Shown here: in pieces, positions 1 to 64,000 of the stretch | How positions within the stretch are numbered: the first letter of the stretch is position 1 | How the letters are laid out: the number at the start of each line of letters is the position of its first letter | From: an uncultured Poribacteria bacterium | Lineage (GTDB): Bacteria; Poribacteria; WGA-4E; WGA-3G | Assembly: GCA_951813565.1 (NCBI GenBank) | Contig: OX638351.1 | Coordinates: 3,904,001-3,968,000 of the forward strand | Direction of reading: 5' to 3' | DNA: 64,000 nt | Program-made: the position numbers and the translations under genes | Notes under the pieces: generated by a model | Told to the model about the DNA's origin: nothing | Databases searched by the model: none | Seen by the model: only the letters and a program-made list of their open reading frames with translations

Positions 1-448
1 ATGAAAATAGTAACTTACACAAACACTTTCGTGTTAAATACACTGGACACATGATGTGGGTAACCATTGTTGTATAAGTTCAACTGTAATAATTTTGCTC
101 AGTAATTCACCTCAAATAATTTCCTCTGTTGTGGCAGAGAATTTTGTGGCTCTCAACTCTTGTGTGAACACAGAATTTAAGCAAATATAAAATCTCAACC
201 TTCAATAGCGAATTTTCGGGCGGTTAACATCCTACCCAATTCGGAGTAATTATACAAAAAGTGCCAATTCTGATCAAGTGTTTTTTATGTAAAGTTTTTC
301 AAAGTCTAAACCAACTTATTGTAGGACGAAATCAACTCTAAATGTGCGTATGGCATTCAACGATTCCCTATGCCTGCCCTACGTAGAAAACTCTACCGAT
401 CCTTGACAACTTGAACCTGTGAAACAAAATATCTACTTACCCTCAGAA

Positions 449-879
449 CAGGGTTATTTAGTTTTCGCTTTTTCTGGCGTATTTCATCACAACGTTAATG
501 TTTTATAGCAGCATTGTGGTCGGGTTTCGCTATCACCCTATCCATAGCCTCAACTTAGAAAAAAGATGTGCGATGCAAAGTAGTAGGCACACGCCGGGGA
601 ATGCCATAAGGCATTCATACCCGGTGAATGACTAAAGACGAATGCACTTGGTAGAATACGCTTTTGGTATTCTACATGATTCGCCATGATTCATACCGTT
701 GATTTCTTGATTTGGCGCATGCTGCGTTGATTTGGCTGAATCATGCGGAATACCAAAAGCGTATTCCGCCAAAAGGCATTCATAGCGTTGATTTATGGGT
801 TTCGCAAGCTCTACCCGACGGACGATATAAACTCACAGTAAAACTCAGTAACTGATAATTCTTAAAACTAAATAACCCT
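449..879. mobile_element. ISAs1-type MITE containing REP remnants and stacked micro-elements
   Basis: Ends CAGGGTTATTTAGTTTT (449) and AAAACTAAATAACCCT (864-879); 10-bp direct repeat ACCCTCAGAA at 439-448 and 880-889; ends match the ISAs1 TIR at 8511/9772. Confidence 0.8.
596..795. repeat. Nested stack of 28-35 nt hairpin micro-elements
   Basis: Repeated GAATGCC-loop-GCATTCATA(C/G)CGTTGATT, GCATGCTGCGTTGATT and GAATAC-GCTTTTG-GTATTC-CATG units, the same families as at 27374-27510 and 28821. Confidence 0.8.
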
Positions 880-994
880 ACCCTCAGAAAACAACTTCTT
901 GAAATTAACGGCAATATCTGATATAATGATAATATCAACTTCCCAATGGTATAGAAAAGCAATCATCAGGATAGGTAACACAGGAGACAACATC

Positions 995-3211
995 ATGAAT
1001 CGTTTTGAAAGAAAACAACGTTCACTGAATGCCTGCTTGATTGCTGGGATCGTTCATCTCTGCCTGGCTATCTTTTTAACATTTTTCTATTACACACGAG
1101 TTGCTAATGACTTTGAAGATGTTGTCGGTGTGGAATTTGTAGATATGAATGACCCCACCAAACAGAAACGCCGACTAAAACGTCCCCCACCCAAGCAGAT
1201 GCTTACGCCAAAACAGACGAAATCGTTAACCGCGGGACGCCCGAAACATGTAGCCTTAACCGCATCTTCTAATTTAATCGATGAAACCGTTCGCCCCTCC
1301 GAGAAGATTCTTATGCATAATGCTACAGAAACTATTTCTGAAACAGCGAAACAACTTCCTGATGTAACAACAGACACCCGAGAGATAAATAGTCGCACAG
1401 CATCAATCGCTAAATCTGTTACAAGCCCCTTCGAAATTACCTCTGGCGCGGGCAAAGAAAGCCTACGACAACGGGTTAAAGGTGATGGTGAAAGCGGATT
1501 TCACAGACTGGAGACAACCGGTGCTGCCGAAATTGGGCCTATTGGTGAGGGAATTGGGTTGGGTGGAGACGGTGGAAGTGGAAAAGGAATGGGCACCATG
1601 GACGCTTCTAACCCATTTGCTAAAGCACTCAAGCAAATTGCTGACCATATTATTGCTACTCGGACACTTGATAAAGTTAATGTAGTCTTTGTGCTTGATA
1701 CAAGTGCAAGCATGGGCGATAACATCCAACAGGTTGCCGAAAACCTATTTAGTATGACAGATGCATTCGATCTCGTCAATCTGGAATATCATTTGGGAAT
1801 GTCTGAATTCAGTGTTCGGGAAGGTGGACAAGAGCTTGAAACCCGATCTCTTGCCCCTGATGTGGGTTACCTCCGGCGTCGTATGCAAAAAGTAAAGCTG
1901 AGTGGAGATGAAAATGCGCTTGACGCGCTTATAGACACGTTGAATTTTATGGATTTTCACGCCGATGCAGACAAACACTTAATCTTGGTTACAGATGAAC
2001 CAGCAACAACAAGTATGAGAGAAGAAGGCGCATCCGAAACGGTGCAAGCGAAAGTGATTGATCAGTCTCAAATAGAGGATATTCACGTTAACGTTCTCGG
2101 ATTTCCCGAACCTTTTCAGCAGGAATTAGCTACTACTACAGGTGGCGTATGGCAGCAAATTCCGGGTAGCGTCTATAACCCTGCTGCTCTCCCAACTAAT
2201 CGCGCTGGAAACCAAAAATTTCTCAAAGTTTTCCGAGATATTGCTACTGATATTCGGAAGGGCGGTGCCAAAAAGTATTTTAGCCTTGATTTGAAGTTTG
2301 ATATGCCTGTTGAAGATGGGGAGATTCCTTTAGATAAATTACAACAAACATTCAAGGAAAACAGGGTTGGGTTGAAAAATTACACCTTTCGCTCTGAAAA
2401 TGCAACGGTTTTAGATAACAATCATAACGGTTTGTGGGTAATTACTGACAGAAAGAACAAGCAAATTTATGGCATATACAGAATTGAAAATAGATTAGAC
2501 GTTTATGCGGGTATCTACCCAAAAAACTGGAACTTGGGTGAGAATCTTATTGCGCGGACCCAGCAACACGGCAAAAGGTGGGTGCTAACGCATTCTCGGA
2601 ATAACCAAATATACACATTCCTGAAAGATAAAAACCGCCTTAACGTTTACACTGGAGGACAACCAGGGACGGCTTCCAATAATGCTGCAGAACCAATTGT
2701 AGACATTATGGTGATGTTAGACTATAGTAGGAGTATGGGCGGAAAGTCGCAAGCGGTCATGCTTGGCTTAAGCACGCTCATTGGTCGATTATCAATTTTA
2801 CCGATTAAATATCGGATTGGACTCATCCGTTTTGCTGAAGCAAAAGATGCTATTAAAGCTGTTGATGGTATCGTCGTGTCTCAGATGCCGCTTAATGAAG
2901 TTTTGATAGACAGTCTTATGGAAGCCCCATTTGGTGGTGATGAACATCTTATTGACGCTATTGTTGATGGAGTGCCTCAGGTAAAATTTAGCCCTTATGC
3001 AAGTCGATTCCTACTTATTTTAACTGATGAACCTACTACAGGAAAATATCCTGCAGAGCAAGCATTGGAGCTATGTCAATCGTTAGGTATTACTGCCTAT
3101 GTCATCGGTCATCCGAATCCTAATGATTTTCAAACGACTCTTGCTACACAAACCGGAGGAATCTTTTTTATAATGCCTAAGTTTTTAGAGAAGGCATATC
3201 CAAACCAATAA
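995..3211 (+). CDS. Membrane-anchored protein with two VWA (vWF type A) domains
   Basis: AGGAG RBS before ATG 995; N-terminal TM helix; two MIDAS motifs [10 protein letters not shown] and [10 protein letters not shown], each followed by LILV/LTDEP. Confidence 0.85.
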
Positions 3212-3233
3212 CTTGACGAAAAGAGGTTATTTT

Positions 3234-3752
3234 ATGACGACATCAACAAGCACGCAACAACATCGGGAGATCGCTGCTGAAGGAGGTCCTGTATCAGTTG
3301 CTATTGTGACCGTAAGCGATTCGCGCACACCAAAAACAGACACAAATGCTGCATTTCTACGCGAACAACTTGAAGCAGAAGGAAACAGCGTAACAGCCTA
3401 TCAAATTATAAAAGATGAACCCGACCAAGTCTCTGATGTATTGGACAAAATGGCGGAAACAGACGCTCAGGTCATTTTATTTAACGGCGGAACCGGTATT
3501 GCACCGAGAGACACGACTTTTGACGTGCTTGACCGTAAATTAGAAAAGACGTTACCGGGATTTGGGGAACTCTTTCGGATGTTTAGCTACGATCAAGTCG
3601 GTGCTGCTGCAATGCTATCGCGTGCGACAGCGGGCGTCTATCGTGGAAAAGTAGTTATTTCTACACCAGGTTCAAATGCTGCTGTGCGGTTGGCGTGGGA
3701 AAAACTCATCGGACCAGAACTGCAACATTTGGCATGGGAGGTCGGGCGTTAA
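3234..3752 (+). CDS. moaB: Molybdenum cofactor biosynthesis protein B (MoaB/Mog family)
   Basis: [39 protein letters not shown] motifs. Confidence 0.9.
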
Positions 3753-3780
3753 TTCACTAAACACCAATATTTTCTTTCTT

Positions 3781-3899
3781 GTAGGCGCGGTTTGAAACCG
3801 CGCCTTTTTTGTTTGAATCTTGGATTATTGGACTTCTTGTGGGAGCGCTTTGTAAGCGCGATTTTTGTGCATTGCATCGGCGTTGAAAACGCCTCCTAC
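3781..3899. repeat. GTAG/GTGG REP-like hairpins between convergent genes
   Basis: GTAGGCGCGGTTTGAAACCGCGCC followed by a T-run; GTGGGAGCGCTTTGTAAGCGC ... GGCGTTGAAAACGCCTCCTAC. Confidence 0.75.
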
Positions 3900-3940
3900 A
3901 ATAATTGTCGGGTTTCGGGACTTAACCTATGGACTATTTT

Positions 3941-4804
3941 TTACAACACCTCGCGGGTAAAGGTATACACCCCTCTCAACCACGACCCGTAATAGATACC
4001 ATTCGCATAACAGAAATAGATTGTCTTTAAACCGATTACGCAAATCAAGCAGAGGGATAGCACCGTAAGCAACCAATAATCCCACTTACCCGTCTGTGAA
4101 GTGCGTAAAGATGTCCGTTGCGTCGCGGTATCAGGAGAAAATCCACGACTTTCAACTGATTCGCCAAGGTTAGTTGCATGCCGAATGTTTCCTGCCAAGA
4201 TAGGTCGGAAACTATTGATAATACCCCGCGCGGAGGCAAACAGATTCAGCTGTAGGTAACGGAACCCCCGCAATCGCTGAGACCGAATGACAGCAGCAGC
4301 TTCACCTGCAATCACAGGAATGAAATGCAGCGCAGTTGTGACCATAAAGGCGAGTGCTCCCGGCACACGCAATTGTCCTAACGCGAGAAGAAGGTCACGA
4401 GGTTGTGTACTCCACACAATATAGCAACCGATGACAAGGGTAGTATTAAACCTCAGTGATTGAATGATACCGTGAAATAGACCTTCACGATAGATTCTAA
4501 TGCCGCCAGTCCATTCTCCGATGAGTGGAAACTCTGCTGGCACAAGCGTAATTAAAACTGTACGTGGAAATGCGTTGTAGAACATTCCTTGACTGTAAAT
4601 CAATCCCCACGTTGTAAAAAAGAGGAAAATGAGTAACAATCGGATTTGTCTTAAGGTCGGCATTGAAATAGCAATCAACACAAGGCTGGCAAGGAAACAT
4701 GTCAGCAACGCGGTTGGACTATCCAGCAGAATAACAAGACAACCACAAATCATCATGATGAGTATTTTTGTGCGGGATTCCAGTTTGATATTGTGTATCT
4801 CCAT
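3941..4804 (-). CDS. ECF transporter transmembrane (T) component, EcfT/CbiQ family
   Basis: Multi-TM protein with SQRLRG and VESRGF X-R-X motifs; downstream of the ECF ATPase. Confidence 0.88.
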   Translation of the reverse strand: MEIHNIKLESRTKILIMMICGCLVILLDSPTALLTCFLASLVLIAISMPTLRQIRLLLIFLFFTTWGLIYSQGMFYNAFPRTVLITLVPAEFPLIGEWTGGIRIYREGLFHGIIQSLRFNTTLVIGCYIVWSTQPRDLLLALGQLRVPGALAFMVTTALHFIPVIAGEAAAVIRSQRLRGFRYLQLNLFASARGIINSFRPILAGNIRHATNLGESVESRGFSPDTATQRTSLRTSQTGKWDYWLLTVLSLCLICVIGLKTIYFCYANGIYYGSWLRGVYTFTREVL

Positions 4805-4851
4805 TTTTCTTTCTTCTAATCTTGTGGGTGAAGTACAAAATGTATGGGTTT

Positions 4852-6372
4852 TCAAAATGCAAGTGAAGCTTGTTCAAGAAGTTTCGGATTAGCAAAAGCA
4901 CTATCAGGTGTGCCATCAAAAATCAGTTCACCTTCTTGCATCAACAGAACGCGGTCTGCATATTTCAAGGTGAGTTCTATGTTATGCGTTGTAAAAATGA
5001 GTGTTTTGCTTTCTTGGCGGATTTGATTGCAGAGCTCGTCCATCAAATGTTGAAGATGTTGCGCATCTTGACCTGTTGTAGGTTCATCAAGCAGGAATAT
5101 GTCGGGATGCAGCGAAAAGGTTGCAGCAACGGCAACGCGTTGCCGTTGCCCACGGGAAAGCGAATACGGCGCGTCTTCGGCAAAATCTGCTAACCTGAAT
5201 TGTACCAAAGTATCGGCTACTACGTTCTGGAGAATTTCAGGTTTCAACTTCAAATTCTTGGGACCAAATTCTACTTCACTCTTGACGGTTTCTGCCTGCA
5301 GCAACAGATCAGGATTCTGAAAGACAATTCCAACCTTTCCCGCTAACTGATGGAGTTTTCGACGTTTAGACATTTTTCCATCAATGGTAATTTCGCCTGA
5401 TGAAGGTTGAAGCAACCCTCCCATAAGATGGAGCAGCGTTGTTTTTCCAGACCCGTTTGCTCCCATAATAGCAATTATCTCCCTCCGCGACACTTTACAA
5501 GAGATAGCCTCTATCACATTCTTTTCACTGTTTGGATAACAAAAACTAATATCTTTGACGCTTAAGAGAGGATGGAATGAAGTTGTGTTCGGAGGAGGTT
5601 TTCGGTGAACAGAACTTGGTTGGTTGTCAGTTTCTGGCACTTCCACACCTAAACAACGAAAGACTGAAATGTCTTGAAATGCCTCTGCTTTCGGTAGGTC
5701 TAAACAGAGTTGCCCTTCGTGCATGAGCCAAACACGGTTGCACAATGGGGCGACCTCTTTAACACGATGTGTTGCCAACACAACTGTAATACCGATTTCA
5801 GTATTGAGTTGCTTAACAATGTTAAGGATGTCACGCGTTGCCCGTGGGTCAAGATGGCTTGTCGGTTCATCAAGAAGCAAGACTTGTGGTTGCATCGCAC
5901 AGATAGAGGCGAGAGCAACACGTTGCTTTTCCCCACCTGAAAGTTCTGAAATCCGTCTACCCTCAAATCCGATCAAACCCACCTGTTCTAATGCTGAAGC
6001 GATTCGTTTTTTGATCTTTTCAGGCGGAAAGCAAAGGTTTTCAAGCCCAAAAGCGATTTCATCTTCTACCAGTGTGCAAAAAAGTTGATCATCGGGATTT
6101 TGGAAGAGTAGAGCAACCTGTTGACACGTTCCTGCAAGCGATTGAGTGGCAACGTTTTCGTTGTTAACGCGGACAGCACCCGTCAATGTTCCAGAAGAAG
6201 CATGCGGAATCAAACCGTTTATGGTTCGTAGTAACGTGGTTTTACCGCACCCTGTTGGTCCTGTTAGCAGTACAAAATCACTTGGGAAAATCTCGGCATT
6301 GATGCTGTGAAGTGTGGGTATTTCGCGACTCGGATAGGTGAAGGAGAGATTCTCTATCTGAATTGGCACCAT
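4852..6372 (-). CDS. ECF transporter ATPase with two fused ABC domains
   Basis: Walker A GPTGCGKTT and GANGSGKTT; FQNPD Q-loops; LSGGEKQR and LSRGQRQR; LLDEPT twice. Confidence 0.92.
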   Translation of the reverse strand: MVPIQIENLSFTYPSREIPTLHSINAEIFPSDFVLLTGPTGCGKTTLLRTINGLIPHASSGTLTGAVRVNNENVATQSLAGTCQQVALLFQNPDDQLFCTLVEDEIAFGLENLCFPPEKIKKRIASALEQVGLIGFEGRRISELSGGEKQRVALASICAMQPQVLLLDEPTSHLDPRATRDILNIVKQLNTEIGITVVLATHRVKEVAPLCNRVWLMHEGQLCLDLPKAEAFQDISVFRCLGVEVPETDNQPSSVHRKPPPNTTSFHPLLSVKDISFCYPNSEKNVIEAISCKVSRREIIAIMGANGSGKTTLLHLMGGLLQPSSGEITIDGKMSKRRKLHQLAGKVGIVFQNPDLLLQAETVKSEVEFGPKNLKLKPEILQNVVADTLVQFRLADFAEDAPYSLSRGQRQRVAVAATFSLHPDIFLLDEPTTGQDAQHLQHLMDELCNQIRQESKTLIFTTHNIELTLKYADRVLLMQEGELIFDGTPDSAFANPKLLEQASLAF

Positions 6373-6390
6373 AGAAATAAATGATTGCCA

Positions 6391-8379
6391 TCAGTTATGT
6401 TGCAATTCTTCAATTTGTACTGGCATAAAACCGAAGAGCTGTTCTAAATGTCGAGTAACAGATTCTTGGAATGCATCGCATGTTCCCTGAACGTTCTGCT
6501 TGAAATCATCGTGGAGTTGCGCCTGTTGTGCGCTAACACGTGCAAAGAGATTACTGAGATAGGTTTGTAACTCACCCAGACGTTCACTTTGTGCTTTCGC
6601 AAAAGCAGCAACCGCTTCCTTGAAAGCAGTCAATTCTGCCTCTAAATACTCCTTAAACATAGATTTTTGGAAATTTTCGAGGGCACTATGTGCATCGTAG
6701 CGAAAGTCTTTATGGATAGATTCGTATTCTGACTTTACTCTCACACAAAGTTGGCGCGTGTATTTCTGAATTTCCTGCATCCGATCACCTTGCGCATGTG
6801 CAAATTGCGAAATTTTCGCTTTAAACGAATCCATTTCTCCTGACAAAAACGTCCTAAAATCTTCGACTGCGACAGTATGCCGTGTAATTTTCTCCAGATG
6901 ATACCCCATCACTGCTAATCGGACCGCTTCAGGAAACATCCTACGATCATGTTTAATCACTTTCGCCAAAAATTTCGCGTACTCCAATCCTTGTTTGGAG
7001 AAGAGTTGTCGCTGGATTGATAGAAAAAACGCGCGTACTTCCTCTTTGCGAATAGGTCTCACGTTATGTCGGGTGTATGGCCTGTGTTGAAGCATTTTAA
7101 AACAACGCTCAAAATAGTTCTTCAAAGTTGGATCGTAAAGCGTAGAAATTACACGTCGATATTCTTTAATAAGTTTCTCGCGTGGCATTTCTGGCACGAA
7201 ATTCAGACTCATATCTGTATTGTTGCCGCTTGATTCTATAAGCAGTCGGTCTTCCTTTTTCAATCTGTGCCAAAGGTCTGTTTCTTTTAGGGCGGTCAAC
7301 AATCCAGCCATCGCCATCGGAATTCCTGCTTCCTGAATGAAATTGATGTGTGAATCAAACTCGGTATCGCCATCAAGACCGATAATAAAGCCACCAGTGA
7401 CTTCCATTCCTTTATGCTGAATTTTTCTGATTGCATGCAATAGGTAACTTCCCGCGTCTTCTTCTTTACTTGTGTTTTGCCCTTTAGAAGTCGTAATTAG
7501 TGCTTCTTCATTTGGCGTTTCAATACCGAGAAATACCATATTAAACCCTGCAATACTCATCGCATCCAGCATTTCAGGGATTTCAACAAGGTTTACACTC
7601 GCTTCGGTATAGAGCGAAAACGGGAAATCGCGTTCTTCTTGCCACTCTTTTACTGCTGGCAGTAAACGCATTGCATCGCGTTTGTTCCCGATAAAGTTGT
7701 CATCAACAACAAACATTGCGCCTTCCCAACCGAGTTTATACAGCATCTCAAATTCAGCAAGCATCTGTTCATTGGTTTTGGTACGTGGGACGCGTCCGAA
7801 CAGTTTGGTAATATCGCAAAATTCGCAGTTAAAGGGGCATCCACGAGAAAATTGCAGTGCCATTGACCCGTAAGCATTTATATCAATTAGGTCGTATCGG
7901 GGTGGCGGTGTCTTTGTAATATCCGGTTTTCGCTGTTCACGATATACTTCTGTTGCAGATCCACTCTCAAAATCTGTTAAAAAGTCTTCAAAAATCTCTT
8001 CGACCTCACCAAAAAGGAAATGATTTACTGTTCCATCACATTCTTCTTTGATGTTATCGTAGTAGGATGTCGGATGAGGTCCACCTGCAATAATTGGCAC
8101 TTCGGCACCATTGCATCTTTCTACAACATCATACAGCGATGCTTTTTGAACGATCATCGTTGATGTTAACACCATATCTGCCCAATCAAGATGAGCATCT
8201 GTCAAGGTTTCAATGTTCATATCGACGACTTTTAAGTTATAATTATTAGGAAACATTCCAGCGATAGTCAATAATCCGAGAGGAGGCATTGATGATTTTT
8301 TACCGAGGAATTCTAAGGCGTATTTAAAACCCCAATATGATGGCGGGAACTTCGGATAAACGAACAATGCGTTTGGCAT
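6391..8379 (-). CDS. B12-binding radical SAM protein (DUF4070-type) with C-terminal helical repeat extension
   Basis: MPPLGLLT and AGGPHPT cobalamin-binding region; SRGCPFNCEFC CxxxCxxC; VDDNF; LGIET. Confidence 0.9.
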   Translation of the reverse strand: MPNALFVYPKFPPSYWGFKYALEFLGKKSSMPPLGLLTIAGMFPNNYNLKVVDMNIETLTDAHLDWADMVLTSTMIVQKASLYDVVERCNGAEVPIIAGGPHPTSYYDNIKEECDGTVNHFLFGEVEEIFEDFLTDFESGSATEVYREQRKPDITKTPPPRYDLIDINAYGSMALQFSRGCPFNCEFCDITKLFGRVPRTKTNEQMLAEFEMLYKLGWEGAMFVVDDNFIGNKRDAMRLLPAVKEWQEERDFPFSLYTEASVNLVEIPEMLDAMSIAGFNMVFLGIETPNEEALITTSKGQNTSKEEDAGSYLLHAIRKIQHKGMEVTGGFIIGLDGDTEFDSHINFIQEAGIPMAMAGLLTALKETDLWHRLKKEDRLLIESSGNNTDMSLNFVPEMPREKLIKEYRRVISTLYDPTLKNYFERCFKMLQHRPYTRHNVRPIRKEEVRAFFLSIQRQLFSKQGLEYAKFLAKVIKHDRRMFPEAVRLAVMGYHLEKITRHTVAVEDFRTFLSGEMDSFKAKISQFAHAQGDRMQEIQKYTRQLCVRVKSEYESIHKDFRYDAHSALENFQKSMFKEYLEAELTAFKEAVAAFAKAQSERLGELQTYLSNLFARVSAQQAQLHDDFKQNVQGTCDAFQESVTRHLEQLFGFMPVQIEELQHN

Positions 8380-8464
8380 AATATGTATCTAACTCCTTGT
8401 GGGCAAACATTCATGCCCTCTGCCAAAAACCGTAAAAATAGAAAATATAATTGCTCAATTAAGT

Positions 8465-8493
8465 ATTATACCACAATTCACCTTAAATGTCAA
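8465..8493 (-). promoter_or_regulatory. Sigma70-type promoter of the radical SAM/ECF operon
   Basis: TTGACA-17 nt-TATAAT, perfect consensus with extended TG, on the minus strand. Confidence 0.75.
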
Positions 8494-8510
8494 ATAATTC
8501 GGGTTTGCGA

Positions 8511-9772
8511 CAAAGTTATTCAGTTTTATAAATTCTTATTTTATCATGTTAACTGCGAGTTTAGGTTTTGAAGCGAGATATTTGATTGTATCAGAAATAG
8601 CTGTATACCCTGCAAATCGTCCTACCGATAATGCTGTATTACGATTTGCTGCCATGACTTGTGGTATAGAACCGCATCGGACAGGCGAGGCATCTTCTAC
8701 AAGCACCGTCCCCCGCATCCAGTGCAACTTGTTCTCTATTGACCAATGTCCACGCCGTCCAGTCAGTAAGCGTTCGGCAGATGCTGCTGCGGGATTTAGA
8801 CTTGTTATACCATAGTGGACTTTGTGTGTTTCTTCTTGTGTGTTCAGACTTTTGTCCGTCCAATGATATTGGATCACTTGTGCTATCCCTGGCCAGTCCA
8901 GATACGCATTGAGACTTGTGCTTGCTTTGGGACACCTTGTCTCAAGTCTACCATGTGATTTTTCAACTGTCTCGTAAATGTGGATCGGTTTTCCTAAAAC
9001 AGGGTGTGTTGTCTCCTCAGAAAGTGTGTCAGGAACGTCTTGAAAAAGTTTGTCAATCGCATCTAAAAGGTGAGGTTGGTTGTCTTTGACAGGGAGCACA
9101 TAGTCGCCTTCACGCTCTATGATGGCGTGGCAGAAAGTTCGCTGTGTCAAAAGCGCATCCGGGGAATGCCAAACGCGCATTCGGACCGTTGATTTGGTTG
9201 TGATGACTTTACCCCTCACATCAAAGGTCTTGAGGATCTCTGTTGAGATCGGTATTTCGTTGGTTTTGTTGCTAACACTTTGCTGTGTGAGGGTAGCCCC
9301 TAACTCATGCGAAACGACAGAGAGCAAGTGGCTTATTATCGCACCACTTTTTGGGAGGCACGCATCGTTTTGCCATCTATAGCGACTGCGTCAAGGCATC
9401 CTGTCAAATCCGGACGACTTCTAACACGGTGTTTACCCATTGTGTCAGGGTTTCTTCTAATGCCTCAATATCTAACTTTTTCAATAGATTATGGATAGTT
9501 GAAGCACAAGGTGTTATCTTCTTTGTGAAATCGAGTGCTGGTTGTGAGCGGGCCCAAATAGCGATAGATGTCGTTTCCCTTTATTCTTGCGGGATCTGAA
9601 AGTTTTGCTAACATATCTATTAAGTGGCAAGATTTTCTTCTTGTCATTATTCACCTCAAAATAGGTCGTTTTAAGGTGAACTATAGCAGATATGGTGTAA
9701 AAAAACACGCTATATCTGCTTTTCATAAAAAATAAACACTTGTGAAAAAATTTCGAAAACTGAATAACTCTG
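8511..9772 (-). mobile_element. ISAs1-family insertion sequence (decayed)
   Basis: 24-bp TIRs CAAAGTTATTCAGTTTTATAAATT and CAGAGTTATTCAGTTTTCGAAATT; internal ISAs1 transposase; no TSD visible. Confidence 0.85.
8536..9647 (-). pseudogene. ISAs1 transposase, frameshifted
   Basis: KTNEIP, DALLTQ, DYVLPVKDNQ, EKSHGRLETR, RGHWSIENKLHW motifs in 8536-9327; the N-terminal part (ATG 9647 after GAGG) is broken by frameshifts. Confidence 0.85.
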
Positions 9773-9912
9773 ATTCTAAAATGTATGGATTGAATATTAA
9801 AAGGAATTCGGCTAAAATACTGTTAAAAAAGCGAATTATAGGCACAACAAATTACTGACATAGATATTATTTAACAGATTGTGCCTTGTACACAGTCAAA
9901 ACAGGATTTAAC

Positions 9913-10707
9913 ATGCAAAACACGAAACCCCGACAATATTGGGAAGATTACGCATCACGATTTAAAAATAGGAGTTTAGTAGAAGCGTACGAGTTCCGAC
10001 CTCCCTATCCAGAGGAGACTTATAAGATACTTTTAAGTTTGTTGGGAGAATCGCGAGGGAGAGTGTTAGACGTCGGATGTGGTACAGGGAAGATTGCACG
10101 CTCGCTTGTCAATCACGTAGACGGTGTTGATGCAGTTGACTTCTCACAGGAAATGATTCGCGTAGGAAAGTCGCTCTCCAATGGCAATCATCCAAACCTC
10201 CGATGGATCAATGGACGTGTTGAAGATGTTCAGTTGTATCCACCCTACTGCATGGTAACAGCTGGAGCAAGTATTCACTGGATGGAGTGGGACGTAGTTT
10301 TTCCAAAATTCGAGGATGTGTTGACAACAGATGGCTATCTCGTAATCATTAACGGAGATCGTCCAATTGGAGCGCCTTGGCATGACGCAGAACTTTCATT
10401 GATCCGCAAGTATTCTACTAACAAGCACTATAAGCAGATTGATCTGGTTCAAGAACTCGCGGATAGGAGACACATACACCTGATTGGAGATAAACGGATA
10501 AAACCGGTTAACTTCTCGCAACCGCTGACAGACTATGTTCAATCATTTCATTCAAGACAAAGTATGTCCAAGGAGGACATGGGAGAAGAAAACGTCAGAA
10601 ACTTTGATGCTAAATTATCCCAAATCTTGAGCAACTTTGTTGATACTGACGGATTCCTTAGTTTTCAATTAGAAACAAGGGTGACTTGGGGTAGACCTTT
10701 GAGATAA
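9913..10707 (+). CDS. Class I SAM-dependent methyltransferase
   Basis: VLDVGCGTG motif I; RPPYP; VDFSQEM; ASIHWM. Confidence 0.9.
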   Translation: MQNTKPRQYWEDYASRFKNRSLVEAYEFRPPYPEETYKILLSLLGESRGRVLDVGCGTGKIARSLVNHVDGVDAVDFSQEMIRVGKSLSNGNHPNLRWINGRVEDVQLYPPYCMVTAGASIHWMEWDVVFPKFEDVLTTDGYLVIINGDRPIGAPWHDAELSLIRKYSTNKHYKQIDLVQELADRRHIHLIGDKRIKPVNFSQPLTDYVQSFHSRQSMSKEDMGEENVRNFDAKLSQILSNFVDTDGFLSFQLETRVTWGRPLR

Positions 10708-10745
10708 GACGAAGAATTATACATCAACCCATGTCCAGAATGAGA

Positions 10746-12842
10746 TTACCGCTTCTCGGTTCCTTCGAGAAGATTGAAACGTAGGTCACCATCGATTGAT
10801 AGGATGGTACAACTACACCAACCCCATCTTTTGTATTTTTCCTTTCCACGAGTATATATCACCTGAGTTAGTTGTTCATCAGTAACCTCGATTCTATAAG
10901 TCTTTGAAATTCTATCGCTTCCAGCAGGTATCTGCAATCGCTGTATCTTCCTTTCACCATTCGCAATTAGGTTTACCTCTAACGGTTCAGATTCACTTAA
11001 ACCAAAATAACATATTACCTCGTATGTTCCATTAGGAAGTGTGACACGAAAAACGCCATCTTCCTCTCCCAAAATGCTATCTCTGTGCATCTGTTGAACT
11101 CCAGATTCACTTTTATAGTCGTCCTTTTCTGACTGTGTTAGCCAACCGTATTGCCCATCGGTGAAAGCTGTATCCGTATACACAGGAATAAATCCGGGTG
11201 CTGTCTGCGCGTCACGGGGTTGCATGTCAAATGCTATTCCAACTGTGCCTTTCCACAGTTGGGCGTCCGGTAAGAAACGCTTGCGTCGATACAGACGATT
11301 GTAATCGTTGGAATCAACCAATTCGTATTCTTCTTCTAAACCTTCAACATCATCATATTCTGTCCGCCATACGATAATAAAGTCAGCAGGTAGATCTTTT
11401 TCCTTATACCGTAGAGGGAAATGGTCTGTATTTGCTTCATAGTTATTAAGATAGGCGATCCCCTTTTTCATTGCAAGTAGGCATTCAATGTGTCCGAAGG
11501 GTTCAACATACTCAGGTTCAAAACCGAGTGAGTCTGATAAACCATTCCATTCTCCGGGTATACTTTCGAGAATTGTATGTTTCTCATCCATTCCTTCCAA
11601 TGAAAGAGCGTTAGCAATGTCTCGATTCAACATCGTGTATGTATGAACATTATATCCGAGATGACATAAAGATAGCACAATGATGATCCCTGCTACCCCG
11701 TAGTTGACATACCGATGCAGGTTAATGGCAAAGAACGGAAACAATATCAGGAATATGTAAAGATGGAAACGATCATTTAACCAACCTCCGCTAAAGCCAG
11801 ACCACGGAGATATGAAATACATCGCTGTGACGAGGACTGCCATAATAAGAAATCCATCCGTTTGTGTTATAATACGAGTCCAGAGCCGTTCCTCAGATGT
11901 GTCTAATTCCCTTTGATAATCCCGGACTCTGTTAATAACTGTGAGCACAAAAGCGATACCGAAAAGTGTCAACAACATCCGTCCGATAAGCACATGATCG
12001 TCCCGAAAGGCAACTAACGATTTCATAGAGAAGAAGTAGTTTGTGAGCCATTCAAAACCTCTATGGTCTCCTTCATTCCCGTGTGTGTTAACAAGGTAAA
12101 GGTAGTAGGAAAACAGGATAAAGTAAGCAGGCAAAAGCGTAACGATAAAAATCAATTTAGGTTTGAGTTTCATCACCGCGTCCTTGAATAGACTTATCGG
12201 TGAGCGTGTTGTTTTCTTGTAACCCCATACCTCGTGTAATATCTCGTAAACCGATAAGAAAAACGCAAAGAACGTCAGTGATATAATAAGCAACGCATAG
12301 GAGTGGTAGTGGGTGAAGTATGTCGCCAACAGCAATATGTAGATGACCACAATGTTTGTCCACCGCAGTTTATCGTTGATTCTCCACCAGTACCCCATCG
12401 TAAAGAAAAACAGAGACATGCTGAGAACAAAATTGTAGAATCCCATGTGAAGTAGGTAGTTGTAGGCATAGATAAATCCAACTAATCCGAAAACTATATT
12501 TTTCTTCTGTACACCGTTCAAAAAATAAAAAAGAGACAACGGTAAAAGACCGATGCAGAGGGTAAGCACAATCTTTTCACAAATAAGAGGTGGAAAGATG
12601 TATAAAAGTAATAGCAGAAATGCGTGGGATGTCCAGTTAGGAAAAAGGGTAGGATTTAGTTCGTAGACTTCCCGTAATCGGTAGTTTTCGTGATTGTGGT
12701 ATTCCTTCAGAACATAAGCATTATAGATATGACTTGCTCCATCCTGAGTGGGAAAATACTTAAAACCCCAGACCGGCAGGAGATGTATTACCAACAACGC
12801 AATAACAGTAATATATCCAATAGATAATCGACTTTTTCTCAT
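10746..12842 (-). CDS. Polytopic membrane protein (GT-C-like) with C-terminal putative carbohydrate-binding beta-sandwich
   Basis: PTQDGASH after the first TM, MGFYNF, about 10 TM helices; C-terminal FDMQP..TAPGF..YGW..FRVTLPNGTYEV domain. Confidence 0.6.
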   Translation of the reverse strand: MRKSRLSIGYITVIALLVIHLLPVWGFKYFPTQDGASHIYNAYVLKEYHNHENYRLREVYELNPTLFPNWTSHAFLLLLLYIFPPLICEKIVLTLCIGLLPLSLFYFLNGVQKKNIVFGLVGFIYAYNYLLHMGFYNFVLSMSLFFFTMGYWWRINDKLRWTNIVVIYILLLATYFTHYHSYALLIISLTFFAFFLSVYEILHEVWGYKKTTRSPISLFKDAVMKLKPKLIFIVTLLPAYFILFSYYLYLVNTHGNEGDHRGFEWLTNYFFSMKSLVAFRDDHVLIGRMLLTLFGIAFVLTVINRVRDYQRELDTSEERLWTRIITQTDGFLIMAVLVTAMYFISPWSGFSGGWLNDRFHLYIFLILFPFFAINLHRYVNYGVAGIIIVLSLCHLGYNVHTYTMLNRDIANALSLEGMDEKHTILESIPGEWNGLSDSLGFEPEYVEPFGHIECLLAMKKGIAYLNNYEANTDHFPLRYKEKDLPADFIIVWRTEYDDVEGLEEEYELVDSNDYNRLYRRKRFLPDAQLWKGTVGIAFDMQPRDAQTAPGFIPVYTDTAFTDGQYGWLTQSEKDDYKSESGVQQMHRDSILGEEDGVFRVTLPNGTYEVICYFGLSESEPLEVNLIANGERKIQRLQIPAGSDRISKTYRIEVTDEQLTQVIYTRGKEKYKRWGWCSCTILSIDGDLRFNLLEGTEKR

Positions 12843-12958
12843 TATTCCTCTAAACTCACTAACGCGGGTTCTCTTATTACCTGTCTGAAATTCCACGAGC
12901 AATCAGAAAAGTACTACCACATTCGATTGAAAAAGTCAAGCACAGACTCTGATTTCTC

Positions 12959-12987
12959 TTGACTCATCCTGATAGAAACGGTATACT
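12959..12987 (+). promoter_or_regulatory. Sigma70-type promoter (divergent partner at about 12910-12939, minus)
   Basis: TTGACT-17 nt-TATACT. Confidence 0.6.
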
Positions 12988-13041
12988 CGCAAAGAATCAA
13001 ATGCTTTTCATGGGATTAAACTTACAGAAAGTAAATTTGGA

Positions 13042-13641
13042 GTGCCAGTGAATATTCCAAACATTTTTATTATCGGAGAAGATTCACAAGCAGGAACCTA
13101 TATTCTGCGAATTCGACTTAAAGAAGATACCGAATTACAATTTGGACGATTTAAGAAAGGCAAATTGATTCCACTCCCCGCTGGAGATTACACTTATGTA
13201 GGTTCCGCACTGTCGGAAAAAGGCGCAACTTCACTTGCTCGACGACTTGTTCGTCATGCCACACGCAGCGGCGATAAACCGCCACACACTATCAGAGATG
13301 ATATGCTAATGCAATTCCGGAAATGTGATTTGGGACCGCCCGACCCGTTACCAAAAAGCGGCAAAAAATTGTTTTGGAACATCGATTTTATGCTGGATTT
13401 AGAATCATCTGAGATAACCAACATTATAGCGATTCGTTCTCCTGAACGTTTAGAATCTACAATTGCCGAGTTACTTGAACACAATCCGGACACACAGATA
13501 ATTGAAAAAAGTTTAGGCGCGAATGATGCACCGCGTAATACCCATGTTTTACGCGTCAAGACAGATGATACGTGGTGGGCATCTATCGCTGAAAACATGC
13601 AAGAAAACTTCTTATATCATACAGACGATACTGAAATTTAA
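13042..13641 (+). CDS. DUF123 / GIY-YIG-like nuclease family protein
   Basis: GTYILRI...GDYTYVGSA...RRLVRH...KKLFWNIDF. Confidence 0.8.
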   Translation: MPVNIPNIFIIGEDSQAGTYILRIRLKEDTELQFGRFKKGKLIPLPAGDYTYVGSALSEKGATSLARRLVRHATRSGDKPPHTIRDDMLMQFRKCDLGPPDPLPKSGKKLFWNIDFMLDLESSEITNIIAIRSPERLESTIAELLEHNPDTQIIEKSLGANDAPRNTHVLRVKTDDTWWASIAENMQENFLYHTDDTEI

Positions 13642-13659
13642 AACCGTTTCAGAGGTAAT

Positions 13660-14775
13660 ATGCACGACCCAAGACTTGATAAACTCGCAAACGTACTTAC
13701 AACCCATTCCACCAAAGTCCAACCCGGTGAATTTGTCCTAATTGAAGCCATTGACATTCCGCAGGAAATGGTGATTGCACTTATCCGTGCTGTCCGAAAA
13801 GCAGGTGGAATTCCACTCGTTGAACTCAAGCAAAACCGCATTCAACGAGAAATCATTCTTGGTGGAGACGATGCTGGCATAAAACTGATTGGTGAATATG
13901 AAATATATCGGATAAAAAAGGTTCAGGCTTATATCGGCATACGGGGCAGCCATAACATTACCGAAATGTCTGATGTTCCATCGGAGGCGATGCAGCGCTA
14001 TCAAAAGTATTGGCTACGTCCGCTCAATGATATCCGTGTGCCACGTACAAAATGGGTTGTGTTACGATGGCCCCTACCAGCAATGGCACAGCAGGCAAAG
14101 ATGAGCACAGAGGCGTTTGAGGATTACTATTTTGACGTTTGCACACTTGACTATAGCCGAATGGAACGCGCGATGGGACCCCTCAAGTCCCTGATGGAGG
14201 AAACGGATGAAGTTCACATCGTAGGTGCAGGCACCGATCTTCGGTTCAGCATTAAGGACATTCCTGTCATTCCGTGCACAGGCGAGTGTAACATCCCTGA
14301 TGGCGAGTGCTTCACTGCACCTGTCCGCGATTCTGTCAACGGCACTATCCATTTCAATACGCCCACAATCTATCAGGGAACAACATTTACTGACATTCGA
14401 CTCCGCTTTGAAAATGGTAAAATCGTTGAAGCATCTGCAAATTATACCGAAAAGTTGAATGCTATTCTTGATACAGACGAAGGCGCACGTTATATCGGAG
14501 AGTTTGCTATCGCGTTCAATCCATACATTACAAACCCGATGCTTGATATCTTATTTGATGAAAAAATCGCTGGCTCGTTTCATTTTACACCCGGACAGGC
14601 TTATGAAGAAGCAGATAACGGTGTTAGGTCAGCTGTCCATTGGGATATGGTGATGATTCAAACACCAGAATACGGCGGCGGTGAAATGTATTTTGATGGA
14701 AAACTTATTCGGAAAGATGGACGGTTTGTTCACCCAGAATTGGATGCATTAAATCCGGAAAATCTAATCAGTTAA
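13660..14775 (+). CDS. Aminopeptidase, peptidase M29 (AmpS/PepS) family
   Basis: [47 protein letters not shown]. Confidence 0.93.
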
Positions 14776-14790
14776 TAAAGAGGAAAAAAT

Positions 14791-16227
14791 ATGTCACAAT
14801 CTCCTAATATTTTATTTTTACTCACCGATCAGCAACGTTTTGATTCATTAGGCTGCAACGGTGCCACTGTTTGTCAAACACCTGTGGTAGACCATATCGC
14901 TGCAACCGGGATGCGTTTCACAAAAGCGTATACACCAATAGCACTCTGTTCCCCCGCACGCGGGTCTTTACTCACTGGACTCTATCCCCATAATCATGGG
15001 CAACTCTCAAACATGGGTAATTTCAACGCGGTATTTTCAGATCAGATTCTCGACAAACCTGCATATCCACAATTACTTAAAGCTGCTGGATACAACGTGG
15101 CGTGTGTCGGAAAATGGCATCTGGCAAAACAAGGCGATACTGAGTTTTGGGGATACGACAAGTGGCATCCGTATAGTGAATGGCATCAGTGGCTTCGTGA
15201 TGATGGGATTGATTTTAGGATTGACCGAGACGCTGTGCAACCTTATGAATGGGGTGGAGAGGCACCTTTCTACGGCAGACTTCCGCTTCCTGTTGAGCGA
15301 ACGATGGAGGCATGGACAGCAGATAAAACCATTGAATTAATCAACGGCTATACTAATTCTGAGCAACCTTTTATGATTGCCGCTAATTTCTTCGGACCGC
15401 ATTTCCCGTATGCTGTTCCTGCACCTTACGATATGATGTACGACCCAGATTCTGTTGAACGATGGGGCAATTTTGACGAACAGTTCATCAACAAACCACT
15501 TATCCAACAGAAAGAGATGCTCCGATGGAACGCGAGTCATTTGACTTGGCCCGACTGGCAGAAAGTCATCGCAGCGTATTGGGGTTTTTGCACCTTCATT
15601 GATGACCAAGTTCTACGGATTTTCAATTGTCTTGAAGAAAAAGGTTTAGCAGAAAACACTATCGTCATCTTTTCAACTGACCACGGTGACATGCTCGGTA
15701 GCCATCGACTTTTCAACAAAGGATTTCACATGTATGAAGAGACACATCACATTCCACTTGTGGTCCGATGGCCAGGGGTGACATCACCAGGAACGACTTG
15801 TCATGAATTTGTTAACCTTGTTGACCTTATGCCGACATTTTTGGAAATCGGTGGTGCAGCAATGCCTAATAATCTTGATGGAAGGTCTATCGTACCGCTA
15901 CTCAGAGGCGAAACCGTAACGGATTGGCCGGATGACGTATTCGCTGAATTTCATGGATACGAACCAACACTTGCCACTGTACGGATGGTGCGTACCGATT
16001 CGTGGAAATACGTCTACAATCCATACAGTGAAGATGAACTTTACGATATGCAGAGCGACCCCCATGAACTTCACAATCTCGCAACACATCTCGGATACAA
16101 GCACGTATTGCGCCGCATGAAAGACCGTATGGTCAAACGGCTGCGCGAAACGAAAGATAATATCGTCACGGAAGGTGGGTGGCAGAGCAATTCGTTTGAT
16201 CTGTTAATCTCTGATCGGGAAAGATAG
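14791..16227 (+). CDS. Sulfatase (formylglycine-dependent)
   Basis: PNILFLLTDQQR, CSPARGSLLTG, GKWHL, STDHGDMLG. Confidence 0.95.
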   Translation: MSQSPNILFLLTDQQRFDSLGCNGATVCQTPVVDHIAATGMRFTKAYTPIALCSPARGSLLTGLYPHNHGQLSNMGNFNAVFSDQILDKPAYPQLLKAAGYNVACVGKWHLAKQGDTEFWGYDKWHPYSEWHQWLRDDGIDFRIDRDAVQPYEWGGEAPFYGRLPLPVERTMEAWTADKTIELINGYTNSEQPFMIAANFFGPHFPYAVPAPYDMMYDPDSVERWGNFDEQFINKPLIQQKEMLRWNASHLTWPDWQKVIAAYWGFCTFIDDQVLRIFNCLEEKGLAENTIVIFSTDHGDMLGSHRLFNKGFHMYEETHHIPLVVRWPGVTSPGTTCHEFVNLVDLMPTFLEIGGAAMPNNLDGRSIVPLLRGETVTDWPDDVFAEFHGYEPTLATVRMVRTDSWKYVYNPYSEDELYDMQSDPHELHNLATHLGYKHVLRRMKDRMVKRLRETKDNIVTEGGWQSNSFDLLISDRER

Positions 16228-16233
16228 CTATGT

Positions 16234-16655
16234 TACAGTGAAATCTAAAATTAACGACTTGTGCTAGTTAACTGTTTATTTTTGTTGTTTTCACACATAT
16301 TGGGTTTTTTTCTATAAACATATCGTCCCTACCAAATCAACGCCAAATGCGCTTATGGCATTTGGCGGGACTGAAGAGCATATCAACCAGTAGGAAACAC
16401 GGACAAAACGTTCTGCTTATGTGAAATAGTATGTTGCAAAAAGTTATTTAGCACAACTCGTAAAATTACTTGGACAATTCTTTATAGGTTTGCTGCGTTT
16501 GTAGTCGCGCAATTCATTGCGCCTCTTCCTGTAGGAGCGACCCGCCAAATGCCAAAAGCGCATTTGGCGTTGATTCGCAGGTCGCGACTTTAAAACTGTA
16601 GAACACTTTGTCCGTGCCGAGTGACAATGTCCAGTTAATTCTAAAATCCACTATA
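16234..16655. mobile_element. Composite MITE (outer TATAGTGG-type TIRs) with inner MITE, REPs and two 34-nt micro-elements
   Basis: Outer ends TACAGTGAAATCTAAAATTA..CTTGGACA and TGTCCAGTTAATTCTAAAATCCACTATA; inner element 16254-16461 with ACGACTTGTGCTA/TAGCACAACTCGT ends and AAAATTA duplication. Confidence 0.7.
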
Positions 16656-16692
16656 AATGCCTCACAAAATAAGCGGTTGATTCCTTATTTGA

Positions 16693-17466
16693 ATGAAGCA
16701 GGAGTTCAAATCAATGCCACAACAAGATGCAATAGAACATCTTGAAACATTTGGCTATTGCCTAATTGAGGATGCGATCCCTATAGAAAAAGCAGATGCA
16801 ATGGCGGAGAAATACTTCAAACTTCACCAAAATCCAGCGAATTGTGAAACTTTTCAAGACCCCAACGCTGATTTGTATGAAACCCTTTTCGGAGTGGTCA
16901 ATCTTGATGAGATGTGTTGGGAATGCATCGCACATCCGCAAGTGCTGCAAGTCGTCCGCCATTTTCTCGGCGATAGCGCGCGGTTGGGGGAGGCATGCAC
17001 AAAGTGGGTCAAACCACGTGCACCACAAGGTGGTATACACTCCGATTCTACACACGACTTGCCATCGCGCTTGCCCGAAACACCGTGGATGATTAATTCA
17101 ATCTGGATGATAACAGATTTCACAGTTGAGAATGGAGCGACGCTTGTCGTGCCGTTTAGCCATCGCGCCCGGCGTAGACCAACGCAATCCGATATTACAG
17201 AAAGTCATCCGGTGTCCGTCTGTGGAAAACGGGGTTCGGTACTATTGTGGCACGGTGGAACATGGCACGGACAGGGCGCGAACACAACCGACAACCAACA
17301 TCGCATGGCGTTGAACATCGCTTATTATCCTGCTTGGTGGAATCTAATGCGGGAAGGTGGACACCAACCTGTTTTTCCAGAAACTTTTGCGCGAATGCCA
17401 GAAGACCTACAAGCACTTGTCCGACATAAGGTTGCGAAACGGCGTGAGGATATTTATGAGTTTTAA
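16693..17466 (+). CDS. Phytanoyl-CoA dioxygenase (PhyH) family protein
   Basis: HxD (IHSD), NSIWMITDFTVENGATLVVPFSH, TWHG, R..L motifs. Confidence 0.92.
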   Translation: MKQEFKSMPQQDAIEHLETFGYCLIEDAIPIEKADAMAEKYFKLHQNPANCETFQDPNADLYETLFGVVNLDEMCWECIAHPQVLQVVRHFLGDSARLGEACTKWVKPRAPQGGIHSDSTHDLPSRLPETPWMINSIWMITDFTVENGATLVVPFSHRARRRPTQSDITESHPVSVCGKRGSVLLWHGGTWHGQGANTTDNQHRMALNIAYYPAWWNLMREGGHQPVFPETFARMPEDLQALVRHKVAKRREDIYEF

Positions 17467-17484
17467 TCTGACCAAGTACTCCCG

Positions 17485-17949
17485 TTATTGTTGTGCCGCA
17501 GTCCTGAGAACTGCCTTAGTAGTGTCCGAGATGTTAAGCGTTCTGAACACTGCATCGAACAACCCAACCAAATAATATGCCTGATGTTCGGTAGGACTGA
17601 GTTTGATTTCGCTTTCCTCTACCTCAACAAGAAAGTTGAAATGCCTTGATCTTTCGCCGGAACTGGATGTATGATCAAAAGAACCGAGATATTTCAGGAC
17701 AGATTTCACAATAAGTCCTGTTTCTTCTTGGACTTCTCGAGCGAGTGCTGTAAGTAGGTCTTCCCCCGCCTCCACGGTACCGCTTGGTATTTCAACAGAT
17801 CCACCCATGAAGTCAGATAGAACTCGTTCCAGGAGCAAGAATTTGTTATTCTTATAGATTACCGCACCCACAACCAGTTTTTGCACGCCATCTTTTTGAG
17901 AACTTGCGAGCAACTGCTGAATAATAGCGTGTTCAATGTTTGACTGCAT
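17485..17949 (-). CDS. NUDIX hydrolase
   Basis: Nudix box GTVEAGEDLLTALAREVQEETGL. Confidence 0.92.
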   Translation of the reverse strand: MQSNIEHAIIQQLLASSQKDGVQKLVVGAVIYKNNKFLLLERVLSDFMGGSVEIPSGTVEAGEDLLTALAREVQEETGLIVKSVLKYLGSFDHTSSSGERSRHFNFLVEVEESEIKLSPTEHQAYYLVGLFDAVFRTLNISDTTKAVLRTAAQQ

Positions 17950-17958
17950 ATTATGGTT

Positions 17959-18798
17959 CTATACCTTCACCACAAACTCACATCCCTGCTGGAACCACTC
18001 CCTGAGTATCGTATCCTCATTGTAAGTCCGTTTCGCCTGTGAACCTGTTGCTTGTGAGAGGTCAATTGTAGCAGAAACGATTTCATCACCGAAAAATCCT
18101 GCTTCTTTGATAACATTCCCGTTCGGATGAATTATTTTGGAGTTGCCATGTGACGACCCTGCTGCTCTTATATCATTTGGATTTGCTGGTGTGTTAGCCA
18201 TCACGAGATAAATCCCATTTTCTGTTGCACGCGAAATCGGCATAGCACGATACGCAGAGAGTTTATATTCCGACAACAATCCCGATTCACACGAGCAGAA
18301 AATACAGATTTGCGCGCCCATTGCCGCAGGTAATTTTACTAATTCTGGGTAACGAACATCATGACAAATGATGAAACAACAATCAACATCTGCCAACTGG
18401 ACAATCGGTAGTTTACCACGATTATTTGTACACCACTTCTCTCCAGCAAGGAATGTTTTCCCGTACCGGTATTTAAGGCTGCCTTGTTGATCGAATATCG
18501 CTAAGTCGTTGTGCCAATTCTCGCCATCGTGATGCACAGAACCGACAATGACTGCTATCTTGTAGCGGCGCGCAGCCTCTGCAATCTTCGCCTCTGCTTC
18601 TTTAAATACTTGTGGCGATATCTGTTTCCAATAAGCAGTATCACAGCAATAACCGAATAAACACCCTTCAGGAAATGCCGCAATCTGTATCTCCAGTTCT
18701 GCACACACTTCTATTTGTTGGAGCACTTTTGCGGTGCTGGCAGAGACATCTTTACTTGTAAGCAACTGACATGCTGCAATTTTAATATTATTCGCCAT
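17959..18798 (-). CDS. Carbon-nitrogen hydrolase (nitrilase superfamily)
   Basis: FPE, YGK, ICHDVRYPE triad; RATEN; GNSKIIHPNG. Confidence 0.92.
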   Translation of the reverse strand: MANNIKIAACQLLTSKDVSASTAKVLQQIEVCAELEIQIAAFPEGCLFGYCCDTAYWKQISPQVFKEAEAKIAEAARRYKIAVIVGSVHHDGENWHNDLAIFDQQGSLKYRYGKTFLAGEKWCTNNRGKLPIVQLADVDCCFIICHDVRYPELVKLPAAMGAQICIFCSCESGLLSEYKLSAYRAMPISRATENGIYLVMANTPANPNDIRAAGSSHGNSKIIHPNGNVIKEAGFFGDEIVSATIDLSQATGSQAKRTYNEDTILREWFQQGCEFVVKV

Positions 18799-18854
18799 TT
18801 AACTACTTCTCCTATGTTGTTTCAGTTGCTTACAATGTCCTGTGTTAATTACTC

Positions 18855-19187
18855 CTACTCTACAGCGTACCCCGTGTATTGTCGAATATCTGGCGAACGG
18901 AACCCTAAGACAATATGTTCTTTCGGAATACCAAATCGCTCTAATTCAGGTGCTATACCTTCAGTATTATCTTGTTGTATCCACAACTTTCCATCTATTA
19001 TATCAATCCGGACAACACAAGCATGAATCCGTTTGTGTTTCTGATACCCTCTTGTGATCCACAGATAGCGATCAGAATCTTTGTCAACGATAATTTCGTC
19101 GGTTAAATCACTGTGAGCGGGAGGCACCTCTGTATATTCACGAAAGACTTGCAATATAATCTCTCGATATTTTTTTATTCGTTCCAT
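18855..19187 (-). CDS. xisI: XisI family protein
   Basis: DRYL...RIHACVVRIDIIDGKLWIQQDNTEGIAPELERFGIPKEHIVLGF. Confidence 0.92.
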   Translation of the reverse strand: MERIKKYREIILQVFREYTEVPPAHSDLTDEIIVDKDSDRYLWITRGYQKHKRIHACVVRIDIIDGKLWIQQDNTEGIAPELERFGIPKEHIVLGFRSPDIRQYTGYAVE

Positions 19188-19592
19188 TTGATAATTTCCT
19201 CCTCAGTTTTACTGAAGACAACCAATTTCAGATGATTTTTGCGGATTAGCATTTGTCCCAGAGAATCCTCAAAAACGGTTGCAAATACTTCTTCATGGAC
19301 AGCAAGATATAATGTCCGATCTGGTTCAAGTTCTTCAATAATATTTCAATAGAGGATATATTGACCTAAAGCATTTTCAAGGTCTGCAAGATTGGAGTGG
19401 CTTGTAAAACTTTTGACTTCAACTGCGATTTTTCTATTTTCTTTTTCTGCTGTCAAAAGTTGTTCTGCACCCAGATCCACATATAGGTGATCAGTACCCC
19501 ATTTCAAACGTAGAGGGTCATGTGTTATTATCCAACCGTCCTTAAACAAGGGCATTCTTCACATTGTCGTGATAAATGTCTTTAGCTGGCAT
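19175..19592 (-). pseudogene. xisH: XisH family protein with frameshift and internal stop
   Basis: MPAKDIYHDNVKN, then +1 shift to KDGWIITHDPL...IAVEVKSF...ALGQYILY, TGA, then ...EPDRTLYLAV...IIKW; overlaps xisI. Confidence 0.9.
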
Positions 19593-19937
19593 GCGTTGTT
19601 TTTCTCCGACAGACCTAACGTTCCCAAATCCCTCGTAGAATGATAGTAAGTGGATTCCTTTAATATTCAATAATCTATTTTATCACGGTTTACCCAATCT
19701 GTCTACAATATATTTCGAGACAGTTTGAAAATACTAAATAACTATTGCAATTCAGGATTTAGGTAACGTATAATATATAGTATATCAAAATAGGTTGCGC
19801 TTGACACCTACTTCTGATATACTATACAGCAAGTGCATTCTTTTATCCAAACATGATTCAAGAACACTACCTTGCAGAGCATATAAGGGAAATTGATAAT
19901 CCCAAATTACTATTACGAAATTACGAGGAAAAATCGA

Positions 19938-20555
19938 TTGGCAGAACAGAAAGCAACTAATATTACGTGGCATGAAACAACTGTCACAAAGCAAGATAGG
20001 GAACAACTACTCAACCAAAAAGGTTGTGTCGTATGGTTTACCGGACTCTCAGGTTCAGGAAAATCAACATTAGCCAATGCAGTGGCACACTTATTACACG
20101 AGCGAAAACATCATACCTATGTCTTAGATGGTGATAATGTCCGACATGGGTTAAACAAAAATTTAGGTTTCTCACCCGAAGACCGCGAGGAAAATATTCG
20201 CCGAGTCGGTGAAGTAGCGAAACTTTTTGTGGATGCGGGTACTATCGTCATGACAGCGTTTATCTCGCCATACCGCGCTGACCGGGACCAAGCAAGAGAC
20301 CTCATAGCTGAAAACAGATTCGTTGAAGTATTTGTTGAATGCCCACTTGACGTATGTGAAGAACGCGACCCGAAAGGTCTATACAAAAAAGCGCGTGCCG
20401 GAGAAATTAAGGAATTTACAGGTATCAGTGCTCCTTATGAAGCACCTCACGAACCAGAGGTTATTGTCAATACAGCGGAACTATCTATTATTGAATCCGC
20501 AGAGAAGGTAGTAGCGTTTCTTGAAAAAACTGCTTTTGTCCCACCTGAAAAATAA
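19938..20555 (+). CDS. cysC: Adenylyl-sulfate kinase
   Basis: [50 protein letters not shown] start after GAGG. Confidence 0.96.
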
Positions 20556-20650
20556 TACTGCGTAAATCTTATGAAGTTCATTTGATGTAATGATGCGTAA
20601 ATTTTTCAACATAATGTGTCGTGGTAAACAGCAGGAAATTTTGGAGAATT

Positions 20651-21604
20651 ATGAAACTAATCCAATTTCACTTACCTAATTTAGGTAAGCGAGTCGGGAT
20701 TGTCACCCGTGAACACGAAGTTATTGATGTAACCAGTGATGAATCACCAGGTGTTTTAGAAATTCTTGAGCTTGCCCATAAAGAACGGGTGACGCTGGGC
20801 GTTCTTTTGGCGGATATCCAAGAACAAGTTTCGGCACCACCACCGATGCGATTCACAGCATTCCAAGACCCTGAGTCAGTTCCACAAGAAGAAAACGGGC
20901 TAACCTTAGAGAAATTGGACGTTTCGCCAGATGAAAAAATACCACATCTATTGGTCCCAATAGACGCACCTGAAGTATGGGGGTGCGGTGTTACCTACAA
21001 GCGAAGCGCGGATATGCGCGATGATGATACGCAACAAGACATCTACAGTCGTGTTTATCATGCAGATAGACCTGAAATATTTTTTAAAGCGACACCATCA
21101 CGTTGTGTCGGATCGAACGATTTTATCGGGATTCGTAGCGACTCTATTTTAACCGCAACCGAACCTGAACTCGCTTATGTTCTGGGGGCAGAGGGTGAAA
21201 TCCTCGGATATACGCTTTGTAACGATGTTTCTGCTTGGGATATTGAGCGCGATAACCCGTTGTATCTGCCACAATCAAAGGTATTTTATGGATGCTGCGC
21301 GCTCGGACCTATGTTTATTACGACTTCTGAAGTTGATGATCCGTATAATCTGGAGATGAAATGCACTATCCTTCGTGATGAAAAAGAAATTTATGAGGGA
21401 AAAGTAAATACCTCTCAAATTAATTGGAAGTTTGAACAACTTACTGAATTTTTGATGCGGGATAACCCGATCCCTTTTGGTACTGTCGTTTCTACTGGCA
21501 CAGGGATAATTGTCCCAAACGATTTACCGCTTGCGCCGGACGATATTGTCCAGATAGAAGTTGAAGGTTTCGGAACACTTTCAAATCCTGTGAAACAACT
21601 GTAA
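20651..21604 (+). CDS. Fumarylacetoacetate hydrolase family protein (keto-deoxy-pentonate dehydratase-like)
   Basis: EVWGCGVTY, RPEIFFK, EPEL, NDVSAWDIERDNPLYLPQSK, TGTG. Confidence 0.88.
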   Translation: MKLIQFHLPNLGKRVGIVTREHEVIDVTSDESPGVLEILELAHKERVTLGVLLADIQEQVSAPPPMRFTAFQDPESVPQEENGLTLEKLDVSPDEKIPHLLVPIDAPEVWGCGVTYKRSADMRDDDTQQDIYSRVYHADRPEIFFKATPSRCVGSNDFIGIRSDSILTATEPELAYVLGAEGEILGYTLCNDVSAWDIERDNPLYLPQSKVFYGCCALGPMFITTSEVDDPYNLEMKCTILRDEKEIYEGKVNTSQINWKFEQLTEFLMRDNPIPFGTVVSTGTGIIVPNDLPLAPDDIVQIEVEGFGTLSNPVKQL

Positions 21605-21614
21605 GAGGTGTCGT

Positions 21615-22724
21615 ATGCAAGACACCGAGTCATATATCGGTAGACACAAAACTGAATTAGATACGCCCGCGCTGTTAATTGATCTGGATAAAATGGAAGC
21701 CAATATCCAGAAGATGGCGGATTATTTTACTAATGTCAGCGCGGAACTCAGACCCCATCTCAAAACGCATAAAACGCCGATTATCGCACATAAACAGATT
21801 GAAGCGGGAGCAATAGGCATAACTTGTGCTAAATTGGGTGAAGCGGAGGCAGTAATTCATGCGGGAATTCGAGATGTCCTAATTGCCAATCAGATTGTCG
21901 GTCCACATAAGATAGCACGTCTTATCAACCTTGCAAAGCATTCTGAGATTATGGTTTCTGTGGACAACTCTCACAATGTGCAGGCTATTTCCGAAGCAGC
22001 AACAGCAAAAGGGGTAACTATCAGAATCTTGGTGGAAGTCAACATCGGGATGGATCGGTGTGGTGTTGAACCCGGTCAACCAACACTTGCGTTGACACAT
22101 CAGGTATGCCAAAGTCCAAACCTGAAGTTTGAAGGATTGATGGGATATGAGGGGCATACCGTCGCAAAACCGAACAGAACCGAACGTGAGACTGCGACAC
22201 GAGAAGCCATGCAACGCTTGATTGAAACGAAACATTTTCTTGAAGAGCATAGTGTAGAGGTTTCAATTATGAGCGGCGGTGGCACAGGCACTTTTGACAT
22301 CACAGGGAGTATTCCCGAAATGACGGAGGTGCAGGCTGGTTCTTATGTCTTCATGGATTCGACCTATCACAATGTTGAAGGCATTGGAGGAAAGTTTGAC
22401 AACGCATTGTCAGTTTTGGGCACTGTCGTCAGTTGTCCCGCACAGAATCGCATCATCGTAGACACGGGTTTGAAAGTGCTTACGAAGGAGTTCGGCATTC
22501 CACAACCGATTGTTGTTGCTGGACTCGAAATGACGGGTCTTTCCGAAGAGCATGGGAAAATGCTGGTTTCCAACGGAGATGTTTCCCTTAAACTGGGAGA
22601 TAAACTTGAAATTTTACCTACACACTGTTGTACCACTGTTAATCTGCACGATAGATACTACGGCATCCGTAATGAGATTGTCGAATCTGTCTGGGAAATT
22701 ACCGCAAGAGGAAAATCACAATAA
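21615..22724 (+). CDS. DSD1/D-threonine aldolase family PLP-dependent enzyme
   Basis: [47 protein letters not shown]. Confidence 0.92.
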
Positions 22725-23044
22725 TGATCACAACTACAACGAATACGATTGAAGGCAGACAAGTTGGACAATACCTTGGCTTAGTTACAGGTGAGGCAAT
22801 CATGGGGGCAAATATCTTTCGTGATTTTCTCGCTGGTATTACAGATATGATTGGCGGCCGCTCCGAAGCTTATGAAAGCAAACTTGCTGATGCACGTGAG
22901 ACCGCAATCCGAGAAATGCAAGAAATCGCGCAACGGCAAGGTGCTGATGCTGTCCTCGGTATTGATATTGACTATCAGGTGCTTGGTTCCAGTAACGGTA
23001 TGCTGATGGTGACCGCAACCGGAACTGCTGTTAAGTTAAAATAA
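22724..23044 (+). CDS. YbjQ / UPF0145 family protein
   Basis: TTTNTIEG...GANIFRD...GGRS..YE...GADAV...[11 protein letters not shown]. Confidence 0.93.
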
Positions 23045-23072
23045 ATGAAGGTTGTACATAAAATAACCAATT

Positions 23073-23349
23073 TATAGTGAACTTTGAAATTATTGGGACT
23101 CTTTGCTAAACTTGTCTTGGAAAGATAATGGACAATAGAAGTTGTAGCACAAACTTTTAGTTTGTGCCTTATGAGACGCAAACTAAATGAAGATTAATTT
23201 ATTAATTCGGTAATTTTGGAGAAAGATCCAGTGCGGTTGGGAAACCGCACCTACCGGGTTTGGGAAAAATTAGAATTACCGAAATATTTTCTTAATCTTC
23301 ATAAAGTTTGCGCTACAGAAGTGTCCCATTAATTATAGGTTTTACTATA
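23073..23349. mobile_element. Nested MITE > REP pair > MITE > REP
   Basis: Outer TIRs TATAGTGAACTTTGAAATTATTGGGAC and GTCCCATTAATTATAGGTTTTACTATA; inner element 23188-23301 with TGAAGATTAA/TTAATCTTCA ends and TAAA duplication in a REP loop. Confidence 0.75.
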
Positions 23350-23554
23350 AATGTGTGTTTAAAAGTAGTAGGCACGCGCCGCGTGCCGTAACAACTTCAA
23401 AGAGGACACAAATGCTGAACGCGTATTTAGCGTTGATTTAAACAGTCAACTCGTGCAAAGATAAAAAGTGTTGGGTTTCACGTTGTTCAACTCAACCTAC
23501 AACATTTTCTAAACCCACGCTCAATTAAAAAACAAAATTTATAGGAGGACTGCG

Positions 23555-24733
23555 GTGCAAAATTTAATTTCAACATATAAACTAAATATTAAATGTAAAC
23601 GTCATGACATAATAGGACTGCTTGCTACGATTATTTTTCTGTCCACACAGTTAAGCGCAAATGCTTATATTTCAATACCTTATACCATTCCGCAAATTGT
23701 CAGTGAAAGTACCAACGTTGTTTTTGGAACTATCACAGAGGTTAACACCAAACGACAGACAGCTGATATTAAGGTTGAACAAAACCTCAAAGGTCGCAGC
23801 GAATTTGACGTGATTAGAATTCGCTTTGATATTTTTAAAGGGGAAGCAGACCATAGAAAAGAGATTGCGCGTTTTCTAAAGCAGGGTGAACCGATTGTTG
23901 TTTGTTATGAACAAAAAGAAGGGCGGATCAACAGTATTGCACATACAAGAGGAAAATGGTTTCAACTCATGGTTACAAAGGATAAAGAGAGAGGTTGGGG
24001 TAGGTGGGGGTTCACCCATTTTGAAGTCAAACTCAATCAGTTCAAAGTTTCAAAAAGAGATTCAACACCCGAATTCCAGAAAGAGGTACGCGCTGTCCTT
24101 AATGGAGATATAATCCGCCTCTTTCTTCTGAACAGAAAAAACTATCAAAAGGAAGTTCCTGTTATTTCCAGCATTGATAAGGTGGGAAAACGTTGGATTG
24201 CCTTTGATGAGACAACCGATCGCAACCTGCCAGGGCTTAGTAAAACTGACATATTATGGCTTGGCTACCGCGCAATTGATGATGGCAGATACCTCCTAAA
24301 TAAGAACCAAGAGAAACGGATCAGAGATTTTGTCAAGAACGGCGGCATTGTCATTGTTTCTGGTCAGGATTGTGATACAGATCGTCCAAGCAGAACCGAT
24401 TGGTTACCTGAACCTCTCAAAGGTGTAGAAAGCCCCCGTCGAAATGACTTCCAGCCTACATCCAAAGCAGGTTCCCTTTTTAAAGCACCGCATCAAATCC
24501 GTTCAGGACATCTTTCACTTGACGACTCCTGGAACGGGTGGAACGATAAATATGAAGTGTTAGCCACAACCAATAATGGCAAGGAAATTGTTGTTGCTCA
24601 ATTGAGATATGGGAAAGGCATGTATGTGATCACAAACCTACGCAATGATAGTAAAGAACAGGTTGCTCAAAACCACAAGATGCTTGAGAATCTTGTGCAT
24701 TTTGCTGTAGAATTCTTGGGTAAATCCAAATAG
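23555..24733 (+). CDS. Secreted hypothetical protein with C-terminal GATase-like (class I fold) domain
   Basis: AGGAGG RBS; signal-like segment; IRDFVKNGGIVIV..DWLP..YGKG..MLENLV, shared with 29014-29790. Confidence 0.65.
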   Translation: MQNLISTYKLNIKCKRHDIIGLLATIIFLSTQLSANAYISIPYTIPQIVSESTNVVFGTITEVNTKRQTADIKVEQNLKGRSEFDVIRIRFDIFKGEADHRKEIARFLKQGEPIVVCYEQKEGRINSIAHTRGKWFQLMVTKDKERGWGRWGFTHFEVKLNQFKVSKRDSTPEFQKEVRAVLNGDIIRLFLLNRKNYQKEVPVISSIDKVGKRWIAFDETTDRNLPGLSKTDILWLGYRAIDDGRYLLNKNQEKRIRDFVKNGGIVIVSGQDCDTDRPSRTDWLPEPLKGVESPRRNDFQPTSKAGSLFKAPHQIRSGHLSLDDSWNGWNDKYEVLATTNNGKEIVVAQLRYGKGMYVITNLRNDSKEQVAQNHKMLENLVHFAVEFLGKSK

Positions 24734-24750
24734 TACGGGAGTTATAACGT

Positions 24751-26286
24751 ATGAGAAAAACCACATGGATATTGACCTTAAGTCTCATATCGGTTTTTGT
24801 CTGTTTCACAGCCACAGCACATGCAGTTATTCCGCAGCTTCTCGGACCACTTACTGCCCTGCTTAGCATCATCCCGCAGATACTCGCCTTTGTCGGCGTT
24901 GCTGTTCTAACCGCGCTTGTATTTGCACGCGATACAACAAAGATGTATTTTTACAAGCTGCGAGATTTTCTGACTGTCCGCAGAGTGATTGTCTCTGTAA
25001 TTAGTTTGGTTGTCCTAATTGGGTTAGCGGTATTGACCTATCAATTTGTTGGGAAAGGAATAAAAGAAAATGTTACCACGACAGGTACAGACGATCAGCG
25101 TGCTGGCACAAAAAATGTAAGAACAGGCACGGCATGGACAACGTTCCGAAGCAATGCAAATCGCACAGGGCACGTTGATGACCTACCCGGTCCTACAAAC
25201 GGAACCCCTTCCTGGGTTTTCAAAGCTAAAGGGAGAAAAACGGTTCAATTCCTTTCATCACCAACAATCGTAGGTAACCGTCTTTATATTGGTTCGCTCC
25301 AAGGTGCAGTTTTTTCTGTTAGTGGTGCAACTTATTGTATAGACACGGATACGCAGGAAGTTGTCTGGCGGCACGATTCAGAAATACCTATCGTTTCCTC
25401 ACCTGCTGTTGTTGCAGGTAGGGTTTACATCGGTGAAGGTTTTCATGAAGATAGTGGTTGCCGACTCCGATGTCTTGATGCAAAGACTGGCGATCCTATC
25501 TGGAGTTTCACTACTGCAAGCCATGTGGAGTCTACACCATTCATTACCCAAGGAAGGCTCTATTTTACTGGTGGTGCGGACGGTATTTATTGCCTTGACG
25601 CGCTGGCAGGTGAGCAAATATGGCACTTTCCTGCTGTTCATGCAGACATGTCCCCAATAGTTAAAGATGGTAAGGTTTATTTTGGTACCGGTTACGGTGA
25701 ATATAAAATCTATGCTGTGGATGCTGAAACAGGTGCCGAGATATGGTCAAAACCCATGCCGTATCCGGTCTGGGGCAGCCCAAGTGTGCACGACAACTTA
25801 GTCTTTTTCGGTTTAGGCAGAGGTGATTTTTCTCAAAGTCATCCTATTCCAAAGGGGAAAGTTGTCGCGCTAAACACCGAAACAGGCGATATCGCCTGGG
25901 AATATGAGGCAGCAGACGCGGTCCTTACAGCGATTGTCGTACACGATGATTTTGTAACTTTTGGTTCCCGCGACGGTTTTGTGTACACACTCACAGCAAC
26001 AAGTGGCGAACTCCATTGGGAAACCGATCTTGGTGCAGTCATTGTGTCATCACCTGCTGTAACACAAGAGGCTGTTTATGCTGCAACGGAAGCCGGAGTA
26101 ATCTACTGTCTCGCCATTGATGATGGCAGCATTATATGGGAATATGATACACAGACCGTTGAATATGGGTTGAAACTCCTTTCTTCTCCAGCTATTGCAG
26201 ATGGAAAACTATACATCGGTTCAAGTGACCGGTATATTTTATGCTTAGGTGGAAAAGAGCTTGTTCCAACCGTTGAAGATCGTTAA
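24751..26286 (+). CDS. Membrane-anchored PQQ-like (BamB-like) beta-propeller protein
   Basis: Repeated SSPAV..G.VY.G...LDA.TG...W blades; hydrophobic N-terminal segments. Confidence 0.9.
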   Translation: MRKTTWILTLSLISVFVCFTATAHAVIPQLLGPLTALLSIIPQILAFVGVAVLTALVFARDTTKMYFYKLRDFLTVRRVIVSVISLVVLIGLAVLTYQFVGKGIKENVTTTGTDDQRAGTKNVRTGTAWTTFRSNANRTGHVDDLPGPTNGTPSWVFKAKGRKTVQFLSSPTIVGNRLYIGSLQGAVFSVSGATYCIDTDTQEVVWRHDSEIPIVSSPAVVAGRVYIGEGFHEDSGCRLRCLDAKTGDPIWSFTTASHVESTPFITQGRLYFTGGADGIYCLDALAGEQIWHFPAVHADMSPIVKDGKVYFGTGYGEYKIYAVDAETGAEIWSKPMPYPVWGSPSVHDNLVFFGLGRGDFSQSHPIPKGKVVALNTETGDIAWEYEAADAVLTAIVVHDDFVTFGSRDGFVYTLTATSGELHWETDLGAVIVSSPAVTQEAVYAATEAGVIYCLAIDDGSIIWEYDTQTVEYGLKLLSSPAIADGKLYIGSSDRYILCLGGKELVPTVEDR

Positions 26287-26429
26287 CTTTGGTATAGATT
26301 TTAATAATATCTTATTCTATTTACACGCTAAGAATTAGTAAATTGACTATAATTTATCTTGTAAACCGCGAACTCGCAATCACGTTTACTTACAAATGAT
26401 CAATTTAACTTCTAACAAGGAGAACGAAA

Positions 26430-27284
26430 ATGAAAAAGTTTTTGATTGCAATTACACTATTGCTATTCCTCACAAGTGTTGCAGCACATGCACAGTGGCG
26501 CAGCAAAACACATGACGTTTACAACGCACTTCAAAATACTCTTGACATTAAGATTGATGGTGAACTTGATGACGCTGAAGGGTGGGAAGGTGTATTTGAT
26601 ACAGTCAAAGGGACCAATGGAGAACCATTCTGCGGTGTCAAAAATGATACTGATGGGGCAGGAGCAGAGAAAGCTTTTGAATCCCATGGAGGAGGCGATT
26701 GGAAAGGGGCTGATGACCACGAAACCTGTTTTGCAATTGTCTGGGAACCAGATGCCGTTTATATTGGACTAAGTGTTACTGATGACGAGCATCAAAATGG
26801 CGGTGGACAATGGAACGGTGATAGCTTGCAGCTTGCATTTGAACCGACTGGTAAGCGCGACGGAGGACTAACACTCTTTCTCTATAACGTTGCGTTAGGC
26901 AACGATGCAAAGAACATGCTTCCTGTTCATAATGAGACAACAAACGGTGGTCCAGGACTTGTTGCTGGGGAAGATGTCGCCATAACCCGAAACGAAAACG
27001 AAAAAGAGACTTATTATGAAATTGCAATTACTCCTGAAGATTTGGGCTTGAATAGTCAGTTTAAAGAAGGATACGAATTCGGAATCGGAATTTGTGTCAA
27101 CGATGGCGATAAAGCCGCCGGCCAAGAAGGGCAAAAAGGGTGGAGTGGATGGTATCCACGTGCGGTTGTTCACGGAAAAAATTCTGAAAATACAGGGCTT
27201 GTCATTCTCACTGATGAAGTTCTTGCTGTTGAACCTTCAAATAAGTTAACAACAACTTGGGGTAAACTAAAATCAACCCAATAG
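26430..27284 (+). CDS. Secreted CBM9/DOMON-like sugar-binding protein with C-terminal TWG motif
   Basis: Signal peptide; IKIDGELDD, VYIGLSVTDD, WNGDSLQL, YYEIAI, ICVNDGD; ends AVEPSNKLTTTWGKLKSTQ. Confidence 0.8.
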   Translation: MKKFLIAITLLLFLTSVAAHAQWRSKTHDVYNALQNTLDIKIDGELDDAEGWEGVFDTVKGTNGEPFCGVKNDTDGAGAEKAFESHGGGDWKGADDHETCFAIVWEPDAVYIGLSVTDDEHQNGGGQWNGDSLQLAFEPTGKRDGGLTLFLYNVALGNDAKNMLPVHNETTNGGPGLVAGEDVAITRNENEKETYYEIAITPEDLGLNSQFKEGYEFGIGICVNDGDKAAGQEGQKGWSGWYPRAVVHGKNSENTGLVILTDEVLAVEPSNKLTTTWGKLKSTQ

Positions 27285-27557
27285 GTGTCAACTTAAGGAT
27301 ACACCTTCTTGTGGGAGGGGTTTGTAACCCCGATTTAATTAGTTTAGGTTCACAAAAGCGGGGTTACAAACCCGACAAATGCCAAAAGCAGAATCAACGC
27401 CGAGCGCGCGTATGGCACTCGTCGCATTTGGCGTTGATTTGGCAGCATGCCATACGGGGAATGCCAACAAGCATTCATACCGTTGATTTGGCGCATGCTG
27501 CGTTGATTCACTCCCACAAGAGACAATCTGGTAATTATGTGCTTAAATTGACGCCTA
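27282..27557. mobile_element. MITE with 24-bp target duplication, carrying an inverted REP pair and a micro-element stack
   Basis: TIRs TAGGTGTCAACTTAAG and CTTAAATTGACGCCTA; direct repeat TGGGGTA(A/G)ACTAAAATCAACCCAA at 27258-27281 and 27558-27581. Confidence 0.85.
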
Positions 27558-27755
27558 TGGGGTAGACTAAAATCAACCCAATAACTGTTTTGACATAAGC
27601 TAAAACTGCTAAACCGTAGCGGAAAAACAGCCGCTACCTAATCTGTTTGGGCAGAAATACCTGCCCAATTTTCTAACACAGGAAGCAACGCTGTTGCTCT
27701 TTCAAAACTTCCACTGCTAAGGTGGAATATAATTAATATAGAGAGGTAAATTTAG

Positions 27756-28601
27756 ATGAAAAAACAGGTTTTTGTATTTGCTGCACTATTTGCAGCAGTA
27801 ACTCTACTTACAATTAATGTCGCAGATGCACAGTGGCGTAGTCCAACACACGATGTATACAATGCCCCATCTGGTGTTGACGTTACCATTGATGGTAATC
27901 TTGACGAATGGGGTGAGGTTATGGATGCTGTCACTGGAACTGACGGTTCCCCGTTTTGCGGCGTAGAATTTGAAGGCGTCGGCGGCGCAGTTAAAGTTTT
28001 TGAAGAACACGGTGGTGGTAAATGGAACAGTGCTGATGACCAAACAGTCTGTTTCATGATTGCTTGGAACCCCGATGCGGCTTATCTTGCACTGAGTGTT
28101 ACTGATGACGAGCATCAAAATTCCGGTGCTGCATGGAATGGTGATGCCGCACAAATCGCATTTGAACCAACTGGCAAGCGCGATGGAGGGTTAGCACTCT
28201 TTCTCTATAACGTTGCATTAGACAACAATGCAGAAAATCTCATCCTTCATAATGAGAGAACAAACGGACAACCTGGTCTTGAGGCAGAGAGAGATTTTGC
28301 AATCACTCGAGACGAGGGTGCTAAGAAAACCTACTACGAATTTAAATTCACTCCTGCGAATTTCGGTCTTGCTGGTTCATTTAGTGCAGGTATCGAAGTC
28401 GGTTTAGGTATCTGTGTCAATGATGGCGATATAGACACTCCTGGGCAAAAAGGGTGGGGTGGTTGGTATCCGCATTCTGTTGTCCACGGAAAAAATTCCG
28501 AAAAGACGGGACTTGTTGTGCTTAGCAGCAATGCGGTAACCGCTGTTGAACCAGCTGATAAACTTACTACTACATGGGGTAATTTGAAATCTACCCAGTA
28601 G
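27756..28601 (+). CDS. Secreted CBM9/DOMON-like sugar-binding protein (paralog) with C-terminal TWG motif
   Basis: Strongly similar to 26430-27284; ends AVEPADKLTTTWGNLKSTQ. Confidence 0.8.
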   Translation: MKKQVFVFAALFAAVTLLTINVADAQWRSPTHDVYNAPSGVDVTIDGNLDEWGEVMDAVTGTDGSPFCGVEFEGVGGAVKVFEEHGGGKWNSADDQTVCFMIAWNPDAAYLALSVTDDEHQNSGAAWNGDAAQIAFEPTGKRDGGLALFLYNVALDNNAENLILHNERTNGQPGLEAERDFAITRDEGAKKTYYEFKFTPANFGLAGSFSAGIEVGLGICVNDGDIDTPGQKGWGGWYPHSVVHGKNSEKTGLVVLSSNAVTAVEPADKLTTTWGNLKSTQ

Positions 28602-28632
28602 CAGCTTAACACTTATCAGTAATCTTTAGTTC

Positions 28633-28664
28633 CATTATAGTGGTTCATTCGAACCACTATAATG
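28633..28664. terminator. Strong hairpin after the CBM9-like gene, possible terminator
   Basis: CATTATAGTGGTTC-ATTC-GAACCACTATAATG. Confidence 0.5.
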
Positions 28665-28733
28665 AAAAATATGTTTCAATCAAATTAGATGTTCCCGGTG
28701 AACTTTCAATACCGCTTCTGTATTAGGCTCTAA

Positions 28734-28923
28734 TACCAATTCTAAAATACAATGTCCCATTTAACATACTGCAATTTAATGGAATATCTATAGAAGATAA
28801 GAATGTCCGAGGCGCCAAGTCATGGCGAATACCATACGCGTATTCGCCCAAGTGCGCTTGGCAATGAATTGCGCGACTACGAACAGATAATTTGAAAATG
28901 AGAAGTTATTTTCAGAAATGGTA
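28734..28923. mobile_element. TACC...GGTA MITE with TAA duplication, REP cargo and 28-nt micro-element
   Basis: TAA|TACCAATTCTAAAA ... TTTTCAGAAATGGTA|TAA. Confidence 0.7.
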
Positions 28924-29013
28924 TAATCATGAGAAGTTAACCGAGGAGCTAAAACACTGGCTTGTTTGTTGAACGAGAAGAAGAAAAGCCAAAACATAAT
29001 ACCAATATTCCAC

Positions 29014-29790
29014 TTACCACATTTTCAGATTCGCCCACCTCGTTGTGAGTTTTCCATCTGCTTCAACAGCAGCAAATTCTTCAACATAGTTCAGCAAATT
29101 TTCCATGAAAAGTTTTGCCATGTCTTTCGTATGGTCATCGTTACCTGCGATATAGTATTTATCAGGTGCAATTGCCATCATCAGGAACTTACCTTTCCCG
29201 AATTCCGCTTCCATAATGACAGGTTGTCCCAAACTTTCCATCAGCACGTCAAATCCTGTCTGAGAAGCGATGACTTCCCAAACAGTAGGCCAGCCTTGAT
29301 GTCCCCAGCCTTTAAACGTATTCTCATTCATACGGTTTGGTTCGTTAAAGAGCCGATGCTCCGCTTCTAATATTTTAAAATCTGCACTATCACGGTCACT
29401 CCGAACACAACTCAATTCAGGCGGCAACCAATCCACCTTCGCTTCGTTTTGGTCAGCTTGGGTCGGTTCCCAGACGACACCACCATTTACGACGAAATCC
29501 TGAATTGCTTTTGCATTCTTGTCAAGGTTTTGGTGCAATCCAGCATTGTTTGTCGTCATGCTACCGATTAAGAAAATTCTATTTTCCGCTTTGAGGGGTA
29601 GCTCTCCACCTTCAAGCGCCTTTGTCAGATCATCGTACTCAACTTTGAATTCATCCAGTGTCTGACGCAACGCATCAACTTTTGTCCACTCGTCAGCAAA
29701 ATCAACAACAGCAATTTTAGCAGCTTCTACAGCCATTACGCTCAAAATGAGGTTCAAAATACAGAACCATGCAAACAAACGGTGAAACAT
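29014..29790 (-). CDS. Secreted GATase-like-fold protein with C-terminal TW motif
   Basis: Signal peptide; IQDFVVNGG..DWLP..FGKGK..MENLL; ends AVEADGKLTTRWANLKMW. Confidence 0.7.
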   Translation of the reverse strand: MFHRLFAWFCILNLILSVMAVEAAKIAVVDFADEWTKVDALRQTLDEFKVEYDDLTKALEGGELPLKAENRIFLIGSMTTNNAGLHQNLDKNAKAIQDFVVNGGVVWEPTQADQNEAKVDWLPPELSCVRSDRDSADFKILEAEHRLFNEPNRMNENTFKGWGHQGWPTVWEVIASQTGFDVLMESLGQPVIMEAEFGKGKFLMMAIAPDKYYIAGNDDHTKDMAKLFMENLLNYVEEFAAVEADGKLTTRWANLKMW

Positions 29791-29899
29791 AAGTTTATTT
29801 CCTTACACGTAACACGTATTTTCACGAACCCAAAGAACCCTTTGTCAACTTATAAGAAAGCCGTCAACTTTGGTGGCTTTCTTATCTACGGTGATTTAA

Positions 29900-30931
29900 C
29901 TAATGGTCATGATGGTCAGTTTTGTGGTAGTGTAAGCGAAGCAGATCAGCGCCGAAGTCATCCGCAATATGTCGCCACACTGAATGAACGTGGTTCGCAT
30001 TGTTCTGTGTGTTGTCATACTCCACAAAGAAAAATGGGCTATGAAGTCTATAATAGTGAGGCATCCTACGTTCTTCACCACCTGCCCACGCAAAGTGAAT
30101 ATCATTAAAACTAATTTCGCGTAATTTTCGGCGTTCAATCTCTGCGATCTCATCTGGAAGTCGATCAATATATTCGTGAACCAATTGGATCAGGAGTTCA
30201 CGTTGATGCGTTTGCATTGTTTCAACTGCTAATCCTTCAACTGCTTCAAACTCCACTTTGGGAGCATTCCGCGTTAGAATATCAGATGGTGCTTCCGTAT
30301 TGATAATGGCTAAGGTTTTTTGGTATGGTGTAAGACTTGTTAAAAGTTGCCGTGCCAGATCTTCTTCAGCGAAAAGGACTCGTAATCCTTTTTTGTCACC
30401 TTGTGGTACCTCTGCTGGGTTCGAGCCAAAGAAGAAAGGATTTGGAGAAATCAATTCGCGATTGACAACCGTAAAGTTCAGGGAAACATGATGACCTTCG
30501 GTGCGCCACCCCCATGCACCATTTCCTGTCGGATCGCCAAATACGGTGAAAAAGTAGAATTCAGGATTACGTTCAAGTCGTGTCTCACCTGCTGTCTTTT
30601 CAATTTCGCCCAATATGGACTCTAAATTAATGATTGCTCGGGCTTTTTCATAACCTTTTGCACTCAACCCACTTGCCATGAGCGCGAGTGCCAATTCCTG
30701 CTGGTTCGTGCTTAGTTCTTTTAACGAAACACCTTGACGTTCCCACATCTCTATAGGAATGTAGTGCCACCGAAACCGTTCATTTCCATCAAACGGTTGG
30801 CACGCTTTTTCGCGTAAAGTAGGAGTCAAAACGTCTAAAAAATTCGATGCTGCCTGTGCCATCCGTTCTGCTGTTTCTGAAGCTGGAATTACTAATGGTG
30901 TTGTATAGGAGTCAGAATGTGCGTGTGCCAC
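29900..30931 (-). CDS. DUF3500 domain protein
   Basis: RWHYIP, FTVFGDP..WGWRTEGHHVSLNF, FFGSNP, HYYRLH, EYDNTQNNANHVHSVWR; GTG start after GGAGG. Confidence 0.9.
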   Translation of the reverse strand: MAHAHSDSYTTPLVIPASETAERMAQAASNFLDVLTPTLREKACQPFDGNERFRWHYIPIEMWERQGVSLKELSTNQQELALALMASGLSAKGYEKARAIINLESILGEIEKTAGETRLERNPEFYFFTVFGDPTGNGAWGWRTEGHHVSLNFTVVNRELISPNPFFFGSNPAEVPQGDKKGLRVLFAEEDLARQLLTSLTPYQKTLAIINTEAPSDILTRNAPKVEFEAVEGLAVETMQTHQRELLIQLVHEYIDRLPDEIAEIERRKLREISFNDIHFAWAGGEERRMPHYYRLHSPFFFVEYDNTQNNANHVHSVWRHIADDFGADLLRLHYHKTDHHDH

Positions 30932-31080
30932 CGAAATACCTCCGTTGATTTTTGCTGCAATTATTCTAACTGAATTCTTACCAAAAATCCACTTAATTAG
31001 ATACGTTCCACATAATTTGTACAAACTTTAACCGCTTTGACATAAGAAATCAACTAAAATTTGATTAATACATCCAAATT

Positions 31081-31109
31081 TTGACATAAAACCGCAATTT
31101 CTGTAAACT
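31081..31109 (+). promoter_or_regulatory. Sigma70-type promoter of the ECF sigma operon
   Basis: TTGACA-17 nt-TAAACT. Confidence 0.6.
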
Positions 31110-31175
31110 TAATGAAACCCATCTACGTTAAAAAATTAACTTGTTCAAAAACTGAACGAAAGTCTGGCAGAAGTT

Positions 31176-31757
31176 ATGGACAAAATGATTGATGATGAAA
31201 TGCTTGTTGCACAGTTCAAATCGGGTAGTCAAAAAGCTTTTGATGAATTGATGAAACGTTATGAACGTAAAATCTTCGGATATCTTCTACGGTCTGTTAG
31301 GAATTACGAAGATGCTGAGGAGTTAACACTTGAAGTGTTTTTCAAGGCATATCGTGCACTTGCGTCATGGGAACCGAAAGCAAAATTTACGACATGGCTT
31401 TATACAATTGCTTCTAATCTTGCTATTGACTATCACCGTTCTAAATCCCGGAAACCTGTTTACGTGTTAGAAGATGAAGATGTAATTGAAGCAAGACTCG
31501 TTGCTACAGACATCTCGAGCAATCCCGAAAAGCAGCTTGAAGATAAAGAACGGGGACGCATCATCCGAGAAGCAGTTGACGAACTTTCCGCTAAACAAAA
31601 GACTGTTTTTATGTTAACACGGTATGAAGGTTTACAAATTCGAGAGGTAGCCGAGACACTCGGAATGGCTGAAGGCACAGTGAAAATTCATCTTCATCGC
31701 GCAATCAAAAAGTTACAAACTATATTACGACCTTTGTGGGAAAATAATGAAATATAG
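31176..31757 (+). CDS. ECF sigma-70 factor
   Basis: AFDELMKRY, DAEELTLEVF, FTTWLYTIASN, EVAETLGMAEGTVKIHLHRA. Confidence 0.95.
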   Translation: MDKMIDDEMLVAQFKSGSQKAFDELMKRYERKIFGYLLRSVRNYEDAEELTLEVFFKAYRALASWEPKAKFTTWLYTIASNLAIDYHRSKSRKPVYVLEDEDVIEARLVATDISSNPEKQLEDKERGRIIREAVDELSAKQKTVFMLTRYEGLQIREVAETLGMAEGTVKIHLHRAIKKLQTILRPLWENNEI

Positions 31758-31768
31758 GAGGTCCGTTC

Positions 31769-32386
31769 ATGCCTAAATGTAATAAATCTGAAGCACAGAC
31801 GATTGATTTTGTATATGGTGAGTTAAACCCGTCACAAGTAGTAGATTTTGAACAGCATCTTACTACATGTGAGAACTGCACCAAAAAGGTCAACGCATAT
31901 AAGCGTGTGCTTCACCTTGTAGACGAAGCAGAGGAAGAATTAACATCCCATGTTATTGTTCCACACAACCTTGAGATGAAATTATACAGACGGCTTGCTA
32001 AGGCGCCATCCGTTAAACCCTCGCTAAGTTCCCGTTTGTCAGATTTTACGGTGAGGCCCCTATTAATCTTACGGGAACAGAAAGTAGCCAGTATATGTAT
32101 TTTTACTTTTGCTGTAATTGCTATCGCGTTTTTCGTCGGCAATCCGTTTAACCCCGCACCCACATTCGAAGCGAGTCATACCGACTCAGCGGACGCACGC
32201 ATTGAACAGTATAGACATCAGGATATTCAACGAAGTATGGAGGATGTTCTAAGAAAAAAACATCTCCGTAATTCAGATGAATGGGATACAGTCAGCGATC
32301 TTAATCGCGTTAAAGACCACGCACAAGGCACCAATTGGGCAAATATTGCCAAAAAACAACTGAAAAGTGTTCATTCAGAACTTTGA
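31769..32386 (+). CDS. Zinc-binding (ZAS/zf-HC2) membrane anti-sigma factor
   Basis: HLTTCENC (HxxxCxxC), single TM, directly after the sigma gene. Confidence 0.88.
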   Translation: MPKCNKSEAQTIDFVYGELNPSQVVDFEQHLTTCENCTKKVNAYKRVLHLVDEAEEELTSHVIVPHNLEMKLYRRLAKAPSVKPSLSSRLSDFTVRPLLILREQKVASICIFTFAVIAIAFFVGNPFNPAPTFEASHTDSADARIEQYRHQDIQRSMEDVLRKKHLRNSDEWDTVSDLNRVKDHAQGTNWANIAKKQLKSVHSEL

Positions 32387-32432
32387 ACATTGGAATTCCC
32401 AGGTTAGTTGTTGAGCATTAAAAGAGTTTTAC

Positions 32433-34409
32433 GTGGAAAATTTGCAATTTACTCCTATTATTCATCGCGCTATATCATGTATGCTACTGTTGCTGTTGAT
32501 GGTTTTATCCACGGCATACGCGCAGCTTGATGAAGTTACCTCTTTACTTGAGGAACAACATTATACGGAAGCTGCCACTAAGTTGGAGAAACTCGCTAAA
32601 TCTTCAAAAGATATTGAAACCCAGAGTCGCTACTACTACCAACTCGGCGAGATCTATTACAACTATACACAGCAATATCCTGAAGCACTCAAGGCTTATG
32701 AAAAGATTCTTGGGATGAAATCGGACGGGCTACCGATGGCTGAAATTTTTCTCGCATATATTAAAATCGGTGATGTGTACAGTCGGATGGGAAAATATGA
32801 GAAGGCTGTTCAAAATTTCCATACACTTGTCAGCATGGCGCCAGAAACCCATTTCGTACATAAAATCGGATTACGTAAAATTCGAGACATTCGAACTGCA
32901 CTAAAAAACTTACAGATTCAGGAAGAGATTGTCCGTAACTATAAAGGCACACCGTTAGAGGCGGTTGCACAATTTCAGATTGCTGAACTCTACCGCACGC
33001 ATTCTCAACTCAATCAACCTGAACGTGCCATCGTAGCATATCAGGTCTTACTTGATAAACACCCCACTGACAAATTAGCTGCTGAAACACAGTGGCGGAT
33101 CGCGCACTTAAGGCATACTGTATTACACCAATTGCCGTTAGCAATTGATGCTTACCAGAAAGTGGCAGACAATTTTCCAACAAGTAACTTCGCCGCAGAG
33201 GCTCTTTTTCATATTGCTAATCTTCATCGTGAGGCGGAGAAGTACGAAAACGCACTCACCGTATACGATACTATTTTAGAAAAACATCCGAACTTCTGGA
33301 ATATGCATGCAGTTTTTTATTGGTCAGGTATCTGCCATGAAGAAATTCAGAATTATACCAAAGCATGCAATGCATTTAAAATTTACCTTAACGTTTACCT
33401 ACCAAACTTAGAGCCGGTCTATCTTGGACAGATTGCGATGTATGATAAAAGTGTTGCGGAAGTGAGCGAACTACTTCGCGCTAAAATAGTTACACTAACG
33501 CAACTCATACCAAAGCAGGAATTTGAAAGGCTCGAAAAGACTGTGGAAGACGGCCACTACGATGAAGCTTCAAAAATTGCCCGTAATTTAATCGTCACTG
33601 TCCCAAATTCACAATTTGCCAAACGGGCTGCAGCACAACTCCGTTCAATTGAACACAATGCAGCGATTCAAAAACTCTTGGCACAAATTAAGGGCGGAGG
33701 TATAAACGCTGATGAGAAAGTCAGAACTCAACTACAAATTGCTACTATTTATGAGCGCAATTTGATGGATTATTCCAAAGCGGTTGATGCGTATAGAAAA
33801 ATATTCCAAGAACATCCTAAATTGCCTTATGCAGCTGAAGCGCGCTACCGTATAGGCATTATTTATGCGGATATACTTAAAAAACCAAATTCAGCACTTC
33901 AATCTTTCAACGCTATTATAAAACAACACCCAAATACCTTGCAAGCGATGATGGCAACTTTCCAAGTAGGTGAAATCTATAGGAAACTCCAGCGATTTGA
34001 TGAGGCATTGCAAGCCTATCAAACGACTATTAGTTATCCCGAACGCGAACTTTATCTGTCCGATGGATATAAAGACAGTTATGCAGATAGAGCACAATTT
34101 CGTATCGGCAGGGTTCACTTTGAAGACCAACGTTATGCTGATGCGCGCTTCGCTTTTGAGGAGTTTATCAAAAACCGCACCGAATCGCCACGGTTCGCTG
34201 CTGCACATATCTATTTAGCAGTAATGCACCAAGAAAGTGGAGAAAATGATGCGGCAGATGAGTATTACCGTAAAGCAGAAAGAATACTGACGAATAATCC
34301 TGTCCAGATTCAAATGGTTATTGATGAAGCAGGCACTCTTGGTTTCCAAAGTCCAGATACTGTCATTAAATTCCTACAAGATCGTCAAAAACGCCTTAAG
34401 TCCGAGTAG
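32433..34409 (+). CDS. Secreted tetratricopeptide repeat protein
   Basis: Signal peptide; many A.Y.IG/IA..Y and ..YQ....(H/F)P TPR repeats. Confidence 0.9.
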   Translation: MENLQFTPIIHRAISCMLLLLLMVLSTAYAQLDEVTSLLEEQHYTEAATKLEKLAKSSKDIETQSRYYYQLGEIYYNYTQQYPEALKAYEKILGMKSDGLPMAEIFLAYIKIGDVYSRMGKYEKAVQNFHTLVSMAPETHFVHKIGLRKIRDIRTALKNLQIQEEIVRNYKGTPLEAVAQFQIAELYRTHSQLNQPERAIVAYQVLLDKHPTDKLAAETQWRIAHLRHTVLHQLPLAIDAYQKVADNFPTSNFAAEALFHIANLHREAEKYENALTVYDTILEKHPNFWNMHAVFYWSGICHEEIQNYTKACNAFKIYLNVYLPNLEPVYLGQIAMYDKSVAEVSELLRAKIVTLTQLIPKQEFERLEKTVEDGHYDEASKIARNLIVTVPNSQFAKRAAAQLRSIEHNAAIQKLLAQIKGGGINADEKVRTQLQIATIYERNLMDYSKAVDAYRKIFQEHPKLPYAAEARYRIGIIYADILKKPNSALQSFNAIIKQHPNTLQAMMATFQVGEIYRKLQRFDEALQAYQTTISYPERELYLSDGYKDSYADRAQFRIGRVHFEDQRYADARFAFEEFIKNRTESPRFAAAHIYLAVMHQESGENDAADEYYRKAERILTNNPVQIQMVIDEAGTLGFQSPDTVIKFLQDRQKRLKSE

Positions 34410-34482
34410 CGTTCAAGTTTCGGTAGGCAAGATTTCTTAACCTTGCTGGTGCAGAGTGTCCAAGTAATTCTAAAATCTACTA

Positions 34483-34637
34483 TAATCCAAGTTGCCACCT
34501 ATTTGTGAACGCTCTTGTAGGAGGGGTTTCTAACCCCGATTTATATCAGAAAACGTCAGAATCAGCGAGAAATCCTTGTTTTTCAGTAAAAAACGGTGGA
34601 TGCCTGATCGAAATCTTGTAGATAGCAACTTGGGTTA
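34483..34637. mobile_element. MITE (TAATCCAAGTTGC/GCAACTTGGGTTA ends) with REP; empty-site copy
   Basis: TIRs; similar along its length to the inverted copy at 60245-60431. Confidence 0.75.
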
Positions 34638-34668
34638 CTATAGCATTAATCAGCGCGAAGTAATTCTC

Positions 34669-35358
34669 TTAACTCTGGAAACCTTCCAATAAAGTCCGCT
34701 GTTGTTCTGGTGAAAGTCTTTTGAACCCTTCCAACCAAATTTGCTTCCTCCTTTCGACAGACCGTTTCTGATCTTCAGCGGTTATCCGATCAAATTCTTT
34801 TTCGGCTTCTGCTGCGCGAGCCATATCCGCTGCCAATATTTCCGCTGCTTCTTCTGAATAAGAGGCGAGATTTCGAAGTGCTTCCTCCCGGCTTAACCTG
34901 GCGTTCTTAAGAGTTCTCGTTGCTGCTTCTAAAGAGGCTGAATCGCCAGATTTCAATGCTTCAGTGAATTTACTCAAAGCGGATTTATGTTCTATCTCAG
35001 ACTTCGCGTATGCTTCAAAAGCAGCACTTGCTGCAACATCCTCAGCAGAGGGCAATTGTTGAAGTTTCTGTTTTTGCTTCTTTTTATCGTCTAAAGTAGT
35101 ATTTCCACCAGTGTCGTTAGTCTTTTCAGAGTTTGAACCTTCTTTTTTGGCTTCTATTTCCGCCGCTGTATCACCCTTACCTGTTTTCTGTGTAGACTCA
35201 GGAACAGATGATTCTTTTTGGGGCTGGTTTTCTATTTGCAAAGTGTTCTTAGATGCACCATTGAGTTCTTCTGGATCAGAACGCTGATGTCCGAAATACA
35301 AAAGAGCAGCCCCTATAAAGCAAAAAACTGGACAAGTTGGAATGATAAACTTTTTCAT
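34669..35358 (-). CDS. Hypothetical membrane-anchored protein with charged helical C-terminus
   Basis: AGGAG RBS, N-terminal hydrophobic segment, 229-aa ORF. Confidence 0.7.
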   Translation of the reverse strand: MKKFIIPTCPVFCFIGAALLYFGHQRSDPEELNGASKNTLQIENQPQKESSVPESTQKTGKGDTAAEIEAKKEGSNSEKTNDTGGNTTLDDKKKQKQKLQQLPSAEDVAASAAFEAYAKSEIEHKSALSKFTEALKSGDSASLEAATRTLKNARLSREEALRNLASYSEEAAEILAADMARAAEAEKEFDRITAEDQKRSVERRKQIWLEGFKRLSPEQQRTLLEGFQS

Positions 35359-35989
35359 CTTATTACTCCTTTTGACTTAGATGGCGACTATGTATAAAGA
35401 TTATATGATTGTTTTTAACATCCTGCAATATTATTCATCTTTCTTTTTAAGTGGAATGTGGAACATCCCAAGACGATTGGTTGCAATGTAAAACCTACCA
35501 TTACTAACAACAAGGTCACGTACTCTATCTGGTACTTCTTGCCAGCTCAGTTCCCATATACCTTGATTGTCTAATTTATAGATGCCTGCGTCACATACAC
35601 CATAAACCTCGGTGCTGGCGATTGCTAAACAGTCCATTACAATTCGATCCCCATTGTCATCGGTAAGTACTACCCACTTTTCACCATCATCTGAAGTTAA
35701 TACACCATTATCAGTCCCAACATAAATCGTTGAACCCGCAAAAATTATCTCATTGAAAAGGTTAAAGGAAACGGGAAGATTTGTGGTAACATCATTCCAT
35801 CTGTTTCCACCATCAAGCGATTGAAAGAGACGACCATCCCGCTTTCCGACATAGACTGTTTCATCTGAAACAGCGATTCGGAATCCTTCCCTACCGTAAG
35901 GACGTTGTTCACCGGCATCCATTAAACCTGTAGTGGACCATGTTGAGCTGCCGGGTTTCCATTTGAAAAGTTCGCGTTTATATTCTAAG

Positions 35990-37079
35990 CAGGACTTACG
36001 CATTTTTATAAAATGGTGTATACTATTCTATTATGATTACATTTTCCCACTCTCAAAAGAAGGAAAACCTATTTTCCGATTATTGTCAGTTTTTGATAGC
36101 AAGTGTCACGAATTGGACACAAACCTACTTTGCTGATCATATAGAGAAATGGAGCCACGATCAACTCAATCGTTTTTTGAGAAATGAAAACATTCCTTCC
36201 AACGAACTCTGGCAATCCGTAAAGGATGACATTGAGTATGATGATGAAGGATACATAGTTTTTGATGATTTTGTGCTTCCTAAACTCCATGCCAAAGAGA
36301 TTGAAGCCCTGCGTTCTCAATGGAGTGGTAGCGACAAAAAAGTCGTTGTAGGCATCGGTATTGTCACGTGTCTTTATGTCAATCCAAAGACGCAAGAATA
36401 TTGGATCATTGATTATCGTATTTTTGACAAAGATCATGATGGTAAAACCAAAATAGACCATTTACTGGAAATGTTGCACAATGTCTACTTGAAAAAACAA
36501 CTCCCGTTTCGGACTGTGCTCATGGATGCTTGGTATGCGTCAATGAAAGTCATCAAAGCGATTGAAAAACTTTCCAAGATTTACTATGTGCCTCTCAAGC
36601 GTAATCGTCTTGTCAATGATACGGATGGTGTTGAACAACACCAACAAGTCCAAGATTTATGTTGGACCCAAACAGAAATACGACAAGGAAAACGAGTGCA
36701 CATCAATAAGTTTCCAAATGGACATCAAGTGAAGTTGTTCCGGATAGCGTCCTCTAACGGACACACGGTATATATCGCTACAAACGATTTATCTCAATCA
36801 GATGCGGATGCCACAATCCAAGAATGTAAAGTGCGTTGGAAGATTGAGCAATTTCATCGTGAGATCAAACAAGTCACTGGTATTGGTAAATGTCAATGTC
36901 GCAAGTTGCGTGCGCAAAGAAATCATATTGCGTGTTGTTTTCAAGTATGGGTCTGTTTGACACGCACTGCCCGTGCAGTTGGTAGAACAATTTATGAGCT
37001 TAAAGATAGCTTATTGGACGATTATTTACGACATCAACTCTCAAATCCTTCAATAATCTTCAAGACTGCGTAAGTCCTG
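35990..37079 (+). mobile_element. IS701-like insertion sequence (1090 bp)
   Basis: Perfect 13-bp TIRs CAGGACTTACGCA/TGCGTAAGTCCTG; 7-bp TSD TTCTAAG at 35983-35989 and 37080-37086. Confidence 0.93.
36033..37073 (+). CDS. DDE transposase, IS701-like
   Basis: SHDQLNRFL, VFDD, QWSG, VLMDAWY, RWKIEQFHREIKQVTG, CQCR..RAQRNH. Confidence 0.92.
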   Translation: MITFSHSQKKENLFSDYCQFLIASVTNWTQTYFADHIEKWSHDQLNRFLRNENIPSNELWQSVKDDIEYDDEGYIVFDDFVLPKLHAKEIEALRSQWSGSDKKVVVGIGIVTCLYVNPKTQEYWIIDYRIFDKDHDGKTKIDHLLEMLHNVYLKKQLPFRTVLMDAWYASMKVIKAIEKLSKIYYVPLKRNRLVNDTDGVEQHQQVQDLCWTQTEIRQGKRVHINKFPNGHQVKLFRIASSNGHTVYIATNDLSQSDADATIQECKVRWKIEQFHREIKQVTGIGKCQCRKLRAQRNHIACCFQVWVCLTRTARAVGRTIYELKDSLLDDYLRHQLSNPSIIFKTA

Positions 37080-39584
37080 TTCTAAGTAAAAATTCTCACC
37101 ACTTGCAACAAACTCCCCTAATGCAATTTCTCCTTTTTCCATAAGGTTAACGTAATCATCTAAGGCACGAGAATACTCATCCAAACTCTGTATTTGATCC
37201 TTTAACTGTTCTAAACTCTGAACATTCTCTTTAGGTGTAGGAGACAAATCTTCTCTAATATTCAGCGGTCTGTCTTTTGCATTTTCTTTTTTTTCATCTC
37301 TATCATCTGGGACATTAACATTGATATCCCCAGTAAAAGGGGGAATTCCTTCAACAAACATAAGTTTATTCTCATTGGCAAATAATCGCGCAACACGCAT
37401 ACCACTCTTTTCTGGCACGAGTGCAAAGAAGGTGTCACTTGCAATTGCTAACTTCTGACCAAAATGAGCAAAAATGTCACTCGTACCGCTTCTTTTGTTA
37501 TTGCCAAGTGTGTCCGCACTTGAATCAACATGAATTAGGTTCCACGATTCGCCACCGTCGGTTGATTTAAGAATATCCTCATTGGAGTAGCTGTAGAGTT
37601 GATTTTTATACGTAACTAAATTCCGTCTCGTGGTGCCTGGCATTCCTTTCATAAAGAGATGCCAAGATTCTCCGCCATTAATCGTTCGATAGATACCAGC
37701 ACCTTTTACTTTGTAAAAAGTATTTTCATTTACTGCAACAACAGGGTGGGAACTTAATGTGTACGACTCTGGCGCCTCTCTGAAGACCTGCCAAGTCTGC
37801 CCTCCATTTTTGGATCGGAGTCCAAAATTATTTCCTAATACAAGAAGCGTATTATCTGCAGCCAAAACCTTAATATTAGCTAAACCAATTTTGCTAAACC
37901 TGTCTTTTGGTGTTATTTCTATCCATGAATCTCCTAAATCAGGAGAATAGAAAACTCCCCACAGATAATTGTAGCCAGTCATTAATTCAACAGATTTTAC
38001 CAAATATGTTTCTGATTCCTTAGATGGATAATCGGATTTTGTGCCAACATACAAATTGTTTTCAAAGACTTCCATTGAGGTGATTTTATTTGATGGATCT
38101 ATTGATAATCTTTCCCAGGCACCCGCACTGAGGCGAAAAAGCCCTCGGTCTGTTCCAGCAAATACTGTGTTTCCAATTGAAGTTATTGCTGAAATTGTTC
38201 TGTCGTTCAAGCCATCGTTTAAAGGAAACCACTGTTTACCAACATCAGTTGAATGAAAAATCCCATTTTTGATAGCAAAGTAAAACACGTCATCTGTAAT
38301 TACTAATCCGATAGCTTGTCCTTTTGGGCGTGGACCGAGGGTATGCCACGTCACACCATCATCAGTTGAAGCATATACTTCATCCGTTGAGACAATATAG
38401 AGTATACCGTTTGCCTCTGCCATAGGCATCCGCATTCCACCAGTCGGCACGGTGTTGTTAATTAACGTCCACTGAACCGCATCCGCTGTCAATTGATAGA
38501 TACCTGTAGGGGACACAGCATAATATTTTCCTTCAGATGTAAGAAATATTTCATGTACTTTACCGCCTTGTGGACCACTCGCTTGAGTCCATTTCTGTGT
38601 TAATTTGTTAGAGGTTGCAGAATCCTCTTGGACTTCTGCAAATAAAACAGCATTGGTACCCTTTTGATTATTCTTGGGCCCTTCGCTGGAAATAGCAGCT
38701 CCTGCAACCTGATGTCGCACATCAAATATTGACAGAACATCAACAACTGGTGCATCAACGACTTCAACAGCGGTTTCTGACTGTGCTTCTAAATTATAAG
38801 GCTTCTGAAAACGGGTGAGATAACGATCACTTGCACCGAGCATCAGAATGAGCAAAACAACGGTTGAACTCAAAGCTGCCCACGGCAGCAAAGGTTTTCC
38901 AACTGAAGCAGGAACTGGTTTAGTGGTAGCAATTTGCTTCGCTATATTCTCAGTAAAGTTTGCAGGTAGTTGGACACTACCAAATGTTTTACGAATCATG
39001 GGAACCTCCGTCTTTAAACGTCTTCGGGCGCGGCTAAGACGACTCTTAATTGTATTCACTGACACACCTAAAAACCTGCTAATTGCTTCACACTTCATCT
39101 CTCCGAGGTAGTGAAGTATCATCACTGTACGTTCGCTTTCCGGCAGTTTTTCCAACAGTCTTCTGACCAGTTCTCGGCGGTATTCAGTTGCCGCTTCCTC
39201 ACGTTGTTCCGAGAGATACTGCCCATAAGCATATCTTTCTAATGTTATTCCACTGGTTGCTTCAAGCGATTGAATCTTCGGTTTCTGTTTTCGAAGCCAT
39301 GCTGTGCAAAGCCTATTAGCAATTACATAAAGCCATCCAGCAAACTGGCTCGGTTTCTTTAGTGTGGAGAGTTTCCTGTGTACTTGGAGGAAAGTATCTT
39401 GGGTAATTTCTTCTGCAATTTGGAAATCCCCTATTTTTCCCCATACTAAGGCGTGAACGCTCTTTTGGTATTTTTTTACTAAAGTCGTGAAAGCAGCTTC
39501 ATCGCCAGACAAGATACTATCAATTAGTTGAACATCATCTTTTTCCATCAGAGTCCCCGAATAAAAGTAAAATTTGATTGTTAG

Positions 39585-39613
39585 TGACGCGATTTAGATG
39601 AGAAAAGGTTGCA
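39585..39613 (-). promoter_or_regulatory. Candidate ECF-type (autoregulatory) promoter
   Basis: TGCAACC-17 nt-CGTCA about 36 nt upstream of the sigma-propeller ATG. Confidence 0.45.
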
Positions 39614-39851
39614 CGATTGTCAAAATTCGTAAAAAAGATGAATTTATTAGGTGGTTTTAGTTTTGGATGGTTTTTCTACGGGATAAACACAGTTACTCTA
39701 CCATTATAAACGGAAATATCATTAATTCTATAGACAAAAACGAAGCTATCTGTTAAAATAAATTTATACCGAACTTAAGATTAGACAACGGACTTGTAAA
39801 TGCGTTCTATTAAATTCTTTCAAGCACTCGTAAACTGGGAGGAAAAGGCAT

Positions 39852-40682
39852 TTGTCAGCCGAAATTCTTAACGGCACTCGCCTCGCTCAGCGCATCCGTA
39901 GCCAAATTCGAAAAAAACTAAAAAAACTAAAATTTACGCCAGGACTCGCTGTCATCCAAGTTGGTGATGATCCCGCATCTACCATATATATCAAACACAA
40001 ACAACGCGATTGTGAAAAAGTACATTTCCACTCAGAAGTCCACCGACTCTCCTCCGAGATAACTCAGCAGACACTTATTCAAAAAGTTGTAGAATTAAAC
40101 ACTCGCGAAGATGTCCACGGTATTTTAGTGCAAATGCCACTGCCAGATACAATTGACGAACAAGTAGTCATAGATGCAATCGTGCCTGATAAGGATGTAG
40201 ATGGATTAACACCTTTCAATTTAGGTAATCTATTTATCAATCGGGAAGGAGTTACACCCTGCACGCCAACAGGAATCATCAAACTTATTGAATTTACTGA
40301 AGAACCAATTGAAGGTAAACAAGCGGTCTGTGTAGGTAGAAGCCATCTCGTTGGAAAACCTGTCGGCGTGATGCTTCTCAACCGGAACGCTACCGTCACA
40401 TACTGCCATTCACGCACCAAAAATCTTGCAGAGGTGACAAAAGAAGCGGATATTCTTGTTGCTGCAATTGGAAAACCTGAATTTATTACAGCGGATATGG
40501 TCAAACCGGGGGCAACTGTCATTGATGTTGGTATCAACTCCGTTGATAATCGTCTTGTCGGTGATGTCAAATTTGATGAAGTAAAAGAGGTAGCTGGGTT
40601 TATTACCCCTGTCCCAGGCGGTGTTGGGCCGCTAACACGCGCAATGCTGCTGGAAAATACGCTGAAATTAGCAAGTAGATAA
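39852..40682 (+). CDS. folD: Bifunctional methylenetetrahydrofolate dehydrogenase/cyclohydrolase
   Basis: PGLAVIQVGDDPAS, GILVQMPLP, KDVDG, PCTP, GRSHLVGKP, ITPVPGGVGP. Confidence 0.97.
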   Translation: MSAEILNGTRLAQRIRSQIRKKLKKLKFTPGLAVIQVGDDPASTIYIKHKQRDCEKVHFHSEVHRLSSEITQQTLIQKVVELNTREDVHGILVQMPLPDTIDEQVVIDAIVPDKDVDGLTPFNLGNLFINREGVTPCTPTGIIKLIEFTEEPIEGKQAVCVGRSHLVGKPVGVMLLNRNATVTYCHSRTKNLAEVTKEADILVAAIGKPEFITADMVKPGATVIDVGINSVDNRLVGDVKFDEVKEVAGFITPVPGGVGPLTRAMLLENTLKLASR

Positions 40683-40723
40683 ACAGATTCTGTTTTCGGA
40701 AAAAACCGAATAGTCTTAGACAA

Positions 40724-41500
40724 ATGGAGGATTTTATGGCATTTCCAGGATTTGAATTGAATGATAAGGTTATGTTAATTACAGGTTCCGGTAAAGGTAT
40801 CGGCAGAGGCATAGCCCTCGCCGCCTCGCAAATGGGAGCAAAGGTTATCTTGAACAGTCGAACTCGCTCCGATCTTGATGAAGTCGCGGAAGAAATTCGC
40901 GCAAATGGCGGTGAAGCAGAACCGGTTGTGTTTGATGTAAGCGACATGAAGTCTGTTGCGGAAGGCGCACAAGCTGCTATTGACGTGTGGGGAAGAGTTG
41001 ATGTCCTTGTCAATAATGCTGGAACAAATCGCCCAAAACCCGCATTGGAACTCACTGAAGAGGATTGGGATGCAATCTACGATCTTAATCTTAAAGGTCT
41101 CTTTTTCCTAACGCAAACACTTGTCAAACCGATGATTGAGCGGGAGAGCGGTAAAATTATCAATATCTCCTCTACCATGGGTTTAGTTGGCGGACCGTTA
41201 CGGACTGCTTATTCCGGTAGCAAGGGTGGGGTTGTTTTATTAACGAAAGGACTCGCCGTGGAATGGGCACCGCATAATGTTACCGTCAACGCTGTCGCTC
41301 CCGCATTCACGCGCACACCACTTGCAGATGTTCTGCTGCAGCGGAAGGAATTCTACGAGGATGTCGTCCGCCGTATTCCTATGGGACGCGTTGGTGAAGT
41401 AGACGAAGTTGTTGGTGCTGTACTATTCTTAGCTTCGGACGCAGCAAATTGGGTCACTGGACAAACCATCGCTGTTGATGGCGGTTGGGTTGCATGGTAG
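40724..41500 (+). CDS. SDR family NAD(P)-dependent oxidoreductase
   Basis: TGSGKGIG, NNAG, YSGSK, VDGG. Confidence 0.95.
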   Translation: MEDFMAFPGFELNDKVMLITGSGKGIGRGIALAASQMGAKVILNSRTRSDLDEVAEEIRANGGEAEPVVFDVSDMKSVAEGAQAAIDVWGRVDVLVNNAGTNRPKPALELTEEDWDAIYDLNLKGLFFLTQTLVKPMIERESGKIINISSTMGLVGGPLRTAYSGSKGGVVLLTKGLAVEWAPHNVTVNAVAPAFTRTPLADVLLQRKEFYEDVVRRIPMGRVGEVDEVVGAVLFLASDAANWVTGQTIAVDGGWVAW

Positions 41501-41602
41501 TTCACACTTATTCCGAATATCTTAGTGGGGCGAGTATATTACATGCCCCACGACCTCTATCTCCTTCCCTATATTAAACTACTCAATATTCCGTTCTTTT
41601 CC

Positions 41603-41631
41603 TTGCAAAACCATACTTTGTAGTGTATAAT
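41603..41631 (+). promoter_or_regulatory. Sigma70-type promoter
   Basis: TTGCAA-17 nt-TATAAT. Confidence 0.55.
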
Positions 41632-41867
41632 TTTCAAGATAGTAGATATTAAATTTGTGCTGATTATGACTACTCTAACAATTTCTATCGTAAACCTTAC
41701 AATAATGGTTAAAACCAAAACAAAGACAAACCGTTAGAAATTATCTCAAATTCGAAATAGCAGAATTTTTAGTTATAGGGTAGATTTTGATTAGCCATAT
41801 TCAATATCAATTTTAAAATTTTAGTAAATCAAATAGAATCTTTTTTAGGTTAGGAGATATATATATA

Positions 41868-43910
41868 GTGAAACGTTTTTTTGTTTTAGCTGGGATTGCC
41901 ATCGTAATTCTATGCCAGTTGAGTTGTTCATCAGATGAAGAACAAGCAAAGATTGAGAATCCAGCGATCGCCGATGCTGCAGATGGGTTTATCGCTGCAC
42001 CAGTGGTTGGTGAAATTAAACTCGAAAGCATGTATGAAGATGAGGTCCGCAGACTTGCTACAAAAACGCCTATTGAAATTATTACTGCCATTGAAGGCAC
42101 AAGTAAGATAATAGTTGAGGCAGAATTTCGCAGGGTTCAACCCTCCGGTTTTGGGTTTCCACTTTATGAATGTGTGTTGACAGACGAGGCGGTTACAGCG
42201 ATGGGCGGTCTCGCGCAAGGTATGTCTGGAAGTCCGGTTGGTACTTCTGGACGGGTATTTGGCGCACTTGCGTATGGTGAGGCGTGGGCAAAAGCACCGT
42301 ATCGGTTTTGGGTAACACCTATTGATGCGATGGAGGCTACATTGAATCACCACACATTTGGAGAATTCCTGAACCCGCCTGCCGCGCCCGGTGCGGTTGT
42401 TAACTCCACTTATGCCGCTGTGAAAACACCTATTACCTTATCTGGAGTTAGTCCAGATAGATTACAACAACTCTCTTCGCACCTCGCCGATACACAATTC
42501 AATAATGTTGAATTCTTTTCCCGAATCGGTGGTGCCCCCGCAGCCCCACCTGCCAATGCCTCGTTGAATCTTTCAGCAGGTGACATGATAGGTGTCGCTA
42601 TTGTAACGGGTGATGTTGTCAACAGTATGGGTTTTGGGACTGTGACACAGGTTTATGGTGATAAATTTGTTGCATTTGGTCATGATATGTTCCGTGACGG
42701 AAAAGCATCTTTACCAGTATACAGAGCTGTTGTCGACGGAATTGTCCCAAGTACACAGATAGCCTATAAATCCGCAACGGCTTACGGAAATCCGATCGGG
42801 ACAGTAACAAAAGACCTCAGAGCTGGAATTGTTGGCGAACTTGGTAAATTACCTCCAATGATACCTGTTACGGTTACTTATCAACCTGTCAATAGTCCCG
42901 CGCCAATTCAAACACACCACAAAGTGGCTTATGGACAAGAATGGGCAATACCAGTTGTCGCTGCTACAACCTTAGATGCAATTCGTAGTGAGATTAGTGC
43001 AGGAACTATTGAGGCAAAAGTAGCGATTAGTTTTAAAGAGACTGAAAATGTTTATACTGAATCATTCCGGAGCATTTCACCGGATCCGTTTGAAGCCGTA
43101 TTGGAAAACATGGATGTAATTGTTCAGTCATTTACAGACATACTTGCAAATGGGGCAGGTAGAGCTACAATAGATGAGATAAACATCTCTCTCATCGACA
43201 TTCCGAACATTCTCCATACAGAGATTACTGATATACATGTCATAGGGGAAGTCAAGCAGGGTGAAGAAGCTACCTTCGTGTTAGAGATGCTTCCGCACTG
43301 GAGTGCTGCAGGAAGAAACCGCAAGATGTACAGAGAAGTGAAACTTCAGATACCTGAGCATTTTGTTACCGGGCCAGCCAGCTTATCTATAGCCGCTGTG
43401 ACTGAATATGGCTTTAATCCGTTCAGTAATCCATTCGCCCCACCACCAGAAAGTTTAGATAAACTGATTGGACAACTAAAAGATACGCAGTTTGATAAAG
43501 GATTAGTCCTTGTGACGCTTGCTACATTGGAGGAGGAGCCTGAACAAATAGATCCTGCTTTAGAGGCATTTTTTGAAGAGTTCTTTGAAGCGTTTTTTAC
43601 AGATTTATTTGATACCCAACCTGAAGATGGCGATACCCAGCCTGAAGATGGAGAACTTCCGCCAGAAAATGGTGAATCTCCGCCAGAAAATGGTGAATCT
43701 CCGCCTGAAGATGGTGAGATAGTTGAAATAATTGATGAAGAAGAGTTGATGGATGATCTGGCACCAGCCCCGCGTCCGATACCTATTACTGGAACAGCAT
43801 TGCTTGTCAACCGCTTTATCGTAACAGGTGAAACAGAGGTAGAAATAGAAGTTCTCCCAGCAGTAGTTGAAGCTGAACCAGAAGCAGAGACTGATGCTGA
43901 AGTTGAGTAA
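41868..43910 (+). CDS. SpoIVB-like peptidase S55 lipoprotein with acidic tail
   Basis: Lipobox-like LSC; GGLAQGMSGSPV, GALAYG, GTVT..GDKFVAFGH. Confidence 0.85.
   Translation: MKRFFVLAGIAIVILCQLSCSSDEEQAKIENPAIADAADGFIAAPVVGEIKLESMYEDEVRRLATKTPIEIITAIEGTSKIIVEAEFRRVQPSGFGFPLYECVLTDEAVTAMGGLAQGMSGSPVGTSGRVFGALAYGEAWAKAPYRFWVTPIDAMEATLNHHTFGEFLNPPAAPGAVVNSTYAAVKTPITLSGVSPDRLQQLSSHLADTQFNNVEFFSRIGGAPAAPPANASLNLSAGDMIGVAIVTGDVVNSMGFGTVTQVYGDKFVAFGHDMFRDGKASLPVYRAVVDGIVPSTQIAYKSATAYGNPIGTVTKDLRAGIVGELGKLPPMIPVTVTYQPVNSPAPIQTHHKVAYGQEWAIPVVAATTLDAIRSEISAGTIEAKVAISFKETENVYTESFRSISPDPFEAVLENMDVIVQSFTDILANGAGRATIDEINISLIDIPNILHTEITDIHVIGEVKQGEEATFVLEMLPHWSAAGRNRKMYREVKLQIPEHFVTGPASLSIAAVTEYGFNPFSNPFAPPPESLDKLIGQLKDTQFDKGLVLVTLATLEEEPEQIDPALEAFFEEFFEAFFTDLFDTQPEDGDTQPEDGELPPENGESPPENGESPPEDGEIVEIIDEEELMDDLAPAPRPIPITGTALLVNRFIVTGETEVEIEVLPAVVEAEPEAETDAEVE
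43611..43715 (+). repeat. Five 21-bp in-frame tandem repeats (DTQPEDG x2, ELPPENG, ESPPENG, ESPPEDG)
   Basis: Read directly from DNA and protein. Confidence 0.9.
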
Positions 43911-43933
43911 TCTATATTCAAATTTAGCCTATC

Positions 43934-43967
43934 TATGGACAGGTCTACGGATCTGTCCATATTTTTC
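43934..43967 (+). terminator. Rho-independent terminator
   Basis: TATGGACAG...CTGTCCATA followed by TTTTT. Confidence 0.7.
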
Positions 43968-44042
43968 TCTACTTTTAAATATAGAATTTTCATATAGAAA
44001 ATTTATACTTTTGTGCCCACTTCATCGTAATTCTTTTGACAT

Positions 44043-45134
44043 CTATCCGCACTTAACCGGGTACCTTTCAACATAACATTTAACAATGTTTATAATCAGT
44101 TCAATATCATCCCGCGCAGATTCAAGAGAAGTATAACACACCCCACCTTCCGTAATACATGCATGAAAATGGCGGAGTTCCCGAACAAAAGCACTCTCCC
44201 ATTCTACAGCAGGAATTTTGCTATAAGTTGTTCCATCCGCATCTATGCCGTGTATTGTAACTTCTGACAAAATTCCACGCGAAAAACCTGTAGGATACGA
44301 CACCAGTACACGTTTGTTATCTCCATAGATTTCTAATGTTTCTTTGAAGTCCCAAAGGTCAGGTAGATCCACCCAAGTCGCGACACAGCGCGCACCGTTC
44401 GGAAAACCAAAAACGATGTTTACACCTTGTCCATTAGACCACACCTCCACACTTATTACCTCACTCGGTGAACCAAGCATCACACGTAAACTGTAGATGT
44501 CATGAATCATACTACCAGAAAGTAAGAAAAATGCACGTTCCGCTTCGGGTGGGACATCACCTATTGCTTGTTTCCGTGCTGATTCACGCGCAGCATGTGC
44601 AGGCGCGAACGCATCCGCAGGCACATCTTCATAACGCTCCACGTCAAATTGGCTAAGGTGCAATCGATTGTTCGGATGTAAGTGATTTATCTGAACAAAC
44701 CGATAACTTTCCATCGTATCAACCTCGCGCTTTGCAAGTCGGAAAGCAGGATCATGCACCTTCATATAACCTGCCTGCCCGACTTTTCCTGCTTTCTTTT
44801 GCGCTGCGATCATAGAATCTATCTCTTGTATTGAAAAGCAGACAGGTTTCTCAATAAAGACATGCTTCCCTGCCTCAAACGCAGCGAGTGCCACTTCGGT
44901 TTTTGGGTCTCCATGACATAGCAGCACGGCATCAACATCACTATCTAAAAGTTGTACGTAGTCTGTTACAAATTGAGGAATATTAAATCTTTTTGTAGCA
45001 GCTTCCGCGGCACCGGGAGACAGGTCGCACACAATAGCAACTTCAAATTCTTTGTGAAGTTGCTTAAGGTTTGGTAAATGATGAACTTGTGCAATTGCAC
45101 CACATCCAATAACACCTATTTTTACACGACTCAT
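44043..45134 (-). CDS. Gfo/Idh/MocA family oxidoreductase
   Basis: IGVIGCGAIA, GKHVFIEKP, IHD; start after GGAGG. Confidence 0.92.
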   Translation of the reverse strand: MSRVKIGVIGCGAIAQVHHLPNLKQLHKEFEVAIVCDLSPGAAEAATKRFNIPQFVTDYVQLLDSDVDAVLLCHGDPKTEVALAAFEAGKHVFIEKPVCFSIQEIDSMIAAQKKAGKVGQAGYMKVHDPAFRLAKREVDTMESYRFVQINHLHPNNRLHLSQFDVERYEDVPADAFAPAHAARESARKQAIGDVPPEAERAFFLLSGSMIHDIYSLRVMLGSPSEVISVEVWSNGQGVNIVFGFPNGARCVATWVDLPDLWDFKETLEIYGDNKRVLVSYPTGFSRGILSEVTIHGIDADGTTYSKIPAVEWESAFVRELRHFHACITEGGVCYTSLESARDDIELIINIVKCYVERYPVKCG

Positions 45135-45328
45135 TAATTTTTTTGACCTCCAGCATTTAATTCTCCGATATGTCCTTATCGTATCATATATCAAAAATAG
45201 ATGCACTTCATTTCCCATCCATAACTGAATGCTGATAACTGATTGCGAAAACAAAATTCATTTGACACCTAAATACAGTATATGATAATCTTATGTATCA
45301 GCGTGCTACAACGTTTTAGCGTGACATA

Positions 45329-46084
45329 ATGCGAAATATTAAACTCGTGCTTGAATATGATGGCACTAATTACCACGGATGGCAGATACAACCCAACTTT
45401 CCAACAATTCAGGGAACAGTTGAGAAGGCTTTAACTCAGTTAACCAAAAAACCTATTAAAATAATCGGGGCAGGTAGAACAGATAGCGGTGTTCACGCGG
45501 AAGGGCAAGTCGCAAATTTTTATACAGATTCACATATCCCAATAGTCGCATTTCAGAAAGGGCTCAATACCTTTCTACCGCGTGATATAGTGGTTTGTTC
45601 TGCAACTGAAGCGGATGCAGATTTTCATGCACGGTTCAGCGCTACGAGTCGGCAGTATCGGTATACGATTTTAAATCGTGCGTATCCATCTGCACTTTTT
45701 CGGTCCATCGCCTATTTCTATCCTGCTCCCGTTGATGTAAAGGCAGCTGATGTAATCTGCCAAAGTATAATTGGCAAATGGGATTTTTCTTCTTTTCAAA
45801 AAACAGGAAGTGATAGATTAAACCCGGTGTGTCAGATTTTTGGGGCACGTTGCTGGAAAATAGGTGAATACGTTTACTTTGAAATTGAAGCGGATTCGTT
45901 TCTACGGGGAATGGTCCGCGCCATTGTCGGCACAATTTTGAAATGCATCAAGGTCACCTCTGGCAACGCTGATAACGCGTGTGCTCAGTTCCACCACATT
46001 TTGAATACGAAGGACAGGGCATTAGCGGGAACATCAGCCCCTGCTAATGGTTTGTCACTTATCCGTGTTGAATATAACGACTAA
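45329..46084 (+). CDS. truA: tRNA pseudouridine(38-40) synthase
   Basis: EYDGTNYHGWQ, GAGRTDSGVHA, FHARFSA, SFLRGMVR, APANGL. Confidence 0.97.
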   Translation: MRNIKLVLEYDGTNYHGWQIQPNFPTIQGTVEKALTQLTKKPIKIIGAGRTDSGVHAEGQVANFYTDSHIPIVAFQKGLNTFLPRDIVVCSATEADADFHARFSATSRQYRYTILNRAYPSALFRSIAYFYPAPVDVKAADVICQSIIGKWDFSSFQKTGSDRLNPVCQIFGARCWKIGEYVYFEIEADSFLRGMVRAIVGTILKCIKVTSGNADNACAQFHHILNTKDRALAGTSAPANGLSLIRVEYND

Positions 46085-46099
46085 TAAAACGAGGTCTTT

Positions 46100-47119
46100 A
46101 TGAATTACGGTCAAGTTTTGAATGAATTGGAAACACTAGTCACTGAAACTTTTGGTTTATGGGAACACAACCGAGTTGGATTTCAATGGCGGCACTATAC
46201 GTGGAACCATACGATGCGCGTCCGCGCGATGAGTATGGAACTTGGCAGGCGCGAGGGCGGTGATGTCAAGCTGCTGGAAGTCGCAGGAACGCTACACGAC
46301 ATCACGAAACGTTACGACGGTGTGATACTGACTGATGACAATGGAAAACGTATCCTTGACCACAACGGATTCTGGCTAAATGAAATGCTTACGCCTGCGG
46401 GGGAAAACGTTGTCACAGAACTTTATGAAAAGCACAATCTAAACGGAAAGGTGCATCATGAATCTGGGGCAGTCATCACAGAAAACATTTTAGCGATGTA
46501 TGACTTCGAACCGGCGTTTGTGGAAGCCGCAACGTCTGTCGTTTTGGCACATCTGAAACCGATAAATCTAACTGCTGAAGATTTTAAGCTGTTGTATGGC
46601 AGTATTGAAAACCAGATTCTTTACGATGCAGATACCATGGATCCAAATGTAGGATATACTGGCTTTTTCCGCAATATCCATATTCACGCCTATTTTGCAC
46701 TTCAACGCGGCAATTTTGATTTAGAGGAGTATGTCAGAAATTTACCACGTTGGATTAATTCTAAACAGGAATTTGTAGATAAACTGCTAACCGAATCGTC
46801 CCGTGAAGTGGGGCAAATCAGACAAGATCGAAATCAACGACTCTTTGCCCAAATGGTAGATGAATTGGACGATATGGAGATCAATTGCAAATATGGATTA
46901 CTCGGCGTAATTGAGTATTTTGTCAGTGAAACAGAAGATCCGCATTTCTTAAATCAGCTCAATTATCTCCAAACCGAATGGCTTCCACAACGGCAGCAAT
47001 GGATTGCTGAAGAGGAGAAAAGTGAATCTGCACGTCAACGTGCCCAAGCTGCCGTTGATCGCGTTAACGATTTCTTGACGTTGCTTGAACAAGAAGGCAG
47101 AGGTGAATTTAAGGAGTAA
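46100..47119 (+). CDS. HD-domain phosphohydrolase
   Basis: NHTMRV...GTLHDITK...HH...LYDADTMD. Confidence 0.8.
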   Translation: MNYGQVLNELETLVTETFGLWEHNRVGFQWRHYTWNHTMRVRAMSMELGRREGGDVKLLEVAGTLHDITKRYDGVILTDDNGKRILDHNGFWLNEMLTPAGENVVTELYEKHNLNGKVHHESGAVITENILAMYDFEPAFVEAATSVVLAHLKPINLTAEDFKLLYGSIENQILYDADTMDPNVGYTGFFRNIHIHAYFALQRGNFDLEEYVRNLPRWINSKQEFVDKLLTESSREVGQIRQDRNQRLFAQMVDELDDMEINCKYGLLGVIEYFVSETEDPHFLNQLNYLQTEWLPQRQQWIAEEEKSESARQRAQAAVDRVNDFLTLLEQEGRGEFKE

Positions 47120-47124
47120 TTAAC

Positions 47125-48000
47125 ATGAATCATTTAACGACAGGCGAACCTAAAGACATCGCATCCACAACCCGACCAATTCCTTATCCTGATGAGCTGT
47201 ATCGCTTTGATACAGTAGCCAACAGCATTTCTGGCAGTTTTTCAGCAGTAACCGATACCGATATCCAATACTTTCATCAGCATGGATACCTTGTGATTGA
47301 AGATGCCTTTACCCCTGACGAAGTTCAGGATGCTATAGATGGTATGGTACATTTGATGGATGGGAAAAATCCAGACTTCCGGGCAATCCAATTTGAGCCG
47401 AAACTCGCGAAACTCAAGGATGAGATGGACACTGATGGACGCCGTGATGCGATCAGAAAAATTTTCAACTATGTAGATTATGAACCACGTCTGAACGCTA
47501 TGGCAGCGCACTCTGGACTCCTCGGTGTACTGGAACGAATTATGGATGACAAGCCTGCACTTTTTCAAGATATGGCGTTGGTAAAACCGCCACGACACGG
47601 TTCCGAAAAACCTTGGCATCAGGATTGTGCATACTTTAATTTGGAACATGGCACGACAGTTGTCGGTGTCTGGATTGCGTTAGACGAAGCAACCCCTGAA
47701 AACGGATGTATGCACATCATACCTGGGTCTCATAATGAGGGACCAATGATCCACTTCAAACGGAGAGATTGGCAGATTTGTGATACGCATGTACCGATTG
47801 CTCGCGATACAATGGTACCGCTTCCACCGGGAGGTTGTCTATTCTGGCATGGATTGACCCATCATGGGAGTCCTGTCAACCACTCATCGCAACGGCGCAG
47901 GGCACTCCAGTTGCATTATAAACCAGCGAGTTCTGAAGATATTTCGACACAAGAACGGATGGATATATACGGAAGCGAGGGAAAAGAGGTAGACTGCTAA
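47125..48000 (+). CDS. Phytanoyl-CoA dioxygenase (PhyH) family protein
   Basis: KPWHQD, WIALDEATPENGCMHIIPGSH, HHGS..N.S..RRRAL. Confidence 0.93.
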   Translation: MNHLTTGEPKDIASTTRPIPYPDELYRFDTVANSISGSFSAVTDTDIQYFHQHGYLVIEDAFTPDEVQDAIDGMVHLMDGKNPDFRAIQFEPKLAKLKDEMDTDGRRDAIRKIFNYVDYEPRLNAMAAHSGLLGVLERIMDDKPALFQDMALVKPPRHGSEKPWHQDCAYFNLEHGTTVVGVWIALDEATPENGCMHIIPGSHNEGPMIHFKRRDWQICDTHVPIARDTMVPLPPGGCLFWHGLTHHGSPVNHSSQRRRALQLHYKPASSEDISTQERMDIYGSEGKEVDC

Positions 48001-48174
48001 TCTAAACTTACCCAAATTCTCTGTTCCACCTACTGAAGGCGAGAATCTTGAGGGATGTCGGGTAGGTCAACATAGCCATTGCTACAAGAGTTAAGGGAAA
48101 GGTTGGAGTCATAGCACCCACAGCGTAAACGCTGGGGCTTGTGCTTCGTAGCAGTTAGCCTTTTTTCAAAGGTC

Positions 48175-49386
48175 TTACGTCTGCTCCACAAGGGGTTCTA
48201 AGCAGCCCCGAAGTATATTGATAGCAGCGTTTATATCTCTATCGTGGTGTGAACCACATTCATTGCATATCCACTGCCTATCTGCAAGAGAAAGATTATT
48301 GTTAGAATGTCCGCAGTTGCTACAAGGTTTTGTTGTAGGTGTCCACTGTCCGACCTGATGGCATACACGATTATGTTTGAAACATTTGAACTTCAAAATC
48401 TCAACGAACTGGTAAAAGCCAAGATCGGAGACTTTACGTCCCCAGAGTCTTTTCATTCCGTCAAGGTTGAGCGTTTCGGTGACGATAATGTCAAAGCGTC
48501 TGCAAAGGTCTGTAGCAAGTTTCCAGTGCCAATCTCTGCGTTGGTTGCTAACTTTGATATAGAGCCGTGTGAGTTGTCTGATAGCACGATACCAGTTGTT
48601 AGAACCCTTGACTTTGCGACTAAGGGACTTATTCAGTTTGCGAAGTTGTTTCAAAGATTGTTTATGGAACTGCGGAGACTCTATTTTTTCACCAGTGCTG
48701 ATTGTCAGAAAAGTTTTCAACCCGAAGTCTATCCCCACGTTCTCACTTGTGGCGGGCAAAACTTCTTGGGTTGTATCATCGGTGACAATATAGAGCCAGT
48801 ACTCACCCGCACTATCGCGAAGGATTTGGATATATCGGACATCTCCGTGCCAATCCCGGTGTTGGTGAAAAGAAAACCAGATTTTACCATATTTCAAGGA
48901 CTGTGTGTGCGTCCCACGATTTGAAGGAAATACGCACACGCCCATTTTCAAGTTTGTAGCCTGTTTGGAACTTATACCAAATTACCCAAAATCGTAGGGG
49001 CGGGTCTCTGTGCCCGCCCGTGTTCTCGGCAGTGAAAACAATACAAAACTCGTTAATTTGGTATTAGCAGAACGGTATCTATGTTTTCGCTTCGGTTTCG
49101 GATGACCGCCTTGACCAGCAAAGAAACGTTGGTATGCGTCATGGATACGGATAATCGCAGCGTCAAGGGTGTCACGAGGTATCCAAGCCCAATGTTTATG
49201 GGTGCGGTTCAGCAACTTGGTAAGATGCGGTTGCAACTTGTATCTACCAGCATATTTGCCGTAGATGCGGTAATATCGCTTTTCAAGACGCAGAAAGTGG
49301 TTATGCACATCACAAAGATCATCAAGCAGGTTGCCGAAGCGTTTATTCTTTGGATGGTTGCGTCCTTTGTATTTGTAGGTTCGCAT
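48175..49386 (-). pseudogene. tnpB: TnpB RNA-guided nuclease, disrupted by an 89-bp MITE and a frameshift
   Basis: RuvC VGIDFGLK, VTETL, CSNCG...CNECG, DRDINAAINI; N-terminal part in 48982-49386. Confidence 0.9.
48975..49063. mobile_element. 89-bp MITE carrying one GTAG REP, inserted in tnpB
   Basis: TTA|TACCAAATTA...TAATTTGGTA|TTA; removal gives in-frame RYRSAKFQTGYKLE; cargo GTAGGGGCGGGTCTCTGTGCCCGCCC. Confidence 0.88.
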
Positions 49387-49396
49387 TACTTTACTC

Positions 49397-49476
49397 CAGC
49401 ATTACTTCCGATTCCATTCGGTTTCGGTAGAGACCACCTCATGCGAGGTGGATGGAATTCTCTACCTGTAATGCTG
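49397..49476 (-). ncRNA. Candidate structured 5' leader RNA of tnpB (multi-stem, possible pseudoknot)
   Basis: CAGCATTAC/GTAATGCTG, GGTAGAGA/TCTCTACC, CCACCTC/GAGGTGG, CCGA/TCGG, ATTCCAT/ATGGAAT. Confidence 0.55.
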
Positions 49477-49481
49477 AGAAT

Positions 49482-49511
49482 AGTTTAACACACTTGGCAC
49501 ATAATTGTCAA
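49482..49511 (-). promoter_or_regulatory. Sigma70-type promoter of tnpB
   Basis: TTGACA-18 nt-TAAACT with TGn extension; predicted start at the first stem of the leader. Confidence 0.6.
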
Positions 49512-49598
49512 GGAAAAAAAGAACGGGCATTCCTCCCCGACCTAAAGCAACGGGGTCTCCTGCCCGAAGATTGATGAATGTTATAAAAGGAGCGGACA

Positions 49599-50399
49599 AT
49601 GAATAACGAATTTATCTCCATTATGACAGAGCGCATCGTGCGTGACTTTGACCCTTTACAGATTATCCTCTTCGGTTCACAGGCACGAGGGGACGCAGAT
49701 CAAAATAGCGACATAGATTGCTCGTCGTTTTTTCGGAACTCGCCGATAAACGGAAAATTGCTCTTGATATTCTGCGCGCCCTGGCTGACTTACCTGTGGC
49801 AAAAGACATTCTTGTCTCAACGCCTGAAGAACTGGAACGTCATCGCACGCGGATCGGATCGGTACTGCGTTACGCCCAACAAGAAAGGCAAAATACTCTG
49901 CCGGAAAGACTTGAACGCTCCTGCGCGCGGATCCGCTCAGCACCTTGTGCTGCCTAACGAGAAGGGAAAGTATACTGTGCAAGTGAATGATCGATTTCAT
50001 AACACATCCCGCTGGCTCCGCTATGCGGATGAAGACTTGGTGACTGCCGAAACCCTTTTAAAGCAGCCACATGTGCCGCCTCGTCAAGCGTGTTGGCACG
50101 CACAACAAGCTGCAGAAAAGACACTCAAAGTGGTATTAATCTTCTTAGAGATCTATTTTTCGAGAACGCATGATTTAGATGCGCTACGGAATCTGGTGCC
50201 TGATAGTTGGCATCTTAAAACTGTGCATCTAGACCTATCGAACTTAACCCGATGGGCACTTGAAGCATGCTACCCGGAGGACATGTCAGAAACCACCAAC
50301 GCAGACGCATCCAAGGCTGTTGAACAAGCACGAACCGTTTGGACATCTGTATTTACCGCGCTCAAAGAACACGGTTATCATGTAGAGAAAGACCTATGA
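49599..50399 (+). pseudogene. MNT nucleotidyltransferase + HEPN pair, frameshifted and fused into one ORF
   Basis: IILFGSQARGD..SDID; true continuation LLVVF..KDILV..RYAQQE lies in another frame; HEPN WL..A.EDL, CWHAQQAAEK.LK, RTHDL. Confidence 0.8.
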
Positions 50400-51015
50400 T
50401 TTGTTGGAAAGAGGATGAAAAGGCGGGAATCTTGGGAGACGTCGGTTAGTGAGAATTACCTAATAGGTTCGCCGTTAGCGTTACATCTCGGATGCCTTAT
50501 ACGATCTTCACTACAGACAACCATTATTATGGTACGATTTATCATGGAAAATTCTTCATATAACATAAGTGGTTCACTCGCTAAACATTTATTACATAGA
50601 GAACGGGCGGAATAGATCCAAAAGTCCCTCCCCTCGCTTGCAGGAGGATAAAGGGTGTGAATTTAGGGATTTCAAAACATAGAATACTCAAATTACTTAC
50701 CGAGTAAACCATTTAGAAATGGTATAACAATAACGTGAGTTTGATAAATCCCGTAGGGAATCAACACCGAATGCGCCTACGGCATTCGGTGGGGTAGAAC
50801 GGAAATGGACAATAAAAATAGACCCTAAAGAGAGGTTGTTGACCTATTTGAGGTCGATATTTCCGAAAAAATAAGTGAAATCCAACTCTTTAGGACTCTC
50901 AAGACGGTTGAATTGTTGGGTTTCGCTTCGCTCTACCCAACGGACATCTATATTCATTCTAATTATCAAGCTCACGTTAACAATAGGCATTTTCAGTAAC
51001 TGCCACTTTTTAATT

Positions 51016-51465
51016 TCACAGAAAAAATTCCTCGCAAACATGATACGGGTCTGAGGTATAAACACGATAAATGATCCTTCCTGAAAAATCAAGCATATCT
51101 TTCATTCGATCATAAATAATCGGATTTGATACACGTTGTAAAGCAGAATGACGTGTTACCCATTCGGTTTCCAGACTCTCGTCACTCGTAGTTAATTCAC
51201 CCCGGACATAATCTGCTAAGAAGCCAAACGCTAATTTTGTAGGAGATTTGATGTTTGAGTAAACACCAACCAGCGACCCAATTGACGCAGTAACTCCTGA
51301 CTCTTCTTTAATCTCGCGTTCCAATGCCTCAATAAGGTTTTCACCTTCTTCAACTTGACCACCGGGGAACTCCCACCCACGGCGCGGACCTCGTATGAGC
51401 AAGATTTTACCGTTAGGGTGACGGACCAATCCTGAGACAGCAACAATATGTTTCGGATGAACCAT
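51016..51465 (-). CDS. NUDIX hydrolase
   Basis: WEFPGGQVEEGENLIEALEREIKEESGV. Confidence 0.93.
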   Translation of the reverse strand: MVHPKHIVAVSGLVRHPNGKILLIRGPRRGWEFPGGQVEEGENLIEALEREIKEESGVTASIGSLVGVYSNIKSPTKLAFGFLADYVRGELTTSDESLETEWVTRHSALQRVSNPIIYDRMKDMLDFSGRIIYRVYTSDPYHVCEEFFL

Positions 51466-51467
51466 CT

Positions 51468-53087
51468 TTACACACCTATCGCGTATCCATCGCGCCGCGG
51501 GTCGGCACCGCCCATAAAACTACCTTCTTCAGAATCAAAGGCGATACCGTGACCGCCTCCGACAGTTGCTGTCCAATCGGGTAACACGTCGACCTCATGC
51601 CCGCGCGCTTCTAACGCTGCACGGACCGCAACAGGGATACGCCCTTCCATACTGACATGCTTACCGGGCTTTACCAACCGAATACGTGGTGCCTCAATTG
51701 CCGCCTGTACGTTCATACCGTGTTCAATCAGATTCAAAACCATCTGTAACGTCGTCTGAAGGATACCGTGGCTTCCCGGTGTGCCAATCGCTGCAAATGG
51801 ATTTCCGCCTTTCCAAACTTGGCACGGCGACATGCACATTTCTATCCGTTTATGCGATCCAACGGCATTCGGACTCTCTGGAATTCTGTCAAACCAGTTC
51901 ATAAAATTGTTGAGAAACATCCCCGTTGAACCGAGAATCACACCTGAGCCAAAGGGTTGTCCAAGACTCTGTGTAACTGCGACGATATTGCCCTCAGCAT
52001 CAGCCGTGTCAAAGTGAGTTGTACATTCGGTTGTCCAGTCATTTGCGAGTATCTCACCGGGGAGTTTGTCCTTTGTCCAACGTTCACCACCAGTAACTGC
52101 AGCCTGTCCGCCAATGCGTTCGCGTTGTGCCCGCGCATAGTCTTTCGATAACAACTCTTCAATCGGTGGGTTCGGACGCGGGGCGTGTTCAGCTCTATCC
52201 GCACTCGCTAACTTAATCGCTTCAATCAGTAAATGCAAGTATTCCGGTGTATTGTGTCCAAGTTCACCGAGGGCATCGTTCTCTAAAATATTCAGTGTCT
52301 CCAAATATTGAAAACCTGAACACGGTGGGGATGGACAGTAGACTTCGTAATCTTTGTAAGTAACAGAGATAGGTTCCTGCCACTCTACCTCAAAGTCAGC
52401 CAAATCCTTTTCGGTAATCAGCCCATCGGTTTCTTCAGAAAAACGGACAATCTCTTTAGCAATCTCACCTCGGTAGAACGCCTCTGCACCGCCTTCCACA
52501 ACCGTGCGGAACGTTTGGGCGAGATCCTTTTGCACCAAAAGCTCGCCAGGATGTGGCGTTCTGCCTCGCGAGGCAATAACCTCCTCAGCCCTTTCCGAAA
52601 AATAGGGACGCGCGCCTGCAATAAACTCCGCATTCTTGACCGTGACAGCGTATCCGTTTTCTGCGGACTCAATTGCTGGCGCAAAAATGTCAGCGCGATC
52701 CATGCTGCCGTAACGGTCCAAGAGGGCAAGCCATCCACCACAACCACCCGGTACCATTCCTGCGCGGATGCCAATCTGTTGACTTTCAAGTGTCGGATAG
52801 ACATCCAACGTCGCTGCGTAAGGGGATGTACCCATATAGTCAAGTACCCGCCGTGCTTTTTCTTTCGCACTATAGAGCAACATATACCCGTTGCCAGCAA
52901 TACCCGACATATAGGGTTCAACAACGTTGAGTGTCGAAGCCACAGCAACGGCAGCATCAAACGCATTGCCCCCAGCAAGTAACATGCGCGCACCAGCAAG
53001 GCTTGCAAGCGGATGAGCGCTTGTTACCATTCCGCGTGTTCCTGTTACAGTGGATCGGTGCGTTGTGCCGTGTGATGGAAAAGCCAT
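51468..53087 (-). CDS. ggt: Gamma-glutamyltransferase family protein
   Basis: GGNAFDAAVA, VVEPYMSGIAG, TTHF..AD.EGN, GTPGS, GGADPRRDG. Confidence 0.93.
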   Translation of the reverse strand: MAFPSHGTTHRSTVTGTRGMVTSAHPLASLAGARMLLAGGNAFDAAVAVASTLNVVEPYMSGIAGNGYMLLYSAKEKARRVLDYMGTSPYAATLDVYPTLESQQIGIRAGMVPGGCGGWLALLDRYGSMDRADIFAPAIESAENGYAVTVKNAEFIAGARPYFSERAEEVIASRGRTPHPGELLVQKDLAQTFRTVVEGGAEAFYRGEIAKEIVRFSEETDGLITEKDLADFEVEWQEPISVTYKDYEVYCPSPPCSGFQYLETLNILENDALGELGHNTPEYLHLLIEAIKLASADRAEHAPRPNPPIEELLSKDYARAQRERIGGQAAVTGGERWTKDKLPGEILANDWTTECTTHFDTADAEGNIVAVTQSLGQPFGSGVILGSTGMFLNNFMNWFDRIPESPNAVGSHKRIEMCMSPCQVWKGGNPFAAIGTPGSHGILQTTLQMVLNLIEHGMNVQAAIEAPRIRLVKPGKHVSMEGRIPVAVRAALEARGHEVDVLPDWTATVGGGHGIAFDSEEGSFMGGADPRRDGYAIGV

Positions 53088-53200
53088 GCTTACCTCCTCG
53101 TTCTTTTTATAGACGACTTGCGCAAAATTGAGTTGGTATACCTATCTCTTGTGGGAAGGGTTTGTAACCCCCACTTTATACGTAAGTCTACTACGTAAGT

Positions 53201-53488
53201 TTAATTTCTAAACTTTGCTAAAAGCCTCCAAAACCGATGCAATCGCAGCTGCCACATTAACTTCCGATATGTGACACGATGCACAAAAAGTTGTTGTCCA
53301 TCCAACTCAAGTACAGGAATCAGATGCTTATATTTTGTGAATAACCCAAGATTTTTCGTGATGTCAATTTCCTCTATCGCAACAAACGATGTCTTCGCGG
53401 CGATATTTTGCAACACGACCTTTGCCTCGTCACAGAGCGGGCAATCTGGTTTTGTATAGAAATGGAGTTGCATTGGTTCGGTTTTCAA
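53201..53488 (-). CDS. Glutaredoxin-like protein (DUF836)
   Basis: YTKPDCPLCD, IDI, KY..IPVL. Confidence 0.88.
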   Translation of the reverse strand: MKTEPMQLHFYTKPDCPLCDEAKVVLQNIAAKTSFVAIEEIDITKNLGLFTKYKHLIPVLELDGQQLFVHRVTYRKLMWQLRLHRFWRLLAKFRN

Positions 53489-53661
53489 CAGAGTCGTCTT
53501 GAAGCAAAATAACGATAATATTGCGAAATCTATACTTTAGAGTTTAACACAAGTCGCCAAAAATCTCACGCACTTTTTAGGTGAGCCAATATGGATTATA
53601 TGATAGAATCATGTCAGAACTTACCCGATGTTTTTGGTAATCATACTAAGGAGAAAAAGAC

Positions 53662-54651
53662 GTGAAAATGAGACTTGCACAATACGGTATTTCCCACGAT
53701 CACGCTGGGGGAAAAGCCCACGTGATGAAGGAAAGTGAAGAAATTGATTTCGCCGGTGTCTTTGAGCCATCACCAGAAGTCCGAGAGACTCTTGGTCAAA
53801 GCCTTGTCTATGAAGGAGTTCATTGGTTTGCATCTAAAGAAGAAATGCTTGATGATGAAACAATCGTTGGGATTGCGGCGCAAGGACGTGTGTCGCAGAA
53901 TCTTAGCTTTGCACGGGAGATTCTTGAACACGACAAACATGTTTGGTTTGATAAACCTGCTGGCGATAACCTTGAGACGTTCCGGGAGATTTTGGACATT
54001 GCACGAGATAGAAAGCTGCTCGTTCAACTCGGTTATATGTTCCGATACAATGCTGGCTTTCAGTTTATCCTTGATTGGGCGAACTCTGGCAAACTCGGTC
54101 ATATCTTTTCTGTTCGTGGACGCATCTCATCAGGGCGTTCAAACGATGCACATTGGCAACGCTGGGATTCGCTCGGTGAACATTCGGGTGGCATTATGTT
54201 TATCCTCGCCTGTCATCTTACCGATATTATCGTGGCATTGTTAGGACGCCCCACACAGGTGACACCATTTTCGAGGCACGACGGACATGACGTGCCATGG
54301 TATCGGAACAATACAGCGGCAGTGTTTGAATATCCCAGAGCATTGGCGATTCTTGAGTCAACGGCATTGGAGATTGATTCGGGCAAATCAAGACGATTGG
54401 AAGTATACGGAACACGCGGCAGCGCAATTCTTGAACCGCTTGAACCGCCAGCGTTGCGGTTGTGTCTTGACGAGGAGCGGGATGGGTATGCGAAAGGATG
54501 GCAGACAGTGCCCGTGAAGCCGCGACCGCGTTATGTTGAAAGTCTTCGAGCATTTGTCGCTGATATTCGGGGTGAGAAATCTCCTGATCGTTCGCTTGAC
54601 CATGAGTTCACAGTTCAGGAAACGGTGTTGCGGGCAGCGGGACTAAGATAA
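53662..54651 (+). CDS. Gfo/Idh/MocA family oxidoreductase
   Basis: KHVWFDKP, GYMFRYN, GG.M...CH..D, LEVYGTRG. Confidence 0.9.
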   Translation: MKMRLAQYGISHDHAGGKAHVMKESEEIDFAGVFEPSPEVRETLGQSLVYEGVHWFASKEEMLDDETIVGIAAQGRVSQNLSFAREILEHDKHVWFDKPAGDNLETFREILDIARDRKLLVQLGYMFRYNAGFQFILDWANSGKLGHIFSVRGRISSGRSNDAHWQRWDSLGEHSGGIMFILACHLTDIIVALLGRPTQVTPFSRHDGHDVPWYRNNTAAVFEYPRALAILESTALEIDSGKSRRLEVYGTRGSAILEPLEPPALRLCLDEERDGYAKGWQTVPVKPRPRYVESLRAFVADIRGEKSPDRSLDHEFTVQETVLRAAGLR

Positions 54652-54708
54652 TTTATAGCGGATTAGAGATTTTACAATTATTGTGAAATATAAAATATAT
54701 ACACAGGG

Positions 54709-54801
54709 TAGCAGGCACGCTCCGCGTGCCGTCCGCACAATAGGTATTGATTTGATGCACGCTAACCACAAACTGTAGGCGCGCTTTACAAGCGCGCCTA
54801 C
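54709..54801. repeat. GTAG REP-like hairpins
   Basis: GTAGCAGGCACGCTCCGCGTGCC; GTAGGCGCGCTTTACAAGCGCGCCTAC. Confidence 0.75.
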
Positions 54802-54861
54802 CAACAGATGTTTACGTAATTTTGTGTTGTCCCATAAGTTGCCATCTATTGAAAAGCGAGG

Positions 54862-55893
54862 TTACGCAAATCGAACACCTAACTTCACATTCTCACCCGG
54901 GTGCGTAGCGATCTTCGGATACTCGTCCAATAGATCGTCAAAATCGACAACAGGATAAATAACAGGTTTAGATTTCAAACTGCCATCGCTTAGTAGCCTC
55001 CAACTGATTTCAAAGAGCCTGCCTTCATTCCAATTTGGATATTCAGGATTCGGTTCGCTACAAGCACGTGAGAAGATAATTGTAGGTCGGTTGAAATGCG
55101 CTTCTGCACCAAGATCCAACCCTGCTGGATAGGTCCCGGGCCATGCACCAGCGACAACTGTTCCTAAATACGCCGCACCCCGGATAGCATGTTGAAGTGC
55201 CATGTGATGACCGCTATATTCAATGCAAACGTCAGCACCACGTTTGTTGGTAGCCTTTTTTATTTCTAAACCGGCATCATCTGTCGTAGGGTCAATGACG
55301 ACATCAGCACCACATTCAAGGGCTACATTGCGGCGCAACTCAAGTGGATCGACACCAATTAATGGGTAAGCACCTGCTAACTTCGCAAGCTGCAGTGCCA
55401 TCAGTCCAATTCCGCCGAGTCCAAAGACTGCAACGGCATCACCGATCCGCACATGACCGTCTCGCACTGCACCCAAAGCAAAATCAGTTGGATCTAAACA
55501 GACAGCTGCCTGCCAAGGAACACCATCAGGGAGTTTCCGGGTACCCGCTGCACCCCAAACATGTTCTTCACGGAACGAGCTGTGCCGAAAAACTTGCTCT
55601 CCGACCTTAACATCGGTAACGTCCGCACCGACCTCAGTTACTTCGCCAACACACATGTTCCCAAGTCCTGAAGGATAGTTCACCATTCCAGAACCGTTTG
55701 CTCGAAAGATTTTATATTCTCCATCGTAGCCACCACGTGGGCCTGCATAACCTTTATATGATGCCATCTCTGAACCGTGTTTGGCTGCACCAAACTGGCT
55801 CTTGACCCGAATTTGATTAGCTTGCAACGGTGGACTCTCATATACTCGAAAAGCAACCTGCTCCTGGGCAGGTGCAATAAGTTCTCTTGGCAT
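54862..55893 (-). CDS. Zinc-binding (MDR) alcohol dehydrogenase-like protein
   Basis: HGSE, GNMCVGEVTEVG, VFGLGGIGL, GADVCIEYSG. Confidence 0.88.
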   Translation of the reverse strand: MPRELIAPAQEQVAFRVYESPPLQANQIRVKSQFGAAKHGSEMASYKGYAGPRGGYDGEYKIFRANGSGMVNYPSGLGNMCVGEVTEVGADVTDVKVGEQVFRHSSFREEHVWGAAGTRKLPDGVPWQAAVCLDPTDFALGAVRDGHVRIGDAVAVFGLGGIGLMALQLAKLAGAYPLIGVDPLELRRNVALECGADVVIDPTTDDAGLEIKKATNKRGADVCIEYSGHHMALQHAIRGAAYLGTVVAGAWPGTYPAGLDLGAEAHFNRPTIIFSRACSEPNPEYPNWNEGRLFEISWRLLSDGSLKSKPVIYPVVDFDDLLDEYPKIATHPGENVKLGVRFA

Positions 55894-55973
55894 ATTGGTT
55901 AATTTCCTTCCAGTGTTATATGTTGATTAGAGTTATGTGAGCGTAGTAGTTCTTCTGCTTGTCGTGTTTATTT

Positions 55974-56108
55974 TACCGTTTCTAAAAAATAAGATTTCAT
56001 TATGAGATTTGTAGGTTCATCCTCAAGTGAAGAATTTAAGAGGCGCAATGAATTGCGCGACTACAAACGCGTTTTTTGTTAATGAAAAGCGATCATTTAG
56101 AAATGGTA
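55974..56108. mobile_element. TACC...GGTA MITE with REP cargo
   Basis: TACCGTTTCTAAA...TTTAGAAATGGTA|TTA; contains GCGCAATGAATTGCGCGACTAC. Confidence 0.65.
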
Positions 56109-56146
56109 TTACTTGGTTGACGGCACACGGAGTGTGCTTACTACTT

Positions 56147-57586
56147 TTAAGCTAAAATGTCGCGGACAACATGCCCATGCACATCAGTGAGACGGAAATC
56201 TCGACCTTGGAAACGGTATGTCAGTTTCTCATGGTCAATGCCGAATAGATGGAGCATTGTGGCGTGGAAGTCATGCACATGCACGATGTTTTCAACAGCA
56301 TTGTAGCCAAGTTCATCTGTATTGCCATAACTAATACCGCCTTTGACACCACCGCCTGCCATCCACATTGAAAATCCTTTGATGTGATGGTCACGTCCGC
56401 TGCCTTGCGCCATCGGTGTTCGTCCGAACTCACCACCCCAAATAACCAAAGTCTCGTCTAACATGCCGCGTTGTTTCAGATCGTTAACAAGTGCTGCCGT
56501 TGCCTTATCAACATATCCAGAAGTGGTTTTGATAGCGTTCTGAATTCCGCCGTGATGGTCCCATCCGCGATGATAGAGTTGAATGAAGCGGACACCGCGT
56601 TCTGCTAACCTTCGAGCAAGTAAGCAGTTTGATGCGTAAGATCCGTCTCCCGGCTTTGCACCGTACATATCAAGAATATCTTGAGGTTCTTTGGAGATGT
56701 CGGTCAATTCTGGCACACTCGTTTGCATGCGGAATGCCATCTCATATTGATTGATACGTGTAGCGATTGTCGGGTCATCCACCGTTTCATTCAACATGCT
56801 GTTCAAGGTTTGCACTGCGCCAACAACATCATGCTGCTGTTCCTGACTCACACCACCAGGACTTGAAACATAATGAACAGGATCACCACTTGAATGGAAC
56901 TGAACACCTTGAAATTGTCCTGGGAGAAATCCGCTATGCCACTGCCGCGTTGCGATCGGTTGGTCTTGCCCTCCACCGGAGGAAATTAGAACAACGTATC
57001 CCGGTAGATTTTCATTATCACTACCAAGCCCGTATAACAGCCACGACCCCATGCTGGGTCTGCCTGAAATAGCAGTGCCTGTATTCATAAAAGTGTGAGC
57101 GGGATCGTGATTAATCTGCTCGGTTCGCAAAGACCGCACAATGCAGATGTCATCAGCGAGACTACCGATGTGTGGAAACGCAGAACTCATCTCTTGTCCA
57201 GACTCTCCGAATTTTTTGAATTCATGCGTTGGACCAAGGCATTTGAGTGAATTTGCCTGACCCTGCAGCTGTGCGATCGGTTGTCCTTTCGTGAATGACT
57301 GCGGCATCGGTTTGCCGTGCATTTCTGCAAGTTTCGGTTTGTAATCCAAAGTCTCTAAATGTGAGGGACCGCCTGCCATACATAGGTGGATCACACACTT
57401 TGCTTTCGGTGTGACGTGCGGTTCTGTAATTATCCCGGGCCATCGCTCAATCTGTGGTGCTGCATCTAATATTGATGGTGTGAGTAGAGATGCGAGTGCA
57501 AGCGACCCGATGCCTCTCGCTGTCTTCCCTAAAAAGGTGCGCCTTGTAAGGCGAAGTTTGGTTTCTTCATTTATACCATTTAACAT
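56147..57586 (-). CDS. DUF1501 (sulfatase-like) protein with Tat-type N-terminus
   Basis: TRRTFL; MAGGPSHLET.DYKP, RPSMGSW..YGLG, CLLARRL.ERGVRF, GEFGRTP, FQGRDFRLTDV. Confidence 0.93.
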   Translation of the reverse strand: MLNGINEETKLRLTRRTFLGKTARGIGSLALASLLTPSILDAAPQIERWPGIITEPHVTPKAKCVIHLCMAGGPSHLETLDYKPKLAEMHGKPMPQSFTKGQPIAQLQGQANSLKCLGPTHEFKKFGESGQEMSSAFPHIGSLADDICIVRSLRTEQINHDPAHTFMNTGTAISGRPSMGSWLLYGLGSDNENLPGYVVLISSGGGQDQPIATRQWHSGFLPGQFQGVQFHSSGDPVHYVSSPGGVSQEQQHDVVGAVQTLNSMLNETVDDPTIATRINQYEMAFRMQTSVPELTDISKEPQDILDMYGAKPGDGSYASNCLLARRLAERGVRFIQLYHRGWDHHGGIQNAIKTTSGYVDKATAALVNDLKQRGMLDETLVIWGGEFGRTPMAQGSGRDHHIKGFSMWMAGGGVKGGISYGNTDELGYNAVENIVHVHDFHATMLHLFGIDHEKLTYRFQGRDFRLTDVHGHVVRDILA

Positions 57587-57637
57587 ATACCTGATGCCTC
57601 CTATTCCTAATTTTTGGAAAATGTTGGATAATTTGAG

Positions 57638-58648
57638 TTACTTCTTTTTCAGTTGTCCCCATGTTGTCGTTAGCAATTTGGATTGAGGGGAAACCGGCAA
57701 CGTATTCGCATACGCCGGATCAAACCAATCCCCGCTGGTATTCATCCCAACATGTGTCAACTGTGTCCGAGTCCCACTGTTTATATCAATTTTGAAAATT
57801 TGGGACTGCCCGTTAATTTCCTGTCTATAAAGCACTTCCTCTCCATTTGGCGATATCGCAGAAACTCCTGCGGCGGGACCCGCCTCATCAACAAGTTGTC
57901 GGAGACCTGTGCCATCGCGGTTAACGATGTAGACTGTGTATTTATCGTACCATGCGTTGTGCAGATCCCTATCTAAGATGACAGGCAACGGATGCTTGTT
58001 CCCAGAAATGGCAAGTCTGTCCCCCGCAGCGGACCAGGACGGACCTCCTTGCCATAGGAGTGCTTTATCGGGTAGCGGTTGTTCCCGCTTTCGTGTGCGG
58101 ACGTTGATAAATGTGAGTCGTTTTCCCTTGGGATGGCTTACAGAACAGCCAATTTCTTTACCATCAGGAGACCACGCAGGGGAATTTCCATACGGGAGGA
58201 GTTCGGCATCTTCTTCGCCAAATGTCCCAAGATAGAGACCGAACTTACTACGGTTCCAGTCCACGTAAGAGTAAGTAAACTGTTTGCCATCAGGAGACCA
58301 CGCCGGACTTCTTCTCTGAGCTGCTATCTTTCTTTTGAAGACGCGGCGAACATTTGTGCCATCAGCGTCCATCAAATACAGATCCCGCACACGCGTACCT
58401 TGGCGATCCGAGACGAAAAGAATCTGCTCACCAGTCGGAGACCACACAGCACCATAATCAGAGGCCCGATGCTGTGTTAAGTTCACTTGTTCACTACCAT
58501 CAGAATTCATCATGTAGACCTCATAATTGCCATCCCGACTGGAAGTAAACAAGATTTTGGGTCCTGTCGGGGCTTTGGCAAAAAGTTGATACAAAGTCCC
58601 ACACATTAACATTGAGATGATTATACAGAATATCAACACCAATCTCAT
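57638..58648 (-). CDS. TolB-like (PD40) beta-propeller protein with C-terminal TWG motif
   Basis: Signal peptide; FTSSRDGNYEVY, repeated WSP.G; ends PVSPQSKLLTTTWGQLKKK. Confidence 0.9.
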   Translation of the reverse strand: MRLVLIFCIIISMLMCGTLYQLFAKAPTGPKILFTSSRDGNYEVYMMNSDGSEQVNLTQHRASDYGAVWSPTGEQILFVSDRQGTRVRDLYLMDADGTNVRRVFKRKIAAQRRSPAWSPDGKQFTYSYVDWNRSKFGLYLGTFGEEDAELLPYGNSPAWSPDGKEIGCSVSHPKGKRLTFINVRTRKREQPLPDKALLWQGGPSWSAAGDRLAISGNKHPLPVILDRDLHNAWYDKYTVYIVNRDGTGLRQLVDEAGPAAGVSAISPNGEEVLYRQEINGQSQIFKIDINSGTRTQLTHVGMNTSGDWFDPAYANTLPVSPQSKLLTTTWGQLKKK

Positions 58649-58683
58649 GCCTATTTCTCCTATCTCAAGAGGACCTAATGATA

Positions 58684-59691
58684 CTACTCCTTTCTCAGTT
58701 CTCCCCAGGTCGTCGTTAGCAATTCCGGCTGAGGTGAAACCGGCAATGTATTCGTATACGCCGGATCAAACCAATCTCCACCAAAATTTATCCCAATATT
58801 TGTCAACAGCGTCTGAATACCGCTGTTTACATCAACTTTGAAAATTTGGGGTCCATGTGTATAGAGCACTTCCGATCCATCCGGTGATATCTCAGGAGAC
58901 CATAACTCAGGAGACCATGCAGGGCGACCGGCTTCATCAACAAGCTGCCGCAGACCCGTGCCGTCTCGGTTAACAATGTAAATCGTCTGTTTGTTCTTCC
59001 ATGCGCGGTGCAGGTCCCGATCCAAGATGACAGGCAACGGATGCTTGTTCCCAGCGAAGGCAAGTCTGTCCCCCGCAGCTGACCAGGACGACTCGAATTG
59101 AAATAGTAGGGCTTCATTGGGTAGCGGTTGTTCCACCTCGCGTGTGTGGATGTTGATAAACGTAAGCCTAGCCCCCGGTCCGTGATGGTCTGAGCAGACG
59201 ATTTCTGAATCATCGGGAGACCACTCTGGAGTATTGTACTTCGCGATGAATTCGGCATCTTCTTCGCCGAATGTCCCAAGATAGAGACCGCCCTTGACAA
59301 AGTTCCAGTCCTTGATCTGGTAAGCAAACTGTTTACTATCAGGTGACCAAGTAGGTGCTGTTCTCCAAACGTCTATTTTTTGCTTGAAGACGCGTCGGAC
59401 ATTCGAGCCATCGGCATCCATGAAATATAGGTCTCGCGTTCCCTCACGATCCGAGACGAAGAGTATCTGTTCGCCCTTCGGCGACCAAGCTGCCTCAAGA
59501 TCAATAGAAGGATGCTGCGTGAGATTCACCTGTTCGGAGCCATCCGGATTCATCATGTACACCTCCAGATTCCCATCCCGTCTGGAGGTAAATAGGATTT
59601 TCGACGCTGTCGGAGCTTTGGCAAAAACTTCACACTCCGTCCCACACATTAACATTGAGATGATTATACAAAATATCAACACTAATCTCAT
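58684..59691 (-). CDS. TolB-like (PD40) beta-propeller protein (paralog) with C-terminal TWG motif
   Basis: Same architecture; ends PVSPQPELLTTTWGELRKE. Confidence 0.9.
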   Translation of the reverse strand: MRLVLIFCIIISMLMCGTECEVFAKAPTASKILFTSRRDGNLEVYMMNPDGSEQVNLTQHPSIDLEAAWSPKGEQILFVSDREGTRDLYFMDADGSNVRRVFKQKIDVWRTAPTWSPDSKQFAYQIKDWNFVKGGLYLGTFGEEDAEFIAKYNTPEWSPDDSEIVCSDHHGPGARLTFINIHTREVEQPLPNEALLFQFESSWSAAGDRLAFAGNKHPLPVILDRDLHRAWKNKQTIYIVNRDGTGLRQLVDEAGRPAWSPELWSPEISPDGSEVLYTHGPQIFKVDVNSGIQTLLTNIGINFGGDWFDPAYTNTLPVSPQPELLTTTWGELRKE

Positions 59692-59827
59692 GCCTATTTT
59701 TCCCACTGTCAAATTTTAGACCTTACCGTGCAGGTCTAAAGTTTGGACAATTTTTACGTATTTTATTTCCAAAAAGCAGAAAAGCAGGTATCCTTTCAGA
59801 AACAACACTTTTTGAAAGGAATGTAAA

Positions 59828-60108
59828 ATGGACCTCCTTCTCTGCTTAGATAAAATACTATCAGATTTTCGTTCTTTATTCAACCAAGAAAACTTTGTGC
59901 TTTCCCAAGCGTTTATTTTCGGTTTCATCGCAAATGGAGGTAATGGCACACTCACAAGTCTTTATCAATCAAGTTGTTCACAGACAAGATATTGGTCTTT
60001 TACGAAGTTCCTATCGCGTGGCAAATGGGATGCGGATGTGGTCGTAGCACTTATGATAAAACAACTTCAAAACACATTTGCGATCTGGGTTTATGTTTAT
60101 GATAAAAC
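59828..60108 (+). pseudogene. N-terminal fragment of a DDE (IS701/IS4-like) transposase
   Basis: F..FLSRGKWD...VYD.T pattern; truncated where a MITE begins at about 60109. Confidence 0.55.
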
Positions 60109-60431
60109 TAGTGGAGTGTCTACCGAAATTTTGCGGGTAAAGGTCGCGATTCGGAGATCGCTCCTACCGATGGAACGTTTATGGTAGGAGGGAACTCCGA
60201 TTCCCGACTACTTTCAAACCCATCAATTATCACTTGACGAGGCACTAAGTTGCTCGGACAAGATTTCAAGTTAGCAAACACTGCTTTTTACTGAATAAAC
60301 AAGGCTTTTTCGCTGATTCTTATGTTTTTTGTTCTAAAATCCAAATCAACACCAAATGCGCGTTTGGCATTTGGCGGGGTTAGAAACCCCTCCTACAAGA
60401 GCATTTGCGAAATAGGTGACAACTTGGGTTA
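60109..60431. mobile_element. Two abutting MITEs with REP pair and a 34-nt micro-element
   Basis: TAGTGGAGTGTC...GACGAGGCACTA enclosing GATCGCTCCTAC/GTAGGAGGGAAC; 60245-60431 is an inverted copy of 34483-34637. Confidence 0.7.
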
Positions 60432-60581
60432 TATTATAAAAATATACCACATTGCGTCACCAATTGAACCAAACCCCTCTGGTTGCGCATCTCTTTCAAA
60501 GTAGTAGAGCCCACAAGCACAAAAGAAAACCAGGGCCAGTAACATTATAACTGCCACCAAGAACTTCTGGATGATCCCATT

Positions 60582-61355
60582 TTATTTTTCATTTTCTTCA
60601 TCATTTTCTTCTTGCAGTTCTTCTTCCACCCTTGCTTCAGTAAGAACGGAAGCCAACAATCCAGAGGGAATAGCGATAAGTCCAACCCCAACTAAAGCGA
60701 CCAATGCAGTGAAAATTTTACCGCCAGGGGTTACGGGATACACATCACCATAACCAATTGTGGTTAGCGATACAATTGCCCACCACATCGAATCAGGGAT
60801 AGACCCAAATGCCTCAGGTTGTGCATCTTTTTCAAAAAAATAGATACCACATGCAGCTAAATAAACAAACATTGAAGATAGAATAACAAGTGCAAGAAGT
60901 TCCCTTCTGACTTCAGTTAGTGCGTCAATCATCCTATCCATTGCCAAGATAAATCGGGTCGCTTTGAAGATTCTGAAAACACGTAAGAATCTAAGAATAC
61001 GTAGCACACGAAACCCTGGAACTTGCCTTAATCCGGGGATAAGCACGAGAGACGGTAAAATAGCAAGCAGATCAACAATACCAAAGAAACTAAATATAAA
61101 CTCTTTTTTGACTGGTGCGGTGTAGATACGCAGAATGTATTCTGCTGTAAACAGTACGAGAAATGCCCAATCTATAATGTGAAAATGCGTTTCATACTTA
61201 TCAAAAACTTCTTCGGTTTCCAGCACGAAAGCGATAGCTGAGGCAAGAATCAGAAATTGGATGATTCCGCTAAATACAGCCCCTTCAATGATTTCCCCTA
61301 ACTTTTTTTGTAGGTCAGATTGTCCTCCGTTAACATCATTCAACATGAGTAACAT
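60582..61355 (-). CDS. Voltage-gated potassium channel-like ion transporter
   Basis: S4 RVLRILRFLRVFRIFK; pore WWAIVSLTTIGYGD. Confidence 0.93.
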   Translation of the reverse strand: MLLMLNDVNGGQSDLQKKLGEIIEGAVFSGIIQFLILASAIAFVLETEEVFDKYETHFHIIDWAFLVLFTAEYILRIYTAPVKKEFIFSFFGIVDLLAILPSLVLIPGLRQVPGFRVLRILRFLRVFRIFKATRFILAMDRMIDALTEVRRELLALVILSSMFVYLAACGIYFFEKDAQPEAFGSIPDSMWWAIVSLTTIGYGDVYPVTPGGKIFTALVALVGVGLIAIPSGLLASVLTEARVEEELQEENDEENEK

Positions 61356-61446
61356 CCTATTTTACGCCTTCTTGGCGAGATAGCAATCCTCAGTTAGGAA
61401 TTGAGGATACCAGTTTGCGGCACCTCATATTTTCCATACCAGAAGG

Positions 61447-62364
61447 TTACCACCTCTTTCGCGTTCTAAGATATATCCGTAGGATAATTGCCGCAGCGTT
61501 TACAAGCAGAACACTACCGACCAACACAATTGCAGTACCATAAGGAATACCTTCTGTTACGTCCGGCACCTGTGTTGAAATCGTATAGAGGTGTAATGAA
61601 AGTGCCATACACTGGTCTGTTATATTATATGCAAAAGGATTCCTTTCCGCAATAGCTTTGTAGAATACTGCCCCGGTAAACATAATCGGTGCTGTTTCGC
61701 CTGCTGCACGAGATACCTGCAAAATAACGCCTGTTAAAATCCCACTGATTGAATTGGGTAGCACAATTCGTCGGATCGTTTGCCAGCGCGTGGCACCGAG
61801 ATTCCAACACGCCTCACGGAAAGACATCGGCACCGCTTTAAGTGCTTCAGTCGTACTTGCGATAATAACGGGGAGCGTCATGATTGCCAATGTAAGTGAA
61901 GCTGCCAAAATTGACTCACCTAAACCAGCAAATAAAACAAACGCCCCAACACCAAATAACGCATGGACGATACTTGGAACGCCTGCAAGGTTTACGACTG
62001 CTAAGTTCACAATTCGTGTGAACCAATTATCACGTGCATATTCGTTAAGATACACTGCTGCGAATACGCCGATCGGTGCTGCGACTAATAGCGAAACCAC
62101 TACCAGATAAATTGTTCCAAGAAACGGTGCCCACAGACCGCCAGCCCGCATGTTATCCTTTGGATTCGTGAACAGAAAATCAAGAGACAGCACCGGCAGT
62201 GCTTTATAGAAAAGGTATCCGATAATTAGGAGCAACGGTAGAATCATCAGGCAGGTCATTATAAAAAAGAATACTTTGAAGCCATTTTCTATAAATCTAC
62301 TCTGTCTTCCAATATCTGTTTCAGTAAACATTGTCTCTGGGGTTATGTCTGTATTGGTATTCAT
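61447..62364 (-). CDS. pstA: Phosphate ABC transporter permease PstA
   Basis: AAVYLNEY, NLAGVPSIV, EALKAVP, SRAAGETAP. Confidence 0.95.
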   Translation of the reverse strand: MNTNTDITPETMFTETDIGRQSRFIENGFKVFFFIMTCLMILPLLLIIGYLFYKALPVLSLDFLFTNPKDNMRAGGLWAPFLGTIYLVVVSLLVAAPIGVFAAVYLNEYARDNWFTRIVNLAVVNLAGVPSIVHALFGVGAFVLFAGLGESILAASLTLAIMTLPVIIASTTEALKAVPMSFREACWNLGATRWQTIRRIVLPNSISGILTGVILQVSRAAGETAPIMFTGAVFYKAIAERNPFAYNITDQCMALSLHLYTISTQVPDVTEGIPYGTAIVLVGSVLLVNAAAIILRIYLRTRKRW

Positions 62365-62517
62365 ATAATCCTTAATGAACGTGAGTTTGACGAAAGTTGT
62401 AGTGAATCAACGTCAATCGCTCTCATGGCACTTGGCGTGTTGAACAAAGCGAGTAATGACCCACTATTTTGTTATCTGTGATGCATTTGAAATGTTGGGT
62501 TTCGCTGCGCTTTCCCA

Positions 62518-62718
62518 TAGGTGTCAATTTAGGAAACAAATCCCGTCACGACTTGTAGGGCGGGGTCTCTGTGCCTGCCATTGCTGATGTATTCAAACAA
62601 CGGACGGGCACAGAGACCCCGCCCTACGATGGAGTCGAGATGCACTGAAAGAATATCGGGCTTAGAAAGCCCTCCCACAAGAGATGATCTGGCAATTATG
62701 TTCTTAAATTGACAGCTA
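62518..62718. mobile_element. MITE with about 22-bp target duplication (same family as 27282-27557)
   Basis: TIRs TAGGTGTCAATTTAGG and CTTAAATTGACAGCTA; flanks TGGGTTTCGCTGCGCTTTCCCA (62496-62517) and TAGGTTTCGCTGTGCTCTCCCA (62719-62740). Confidence 0.8.
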
Positions 62719-62790
62719 TAGGTTTCGCTGTGCTCTCCCAACCTATGAGAAACTGTAGTGCTATTGATACATTCGTTATGGTAGCCAATG

Positions 62791-64000
62791 TCAATTTTGA
62801 CGAATTCCTTTGATAACCAAATCAGCGATGAGGTTCACCACGAACGTAATAGTAAAAAGTAGGATGCCGATTATAAATAGCACCTGATAATGTTCACCGC
62901 CTCTTGCAACTTCACCTAATTCTGCTGCAATAGTTGCTGTGAGAGTGCGAATCCCGGAGAGTAGACTGTTCGGAATGTTAACCGAGTGTCCGGTTGCCAT
63001 CAAAACCGCCATCGTTTCACCGATGGATCGCGCCGCACCGAGTAAAACCGCTGCCAATAATCCATTTTTTGCTGCAGGTAAAAGCACACGGTATATTACT
63101 TGCCATCGCGTTGCACCGAGTGCTTCCGCCGCTTCACGGTAGGAATCTGGAACTGCCTTCAGCGCATCCTCCGCTATAGAAACGATTATCGGAACACTCA
63201 TTAATGCCAGCATGATCCCACCGTTTAGCATTGTTAAACCGATTGGCGCATTAAAAACCGCTATTATTAACTGATTCATCAATGTTAAGCCGATGAATCC
63301 CCACACGACTGATGGGATTGCAGCGAGCAATTCGATAACGATCTTAAATGTTTCTCTCAACTTTGGACTACAGAATTCCGACACAAAGATTGCTGCGCCA
63401 AGACCAAACGGAACGGCAATCAACATCGCTAACGCTGTCACACTGAATGTTCCAAGAATTAAGGCAAAAGTTCCGTATCTTTTGTTGCTAAGAGATGTAG
63501 GATACCATTCTTCACTCGTTAGAAACTCCCATAAATTTAATTTAAAGAGAAGTCCTGCCCCTTCTTTAAACACAAAAAAGAAGATACCAAAAACAAAGAT
63601 AATAGAACTAATTCCGCATAAGTTGATATACACATCAATTACGGTTTCGGAAGAAGTTTCTGAGTCCGGTCCAAACTGATTACCACCCTGTGTACCTTTA
63701 ATAAACCCCAATTCAAAGATTGCCCAGAGATTGGTGATTATTGCAATCAGATAAATTACTGTGCTCCATCCAGACGTCAACTGTGCTGACAGGAGAAAAA
63801 AGATACCAATTAATGGGATAAAATGGAGCAGCACCCACCACGTTGGCTTGTCTTTGTCGTGCAAACGTTTAGCAGTAACCGCTAAATGTACCCAAACAAG
63901 GGCTAATAATGGAATGAATCCAAGTGATATTTTGGCAGGAAAGTTATTAATAACTACGGAGATTGCAAAGATTGCAAATATCGGCAAATTCAGCAGCCAC
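62791..64000 (-). CDS. pstC: Phosphate ABC transporter permease PstC with N-terminal DUF805-like domain (5' end probably outside the window)
   Basis: ELLAAIPSVVWG, REAAEALGAT, RSIGETMAV; upstream AVTAKRLHD..GNQFGPD. Confidence 0.9.
   Translation of the reverse strand, partial: WLLNLPIFAIFAISVVINNFPAKISLGFIPLLALVWVHLAVTAKRLHDKDKPTWWVLLHFIPLIGIFFLLSAQLTSGWSTVIYLIAIITNLWAIFELGFIKGTQGGNQFGPDSETSSETVIDVYINLCGISSIIFVFGIFFFVFKEGAGLLFKLNLWEFLTSEEWYPTSLSNKRYGTFALILGTFSVTALAMLIAVPFGLGAAIFVSEFCSPKLRETFKIVIELLAAIPSVVWGFIGLTLMNQLIIAVFNAPIGLTMLNGGIMLALMSVPIIVSIAEDALKAVPDSYREAAEALGATRWQVIYRVLLPAAKNGLLAAVLLGAARSIGETMAVLMATGHSVNIPNSLLSGIRTLTATIAAELGEVARGGEHYQVLFIIGILLFTITFVVNLIADLVIKGIRQN

Follow-up and report, generated by a model that had tools for sequence, protein, structure and literature searches.

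Hairpin-forming micro-insertion elements of 33-34 nt in the genome of a Poribacteria sponge symbiont

The 64,000-nt stretch of DNA analysed here (the window) comes from the genome of a sponge symbiont, a Candidatus Poribacteria bacterium whose sequence forms one contig of 5.43 Mb. A short hairpin followed by the motif GTTGATT recurs in it, which raises the question of what kind of repeat this is and by what means it has spread. An initial annotation, made from the sequence alone, had listed a family of at least nine copies, and all of them are present in the window, including three between 27374 and 27510 (Table 1). The 16-mer GCATTTGGCGTTGATT, with up to three mismatches allowed, occurs 12 times compared to 1.28 expected occurrences, and none of 100 shuffled sequences reaches 12; one of the matches (54550) looks like chance. 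The complete arrangement of a 9-nt stem, a 7-nt loop, a second 9-nt stem and GTTGATT is intact in the copies starting at 16333, 16544, 50757 and 60342 and in the nested copy starting at 27390. Only the copy at 23407-23440 had been regarded as degenerate; its stem has indeed decayed, but so have those at 328-361 and 62403-62436, and the z values of these three for folding as single-stranded DNA range from about 0 to -1.2.

Table 1. Copies of the hairpin element and related units in the window
Feature	Position	Strand	Remarks
Decayed copy	328..361	-	GTTGATT tail and loop kept, stem mostly unpaired; DNA fold -1.3 kcal/mol, z -0.43
3' half of interrupted copy, GCATGCTGC GTTGATT TG	717..734	+	Within another nest of small repeats, 600-780
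Intact copy, GCCAAATGC/CATAAGC/GCATTTGGC GTTGATT TG	16333..16366	-	-9.7 kcal/mol, z -3.5
Intact copy	16544..16577	+	In the loop of a GTAG-tagged REP, between gtaggagcgacc and caggtcgcgac; -9.7 kcal/mol, z -2.9
Decayed copy, tail intact	23407..23440	+	z in the range of about 0 to -1.2
Copy, GACAAATGC...GCATTTGGC GTTGATT TG	27374..27441	+	Interrupted at the boundary of loop and 3' arm by an inverted copy nested in it
Intact nested copy, GACGAGTGC/CATACGC/GCGCTCGGC GTTGATT CT	27390..27423	-	Inverted inside 27374-27441
Next copy, head to tail, GCAGCATGC...GCATGCTGC GTTGATT CA	27442..27510	+	Loop split by a 35-nt sister-family unit
Sister-family unit, GGGGAATGCC..GCATTCATACC GTTGATT TG, 35 nt	27456..27490	+	Same tail, different hairpin
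Intact copy, ACCGAATGC type, tail CC	50757..50790	-	-9.3 kcal/mol, z -4.4
Intact copy, one G-T pair	60342..60375	-	Carried in a repeat of ~190 bp
Decayed copy	62403..62436	-	Adjoins a GTAG tag (gttgtagTGAATCAAC)

The core of the element measures 32 nt (the 9-bp stem with its 7-nt loop and the GTTGATT tail) and is followed by one or two junction bases, so that the inserted length is 33 or 34 nt. A position profile shows that GTTGATT is invariant 3' of the stem and that the C or CCC on the 5' side belongs to the host sequence. The top of the stem (ATGC/GCAT) and the loop, with the consensus CAnAnGC, are likewise invariant, and the terminal two bases follow the next host base independently of the element type. 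The differing stems had been described as remaining paired, and this is borne out by covariation among 80 distinct sequences from many species, evaluated only at stem positions that the search pattern left free. In this set 91.0% of the stem cells are paired compared to 82.5% in shuffled sequences, and 73 cells are changed on both sides compared to 23.2 ± 9.1 in shuffles, none of which (0 of 500) reaches 73; slid controls give 4-12 double-sided cells.

Genome-wide, nhmmer finds 431 full-length copies. There are 2358 GTTGATT sites in the genome, of which 258 have an upstream stem with all nine pairs and 74 one with eight, compared to a background mode of 3-4 pairs; the 332 sites with at least eight of nine stem pairs constitute the set of copies used below. 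Copies arranged head to tail abut with a period of 34 nt (17 pairs, three triplets, one run of four and one of five), and a CRISPR array was rejected on the ground that the units abut directly, without unique spacers. A sister family with another hairpin, a length of 35 nt and an identical GTTGATT-TG tail contributes at least 135 units.

Several observations show that insertion involves the complete unit, in a single orientation, without target duplication or inverted ends. For 91 of the 332 copies, taking out exactly 34 nt recreates a 12+12-nt junction that occurs at another place in the genome, whereas no other length between 28 and 40 nt does so for more than five, and exact empty paralogues exist for 84 of 255 solo copies. 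The copy at 16333-16366 is an example: its removal restores a host hairpin, as the initial annotation had noted for such copies, and this small hairpin, cagtccc/gtagggacg, occurs in empty form elsewhere in the genome. One position of one REP family holds seven element types while 35 copies of the same REP family are empty there, the same types recur in unrelated hosts, and copies are nested inside copies, including inverted ones. The search for flanking target duplications around the copies and for inverted ends in the element yielded none, in agreement with the earlier description.

Empty orthologous sites, which the annotation had named as a check, were found at two places in unique coding DNA, where filled and empty forms differ by a clean in-frame +33 nt. 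The site G000:C1:1292618-1292651 is filled in three species and empty in five aligned species, with a net difference of +33 nt. At G000:C1:4444598-4444631 the element is present in 12 aligned genomes including G000, with the copy in G080 decayed, and absent in two aligned species; nine more are ~31-32 nt shorter as judged by match length. Together with the excision junctions and the nesting, these sites support the reading as a very small mobile repeat. The 91 paralogous cases open to testing agree with a fixed length of exactly 34 nt, but the two orthologous sites and 10 paralogous cases have a net +33.

The insertion point lies directly 3' of C, as had been noticed in the window, and follows CCC in half of the contexts. 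Of the 332 copies, 236 follow a C and 83 a G; counted by distinct flank context, C precedes in 95 of 118 and CCC in 62 of 118, compared to a background of 0.83%. Targets are mostly GTAG-type REPs, copies of the element itself, or, head to tail, the end of an existing copy; in-frame insertion at a gene start is rare. The location inside REPs or inside one another, reported for the window, is seen genome-wide as well. The composite of the copy at 27374-27441 and its nested inverted copy, which is directly preceded by the REP hairpin ggggttacaaaccc, occurs 12-14 times, and empty forms of its host element exist.

The element is present in 95 of 99 genomes of one Poribacteria family and essentially absent elsewhere, including the Poribacteria families f2 and f3. 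Among the matches listed in a search of genome contigs (80 loci), all are in Poribacteria MAGs except for one further MAG.

These results lead us to regard the repeats as non-autonomous, hairpin-forming micro-insertion elements of 33-34 nt. As an overall explanation we suggest, with about even confidence, a family that is moved in trans and subsequently spreads passively with carrier repeats. A folded single strand as the moving form has about even odds, since neither a double-stranded circle of 34 bp nor cut-and-paste of a unit that lacks inverted ends is physically plausible. A trans-acting strand-transfer enzyme would then read the stem top ATGC/GCAT, the loop and the GTTGATT tail, whereas the lower stem could have any sequence as long as it is paired. 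The chemistry of such an enzyme could, quite tentatively, be HUH/Y1-like, with one cut on the 3' side of the short target motif and another a set number of bases 3' of the hairpin, a geometry like that of IS200/IS605 and RAYT systems. Members of the IS200/IS605 group (IS608/ISDra2) insert 3' of a short specific motif, TTGAT in the case of ISDra2, without target duplication or inverted ends, and their left and right ends each carry a hairpin close to the site of cleavage, a few bases away. The Poribacteria element similarly inserts 3' of a short motif (CCC) without target duplication or inverted ends, and its hairpin likewise lies a few bases from the end, but it has a single hairpin. A more far-reaching and rather unlikely scenario is that the 33-34-nt units and their 35-nt sisters are among the smallest autonomous-looking insertion units known. 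Their mover would then belong to none of the recognised classes of transposase, or would be a housekeeping enzyme that acts on single-strand DNA; it would be conserved throughout one Poribacteria family, read the hairpin and GTTGATT, and paste the unit after CCC in single-stranded DNA.

We found no mobilising enzyme and, as the initial annotation had it, no enzyme gene attached to the element. Of the HUH classes, Y1_Tnp alone was detected in this genome, at 10 loci. If one of the genome's own RAYT or IS200-like Y1 genes moved the element, it would be an atypical REP class within the REP/RAYT system instead of a kind of its own, which we consider improbable. The resemblance is considerable: published work on GTAG- and CGTC-tagged REPs with their RAYT transposases (Di Nocera et al. 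2013, PMC3733652) and on REPIN/RAYT (PMC3116915) describes intergenic hairpins of 20-40 nt in high copy number with a conserved unpaired tag, presumably mobilised by a Y1-type HUH enzyme that works on folded single strands. The element, at ~34 nt, shares the hairpin and the unpaired tag, REPs are its favoured targets, down to the GTAG tag itself, and the genome contains three RAYT-like paralogues and two further single-copy Y1 genes. The proximity to Y1 or RAYT genes that the annotation had named as a check is observed in part, as three of these five genes have a copy within ~150 nt upstream (one intact, two decayed); however, the flanks of all five carry other REPs, and the RAYT genes are flanked by GTAG REPs of their own.

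Other comparisons separate the two systems. The tag of the element is GTTGATT on the 3' side, neither GTAG nor CGTC, no inverted pairs surround a RAYT gene, and the element inserts into the REP tag and loop. The resident IS200/IS605-type IS has end hairpins of the ccccTgccTTTaggtagggg type, unlike that of the element. Identity with the ends of a described IS or REP class had been named in the annotation as a counter-argument; of 44 repeat families with a length of 700 bp or more, the 14 largest include none that ends in the element, and in only two of their members does a copy lie 60 nt or less from an end. The Y1 clades are found where the element is absent, and vice versa. The RAYT-like clade is present in the element-free families (7 of 11 genomes in f2, 22 of 29 in f3), while its query has no match in the element-bearing G110, G105, G093, G101 and others; the second Y1 clade occurs in 10 of 11 and 20 of 29 genomes of f2 and f3, respectively, and has no match in G106, G087, G089, G091, G107 and G108. 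Neither clade tracks the element across 176 genomes, and G093 (one contig, 92% complete) contains copies but zero PF01797 (Y1_Tnp) matches. Full copies are oriented 201 plus and 230 minus; lagging-strand bias, the classic Y1 signature, gives no reading because GC skew, GC3 skew and gene orientation provide no usable origin or terminus and hence no clear replichores.

The junctions poorly match one clean cut-and-paste rule. Net insert lengths of +34, +33, +32 and +30 are seen with 1-5 host bases lost, one host T is lost or turned into C in REP-tag hosts, and at most exact empty sites the offset is ambiguous by 1-2 nt (G or GC common to the element start and the flank). Since the terminal bases are set by the following base, a templated process joined by microhomology would also suit. 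Such templated copying, by reverse transcription of a small RNA or by polymerase template switching, with the product joined to a nicked target by 0-2 nt of microhomology, would account for this heterogeneity, and the genome has two reverse-transcriptase genes. It nevertheless appears quite improbable, given the 91 insertions that are exact 34-nt units and the lack of the 5' truncations typical of reverse transcription, the partial nhmmer matches being mostly halves of interrupted copies.

Copy number is owed mostly to passive hitch-hiking inside larger carrier repeats. The 332 copies fall into only 118 distinct flank contexts, with clusters of 43, 23 and 17, which indicates that most copies multiplied in this way, and in just 15 of the 431 full copies is the 195-bp flank on either side free of a second match in the genome. 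Within the window, the copy at 50757-50790 rides in a larger repeat with 23 occurrences, and at least six near-identical copies of the repeat around 60342-60375 exist in the genome. One could imagine from these numbers that the unit is immobile alone and forms part of composite, REP/BIME-like repeats, having spread as these moved, through recombination or gene conversion between copies, and through precise hairpin deletion. We consider this very unlikely in view of the two orthologous sites at which unique coding DNA carries a clean +33, the seven types at one host position, the types common to unrelated hosts, the inverted copies inside copies and the 83 contexts that are unique.

A host-selected functional motif (a protein-binding site, RNA stabiliser or terminator) would fit the covarying hairpin with its conserved loop and the mostly intergenic location, as long open frames hold 25 of 431 copies yet cover 83% of the genome, but it is hardly credible when Rfam 15 gives no match in the window at gathering score, no U-run follows the hairpin, copies frequently interrupt one another, an old coding copy decays together with its flanks, and exact-pattern matches range from 0 to 187 within one genus.

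The closest published analogue of the element is the group of small dispersed repeats SDR1-8 of Nostocaceae cyanobacteria, reportedly described by Elhai and coworkers in 2008 and said to have units of 21-27 nt. To our knowledge, neither their mover enzyme nor their mechanism has become known since that description. In both cases very small, non-coding, insertion-like repeats enter small repeats and each other precisely and without target duplication. The Poribacteria element differs in its length of 33-34 nt, its CCC target and its GTTGATT tail common to two hairpin families, and probably in its sequence. As the host is a Poribacteria sponge symbiont and no cyanobacterium, the repeats are taken to be distinct from the Nostocaceae SDRs. 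Two papers that cite the work on SDRs report that SDR5 inserts at a precise position inside HIP1 (PMC4390886) and that no SDR occurs outside Nostocaceae (PMC5861425). Bacterial MITEs such as Nezha, Correia and ERIC, as tabulated in PMC3184786, are also non-autonomous intergenic repeats with stable hairpins and mobility deduced from filled and empty sites. According to that table, however, they span ~70-400 bp and possess IS-like terminal inverted repeats and flanking direct repeats, neither of which the element has. The annotation had taken the element to be undescribed, and the literature we searched holds no description of it.

The Poribacteria element thus represents a second, independent and well-defined case of very small mobile DNA. 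We know of no enzyme identified since the 2008 description of SDRs for the movement of DNA of only 20-35 bases. Hundreds of copies are available in many long-read genomes, filled and empty orthologous sites are clean, and the phyletic boundary is sharp, with one bacterial family carrying the element and its sister families lacking it; these features, together with the shared tail and the CCC preference, put a comparative search for the enzyme within reach. Were the mover to lie outside the recognised classes or to be a housekeeping enzyme, similar machinery might account for cyanobacterial SDRs. The element also accounts for a large part of the repeat-rich intergenic DNA at which short-read assemblies of these sponge symbionts break, and its units can lengthen proteins in frame, with 11 residues added.

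Every copy of the hairpin element that the initial annotation listed in the window was found where it had been placed. A search with the consensus 16-mer (at most 3 mismatches) gave 12 matches in the window compared to 1.28 expected, a number reached by none of 100 shuffled sequences. Five element hairpins in the window are intact; the copies at 328, 23407 and 62403 keep the GTTGATT tail, but their stems have decayed, which the initial annotation had noted only for 23407. The source genome is a single contig of 5,426,982 bases with 43% G+C, in which GTTGATT occurs at 2358 sites, where base composition predicts 938. Directly upstream of 258 of these sites lies a perfect 9-bp stem with a loop of 7 nt, and upstream of a further 74 a stem with 8 of 9 pairs; at the remaining sites the upstream pairing peaks at 3–4 pairs. 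A sequence-only profile yields 855 matches in the whole genome, 431 of them full length. The full-length copies occupy about 370 genome sites and include head-to-tail runs (17 pairs, 3 triplets, one run of 4 and one of 5). The element matches no Rfam family. Curves of cumulative GC skew, GC3 skew and gene orientation for this genome have no clear two-replichore shape, and the origin and terminus are not placeable from sequence.

Little or no variation is seen in the stem top (ATGC/GCAT), in the loop CAnAnGC, in the two bottom pairs or in the GTTGATT tail with the C or T that follows it; the three middle stem pairs are the ones that vary. Covariation was assessed in 72 distinct copies from other species and 9 window copies. 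The search pattern fixed only the upper stem, loop and tail, so that the four upper stem pairs carry no information on covariation either way. In the unconstrained lower stem 91% of cells are paired compared to 82.5% in shuffles, and 73 cells hold double-sided changes compared to 23.2 ± 9.1 in shuffles (0 of 500 shuffles as high; 4–12 in slid controls), which bears out the covarying stems proposed from the initial inspection. The composition of pair 3–23 is CG 41, UA 18, AU 8 and GC 2, and that of pair 4–22 is AU 37 and GC 32; one sub-type retains an A-G mismatch at pair 2–24. The hairpin is not maintained everywhere, because the old copy in a glycosylase gene (site 2 in the table) has diverged along with its flanks and now pairs poorly.

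For each of 332 copies, 28–40 nt were removed with shifts of −4 to +4 and the joined 12+12-nt flanks were sought elsewhere in the genome. Excision of 34 nt restores an existing junction for 91 copies (shift 0) and 94 copies (shift +1), compared to at most 5 for any other length, in agreement with the claim that removal of the element restores its host site. An exact empty paralogue was found for 84 of 255 solo copies. The hosts are listed in the table; REP hosts, inverted nested copies and head-to-tail copies are all among them, as expected from the reported location inside REPs (small hairpin repeats with a tag such as GTAG) or inside one another. Identical stem types are found in unrelated hosts, and divergence in place therefore cannot account for the pattern. 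Not every copy is an independent insertion event, as some are carried passively in larger repeats: the 332 copies represent 118 flank contexts, 83 of them unique, with clusters of 43, 23 and 17 riding in larger repeats, and both 195-bp flanks are genome-unique in only 15 of the 431 full copies. In the window, the copies at 50757 and 60342 are carried in this passive way.

Filled and empty orthologous sites were sought across the genus for two solo copies in unique DNA, and both copies proved to have them, each with a net gain of 33 nt (see table). Both insertions are in frame, add 11 codons and fall among the first ten codons of a gene, which encodes an ABC-transporter permease (BPD_transp_1) at site 1 and an OGG1-type 8-oxoguanine DNA glycosylase (OGG_N, HhH-GPD) at site 2. 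Because both sit in frame near gene starts, the common length of +33 may reflect survivorship. Outside these two sites the element avoids genes; stop-free frames of 150 codons or more contain only 25 of the 431 full copies, though such frames make up 83% of the genome, and nearly all of the 25 are at most 26 codons from the frame start. Of the further loci in the table, the one at 4556586 is only suggestive as empty-site evidence, and the spacer L146 shows that such intergenic spacers are rapidly colonised by repeats. Of the words sampled from the searched stretch, half or more are present in each of nine public runs, with no RNA run among those listed. In Logan contigs from four runs, covering window positions 16001–36000, the contigs break off at every copy and 34-nt skips number 0, the sites thus being unspanned. 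Taken as a whole, we are highly confident that the element is mobile.

Features of the element family and of candidate enzyme genes (G000, source genome; C1, its contig; other G numbers, further Poribacteria genomes; L numbers, locus labels; a slash in a host sequence marks the junction)
Feature	Position	Description
Nest	window 27374–27510	one copy interrupted by an inverted copy; second, head-to-tail copy interrupted within its loop by a 35-nt sister unit
Host: GTAG-tagged REP		gaggc/gcaatgaattgcgcgactac; 35 empty copies; seven element types at one position
Host: REP hairpin		ggggttgaaaaccc/ctcccacaagag
Host: small hairpin		cagtccc/gtagggacg
Host: element itself		between 5' arm and loop, inverted orientation
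Host: preceding element copy		at its end
Site 1 (L145, L194)	G000:C1:1292618-1292651	filled in G000, G104, G106 (cagtcc C[core]CGG cctttt...); empty in G096, G109, G088, G098, G107 (cagtcc TGA or TGC cctttt...); net difference 33 nt
Site 2 (L150, L208)	G000:C1:4444598-4444631	filled in 12 aligned genomes including G000 (G080 copy decayed); empty in G096, G108; further nine genomes 31–32 nt shorter by match length; read in element orientation, 33 nt (core + C) cleanly inserted between T and G
Candidate third site	G000:C1:630779	relatives ~29–46 nt shorter; spacer too diverged for junction placement
REP + element locus	4556586	entire REP + element missing in most relatives; possibly orthologous empty REP in G098
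Spacer (L146)	G000:C1:4556250-4556950	152 nt in G000 (REP + element) vs 5–23 nt in eight relatives; 102–307 nt, occupied by other repeats, in G106, G098, G104
IS200/IS605-type IS	G000:C1:228254-230011 and copies	1.75 kb, TnpA + second gene, 4 copies
RAYT-like Y1 paralogue (L163)	G000:C1:242009-242497	162 aa; flanked by own GTAG-type REP arrays
RAYT-like Y1 paralogue (L164)	G000:C1:3549656-3550090	144 aa; flanked by own GTAG-type REP arrays
RAYT-like Y1 paralogue (L165)	G000:C1:5070927-5071406	159 aa; flanked by own GTAG-type REP arrays

The base preceding the element is C in 95 of the 118 contexts, and CCC precedes it in 62 of 118 compared to 0.83% of trinucleotide positions. Since no target duplication flanks the insertions, the initial description of a position after C without duplication holds on both counts. 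Many insertions lie at the 3' foot of REP hairpins that terminate in CCC, whichever strand of the palindrome is read, and others lie at the boundary of a 5' arm and a loop. The constant block of the element is a 32-nt core, and the insert consists of this core plus two bases in 91 exact paralogous cases. A length of exactly 34 nt, as first described, is correct for these cases but not for the two orthologous sites or for ten REP-host copies with a net gain of 33. In three REP families ending in ...GCTCC-TAC the filled form is GCTCC-C[core]CA-C, with the host T lost or changed to C (net +33), and a C at the altered position was never seen in empty copies of these families; the rule fits ten copies exactly. 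The last two bases of the element vary with the sequence that follows and not with the element type: G comes next after the TG ending in 135 of 141 copies (44 of 49 contexts) and C after the CA ending in 69 of 80 (20 of 29 contexts), and one stem type, GCAGCATGC, occurs with TG, CA and CG endings. Whether 32, 33, 34 or 35 nt are taken out or one base is exchanged, no single cut-and-paste junction rule accounts for every case. Heterogeneous junctions of this kind fit a rival explanation, in which the element is copied by a templated, microhomology-joined process.

The tail recurs in a sister family of 35-nt units, GGGGAATGCC-AWAA-GGCATTC-(ATACC or GGACC)-GTTGATT-TG, with at least 135 regex matches genome-wide (one at window 27456–27490). 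The sister units have a different hairpin and likewise insert after C. Because two hairpin families share the tail, it suggests itself as the part needed by the machinery. A separate nest of small hairpin repeats at window 600–780 packs several GTTGATT tails into 180 nt, along with a GTAGAATAC-type unit in inverted orientation.

These comparisons show that the unit inserts after C or CCC, in one orientation and without duplication, into hairpin-prone DNA. A double-stranded circle of 34 bp is too rigid to close, and DDE cut-and-paste requires inverted ends and leaves duplications; we therefore infer that the unit most probably moves as a folded single strand or is made by copying a template. 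A hairpin-reading protein would account for a lower stem that covaries freely while loop, upper stem and tail are conserved. With its hairpin some nine bases short of the right-hand cut and a short target motif to the left, the element would act in the manner of an IS200/IS605 end, or of a REP processed by a Y1 HUH enzyme; several HUH enzymes cut TTGAT-type motifs. We give a single-strand hairpin intermediate an even chance and consider HUH chemistry possible, if rather doubtful.

No genes are attached to the element, and the ORFs between 43 pairs of element sites 300–2500 bp apart contain no recurrent family. The source genome has 44 repeat families of at least 700 bp at 216 loci; among the 14 largest families, which were examined, a copy lies within 60 nt of the repeat end in only 2 members. 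There are 10 Y1_Tnp loci. Four or five are in the IS200/IS605-type IS, which also has many 1.26-kb copies without the Y1 gene and whose end hairpins bear no relation to the element, and five are single-copy genes with their own flanking REPs. One of the five has an intact element copy in its upstream REP and two have decayed copies upstream, which is weak evidence of an enzyme link because REPs are the favoured targets of the element. The RAYT-like paralogue (RAYT, REP-associated Y1 transposase) at 3549623 is shortened by an in-frame TAG. Its clade is patchy over the phylum, occurring in 108 of 176 genomes (among them 77 of 111 in the element-bearing family f1, 7 of 11 in family f2 and 22 of 29 in family f3), and this query did not find it in G110, which has 131 exact copies, or in G105, G093 and G101. 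A second Y1 clade, present in 10 of 11 f2 and 20 of 29 f3 genomes, was not found in G106 (146 copies), G087, G089, G091, G107 and G108. Y1_Tnp gave 0 matches in G093, yet element copies are present there. Searches of the source genome gave 0 matches for the IS110 DEDD transposase (control positive), 0 each for Phage_GPA and relaxase families, and 0 for Y2_Tnp and Rep_1, for which the controls were silent as well; two reverse-transcriptase genes are present.

The element lacks the tag and the gene association that define REP/RAYT systems, the two matching ends that define IS200/IS605 derivatives, and the defining features of MITEs and CRISPR. Integron attC was dropped, as the element hairpin has no inverse core on its 5' side. 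The literature searched on Poribacteria and repeats yielded nothing on such elements, and the passages of PMC12985086 that name Poribacteria and hairpins with repeats are unrelated to it. The element behaves like the small dispersed repeats (SDRs) of Nostocaceae; one passage describes SDR5 as inserting precisely inside HIP1 (PMC4390886), and another reports no SDR outside Nostocaceae (PMC5861425).

A prokaryote-wide scan with one genome per species gave, among the 80 loci listed, only Candidatus Poribacteria MAGs and one MAG without a taxon name; on this taxonomy of the matches listed, a cyanobacterial origin is rejected and identity with the SDRs is improbable. The exact pattern occurs in 76 of 176 Poribacteria genomes, all of one family (genus g1, 36 of 39; g6, 38 of 65; g5, 1 of 1), and in 0 of 64 genomes of other Poribacteria families. 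The reversed control pattern has 0 matches in all Poribacteria genomes, and the exact pattern has 0 in 2.9 million viral contigs. A covariance-model search, which scored at most 46 candidates per genome and thus indicates presence and not copy number, detects the element in 95 of 99 genomes of the element-bearing family and 0 of 10 in f2, with marginal matches only in 7 of 26 f3 genomes, nearly all single (E 3.5e-4 to 8e-3). Within the genus, exact-pattern copies per genome range from 0 to 187. Separately, the intergenic DNA at window 59950–60440 is pieced together from at least three other repeat families (query positions 1–161, 160–298 and 296–487), each with many copies in the source genome and in related genomes.

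Follow-up and report, generated by a model that had tools for sequence, protein, structure and literature searches.

The spread of small palindromic repeats such as REPs and SDRs, and their mosaic pile-ups, are still poorly understood. SDRs are reportedly modules of roughly 20–27 nt, and REPs reportedly serve as IS targets (Tobes and Pareja 2006). Bacterial MITEs that target hairpins or REPs measure 100–300 nt; they have terminal inverted repeats, duplicate their target and can be traced to a parent IS. In fungal mitochondria, mobile GC clusters and double-hairpin elements are tiny selfish palindromes that insert into one another or into hairpins without a transposase gene. The phenomenon closest to the one described here is that of SDR1-8 in heterocyst-forming cyanobacteria (Elhai et al. 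2008, Genome Res 18:1484). As in the present case, these are tiny gene-less modules that occur solo, in tandem, or nested in one another and in other repeats, with precise insertion sites and no known enzyme, each system being confined to one lineage. Passages in later studies that cite this work (PMC4390886, PMC5861425, PMC2884548, PMC3116915) give the size as “some 20 bp” (PMC2884548), place the insertion of SDR5 between nucleotides 3 and 4 of HIP1 (PMC4390886) and report SDR-like repeats only from Nostocaceae (PMC5861425). The closest mechanistic frame is provided by the REP/BIME/REPIN-RAYT systems. REPs (Nunvar 2010, PMC2817692; Bertels and Rainey 2011, PMC3116915) resemble the present units in being imperfect palindromes, about 35 nt in length, that carry a short and conserved stretch of single-stranded DNA, and in forming mosaic clusters and hundreds of intergenic copies.

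The locus under study belongs to a Poribacteria genome assembled as a single contig of 5.43 Mb (43% G+C), from which a window of 64,000 nt (genome positions 3904001–3968000) was analysed; positions below are those of the window unless marked as genome positions. Repeated DNA occupies 446–896, between a minus-strand gene ending just before the window and a plus-strand gene starting near 995, i.e. in a divergent promoter region and not at a gene end. The original prediction of about 200 bp made almost wholly of hairpin modules was borne out at 596–795, with every listed motif in place and each module occurring tens to hundreds of times in the 5.4-Mb genome. The 10-mers over 594–800 have 20–300 occurrences per strand against about 5 expected, and GTTGATT is found three times in 200 nt where direct calculation gives about 0.02, so that the repeat density of the stack is far beyond chance. 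All three full GTTGATT tails (698–704, 726–732 and 787–793) and the TTGATT remnant (707–712) lie where they had been predicted, and CATG is found at 675–678, 685–688 and 742–745. Folded as single-stranded DNA, 594–797 reaches −50.5 kcal/mol compared to −23.6 ± 2.9 for 200 shuffles (z −9.2). In the best fold the inverted copies of a CATG-headed module pair with each other, 648–682 with 738–772.

The unit family was delimited by a filled/empty scan, in which pairs of 12-nt flanks adjacent in at least three genome places were compared with places where the same flanks are separated, a comparison that sees repeated contexts only. It returned 1677 differences in length, whose distribution has peaks at 34 nt (141), 35 nt (133) and 69 nt, or 2 × 35 (99), further peaks at 76 nt (51) and 27–28 nt (129), and lesser ones at 8, 14 and 20 nt. 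Some of the 14- and 20-nt “events” are by-products of nested versus tandem layout and not insertions. The sharp 34- and 35-nt peaks identify the 35-nt bulged subtype postulated from this locus as a real, discrete unit. The basic unit of 34–35 nt comprises a G, a hairpin and a 9-nt tail (GTTGATT plus two nucleotides). In Form I, a 9-bp stem is directly followed by the tail, for example GCAGCATGC...GCATGCTGC, GCCAAATGC...GCATTTGGC and GATGAATGC...GCATTCAGC; in Form II, the bulged form, a 7-bp stem GAATGCC...GGCATTC is separated from the tail by an ATACC or GGACC spacer. A 27–28-nt tail-less bulged hairpin and a 26-nt CATG-headed hairpin are related modules.

Genome-wide, a hairpin lies upstream of GTTGAT at 798 of 6740 sites, compared to 3.3% of random positions (about 222 expected). 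Of 684 strict units, 567 are intergenic on a crude ORF map and 364 have repeats on both sides (against a background of 22% for intergenic 12-mers); 142 have neither flank repeated, some of these being chance hairpins. Arrays are either direct, with a period of 34–35 or 69 nt, or nested, and the tandem arrays show a boundary ambiguity of 9–12 nt. In a set of 379 Form I units, which comprise 40 stem variants, two to three Watson–Crick types are found in high copy at each of the pairs 3, 4, 5 and 8. As the census required pairing, the paired fraction follows by construction and only the variety of pair types is informative; this variety of compensated stems is evidence for structural constraint.

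With these forms in hand the stack can be read from left to right. At 505–579 (plus strand; GGGTTTCGCTATCAC...GATGTGCGATGCAAA) lies the left portion of a host repeat of low copy number, delimited by alignment with a paralogous locus at genome positions ~5192650–5192800 (plus strand), where the same flanks enclose one single 35-nt bulged unit. It is followed by the 5′ half of a GTAG-headed REP (GTAGTAGGCACACGCC, 580–595, plus strand), recognised from 82 genome contexts of GTAGTAGGCA among those listed. Intact REP copies continue their hairpin as GTGTGCCGTA, and this 3′ half is missing at the stack. The half REP directly precedes the bulged unit, in line with the proposal that the stack begins inside a REP; the junction CAYGCC/GGGGAATGCC between the two occurs in 4 of the 82 listed GTAGTAGGCA contexts. 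The Form II hairpin with its spacer fills 596–621 on the plus strand (GGGGAATGCC-ATAA-GGCATTC-ATACC, as a whole the predicted bulged sequence GGGGAATGCCATAAGGCATTCATACC), and its own tail follows only at 698. Excising 613–688 restores a complete Form II unit, with a resulting junction that has 44 genome copies.

Between hairpin and tail lies a 76-nt three-tier nested hairpin block (CGGTGAATGAC...CATGATTCATACC, 622–697, plus strand), to which the 51 events of 76 nt between genome copies correspond. Its tiers are an outer tail-less bulged hairpin, a middle hairpin (637–650/679–688) and an inner CATG-headed hairpin module on the minus strand (CATG-TA-GAATACC-AAAA-GCGTATTC-TA, 652–678), of a type represented by 60 modules in nine listed host contexts. 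Among the matches listed, the inner module lies in the context of the block in 45 of 78. The tail of the first unit (GTTGATTTCTTGATTTGG, 698–715, plus strand) carries an 8-nt internal duplication: excision of 699–706 yields a junction with 28 copies, and the flank comparison counted 80 such 8-nt events genome-wide. At 716–734 (plus strand) lies an orphan half unit, the 3′ portion of a Form I element with its 9-bp stem (CGCATGCTGC + GTTGATTTG). Its 5′ counterpart, GCAGCATGCCACAC, is absent at the locus and precedes the stack block in most genome copies.

The last unit, at 735–795 (plus strand), is of the bulged form (GCTGAAT/GCCAAAAGGCATTCATAGCGTTGATTTA). A CATG-headed hairpin module of 26 nt (CATGCGGAATACCAAAAGCGTATTCC, 742–767, plus strand) splits its 5′ arm, separating GAAT from GCC. 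As anticipated for the second example of the bulged subtype, excision of 742–767 leaves GCTGAAT + GCCAAAAGGCATTCATAGCGTTGATTTA (735–741 + 768–795). Ten uninterrupted copies of this unit, three of them between the same flanks, and ten interrupted copies are found in the genome. The module at 742–767 forms an inverted repeat with 648–682 (35-nt arms, 89% complementary). To the right follows the second part of the host repeat (GGGTTTCGCAAGCTCTACCCGACGG...CTGATAATTCTTAAAACTAA, 797–885, plus strand). The GGGTTTCGC repeat begins at 797, directly after the stack, and the first 20 nt of this right part also flank three other stack copies.

The surroundings of the units were examined across the genome. 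Junction ambiguity in the flank comparison is variable and usually 0–3 nt. Neither a fixed target duplication at the junctions nor a strong target motif was found, apart from CCC 5′ of Form I units (64–77% at positions −3 to −1, 204 distinct contexts); left flanks of units include CCC, ACACG, GGCG and TTTG. Conversely, certain structured sites recur. The site GAAAACCC^CTCCCACA, which on the other strand is the junction of the GTGGGAG head and the hairpin in one REP family, accounts for 19 events with five stem types, and a site in another REP, CCGAGGCG^CAATGAAT, for 11 events with five types. The loops of three Form I subfamilies hold 37 events at an identical loop position with 1-nt ambiguity. 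In the GGAGCGAyCTCC REP family, where the TGTA head is intact in 136 of 168 copies, a unit lies upstream in 18 copies, and in 15 of these 18 directly between head and hairpin. The 5′ end motif of the bulged form has 499 matches: 134 in Form I-type loops of other units, 98 in GGGG(T/C)CYC REP loops, 81 directly behind another bulged hairpin, 4 in the GTAGTAGGCACAYGCC REP and 182 elsewhere, the last number being close to chance for a 9-mer (~165). The 26-nt CATG module, in its 60 copies and nine listed host contexts, always follows A[AGC]T in the 5′ arm of a host hairpin. Copies across the genome thus provide cleanly filled and cleanly empty sites, most of which are hairpin loops or REP hairpins, and the proposed preference of the elements for hairpins as targets therefore holds for the family as a whole.

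A further part of the original prediction was that the stack grew iteratively at its site and records the order of insertion. Here, successive elements would have entered the hairpins of earlier units, each layer marking one event. The nesting itself is real, every layer has filled and empty counterparts elsewhere, the bulged form is lodged most often in loops of other units, and the single-unit paralog is the expected starting state. However, the whole 223-nt stack is present as three other genome copies with 94–98% identity. Those of 594–816 are located at genome positions 502176–502398 (98%) and 638466–638692 (94%), and that of 619–805 at 3803911–3804097 (97%). The four long copies have a common right flank, GGGTTTCGC..CTCTACCC, and different left flanks, the join being always the first base of the bulged unit. 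Sub-blocks are found at 36 to 45 other places: the 142-nt block 595–736 recurs at 36 with 92–99% identity, and for a nested core of 46 nt this genome has 39 copies, of which 34 are exact. Among the 39 other genomes of the genus, 11 also contain the core, with loop variants that differ between species and, for example, 14 copies in one of them (G008). The orphan half unit at 716–734, moreover, cannot come from insertion at this site. Growth in place is contradicted by these copies and is regarded as very unlikely. Since whole stacks are copied, a stack of units cannot serve as a local history.

The same conclusion on insertion order was reached by computational peeling, which had been suggested as a check. 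A breadth-first peel of 560–860 was performed, in which a deletion was allowed only if the 22-nt junction it leaves had two or more occurrences elsewhere in the genome. Reduction to complete units succeeded: the region shrank from 301 to 136 nt, and the end point is exactly the single-unit state of the paralog, reached through junctions found elsewhere in the genome. The path, however, runs via two block steps (76, then 88–89 nt). With 59 intermediate states, seven end states and several alternative, equally supported routes, the order of events is not readable at the locus.

Among histories of the locus, the most economical starts from one ancestral unit enclosed by the two flanks, the arrangement that the paralog still shows, for which a preassembled stack (about 200 nt) derived from another copy was substituted. 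Replacement could have proceeded by ectopic conversion, with the unit and the GGGTTTCGC repeat serving as homology (about 9–26 nt at the unit start on the left, about 50 nt of unit end plus GGGTTTCGC on the right), or by movement of the whole block. In the 39 relatives, the flanking genes are neighbours in none, and in the 11 relative loci examined the DNA upstream of the downstream gene is unrelated, so that these loci provided no cross-species empty site.

Repeats of this density raise the question of whether the stack is an assembly artefact, i.e. a collapsed or chimeric repeat join. No contig among Logan short-read contigs from four runs (four studies) bridges 520–855, nor do they contain intermediates of the stack, and word depth rises from 20–40 in the unique flanks to thousands in the stack. 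These flanks (200–520 and 855–1400) are present in the short-read contigs with at most two differences. A joint 602→768 in one of the runs (X5) most likely derives from the single-unit paralog. Against an artefact, the 5.43-Mb genome consists of one contig, a public metagenome contig from an independent assembly matches 725–1000 without a difference, junction to unique DNA included, and the three other copies share the architecture, each with point differences of its own. A false join is therefore considered extremely improbable. The right third of the stack thus has independent support. As the metagenome contig ends inside a tail at 725 and no short-read contig bridges the region, the left two thirds of the stack rest on the present assembly, together with the three paralogous copies of the same architecture.

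The distribution of the family was followed with the pattern GCGCATNNNGCGTTGATT, which has 400 occurrences in this genome. Of the 39 other genomes in the genus, 36 contain it, with copy numbers from 4 to 266, and three (G001, G042 and G053) lack it. Sixteen genomes of three other families of the order contained none, and a reversed control pattern had no match anywhere. Among the first 117 loci retrieved from a collection of species genomes, the records with multiple hits belong to Candidatus Poribacteria MAGs, and the single hits in unrelated taxa do not exceed what chance would give for 15 fixed bases in 596 Gb. As far as sampled, the family is confined to one genus of Candidatus Poribacteria.

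These data also bear on a selected function, in which the stack would be a structured RNA, an array of terminator or mRNA-stabilising hairpins, or a BIME-like mosaic for protein binding. The core is up to 100% identical over 46 nt across species where the neighbouring gene reaches only ~82–84% in the closest species, the fold is strong, the hairpins with their T-rich tails look like intrinsic terminators, and unit density is slightly higher between convergent genes (0.83 per kb) than elsewhere (0.55–0.73 per kb). Conversely, orientation relative to flanking genes is inconsistent: 81 units are co-oriented versus 78 in gaps between two plus-strand genes, and 120 versus 75 in gaps between two minus-strand genes, counts that are inflated by block copies. 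A search of the whole window against Rfam 15 gave no match at gathering score, the stack lies in a divergent promoter region, and a copy number ranging from 0 to 400 within one genus is typical of selfish repeats. A selected function is thus judged distinctly unlikely. An intrinsic terminator array, considered separately, was rejected on both co-orientation with the upstream gene and position at a gene end. GC skew does not delimit replichores clearly, and the two unit orientations are evenly represented along the chromosome, with no strand bias.

Taken together, 596–795 is probably one copy of a composite built from minute, genus-specific hairpin repeats, the units being non-autonomous mobile DNA and the stack having been copied as a block. 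Insertion of modules at structured sites is favoured because length is fixed, boundaries are precise, different subtypes share sites, stems are compensated and units nest in loops. In this scheme the units would be, or formerly have been, mobile elements that land in or next to DNA hairpins: in loops and arms of other units, in REP loops, at the junction of REP head and hairpin, or head-to-tail behind another tail. A nested composite would then propagate as a block.

The main competing account dispenses with transposition altogether. Recombination, gene conversion or template switching among dispersed hairpin repeats, aided by short shared motifs (GCC...GGC, GTTGATTTGG), would generate the observed mosaics, and the “units” would be pieces between recurrent breakpoints. 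Block copies that share one flank family and not the other fit this account, as do the orphan half unit, the 80 tail duplications of 8 nt and the ambiguous boundaries of tandem arrays; a dedicated enzyme was not found, and target duplications were not seen. It does not, however, readily accommodate the insertion of different subtypes at an identical position in unrelated hosts (REP-A, the GGAGCG REP, the GCAATGAATTGC REP, REP-B loops and Form I loops) with only 0–3 nt shared at the junctions. Further points against it are the 142 of 684 units without repeated flank (with the reservation about chance hairpins made above) and a unit length sharply fixed at 34–35 nt. As a full explanation it is rather unlikely, although recombination or template switching is the probable source of, at the least, the copying of blocks, the half unit and the duplications within tails.

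For the preferred reading, in which units are mobile, HUH single-strand transposases are the obvious candidates. The genome contains ten Y1_Tnp matches, of which five are of IS200/IS605 type with a tnpB-like gene downstream. The other five are RAYT-like, two of them broken by a stop codon. Every RAYT-like gene has a repeat family of its own on its flanks, with a GTAG head in three cases, and units sit in or beside exactly those GTAG REP families. Units flank none of the ten Y1 transposase genes in this genome and do not consistently flank any of nine RAYT-like or IS200-like Y1 loci examined in relatives, where the flanking repeats are of the GTAG type. Fourteen genes have the tail motif within 150 nt on both sides, five of them with inverted motifs. 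Four of these five were scanned against Pfam and matched CopD, a WD40-like propeller, SpoIIM and DUF3108, with no nuclease, recombinase or transposase among them. Across 40 genomes of the genus there is no clean link between Y1 genes and units. Two genomes without any Y1 match have 19 (G023) and 17 (G010) units, two with five Y1 genes each (G042 and G053) have no units, and G001 has neither. All eight genomes with more than 100 units have at least two Y1 matches, as do most other genomes. It is conceivable, albeit doubtful, that units move as single-stranded hairpin DNA on which a host HUH transposase (RAYT- or IS200-like) acts in trans.

A more far-reaching interpretation would make the GTTGATT-tailed hairpins an undescribed class of minimal, gene-less mobile DNA (26–35 nt) that recognises structure (hairpin loops and the junction of head and hairpin in REPs) and not sequence, is moved single-stranded by misdirected host REP transposases and evolves by recursive self-assembly. 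A nested composite that keeps the ends of its outer unit would become a new mobile element, from which the recursion would follow. We consider this combination to be on the improbable side. Were it true, the 76-nt three-tier hairpin common to several species would be a second-generation element, and the units would be among the smallest mobile DNA known. Irrespective of mechanism, the family provides an unusually clean data set, with hundreds of fixed-length units and filled and empty sites in one complete genome, compensated stem subtypes, 0–400 copies among sister species and composites traceable across species. For sponge-symbiont genomics it is of practical relevance that such repeats break short-read assemblies at every occurrence.

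It should be noted that several known systems share individual traits with the family. Two further likenesses were set aside: the tail does not fit the GTTRRRY of integron attC sites, and new units do not start directly after TTGAT, the target of ISDra2. MITEs are defined by terminal inverted repeats and a fixed target-site duplication, where the Poribacteria units have a single hairpin and an asymmetric tail. Hairpin- and REP-targeting MITEs are alike in their landing sites, whereas the units have no terminal inverted repeats, target duplications or parent IS. Mini-elements of IS200/IS605 (PATE-like) have two subterminal hairpins and a fixed 4–5-nt target, where the units have one hairpin and variable left flanks and bear no relation to the ends of the IS605-type copies present in this genome. 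The fungal mitochondrial GC clusters differ in genome type and composition, share no sequence with the units and have no tail motif. In common with REPs, the units are short imperfect palindromes of high copy number and mostly intergenic (798 sites versus about 222; 567 of 684), and three of the four defining features of REP/REPIN-RAYT systems are absent. Instead of a GT[AG]G head, the units carry GTTGATT 3′ of the hairpin, GTAG being found only on the host REPs; a cognate RAYT with inverted flanking copies was not seen at the ten Y1 loci here or the nine in relatives; and arrays are direct or nested, without inverted doublets (REPINs) or alternating BIMEs. A further difference from REPs is that the Poribacteria units insert into other hairpins.

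In literature searches, no account of such repeats in Poribacteria was retrieved; the papers listed for palindromic repeats in this group deal with CRISPR or with sponge genomics in general. The definition of the GTTGATT-tailed family, its sites, its genus-wide distribution and the block copying of its stacks are added here. The trait that unites the family with SDRs is that very small modules occur nested, in tandem and at precise sites within other repeats. Membership in SDR1-8 is nevertheless unlikely, because the host is a Poribacteria bacterium and HIP1 is rare in its genome (50 sites). Compared to SDRs, the Poribacteria units measure 34–35 nt (the modules 26–28 nt), carry a conserved GTTGATT tail, and target hairpin loops and REP junctions instead of HIP1.

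The three-tier nested hairpin of the stack (window 622-705) carries a 46-nt core that is up to 100% identical in other species of the genus (genomes G048, G012 and G002), whereas the neighbouring protein gene shows only about 82-84% identity in these species. Either recent interspecies exchange or strong constraint is suggested by this pattern. The REP-plus-stack segment is bracketed by a direct repeat, GGGTTTCGC, at window 522-530 and 797-805. This repeat is itself a member of a further family, with TGGGTTTCGC in 72 + 96 copies, and the family is frequently placed after GTTGATTTAT.

To the right, conservation in relatives starts at approximately 891 and continues rightward. The best sigma-70-like match of the region falls at window 899-927, immediately past the right-hand edge of the repeats (TTGAAA and TATAAT separated by 17 nt, with a TG preceding TATAAT; 11/12). 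The ATG at 995 lies about 70 nt downstream of it.

Elsewhere in the genome, five identical 34-nt units (GCTGAATACCAAAAGCGTATTCAGCGTTGATTTG) are arranged purely head-to-tail at 2747694-2747830 (minus-strand coordinates), and therefore tandem amplification of units without nesting occurs. A long degenerate tandem array of short GTATCGGT/GTATCAGT/GTGTCT-type units, located outside the window at approximately 499500-500100, has no relation to the hairpin family.

Among the Y1 transposase matches of this genome are the three RAYT-like genes L008 (G000:C1:5070893-5071213, minus strand), L009 (G000:C1:3549623-3549949, minus strand, with one internal TAG) and L010 (G000:C1:242089-242412, plus strand). 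Each is flanked on both sides by a separate REP family, i.e. GGCGAGGTTTCCTAACCTCGCC, GTAGGAGGGTTTTAAACCCC and GGGAGCGAGCTCCAG...CGCGAC. Behind L010, seven or more REP copies form an array. Among 40 genomes of the genus, G001 (97% complete, 4 contigs) is the sole one with no Y1_Tnp match and zero copies of the unit pattern, and might be used as a naturally "clean" genome for comparison.

Five further matches (L001-L005; G000:C1:3745735, 228440, 2158799, 4320373 and 2036476) are IS200/IS605-type tnpA genes, almost identical to one another. Their left ends carry a CCTTTAGGTAGGGGATGTAGACGGC motif with no relation to the micro-units. Downstream of four of the five lies a common conserved sequence, which looks like a tnpB-type gene.

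Follow-up and report, generated by a model that had tools for sequence, protein, structure and literature searches.

The window, a stretch of 64,000 nt from an uncultured Poribacteria bacterium, holds three copies of a small hairpin repeat headed by the bases CAT, here called the CAT unit, together with the hairpins that host them and a MITE-like element that carries two of them (Table 1). It also contains four 34-nt units of a related family, the first family, in which the hairpin is followed by GTTGATT. The three CAT hairpins lie exactly where the first-pass annotation had placed them, each inside another hairpin and each followed by A-Y-T (ATT, ATT and ACT for copies 1 to 3), and their loops are the reverse complements of first-family loops, all as described there. 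Searching the window with the core pattern returns these three sites and no further match, and the pattern is absent from every one of 100 dinucleotide-preserving shuffles of the window.

Table 1. CAT units, host hairpins, carrier element and first-family units in the window
Feature	Position	Strand	Description
CAT unit copy 1	651..678	-	minus read CAT GTAGAATAC CAAAAGC GTATTCTAC; forward GTAGAATAC-GCTTTTG-GTATTCTAC-ATG
CAT unit copy 2	742..769	+	CAT GCGGAATAC CAAAAGC GTATTCCGC; opposite strand GCGGAATAC-GCTTTTG-GTATTCCGC-ATG
CAT unit copy 3	28821..28848	+	CAT GGCGAATAC CATACGC GTATTCGCC; opposite strand GGCGAATAC-GCGTATG-GTATTCGCC-ATG
Level-1 CAT unit, host of copy 1	637..688	-	CAT GGCGAAT ... 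CAAGTGC ATTCGTC; GGC/GTC unit
Level-0 host of the nest	623..706	+	first-family hairpin GGTGAATGAC TAAA ... ATTCATACC with GTTGATTTC tail
Host of copy 2	735..795	+	first-family hairpin GCTGAAT ... CAAAAGGCATTCATAGC, tail GTTGATTTA
Host of copy 3	28811..28862	+	diverged first-family hairpin GGCGCCAAGT ... CAAGTGCGCTTGGC
MITE-like element carrying the cluster of copies 1 and 2	450..879		perfect 16-nt TIRs at 450-465 and 864-879
First-family 34-nt unit, for comparison	16544..16577	+	hairpin GCCAAATGC CAAAAGC GCATTTGGC + GTTGATTCG
First-family 34-nt unit	16333..16366	-	loop CATAAGC
First-family 34-nt unit	50757..50790	-	loop CGTAGGC
First-family 34-nt unit	60342..60375	-	loop CAAACGC

Of three nested levels, copy 1 is the innermost. 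It takes the place of the inner 4-5 nt of the level-1 CAT unit, which lies in the level-0 hairpin. The level-1 unit is found filled in 39 and unfilled in 24 composites that have at least 45 nt of flank in common on each side. Paralogue contigs skip exactly positions 637-688 and carry TGTT or TGTC instead, and the level-0 host occurs in its empty form, ..GGTATGAAT-GACA-TTTAGTCATTC.., in 4 + 9 copies. The context of copy 2 is present 10 times in the genome and has the empty relatives GCTGAATGCCATAAAGGCATTCATAGCGTTGATTTAT and GCTGAATGCCAAAAGGCATTCA. For the host of copy 3 there is one empty copy, GCGACAAGT-GCCA-TAAGTGCGCTTGG, and the repeat cluster of about 290 nt around it is absent at the orthologous site of G006, G045 and G049. 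The proposal that CAT units parasitise the first family is apt in the sense of a landing site: copies 2 and 3 lie directly inside first-family hairpins and copy 1 two levels down, although other hosts are used too. Copies 1 and 2, inverted relative to each other and separated by 63 nt, fold together as one long hairpin (z ~ -8). The MITE-like element around them is flanked by the direct repeat ACCCTCAGAA; genome-wide we counted 58 + 55 such ends forming 23 pairs, the smallest element being about 120 nt long. Repeated insertion builds such three-level nests, which then multiply as passengers of larger repeats.

The CAT unit is a discrete, gene-less cassette of 28 nt. Read with CAT first, it consists of CAT, a 9-bp arm, a 7-nt loop (C....GC) and the second 9-bp arm, with the consensus CAT + G-N-N-GAAT-R-C + C-N4-G-C + complementary arm. 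The pattern CATNNNGAATRCCNNNNGCGYATTC has 93 matches in the genome, and none when read backwards, which disposes of the outcome that would have spoken against a family, namely that only three copies exist; a looser search (any arms, at most one mismatch) gives 102. The covariation of the outer pairs seen in the window holds in a larger set of 26 distinct sequences, where pairs 2, 3 and 8 of the stem covary. At pair 2 these sequences have CG 6, GC 6, UA 5, AU 3, GU 3 and UG 1 times. Both sides have changed in 40 cells, whereas shuffling gives 14.3 +/- 3.9 (none of 500 shuffles attains 40) and slid partners give at most 2; the percentage paired is inflated in this set, as it was chosen at no more than two stem mismatches. 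Of 37 copies with a mismatch, 33 have G.T on the CAT strand, the most frequent type there (by kind, 5 G.T versus 2 A.C).

Both the suggested sisterhood of the two families and the inversion of the loop are borne out. The CAT unit and the 34-nt family have the GAATRC core and the loop repertoire in common, and the extra bases of the CAT unit stand on the opposite side of the asymmetric loop. Among 293 hairpins oriented by their loop, 99 have a 5' CAT versus 7 with the mirror form, and 150 have a 3' GTTGATT versus 4; CAT and GTTGATT occur together in none of 290 hairpins of a slightly different census. The first-family units show clean presence and absence of 34 nt genome-wide.

The hairpin-repeat system hardly occurs outside one genus of Candidatus Poribacteria, which are sponge symbionts: 36 of the 39 other genomes of the genus have the CAT unit (37 of 40 with this genome), and the rest of the phylum yields five single matches only. 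In this genome 85 of 94 units lie outside crude ORF calls, which cover 83% of it. The GC skew of the genome is poor in a comparison of leading and lagging strand. We counted 41 distinct combinations of sequence and flank, and the GTA unit alone was found behind at least 8 different host arms. Identical copies, 39 of them, all lie within one composite repeat of about 160 nt. Since most copies ride in larger composites, insertion events must be far fewer than copies.

Filled and empty sites whose flanks are identical show that the CAT unit has been copied repeatedly into one defined spot of look-alike sequences. Within the 5' arm of the host, this spot immediately follows ..(C/G)A(A/G/C)T. There the next 4 or so nucleotides (G-N-C-N) are replaced by the 28 nt, and the 3' arm of the host is left stranded. 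Thus 28 nt stand in place of the middle four in filled forms of GGTATGAAT-GACA-TTTAGTC, TATGAAT-GCCA-TTTAGGC, CTACAAAT-GCCA-TTGAGGC, CTACAAAT-GCCA-TTTAGGC, GTCAAAT-GCCA-CAAGCGC, GACAAAT-GCCA-CACGCGC and TATGAAT-GCCA-TTTATACC. Nine of ten family contexts have lost 4 nt and retain 7 nt before the ATT of the host. The empty hairpins are perfectly paired through the four nucleotides (GAC/GTC, AAC/GTT, GCC/GGC), and filled forms retain the now partnerless 3' half. In four contexts a C immediately follows the unit at a position that is A or T in the empty site. The junctions expected at first, a 26-nt insertion or 28 nt for 2, are not the usual ones, as 28 nt replace 4 in six family contexts and two IS lineages; a 2-nt replacement fits the host of copy 2 only, and there only by comparison with an empty copy whose outer flanks differ. 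The replaced length does vary (28 for 4, 27 for 4 in some IS copies, possibly 28 for 2), and its value depends on which empty copy is taken as the precursor. None of the filled/empty pairs has a target-site duplication and target bases are lost instead, so that the CAT unit itself is not a DDE-type MITE.

A site outside the hairpin families bears on the direction of the change. Three diverged sublineages of an IS-like transposase gene carry an identical CAT unit at one and the same site. Each sublineage has both empty and filled copies, and no more than 3-6 nt from the junction their flanks already differ. The empty form occurs in 7 of 10 aligned genomes; filled copies are present in G000, G003, G045 and G049 only. 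Empty copies in G043 have an intact ORF of 384 aa, and one filled copy has gained 8 codons with the frame still open. Judged from these alignments, the change at this site is certainly from empty to filled. This largely refutes the idea that the unit is immobile, with one ancestral nest that diverged, copies that spread as passengers and empty forms that are secondary deletions. Such a history would account for the 39 of about 99 copies in one composite, two of them within the TIR-bounded MITE, for whole clusters that come and go at orthologous sites, and for the slippage deletions between arm repeats which do occur (one copy; also chimeric forms). It also suits the level-2 nest, which must have arisen once since its junctions are identical in all 8 genomes that hold it. 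It would not explain an ancestral empty state with intact ORF alongside the same unit in three diverged sublineages, nor would deletion recreate the complementary bases seen in the empty hairpins, and we regard it as very unlikely.

We suggest that the unit most likely spreads by homology- or microhomology-guided copying between look-alike hairpins, which would need no dedicated enzyme, although we hold this tentatively and would put its probability somewhat short of even. The process might be template switching or very short-tract gene conversion at replication stalled by a hairpin. The growing strand would leave the target at the common ..AAT. Then CAT and the hairpin would be copied from a filled site elsewhere, the strand would be freed once the new hairpin folds at its foot, and it would re-anneal a few bases downstream, often at CAA. 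The variable replaced length and the absence of a target duplication favour such copying over an enzyme of fixed geometry. So does the sequence that the IS site has in common with the donor context at position 3554893, TCAAAT on the left and CAA on the right; this resident context carries the very same GCA/TGC unit. The C after the unit in the four contexts looks as if copied from the CAA flank of a donor. The perfect stems would then reflect selection for foldability or templated correction within the hairpin, and the covariation would not point to an RNA function. Against microhomology copying, the strict polarity and the mostly constant geometry are equally expected from a sequence- and strand-specific enzyme, and the founding insertion in each host type shows little or no right-hand microhomology, for example where a unit ending in GTC is placed before TTTAG. 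Furthermore, distant loci seldom undergo ectopic template switching in the bacteria studied.

A dedicated strand-specific enzyme acting on folded single-stranded DNA is a possibility to which we give real, if lesser, weight. It could be a transposase of HUH/Y1 type, an Ssn-like nuclease combined with repair, or a new kind of enzyme, and it would read the asymmetric-loop hairpin and the upstream CAT, cut after A-N-T and about 4 nt downstream, and swap the cassette. The strict polarity relative to the loop, the sequence-specific target A-N-T | G-N-C-N, which includes the IS gene site in three sublineages, and the recent amplification of the composite argue for it. The prevalence of G.T mismatches suggests that it is the CAT strand that folds. 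Three conserved bases upstream of the palindrome and usually a C after it parallel what is reported for the Ssn/NTS system (PMC11893778). The 39 near-identical composites and the clean insertions of the 34-nt sister units point to active transposition machinery somewhere in the system, and the CAT unit might use it. The inconstant replaced length speaks against an enzyme, and the loss of target bases and the two cuts are at odds with HUH-type transposition in particular; to our knowledge the latter (IS608/ISDra2) leaves the target bases in place and requires no second cut in the target.

A search for a cognate enzyme in three families (RAYT, IS200/IS605 and GIY-YIG genes) with one flank test also gave no candidate. 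The RAYT type occurs in 20 and a second Y1 type in 22 of the 40 genomes of the genus, and copy number tracks neither: G014 has 96 copies without RAYT, G017 has 122 without the second Y1 type, and G018 and G038 have RAYT and 0 copies. The three RAYT-like genes of this genome (L053, L055 and G000:3549542-3550111) are flanked not by CAT units but by hairpins of two other families, GTCGCGA..TCGCTCC or GCGAGGTTAGGAAACCTCGC; one first-family hairpin adjoins RAYT1, merely as part of a common composite. The absence of a cognate RAYT flanked by the units and of co-occurrence speaks against counting the CAT unit among the REP/REPIN-RAYT systems. An origin from IS200/IS605 elements (PATE-like) does not fit either, since the IS ends carry an unrelated CCCCTACCTTTAGGTAGTGGG hairpin and the unit replaces 4 nt. 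PF01541 gives three matches, in open frames of 583, 265 and 627 aa and none of them a single-domain GIY-YIG gene, a search that a very divergent Ssn could escape; the 249-aa ORF within the 265-aa frame looks UvrC-like. The flank test found no gene convincingly bracketed by family hairpins. The lack of a single-domain ssn gene and of a hairpin-bracketed gene in these searches speaks against a system of Ssn type. It is conceivable, though less likely than not, that the CAT hairpin is an autonomous-looking 28-nt 'homing' cassette moved by a strand-specific cut-and-replace enzyme of Poribacteria which reads A-N-T|G-N-C-N next to a folded hairpin. If true, few known site-specific mobile elements would be as small, the cassette would give access to a new class of ssDNA-editing enzyme, and its net gain of 24 nt (8 codons) would let it enter coding sequence in frame.

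Stem covariation and G.U-compatible mismatches on one strand would also suit spread by an RNA intermediate, in which the hairpin is transcribed, reverse-transcribed and integrated. Elhai and colleagues reportedly proposed this in 2008 for the SDR elements of cyanobacteria, to which the CAT unit is analogous. Two RNA runs contain only 6-9% of the sequence words. The units have no orientation preference relative to neighbouring genes and the loss of 4 nt is not accounted for, so in our view this route is highly improbable.

Whether by microhomology-guided copying, as we favour, or by another route, the junction with about four target bases replaced and no duplication constrains any proposed mechanism, and with the filled/empty series one can address whether very small palindromes depend on an enzyme at all or owe their spread to errors of replication. 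The CAT hairpins and related elements shape most large intergenic regions of Poribacteria genomes. Short-read assemblies break at them, and they offer markers for strain typing.

Several systems resemble the CAT unit. Yeast mitochondrial GC clusters and Rickettsia palindromic elements are small selfish palindromes which are gained and lost, nest and sometimes lie in frame in genes; they differ from the CAT unit in genome, size, sequence and target rules. REPs and REPINs are likewise extragenic palindromes of 20-40 nt in about 100 or more copies, one CAT-unit subfamily starts with GTAG as REPs do, and RAYT genes are present in this genome; we know of no REPs that insert into each other's arms with base replacement. 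The Ssn-associated NTS/dRS3 hairpins are cut by single-domain (~94 aa) GIY-YIG ssDNA nucleases, and cutting and binding are reported to depend decisively on the NTS flanks, three upstream bases and a C after the palindrome (Chenal et al. 2025, PMC11893778). Like the CAT unit with its oriented, conserved, non-palindromic flanks, NTS are hairpin repeats that number in the hundreds and have an orientation; their flanks set the polarity and are read on one strand only. The two differ in how the arms are arranged (ATTC..GAAT in NTS, GAAT..ATTC in the CAT unit), and CAT units nest, whereas NTS are not described as doing so in the sections on these hairpins.

The closest published analogue is SDR1-8 of heterocystous cyanobacteria, likened by description and not by sequence match. 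The SDRs of Elhai and colleagues are said to be gene-less dispersed repeats of 21-27 nt, some of which form hairpins kept by compensatory changes and nest in their own copies and in minitransposons. The CAT unit, at 28 nt, is similarly dispersed in many, mostly intergenic copies, and it nests in its own copies (the three-level nest) and in a TIR-bounded MITE (the cluster). Both are tiny, lineage-confined and without a known enzyme. SDR5 is described as inserting precisely, at a single position within a short target (PMC4390886), whereas the CAT unit replaces about four target bases; HIP1, the SDR5 target, is not enriched in this genome (50 copies). SDR-like repeats are reported in Nostocaceae only (PMC5861425). 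As its host belongs to the Poribacteria, the CAT unit is at best an analogue of the SDRs and not a member. It suggests that a 28-nt hairpin with a 3-nt head suffices for site-specific spread outside the Nostocaceae, where such elements have been published.

The three hairpins that the first-pass annotation had reported lie where it placed them, and the pattern GAATAC-GCNNNTG-GTATTC matches exactly these three sites in the window, with no match in 100 dinucleotide-preserving shuffles. The element is read here on the strand whose loop is C....GC. Read in this way it consists of CAT, a 9-nt arm, a 7-nt loop and a second 9-nt arm, 28 nt in total, and is called the CAT unit here. The window also holds four 34-nt units (hairpin and GTTGATT tail) of the first family, the sister of the CAT unit. 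The proposed kinship of the loops is borne out: CAAAAGC, CATAAGC and others form one repertoire for both families. In their outer triplets the CAT family is unlike the first family.

CAT units, their nested series and associated elements in the window and in its genome (G000) or a related genome (G003)
Feature	Position	Strand	Remarks
CAT unit copy 1	window 651-678	minus	
CAT unit copy 2	window 742-769	plus	
CAT unit copy 3	window 28821-28848	plus	
MITE-like element holding the cluster of copies 1 and 2	window 450-879		perfect 16-nt TIRs (AGGGTTATTTAGTTTT); 10-nt flanking direct repeat ACCCTCAGAA
Repeat cluster around copy 3	window 28680-28995		~290 nt, between two genes
Level 0, empty host hairpin			GGTATGAAT-GACA-TTTAGTC
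Level 1, GGC/GTC unit at the level-0 site			24 copies
Level 2, GTA unit within the GGC/GTC unit			39 copies, including window copy 1
Tandem first-family units	G000:2679134-2679300		five identical 34-nt units, outside the window
RAYT-like gene (L053)	G000:241500-243100		
RAYT-like gene (L055)	G000:5070500-5071600		
RAYT-like gene	G000:3549250-3550400		
IS-like element with 28-for-4 replacement (L090)	G003:3651100-3652250		compared with L089

The stem was analyzed in 26 distinct sequences, drawn from 18 of the 19 arm-distinct variants of G000 and 9 of the 14 units from fetched loci after removal of one probable chance match and of duplicates. As this set was preselected at no more than two mismatches, its 96.2% of paired stem cells is not informative, but the covariation counts are. 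The covariation seen in the window copies extends to the larger set, where pairs 2, 3 and 8 are altered on both sides and pair 2 is present in all four Watson-Crick types. We counted 40 cells changed on both sides versus 14.3 ± 3.9 after shuffling (0 of 500 shuffles reach 40), and sliding the partner left at most 2. On the CAT strand G.T is the prevailing mismatch (33 of the 37 mismatched copies, 25 of the 33 from one lineage). A target-site origin of the outer pairs, as a palindromic dinucleotide duplicated on insertion (TSD), is ruled out because CA/TG and GA/TC pairs occur too. The polarity relative to the loop is strict. Among 293 loop-oriented hairpins CAT stands 5' in 99 and in mirror form in 7, and the GTTGATT tail stands 3' in 150 and in mirror form in 4; none of the 290 hairpins of a slightly different census carries both.

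The family is not confined to the three window copies. The closed genome G000 (5.43 Mb, 43% G+C) contains 93 matches to the pattern CATNNNGAATRCCNNNNGCGYATTC, and a looser search raised the count to 102 copies, which fall into 41 different sequence/flank combinations; a few of these are doubtful. The pattern occurs in 36 of the 39 other genomes of the genus, with 0 to 122 copies per genome. Outside the genus we found single matches only, in the one genome of one sister genus and in 4 of the 65 genomes of another, and none among the genomes examined of the phylum's remaining 28 genera. The same pattern read backwards has no match in G000 or in any other genome searched across the phylum. By crude ORF calls, which cover 83% of G000, 85 of 94 units are intergenic, and by the same calls their orientation shows no preference relative to the neighbouring genes. 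Between leading and lagging strand the units are split 53 to 40, a count of little weight because the GC-skew extremes of the genome are unevenly spaced (4.56 Mb apart on one side and 0.87 Mb on the other). In Rfam nothing but two microRNA look-alikes of the long inverted pair turned up, both below threshold. Spread of the unit by an RNA route gains no support from our data and seems very improbable to us.

The insertion signature can be read from hosts that are themselves family hairpins. For the junctions, a 26-nt insertion or a replacement of 2 nt by 28 nt had been proposed. In six contexts, filled and empty sites with exact shared flanks show instead that GACA or GCCA directly after ..AAT is exchanged for 28 nt. 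The 28-for-2 form fits only the host of copy 2, where an exact fit is obtained only with an empty copy of different outer flanks. The junction is thus not perfectly constant. In the empty hairpins the replaced bases pair with the 3' arm (GAC/GTC, AAC/GTT, GCC/GGC). The filled form keeps this 3' half without its partner, and the direction of the change is therefore insertion. On the CAT strand the junction falls between (C/G)A(A/G/C)T and G-N-C-N; in four contexts the base after the unit is C, against A or T at the empty site. A clean 28-nt insertion into hosts with 7-bp arms was rejected, as the 0-nt empty form is absent in all 35 contexts. The first family behaves differently: when exactly 34 nt (hairpin and 9-nt tail) are excised, 25 of the 70 contexts tested revert to a sequence found at another place, which makes this family, unlike the CAT unit, a clean insertion. 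Throughout the genome such insertions lie immediately 5' of another unit, which often has different arms, and in one place the 34-nt unit forms a tandem array (see table).

CAT units also nest. Empty host, unit in host and unit within unit form a three-step series with at least 45 nt of common flank on each side (levels 0 to 2 in the table). The level-2 nest is present in 8 of 40 genomes with identical junctions and differing inner loops; it must have arisen a single time, long ago, and its loops change faster than the stems. The inner loops come from the small repertoire common to both families, and their variation suggests loop exchange or selection. A 50-nt junction pattern that fixed all positions but the outer triplets, two bases of the host loop and the middle four of the inner loop yielded the inner loops CAAAAGC, CATACGC, CACACGC, CCTACGC, CATAAGC and CAAACGC across the genus. 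Decayed forms are also seen, in two other genomes (G014 and G017) and as a single copy in G000. Deletions between the GAAT or GCATTC repeats of host and guest have produced chimeras, for example GGTATGAAT-CATGGGGAAT-GC...GCATTCATACC, or a unit without its loop and 3' arm.

The cleanest insertion is the CAT unit at genome position 924880, within a multi-copy IS-like element of 1.07 kb. The element encodes an ORF of 384 aa, intact in G043, with a weak, sub-threshold match to DDE_Tnp_1 (E 0.007). Among ten aligned genomes, seven show the empty site, TTTTTGG-AGAC-AGTTG or a variant of this sequence, and G000 has 27 nt in place of the 4. In a second lineage of the element, with just 69% identity, both empty (CGAC or CGGC) and filled copies occur in G003 and G049, with 28 nt for 4 in three G003 copies and 27 for 4 in the rest. 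A third sublineage is filled in G049 and has its empty counterpart in G045. The unit is identical in all three sublineages, and the flanks diverge only a few bases away from the junction. The insertion site resembles an arm of the family hairpins. The unit is a discrete element whose insertion is site-specific and recurrent, at the cost of a few target bases and with no duplication. Purely passive inheritance of the units is contradicted by these sites, and we regard it as improbable. The 27-for-4 copies are frameshifted. In the 28-for-4 copies of G003 the frame stays open (RH becomes AEYACGILHD, net +8 residues); the filled element is multi-copy and may therefore still transpose with the eight extra residues.

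The number of copies does not equal the number of insertion events. The identity of the 39 GTA units is due to their location in one composite repeat of ~160 nt, and the remaining two window variants are also carried in conserved contexts. Nests, once formed, move on as passengers. MITE-like elements with AGGGTTATTTAGTTTT ends, such as the one that holds copies 1 and 2, are ruled out as the vehicle of the composite, since just 2 of the 39 lie in them. Such ends occur 58 and 55 times in the genome and form 23 close pairs; the smallest such elements are ~120 nt long with 9-10-nt duplications, and the window copy has been enlarged to 430 nt by the hairpin cluster. In five close genomes we located the gene at the sites orthologous to copies 1 and 2, but the region upstream of it could not be aligned. 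G006, G045 and G049 lack the repeat cluster around copy 3 at the orthologous site, and G003 has part of it; all four retain the terminator-like hairpin TCCATTATAGTGGTTC..GAACCACTATAATGGA just upstream of it. Contigs assembled from public runs break at the repeats. One joint leads from 636 to 689 with TGTT or TGTC between, another from 476 to 810 (X9 and X8, short sides); these joints derive from paralogues or other strains and demonstrate no polymorphism of the unit at the window locus. Two public RNA runs contained 6-9% of the sequence words. A further modular layer is seen in G000 with the composite 'TGTGAATCAAC-hairpin-GGGAGCGATCTCCGAATCGCGAC' (~25 copies): the RAYT-type repeat and a 'GTCGCGCAATTCATTGCGCC' module are regular fusion partners of first-family hairpins.

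We searched for an enzyme that could move the unit. G000 has 10 matches to Y1_Tnp. Five of them belong to an IS200/IS605 element with TnpB (~1.73 kb), four to full-length copies and one to a copy whose right end is truncated; this element was rejected as mover, its end hairpins being unrelated to the CAT unit. Three genes are RAYT-like, one with an internal stop, and are flanked by two other repeat families, GTCGCGA..TCGCTCC(TAC) hairpins or GCGAGGTTAGGAAACCTCGC (31 exact copies); the former include a tandem array that follows the first gene downstream. The genome thus seems to hold two REP/RAYT systems of classical type alongside its GAATRC hairpins. Genes of RAYT type are present in 20 of 40 genomes of the genus and do not track the copy number of the unit; on both grounds RAYT was discarded. 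A further Y1 class (158-aa query), to which two of the 10 matches belong, is found in 22 of the 40 genomes and was likewise discarded for lack of co-occurrence with copy number. PF01541 revealed no Ssn-type GIY-YIG protein, as the only three GIY-YIG matches in G000 are all long frames. Among genes bracketed by family hairpins none of seven candidates is convincing: five are short ORFs (61-100 aa), two apparently ordinary genes, and two of the ORFs, of ~91-100 aa, clearly read repeat sequence.

How, then, does the unit spread? We tentatively favour microhomology-guided copying, by template switching or very short conversion tracts, because the number of replaced bases is variable, the base that follows the unit seems in some cases to come from the donor, and no enzyme is in sight. 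Also in its favour, ..A-N-T, always present on the left, and CAA, frequent on the right, could serve as anchors, and folding of the newly made hairpin would explain the sharp 3' end. A dedicated strand-specific enzyme is a strong rival and a possible mover. It fits the strict polarity, the mostly constant junction geometry and the recent burst of the ~160-nt composite; the variable replacement and the search for a mover speak for copying.

In the literature searched we found no account of such nested hairpin elements in Poribacteria. The matches listed for Poribacteria with palindromic sequences concern CRISPR or general genomics, a search for 'smallest mobile' hairpin repeats of bacterial genomes gave no match, and one for 'small dispersed repeat(s)' only the REPIN paper. 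Our analysis contributes the target rule and the replace-four signature, statistics on polarity and covariation, the IS-gene site with three filled/empty pairs, and a search among the obvious enzymes that came out negative. The CAT unit lacks one tested defining feature each of REP/REPIN, IS200/IS605 derivatives, Ssn motifs and MITEs. Work on Ssn, a family of ssDNA nucleases, describes hairpin targets with oriented flanks (PMC11893778), and the conserved CAT upstream and C downstream of the CAT hairpin are a suggestive parallel. Closest in kind among published elements, judging from passages that cite them, are the SDR elements of Nostocaceae.

Follow-up and report, generated by a model that had tools for sequence, protein, structure and literature searches.

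The locus described here raises the question of how one arm of a small REP-like repeat, downstream of a CBM9-like gene, came to hold 137 bp of further hairpins, and of what kind of DNA these consist. In the window (the whole stretch of 64,000 nucleotides of Poribacteria DNA that was analyzed), reading of the sequence and a script both resolved positions 27374–27510 into exactly four units of 34 or 35 nt, and the script reproduced to the base the division into 34, 34, 34, and 35 nt that a sequence-only reading had proposed. The stack is real, and it is unusually small selfish DNA. In a single joint judgement, we consider it probable both that its parts are four members of a large family of 34- to 36-nt, single-hairpin, non-coding mobile modules and that a MITE-like host element inserted here in this lineage, its stack being made of composites that already existed elsewhere. 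The locus is laid out as follows, with the basis of each assignment in brackets.

27258..27283, plus strand: left copy of a 26-nt direct duplication, at the 3′ end of the CBM9-like gene 26430–27284 and including most of its stop codon (repeat search; single copy in all 11 relatives)
27284..27557, no strand: MITE-like host of 274 bp with terminal inverted repeats of about 14 nt (GGYGTCAAYTTAAG...), carrying the REP doublet and the stack (absent at the orthologous site in 11 of 11 relatives)
27311..27331, plus strand: left REP-like arm, a GTGGGAG tag and a 6-bp/3-nt hairpin, empty (sequence, repeat search, and script)
27332..27359, no strand: spacer between the REP arms (conserved in four paralogues)
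27360..27373, minus strand: hairpin part of the right REP-like arm, its CCC end directly abutting the stack
27374..27389, plus strand: 5′ part of unit A (T1), stem and loop (script and parser, restored in round 1)
27390..27423, minus strand: unit B (T1), 34 nt, inverted within the loop of A (script and parser)
27424..27441, plus strand: 3′ part of unit A, stem and GTTGATTTG tag, A being 34 nt in all (script and parser)
27442..27455, plus strand: 5′ part of unit C (T1) (script and parser)
27456..27490, plus strand: unit D (T2), 35 nt, in the loop of C between CATAC and GC and in the same orientation as C (script and parser)
27491..27510, plus strand: 3′ part of unit C, stem and GTTGATTCA tag, C being 34 nt in all (script and parser)
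27511..27517, minus strand: tag part of the right REP-like arm, CTCCCAC (script; survey of REP sites)
27558..27583, plus strand: right copy of the 26-nt direct duplication (repeat search and relatives)

Deletion of 27374–27510 joins GGGGTTACAAACCC (27360–27373) to CTCCCAC (27511–27517), and the product is the exact reverse complement of 27311–27331, as had been claimed from the sequence alone. This outcome is specific to the boundaries chosen: among 169 combinations of start and end within 6 nt on either side, only the pair (27374, 27510) restored the 21-nt arm. Either inner unit can be shifted by one base: B lies at 27389–27422 or 27390–27423, and D at 27456–27490 or 27457–27491. Once D is removed, restored C has six intact copies in the genome. 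Restored A, with the loop CAAAAGC, has no uninterrupted genomic copy, and its nearest intact relatives carry one extra A in the loop.

Repeats of this kind could have been mis-joined in the single-contig assembly, and short-read contigs from four public runs of different studies do break in the interior of the stack, none of them bridging 27320–27532. However, contigs from all four runs contain the right junction of the host and contigs from three contain the left one, so that both outer junctions occur in independent studies; a 64-nt unitig over 27388–27451 shows no differences from the assembly; and the same nested composites are found at many loci and in many genomes. An assembly artefact is, on these grounds, an exceedingly unlikely explanation of the stack.

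The units share a common layout, in which a hairpin of about 25 nt is followed by an unpaired 9-nt 3′ tag consisting of GTTGATT and two further bases (GTTGATTYN in T1). Units of type T1, to which A, B, and C belong, were defined by a 9-bp stem, a loop of 6–8 nt (mostly CAWAMGC), the return stem, and the tag; those of type T2, to which D belongs, by two closing pairs, a 7-bp stem, a loop of 4–6 nt, a 3-nt bulge, and the tag. GTTGATT occurs 2358 times in the genome vs. about 938 expected occurrences, and a hairpin with at least eight of nine pairs precedes the tag at 332 of these 2358 sites, compared with 5 of 2358 random 34-mers. A two-type parser applied to the whole genome returned 646 intact units (457 T1 and 189 T2) and 42 hosts restored by exact excision, i.e., 688 units, whereas the same parser recovered 16 intact and no restored units from a reversed-genome decoy. 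At the 2358 GTTGATT sites the parser resolved no more than these 688 units; they form 535 clusters, 441 of which are single units and the largest of which contains nine. Two other procedures were rejected. A parser demanding the closing pair in the minimum-free-energy DNA fold returned 301 units only and missed those of this locus, and pair counting was used instead. A shifted-excision control with a lenient weight matrix restored 12–15 hosts at every shift, the same as exact excision; it is uninformative because a loop shift of 1–5 nt hardly alters the score, and the reversed-genome decoy and the exact-arm test were used as controls in its place.

Variation in the stems indicates what has been conserved. 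Among 153 unique 34-nt T1 sequences, stem pairs 3, 4, 5, and 8 vary between two or three Watson-Crick combinations, each present in tens of sequences: CG (76), AT (31), and TA (28) at pair 3, AT (70) and GC (67) at pair 4, and GC (103) and AT (30) at pair 8. Units were chosen for pairing, hence the reversed-genome decoy, and not these counts of pair types, is the real control. The hairpin is maintained through compensatory changes, and the tag is invariant. Elsewhere in the window, solitary T1 units occur at the following sites.

16333..16366, minus strand: 3′ of CCC within a hairpin loop, inside a 418-bp MITE absent from the closest species (G006)
16544..16577, plus strand: in the loop of a GTAG-tagged REP, in the 418-bp MITE that also holds 16333..16366
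50757..50790, minus strand: 3′ of CCCC
60342..60375, minus strand: at the 3′ foot of a GGGTT..AACCCC hairpin

The 418-bp element itself (16236–16653) has imperfect inverted termini of about 21 nt that start with CAGTG, and an apparent TA duplication; it is missing at the orthologous site of G006, and the two T1 units that it holds lie within other hairpins.

The distribution of the family was examined with the T1 pattern, one mismatch being allowed, and with the backwards pattern as a control. Matches were found in 38 of 39 other genomes of the genus, with 0–264 matches per genome among the 40 genomes and 213 in this one, in 83 of 111 genomes of the same Poribacteria family, and in 1 of 64 genomes outside that family; the backwards pattern gave 0 matches everywhere. 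Of 22 loci in relatives, 21 are from Candidatus Poribacteria MAGs. A literature search that covered titles and the openings of abstracts found no paper describing these Poribacteria repeats.

It could be argued that such elements are functional RNAs or protein-binding hairpins (terminators, mRNA stabilizers, or nucleoid sites) under selection rather than selfish DNA. Roles of this kind are known for REPs, according to passages of one paper (PMC3733652). Moreover, 491 of the 535 clusters (92%) are intergenic in that they lie outside crude ORFs, the region of the stack folds strongly in comparison with shuffles (z = −8.5), and unique stems with a single mismatch contain G.T in 26 cases vs. A.C in 11, an excess that gives a weak hint of one strand folding. 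Against function, tandem, divergent, and convergent spacers are used in proportion to their length, and the orientation of clusters relative to transcription (175 vs. 137) shows no clear bias. A search of the stack region in Rfam matched no family at E ≤ 1. The wide span of copy number inside one genus points the same way, as does a comparison over 35 kb of synteny with G006, in which two unit-bearing blocks here and two in G006 are all lineage-specific and none of the four is shared. We regard a selected function as a very improbable account of the family and retain its interpretation as selfish DNA.

Where the units sit is more regular. In unit orientation, the base preceding a cluster is C in 478 of 535 cases, and positions −2 and −3 are C in 385 and 367, respectively. 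The preference persists among the 173 flank contexts that occur only once (C in 129, CCC in 67) and is therefore not due to a founder effect alone. The units sit directly 3′ of C, mostly CCC, without target duplication. Typically they are found at the 3′ foot of another small hairpin or within its loop, and loops of the family's own members also serve as sites. Sites at which a REP-like hairpin is joined to CTCCCAC are empty in 181 cases and occupied in 87; the occupied ones follow ...CCC, and none of the 87 belongs to the abundant hairpins that end in GCC. AAAACCC precedes 71 clusters. The end of the tag also varies with what follows it. At 86 of the 87 occupied REP sites the last unit before CTCCCAC has a tag ending in CA or CG, and more generally the last two bases of the tag track the first flanking base, with TG before G in 204 of about 214 cases and CA, CG, or CC mostly before C; at junctions internal to arrays, TG is found in 111 of 111. 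This association is not predicted by a simple cut-and-paste model and counts against it; it could reflect founder effects or microhomology-guided copying. The two orientations number 239 vs. 209 and 45 vs. 42 on the two inferred chromosome arms, with no bias seen, although the arms are uncertain because the GC-skew curve is atypical: the cumulative skew of the 5.43-Mb chromosome is lowest at 0.49 Mb and highest at 5.05 Mb, which gives two very unequal arms, atypical for a bacterium.

Nesting is equally regular. In 27 of the 42 nested cases the guest is a T2 unit that splits a T1 loop between CAYAC and GC and is oriented like its host; these hosts comprise nine different sequences with five or six different stems. 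Another 11 cases are unit B, in opposite orientation at one position of A-type loops; its 12 genomic copies are 100% identical, and all 12 occupy the same place in A-type loops, in four host variants. The other four cases are mixed T1 guests, with b at position 9 (same orientation) and at position 16 (opposite orientation, two cases), and another T1 in a T2 host at position 17 (same orientation). At the 72 fully parsed REP sites the commonest array is A C (17 sites), and a (11), C (8), a C (6), A(B) C (4), C A C (4), and others are also found, the number of A-C repeats varying among arrays (A C, A C A C, A C A C A C); the arrangement at this locus, A(B) C(D), occurs once. The longest array found, at about 3,536,300–3,536,650 of the genome, occupies a REP arm with nine identical F-type T1 units, placed head-to-tail with a period of 35. 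Nests that reach four to five levels, too deep for the parser to resolve, are located for example at about 691,200–691,400 and 1,166,300–1,166,500. In them a T2 lies within a C-type T1 and itself contains a second T2, just before a tag that reads CTTGATT, not GTTGATT; this inner T2 in turn contains tag-less hairpin modules.

The history of the element that carries the stack bears directly on the origin of the stack. At the orthologous site of all 11 relatives fetched, the gene end adjoins the downstream spacer directly and the 26-nt sequence is single. By this comparison, the 274-bp host is a MITE-like element that inserted in this lineage downstream of the CBM9-like gene, duplicating 26 bp. 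The sequence-only reading had looked to the orthologous spacer of relatives for versions with zero to three units; the host is absent in all 11, and therefore no such versions exist there. Structurally, the host carries an inverted doublet of GTGG/GTAG-tagged REP-like hairpins (27311–27331, and 27360–27373 with 27511–27517), one arm of which holds the stack, and it has both the inverted termini and the target duplication of a MITE, whereas T1 and T2 units have neither. The host family has 29 paired copies in the genome, 16 of which were counted with flanking direct repeats of 14–27 nt. These repeats are locus-specific, begin near TGGG, end near CCCATA, and are often centered in another palindromic repeat; target duplications of such length imply widely staggered cuts. 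The two genes at 26430–27284 and 27756–28601 are tandem paralogues in which CBM9-like domains are weakly matched (E about 1e-5). Because the inserted element abuts its stop codon, the former gene now stops with TAG; the stop is TAA in the second duplication copy and in 9 of the 11 relatives. A search of the JGI metagenome collection for same-species contigs gave 0 matches to a 24-mer taken from the end of the gene.

Within the genome, the four closest paralogues of the host backbone have the same two hairpins, spacer, and right flank, but their unit content differs from that of the present host.

About 4.7369 Mb: right arm empty; left arm with one inverted C-type unit
About 4.0701 Mb: right arm with one unit; left arm with one inverted C-type unit
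About 4.9123 Mb (host cut short): right arm with one unit; left arm with one inverted C-type unit
About 4.4735 Mb: right arm with one unit that has an unparsed insert; left arm with one inverted C-type unit
This locus: right arm with four units; left arm empty

The minus-strand C-type unit of the left arm is thus present in all four paralogues and missing here, and unit boundaries in the paralogues are base-precise on both arms. These differences suggest gain or loss of single units, insertion and precise deletion being indistinguishable from the paralogues alone. At the orthologous site, no unit-level polymorphism was seen at this locus.

Four successive insertions at this very site, of A and C into the REP arm and then of B into A and D into C, would account for the exact decomposition, for close paralogues that differ by single units, and for the D variant, which in its exact form is unique to this locus. 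However, seven loci carry the A(B) composite in identical form, and A-type loops are the only place where B is found. Two further loci, whose backbone is different, match the 83-nt stretch 27374–27456, i.e., A(B) and the beginning of C, with 100% identity; an array at about 4.4754 Mb ends with the same kind of C(D), its D one base away from the D here; among ready-made arrays, A C is the commonest; and the whole host is a lineage-specific block insertion. These observations together indicate that the stack consists of ready-made composites. Four local insertions are improbable in this light, and the stack is best read as pre-nested composites that were presumably inherited or copied en bloc. 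In such a history, a 274-bp MITE-like element with its REP doublet would have inserted downstream of the CBM9-like gene with duplication of 26 bp, and the A(B) C(D) array would have been made of composites already existing elsewhere rather than by four local hits. The composites themselves may have spread by hitch-hiking, multi-unit copying, or gene conversion between arrays. It had been claimed from the sequence alone that the four units were independent insertions without gain or loss of target bases. The part of this claim that concerns discrete, base-precise modules and the lack of target duplication holds; that of four independent local events is not supported, given that the composites recur elsewhere and that the whole host is lineage-specific.

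How single units might move is a separate matter. A duplex of 34 nt cannot circularize, which suggests that the intermediate is single-stranded, either DNA or RNA. We infer that an enzyme reading hairpin and tag may move the units in trans, in the form of single-stranded nucleic acid; such an intermediate would be recognized by these two features and would target single-stranded CCC in extruded hairpins. The most likely kind of enzyme would be a Y1/HUH-type transposase, none of which could be linked to the units. The genome encodes 10 Y1_Tnp matches. At least three of them are IS200/IS605 copies with tnpB, and the ends of the resident IS200/IS605 (tnpA-tnpB) copies, when aligned, proved unrelated to the units. 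Four are RAYT-like genes, each flanked by its own GTAG-type REPs and not by T1 or T2 units, at these genome coordinates.

242,089–243,000: RAYT-like Y1 gene, followed by about eight tandem GTAG-type REPs
3,549,000–3,550,600: RAYT-like Y1 gene, with an in-frame TAG
5,070,300–5,071,500: RAYT-like Y1 gene
3,097,400–3,098,900: RAYT-like Y1 gene

When RAYT homologues were sought in 40 congeners, one genome with 157 T1-pattern matches had no homologue at E ≤ 1e-10. Since the Y1, RAYT, and IS200/IS605 searches gave no link, no enzyme can be named. Genes between pairs of unit clusters (33 scanned) were ordinary housekeeping genes and one cas1. A link to CRISPR was considered and rejected, the array beside cas1 having an unrelated 37-nt repeat. 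That array contains more than 40 copies of the repeat at about 3,992,470–3,995,720, roughly 24 kb past the window, and cas1 lies at 3,988,994–3,989,983.

The main rival to movement as a single strand is template switching at hairpins, which would require no transposase. A polymerase would stall at the CCC/GGG foot of a hairpin, switch by microhomology to another unit, copy one or several units, and return, and gene conversion and unequal exchange would then spread and resize the arrays. The tracking of the first flanking base by the tag end is what would be expected if both junctions need microhomology, and the uniform TG at internal junctions, the variable number of A-C repeats, and the lack of an identified enzyme also agree with this scenario. 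On the other hand, placing an inverted B at one loop position in four host variants would demand very specific switching, as would placing T2 at one position in nine host sequences, and an invariant 7-nt tag beside freely co-varying stems resembles a protein recognition site. We consider template switching rather unlikely. It is possible, and we offer it tentatively, that Poribacteria carry still-active mobile modules of about 34 nt, for which a candidate single-strand DNA (or RNA-mediated) machinery would perform insertion without duplication 3′ of CCC in extruded hairpins, the modules' own loops included.

The closest analogues of the units are the SDR elements of Nostoc and the REP/REPIN repeats. 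Elhai et al. (2008, Genome Res 18:1484) reportedly described SDR1–8 of Nostoc punctiforme and relatives as elements of 21–27 nt that show nested self-insertion and embedding in mini-transposons. As far as these descriptions extend, both groups are very small non-coding repeats whose hairpins show compensatory changes, insert precisely at a defined short target, nest within themselves, are embedded in a larger mobile element, and are restricted to a clade. They differ in host, Nostocaceae vs. Poribacteria, i.e., another phylum, and in length, the present units being longer at 34–36 nt in a comparison by description. They also differ in the conserved 3′ tag GTTGATT of the present units and in the target, which is here 3′ of C or CCC at hairpin feet and loops, rather than HIP1 as described for SDR elements. 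In the wording of citing papers, SDR5, of 21 nt, inserts between bases 3 and 4 of HIP1, and SDR elements are confined to one coherent clade (PMC4390886, PMC5861425, PMC13756078).

REPs are characterized, in passages of PMC3733652, as palindromic units of 20–40 nt with an unpaired GTAG or CGTC tag at one end and with sub-families that have alternative complementary stems, and section 7 of the same paper records REPs inserted within small palindromes. Compared with these passages, T1 units resemble REPs in the size of the stem-loop (34–35 nt), the compensatory stems, the high copy number, and the mainly extragenic location, but their tag is GTTGATT(YN), not GTAG or CGTC. A REP tag is found instead on the host arms, as GTGGGAG here and as GTAGGAG in the paralogues. 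Likewise, the host doublet fits the form of a REPIN (two inverted REPs with a short spacer that form one long hairpin), whereas T1 and T2 units, mostly single or in direct arrays, do not. The units also differ from REP, BIME, and REPIN elements in being single or head-to-tail, not alternating, and in being nested in each other's loops. A REPtron, in which a RAYT gene is flanked by the repeats that it moves, has no counterpart here, as no RAYT gene is flanked by T1 or T2 units.

Elements of the IS200/IS605 group insert 3′ of a short specific sequence without target duplication and have no terminal inverted repeats. In the IS608/ISDra2 literature, a hairpin is recognized and cleavage occurs a few bases beyond its foot, with one hairpin at each end of the element. 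Set against these features, T1 and T2 units are similar in their insertion 3′ of C, with CCC at about two thirds of sites, and in the lack of duplication and of terminal inverted repeats; recognition of a hairpin is plausible for them, and single-stranded hairpin loops are plausible targets. Unlike IS200/IS605 elements, they have one hairpin per unit rather than one at each end, and they are unrelated to the ends of the resident copies. The orientation bias with respect to replication that belongs to this group was not seen for the units, on chromosome arms that are themselves uncertain.

In Poribacteria MAGs, nests of these units break short-read assemblies and add length to intergenic regions, and they may be misidentified as RNA genes or as arrays of a CRISPR-like kind. 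To our knowledge, very small mobile elements have so far been reported only from Nostocaceae. If the reading as active modules of about 34 nt is true, the "very small mobile element" phenomenon would have arisen a second time, independently, in Poribacteria, and the modules would be among the smallest known. The target rule (3′ of C or CCC in hairpins), the invariant tag beside co-varying stems, and the gaps in copy number between sister species make a search for the responsible enzyme or process tractable; on the same reading, the target rule and a copy number of 0–264 in one genus would open a way to the enzyme through phylogenetic profiling. At about 34 nt, mobile DNA with base-precise and duplication-free insertion would mark the lower size limit of transposable elements.
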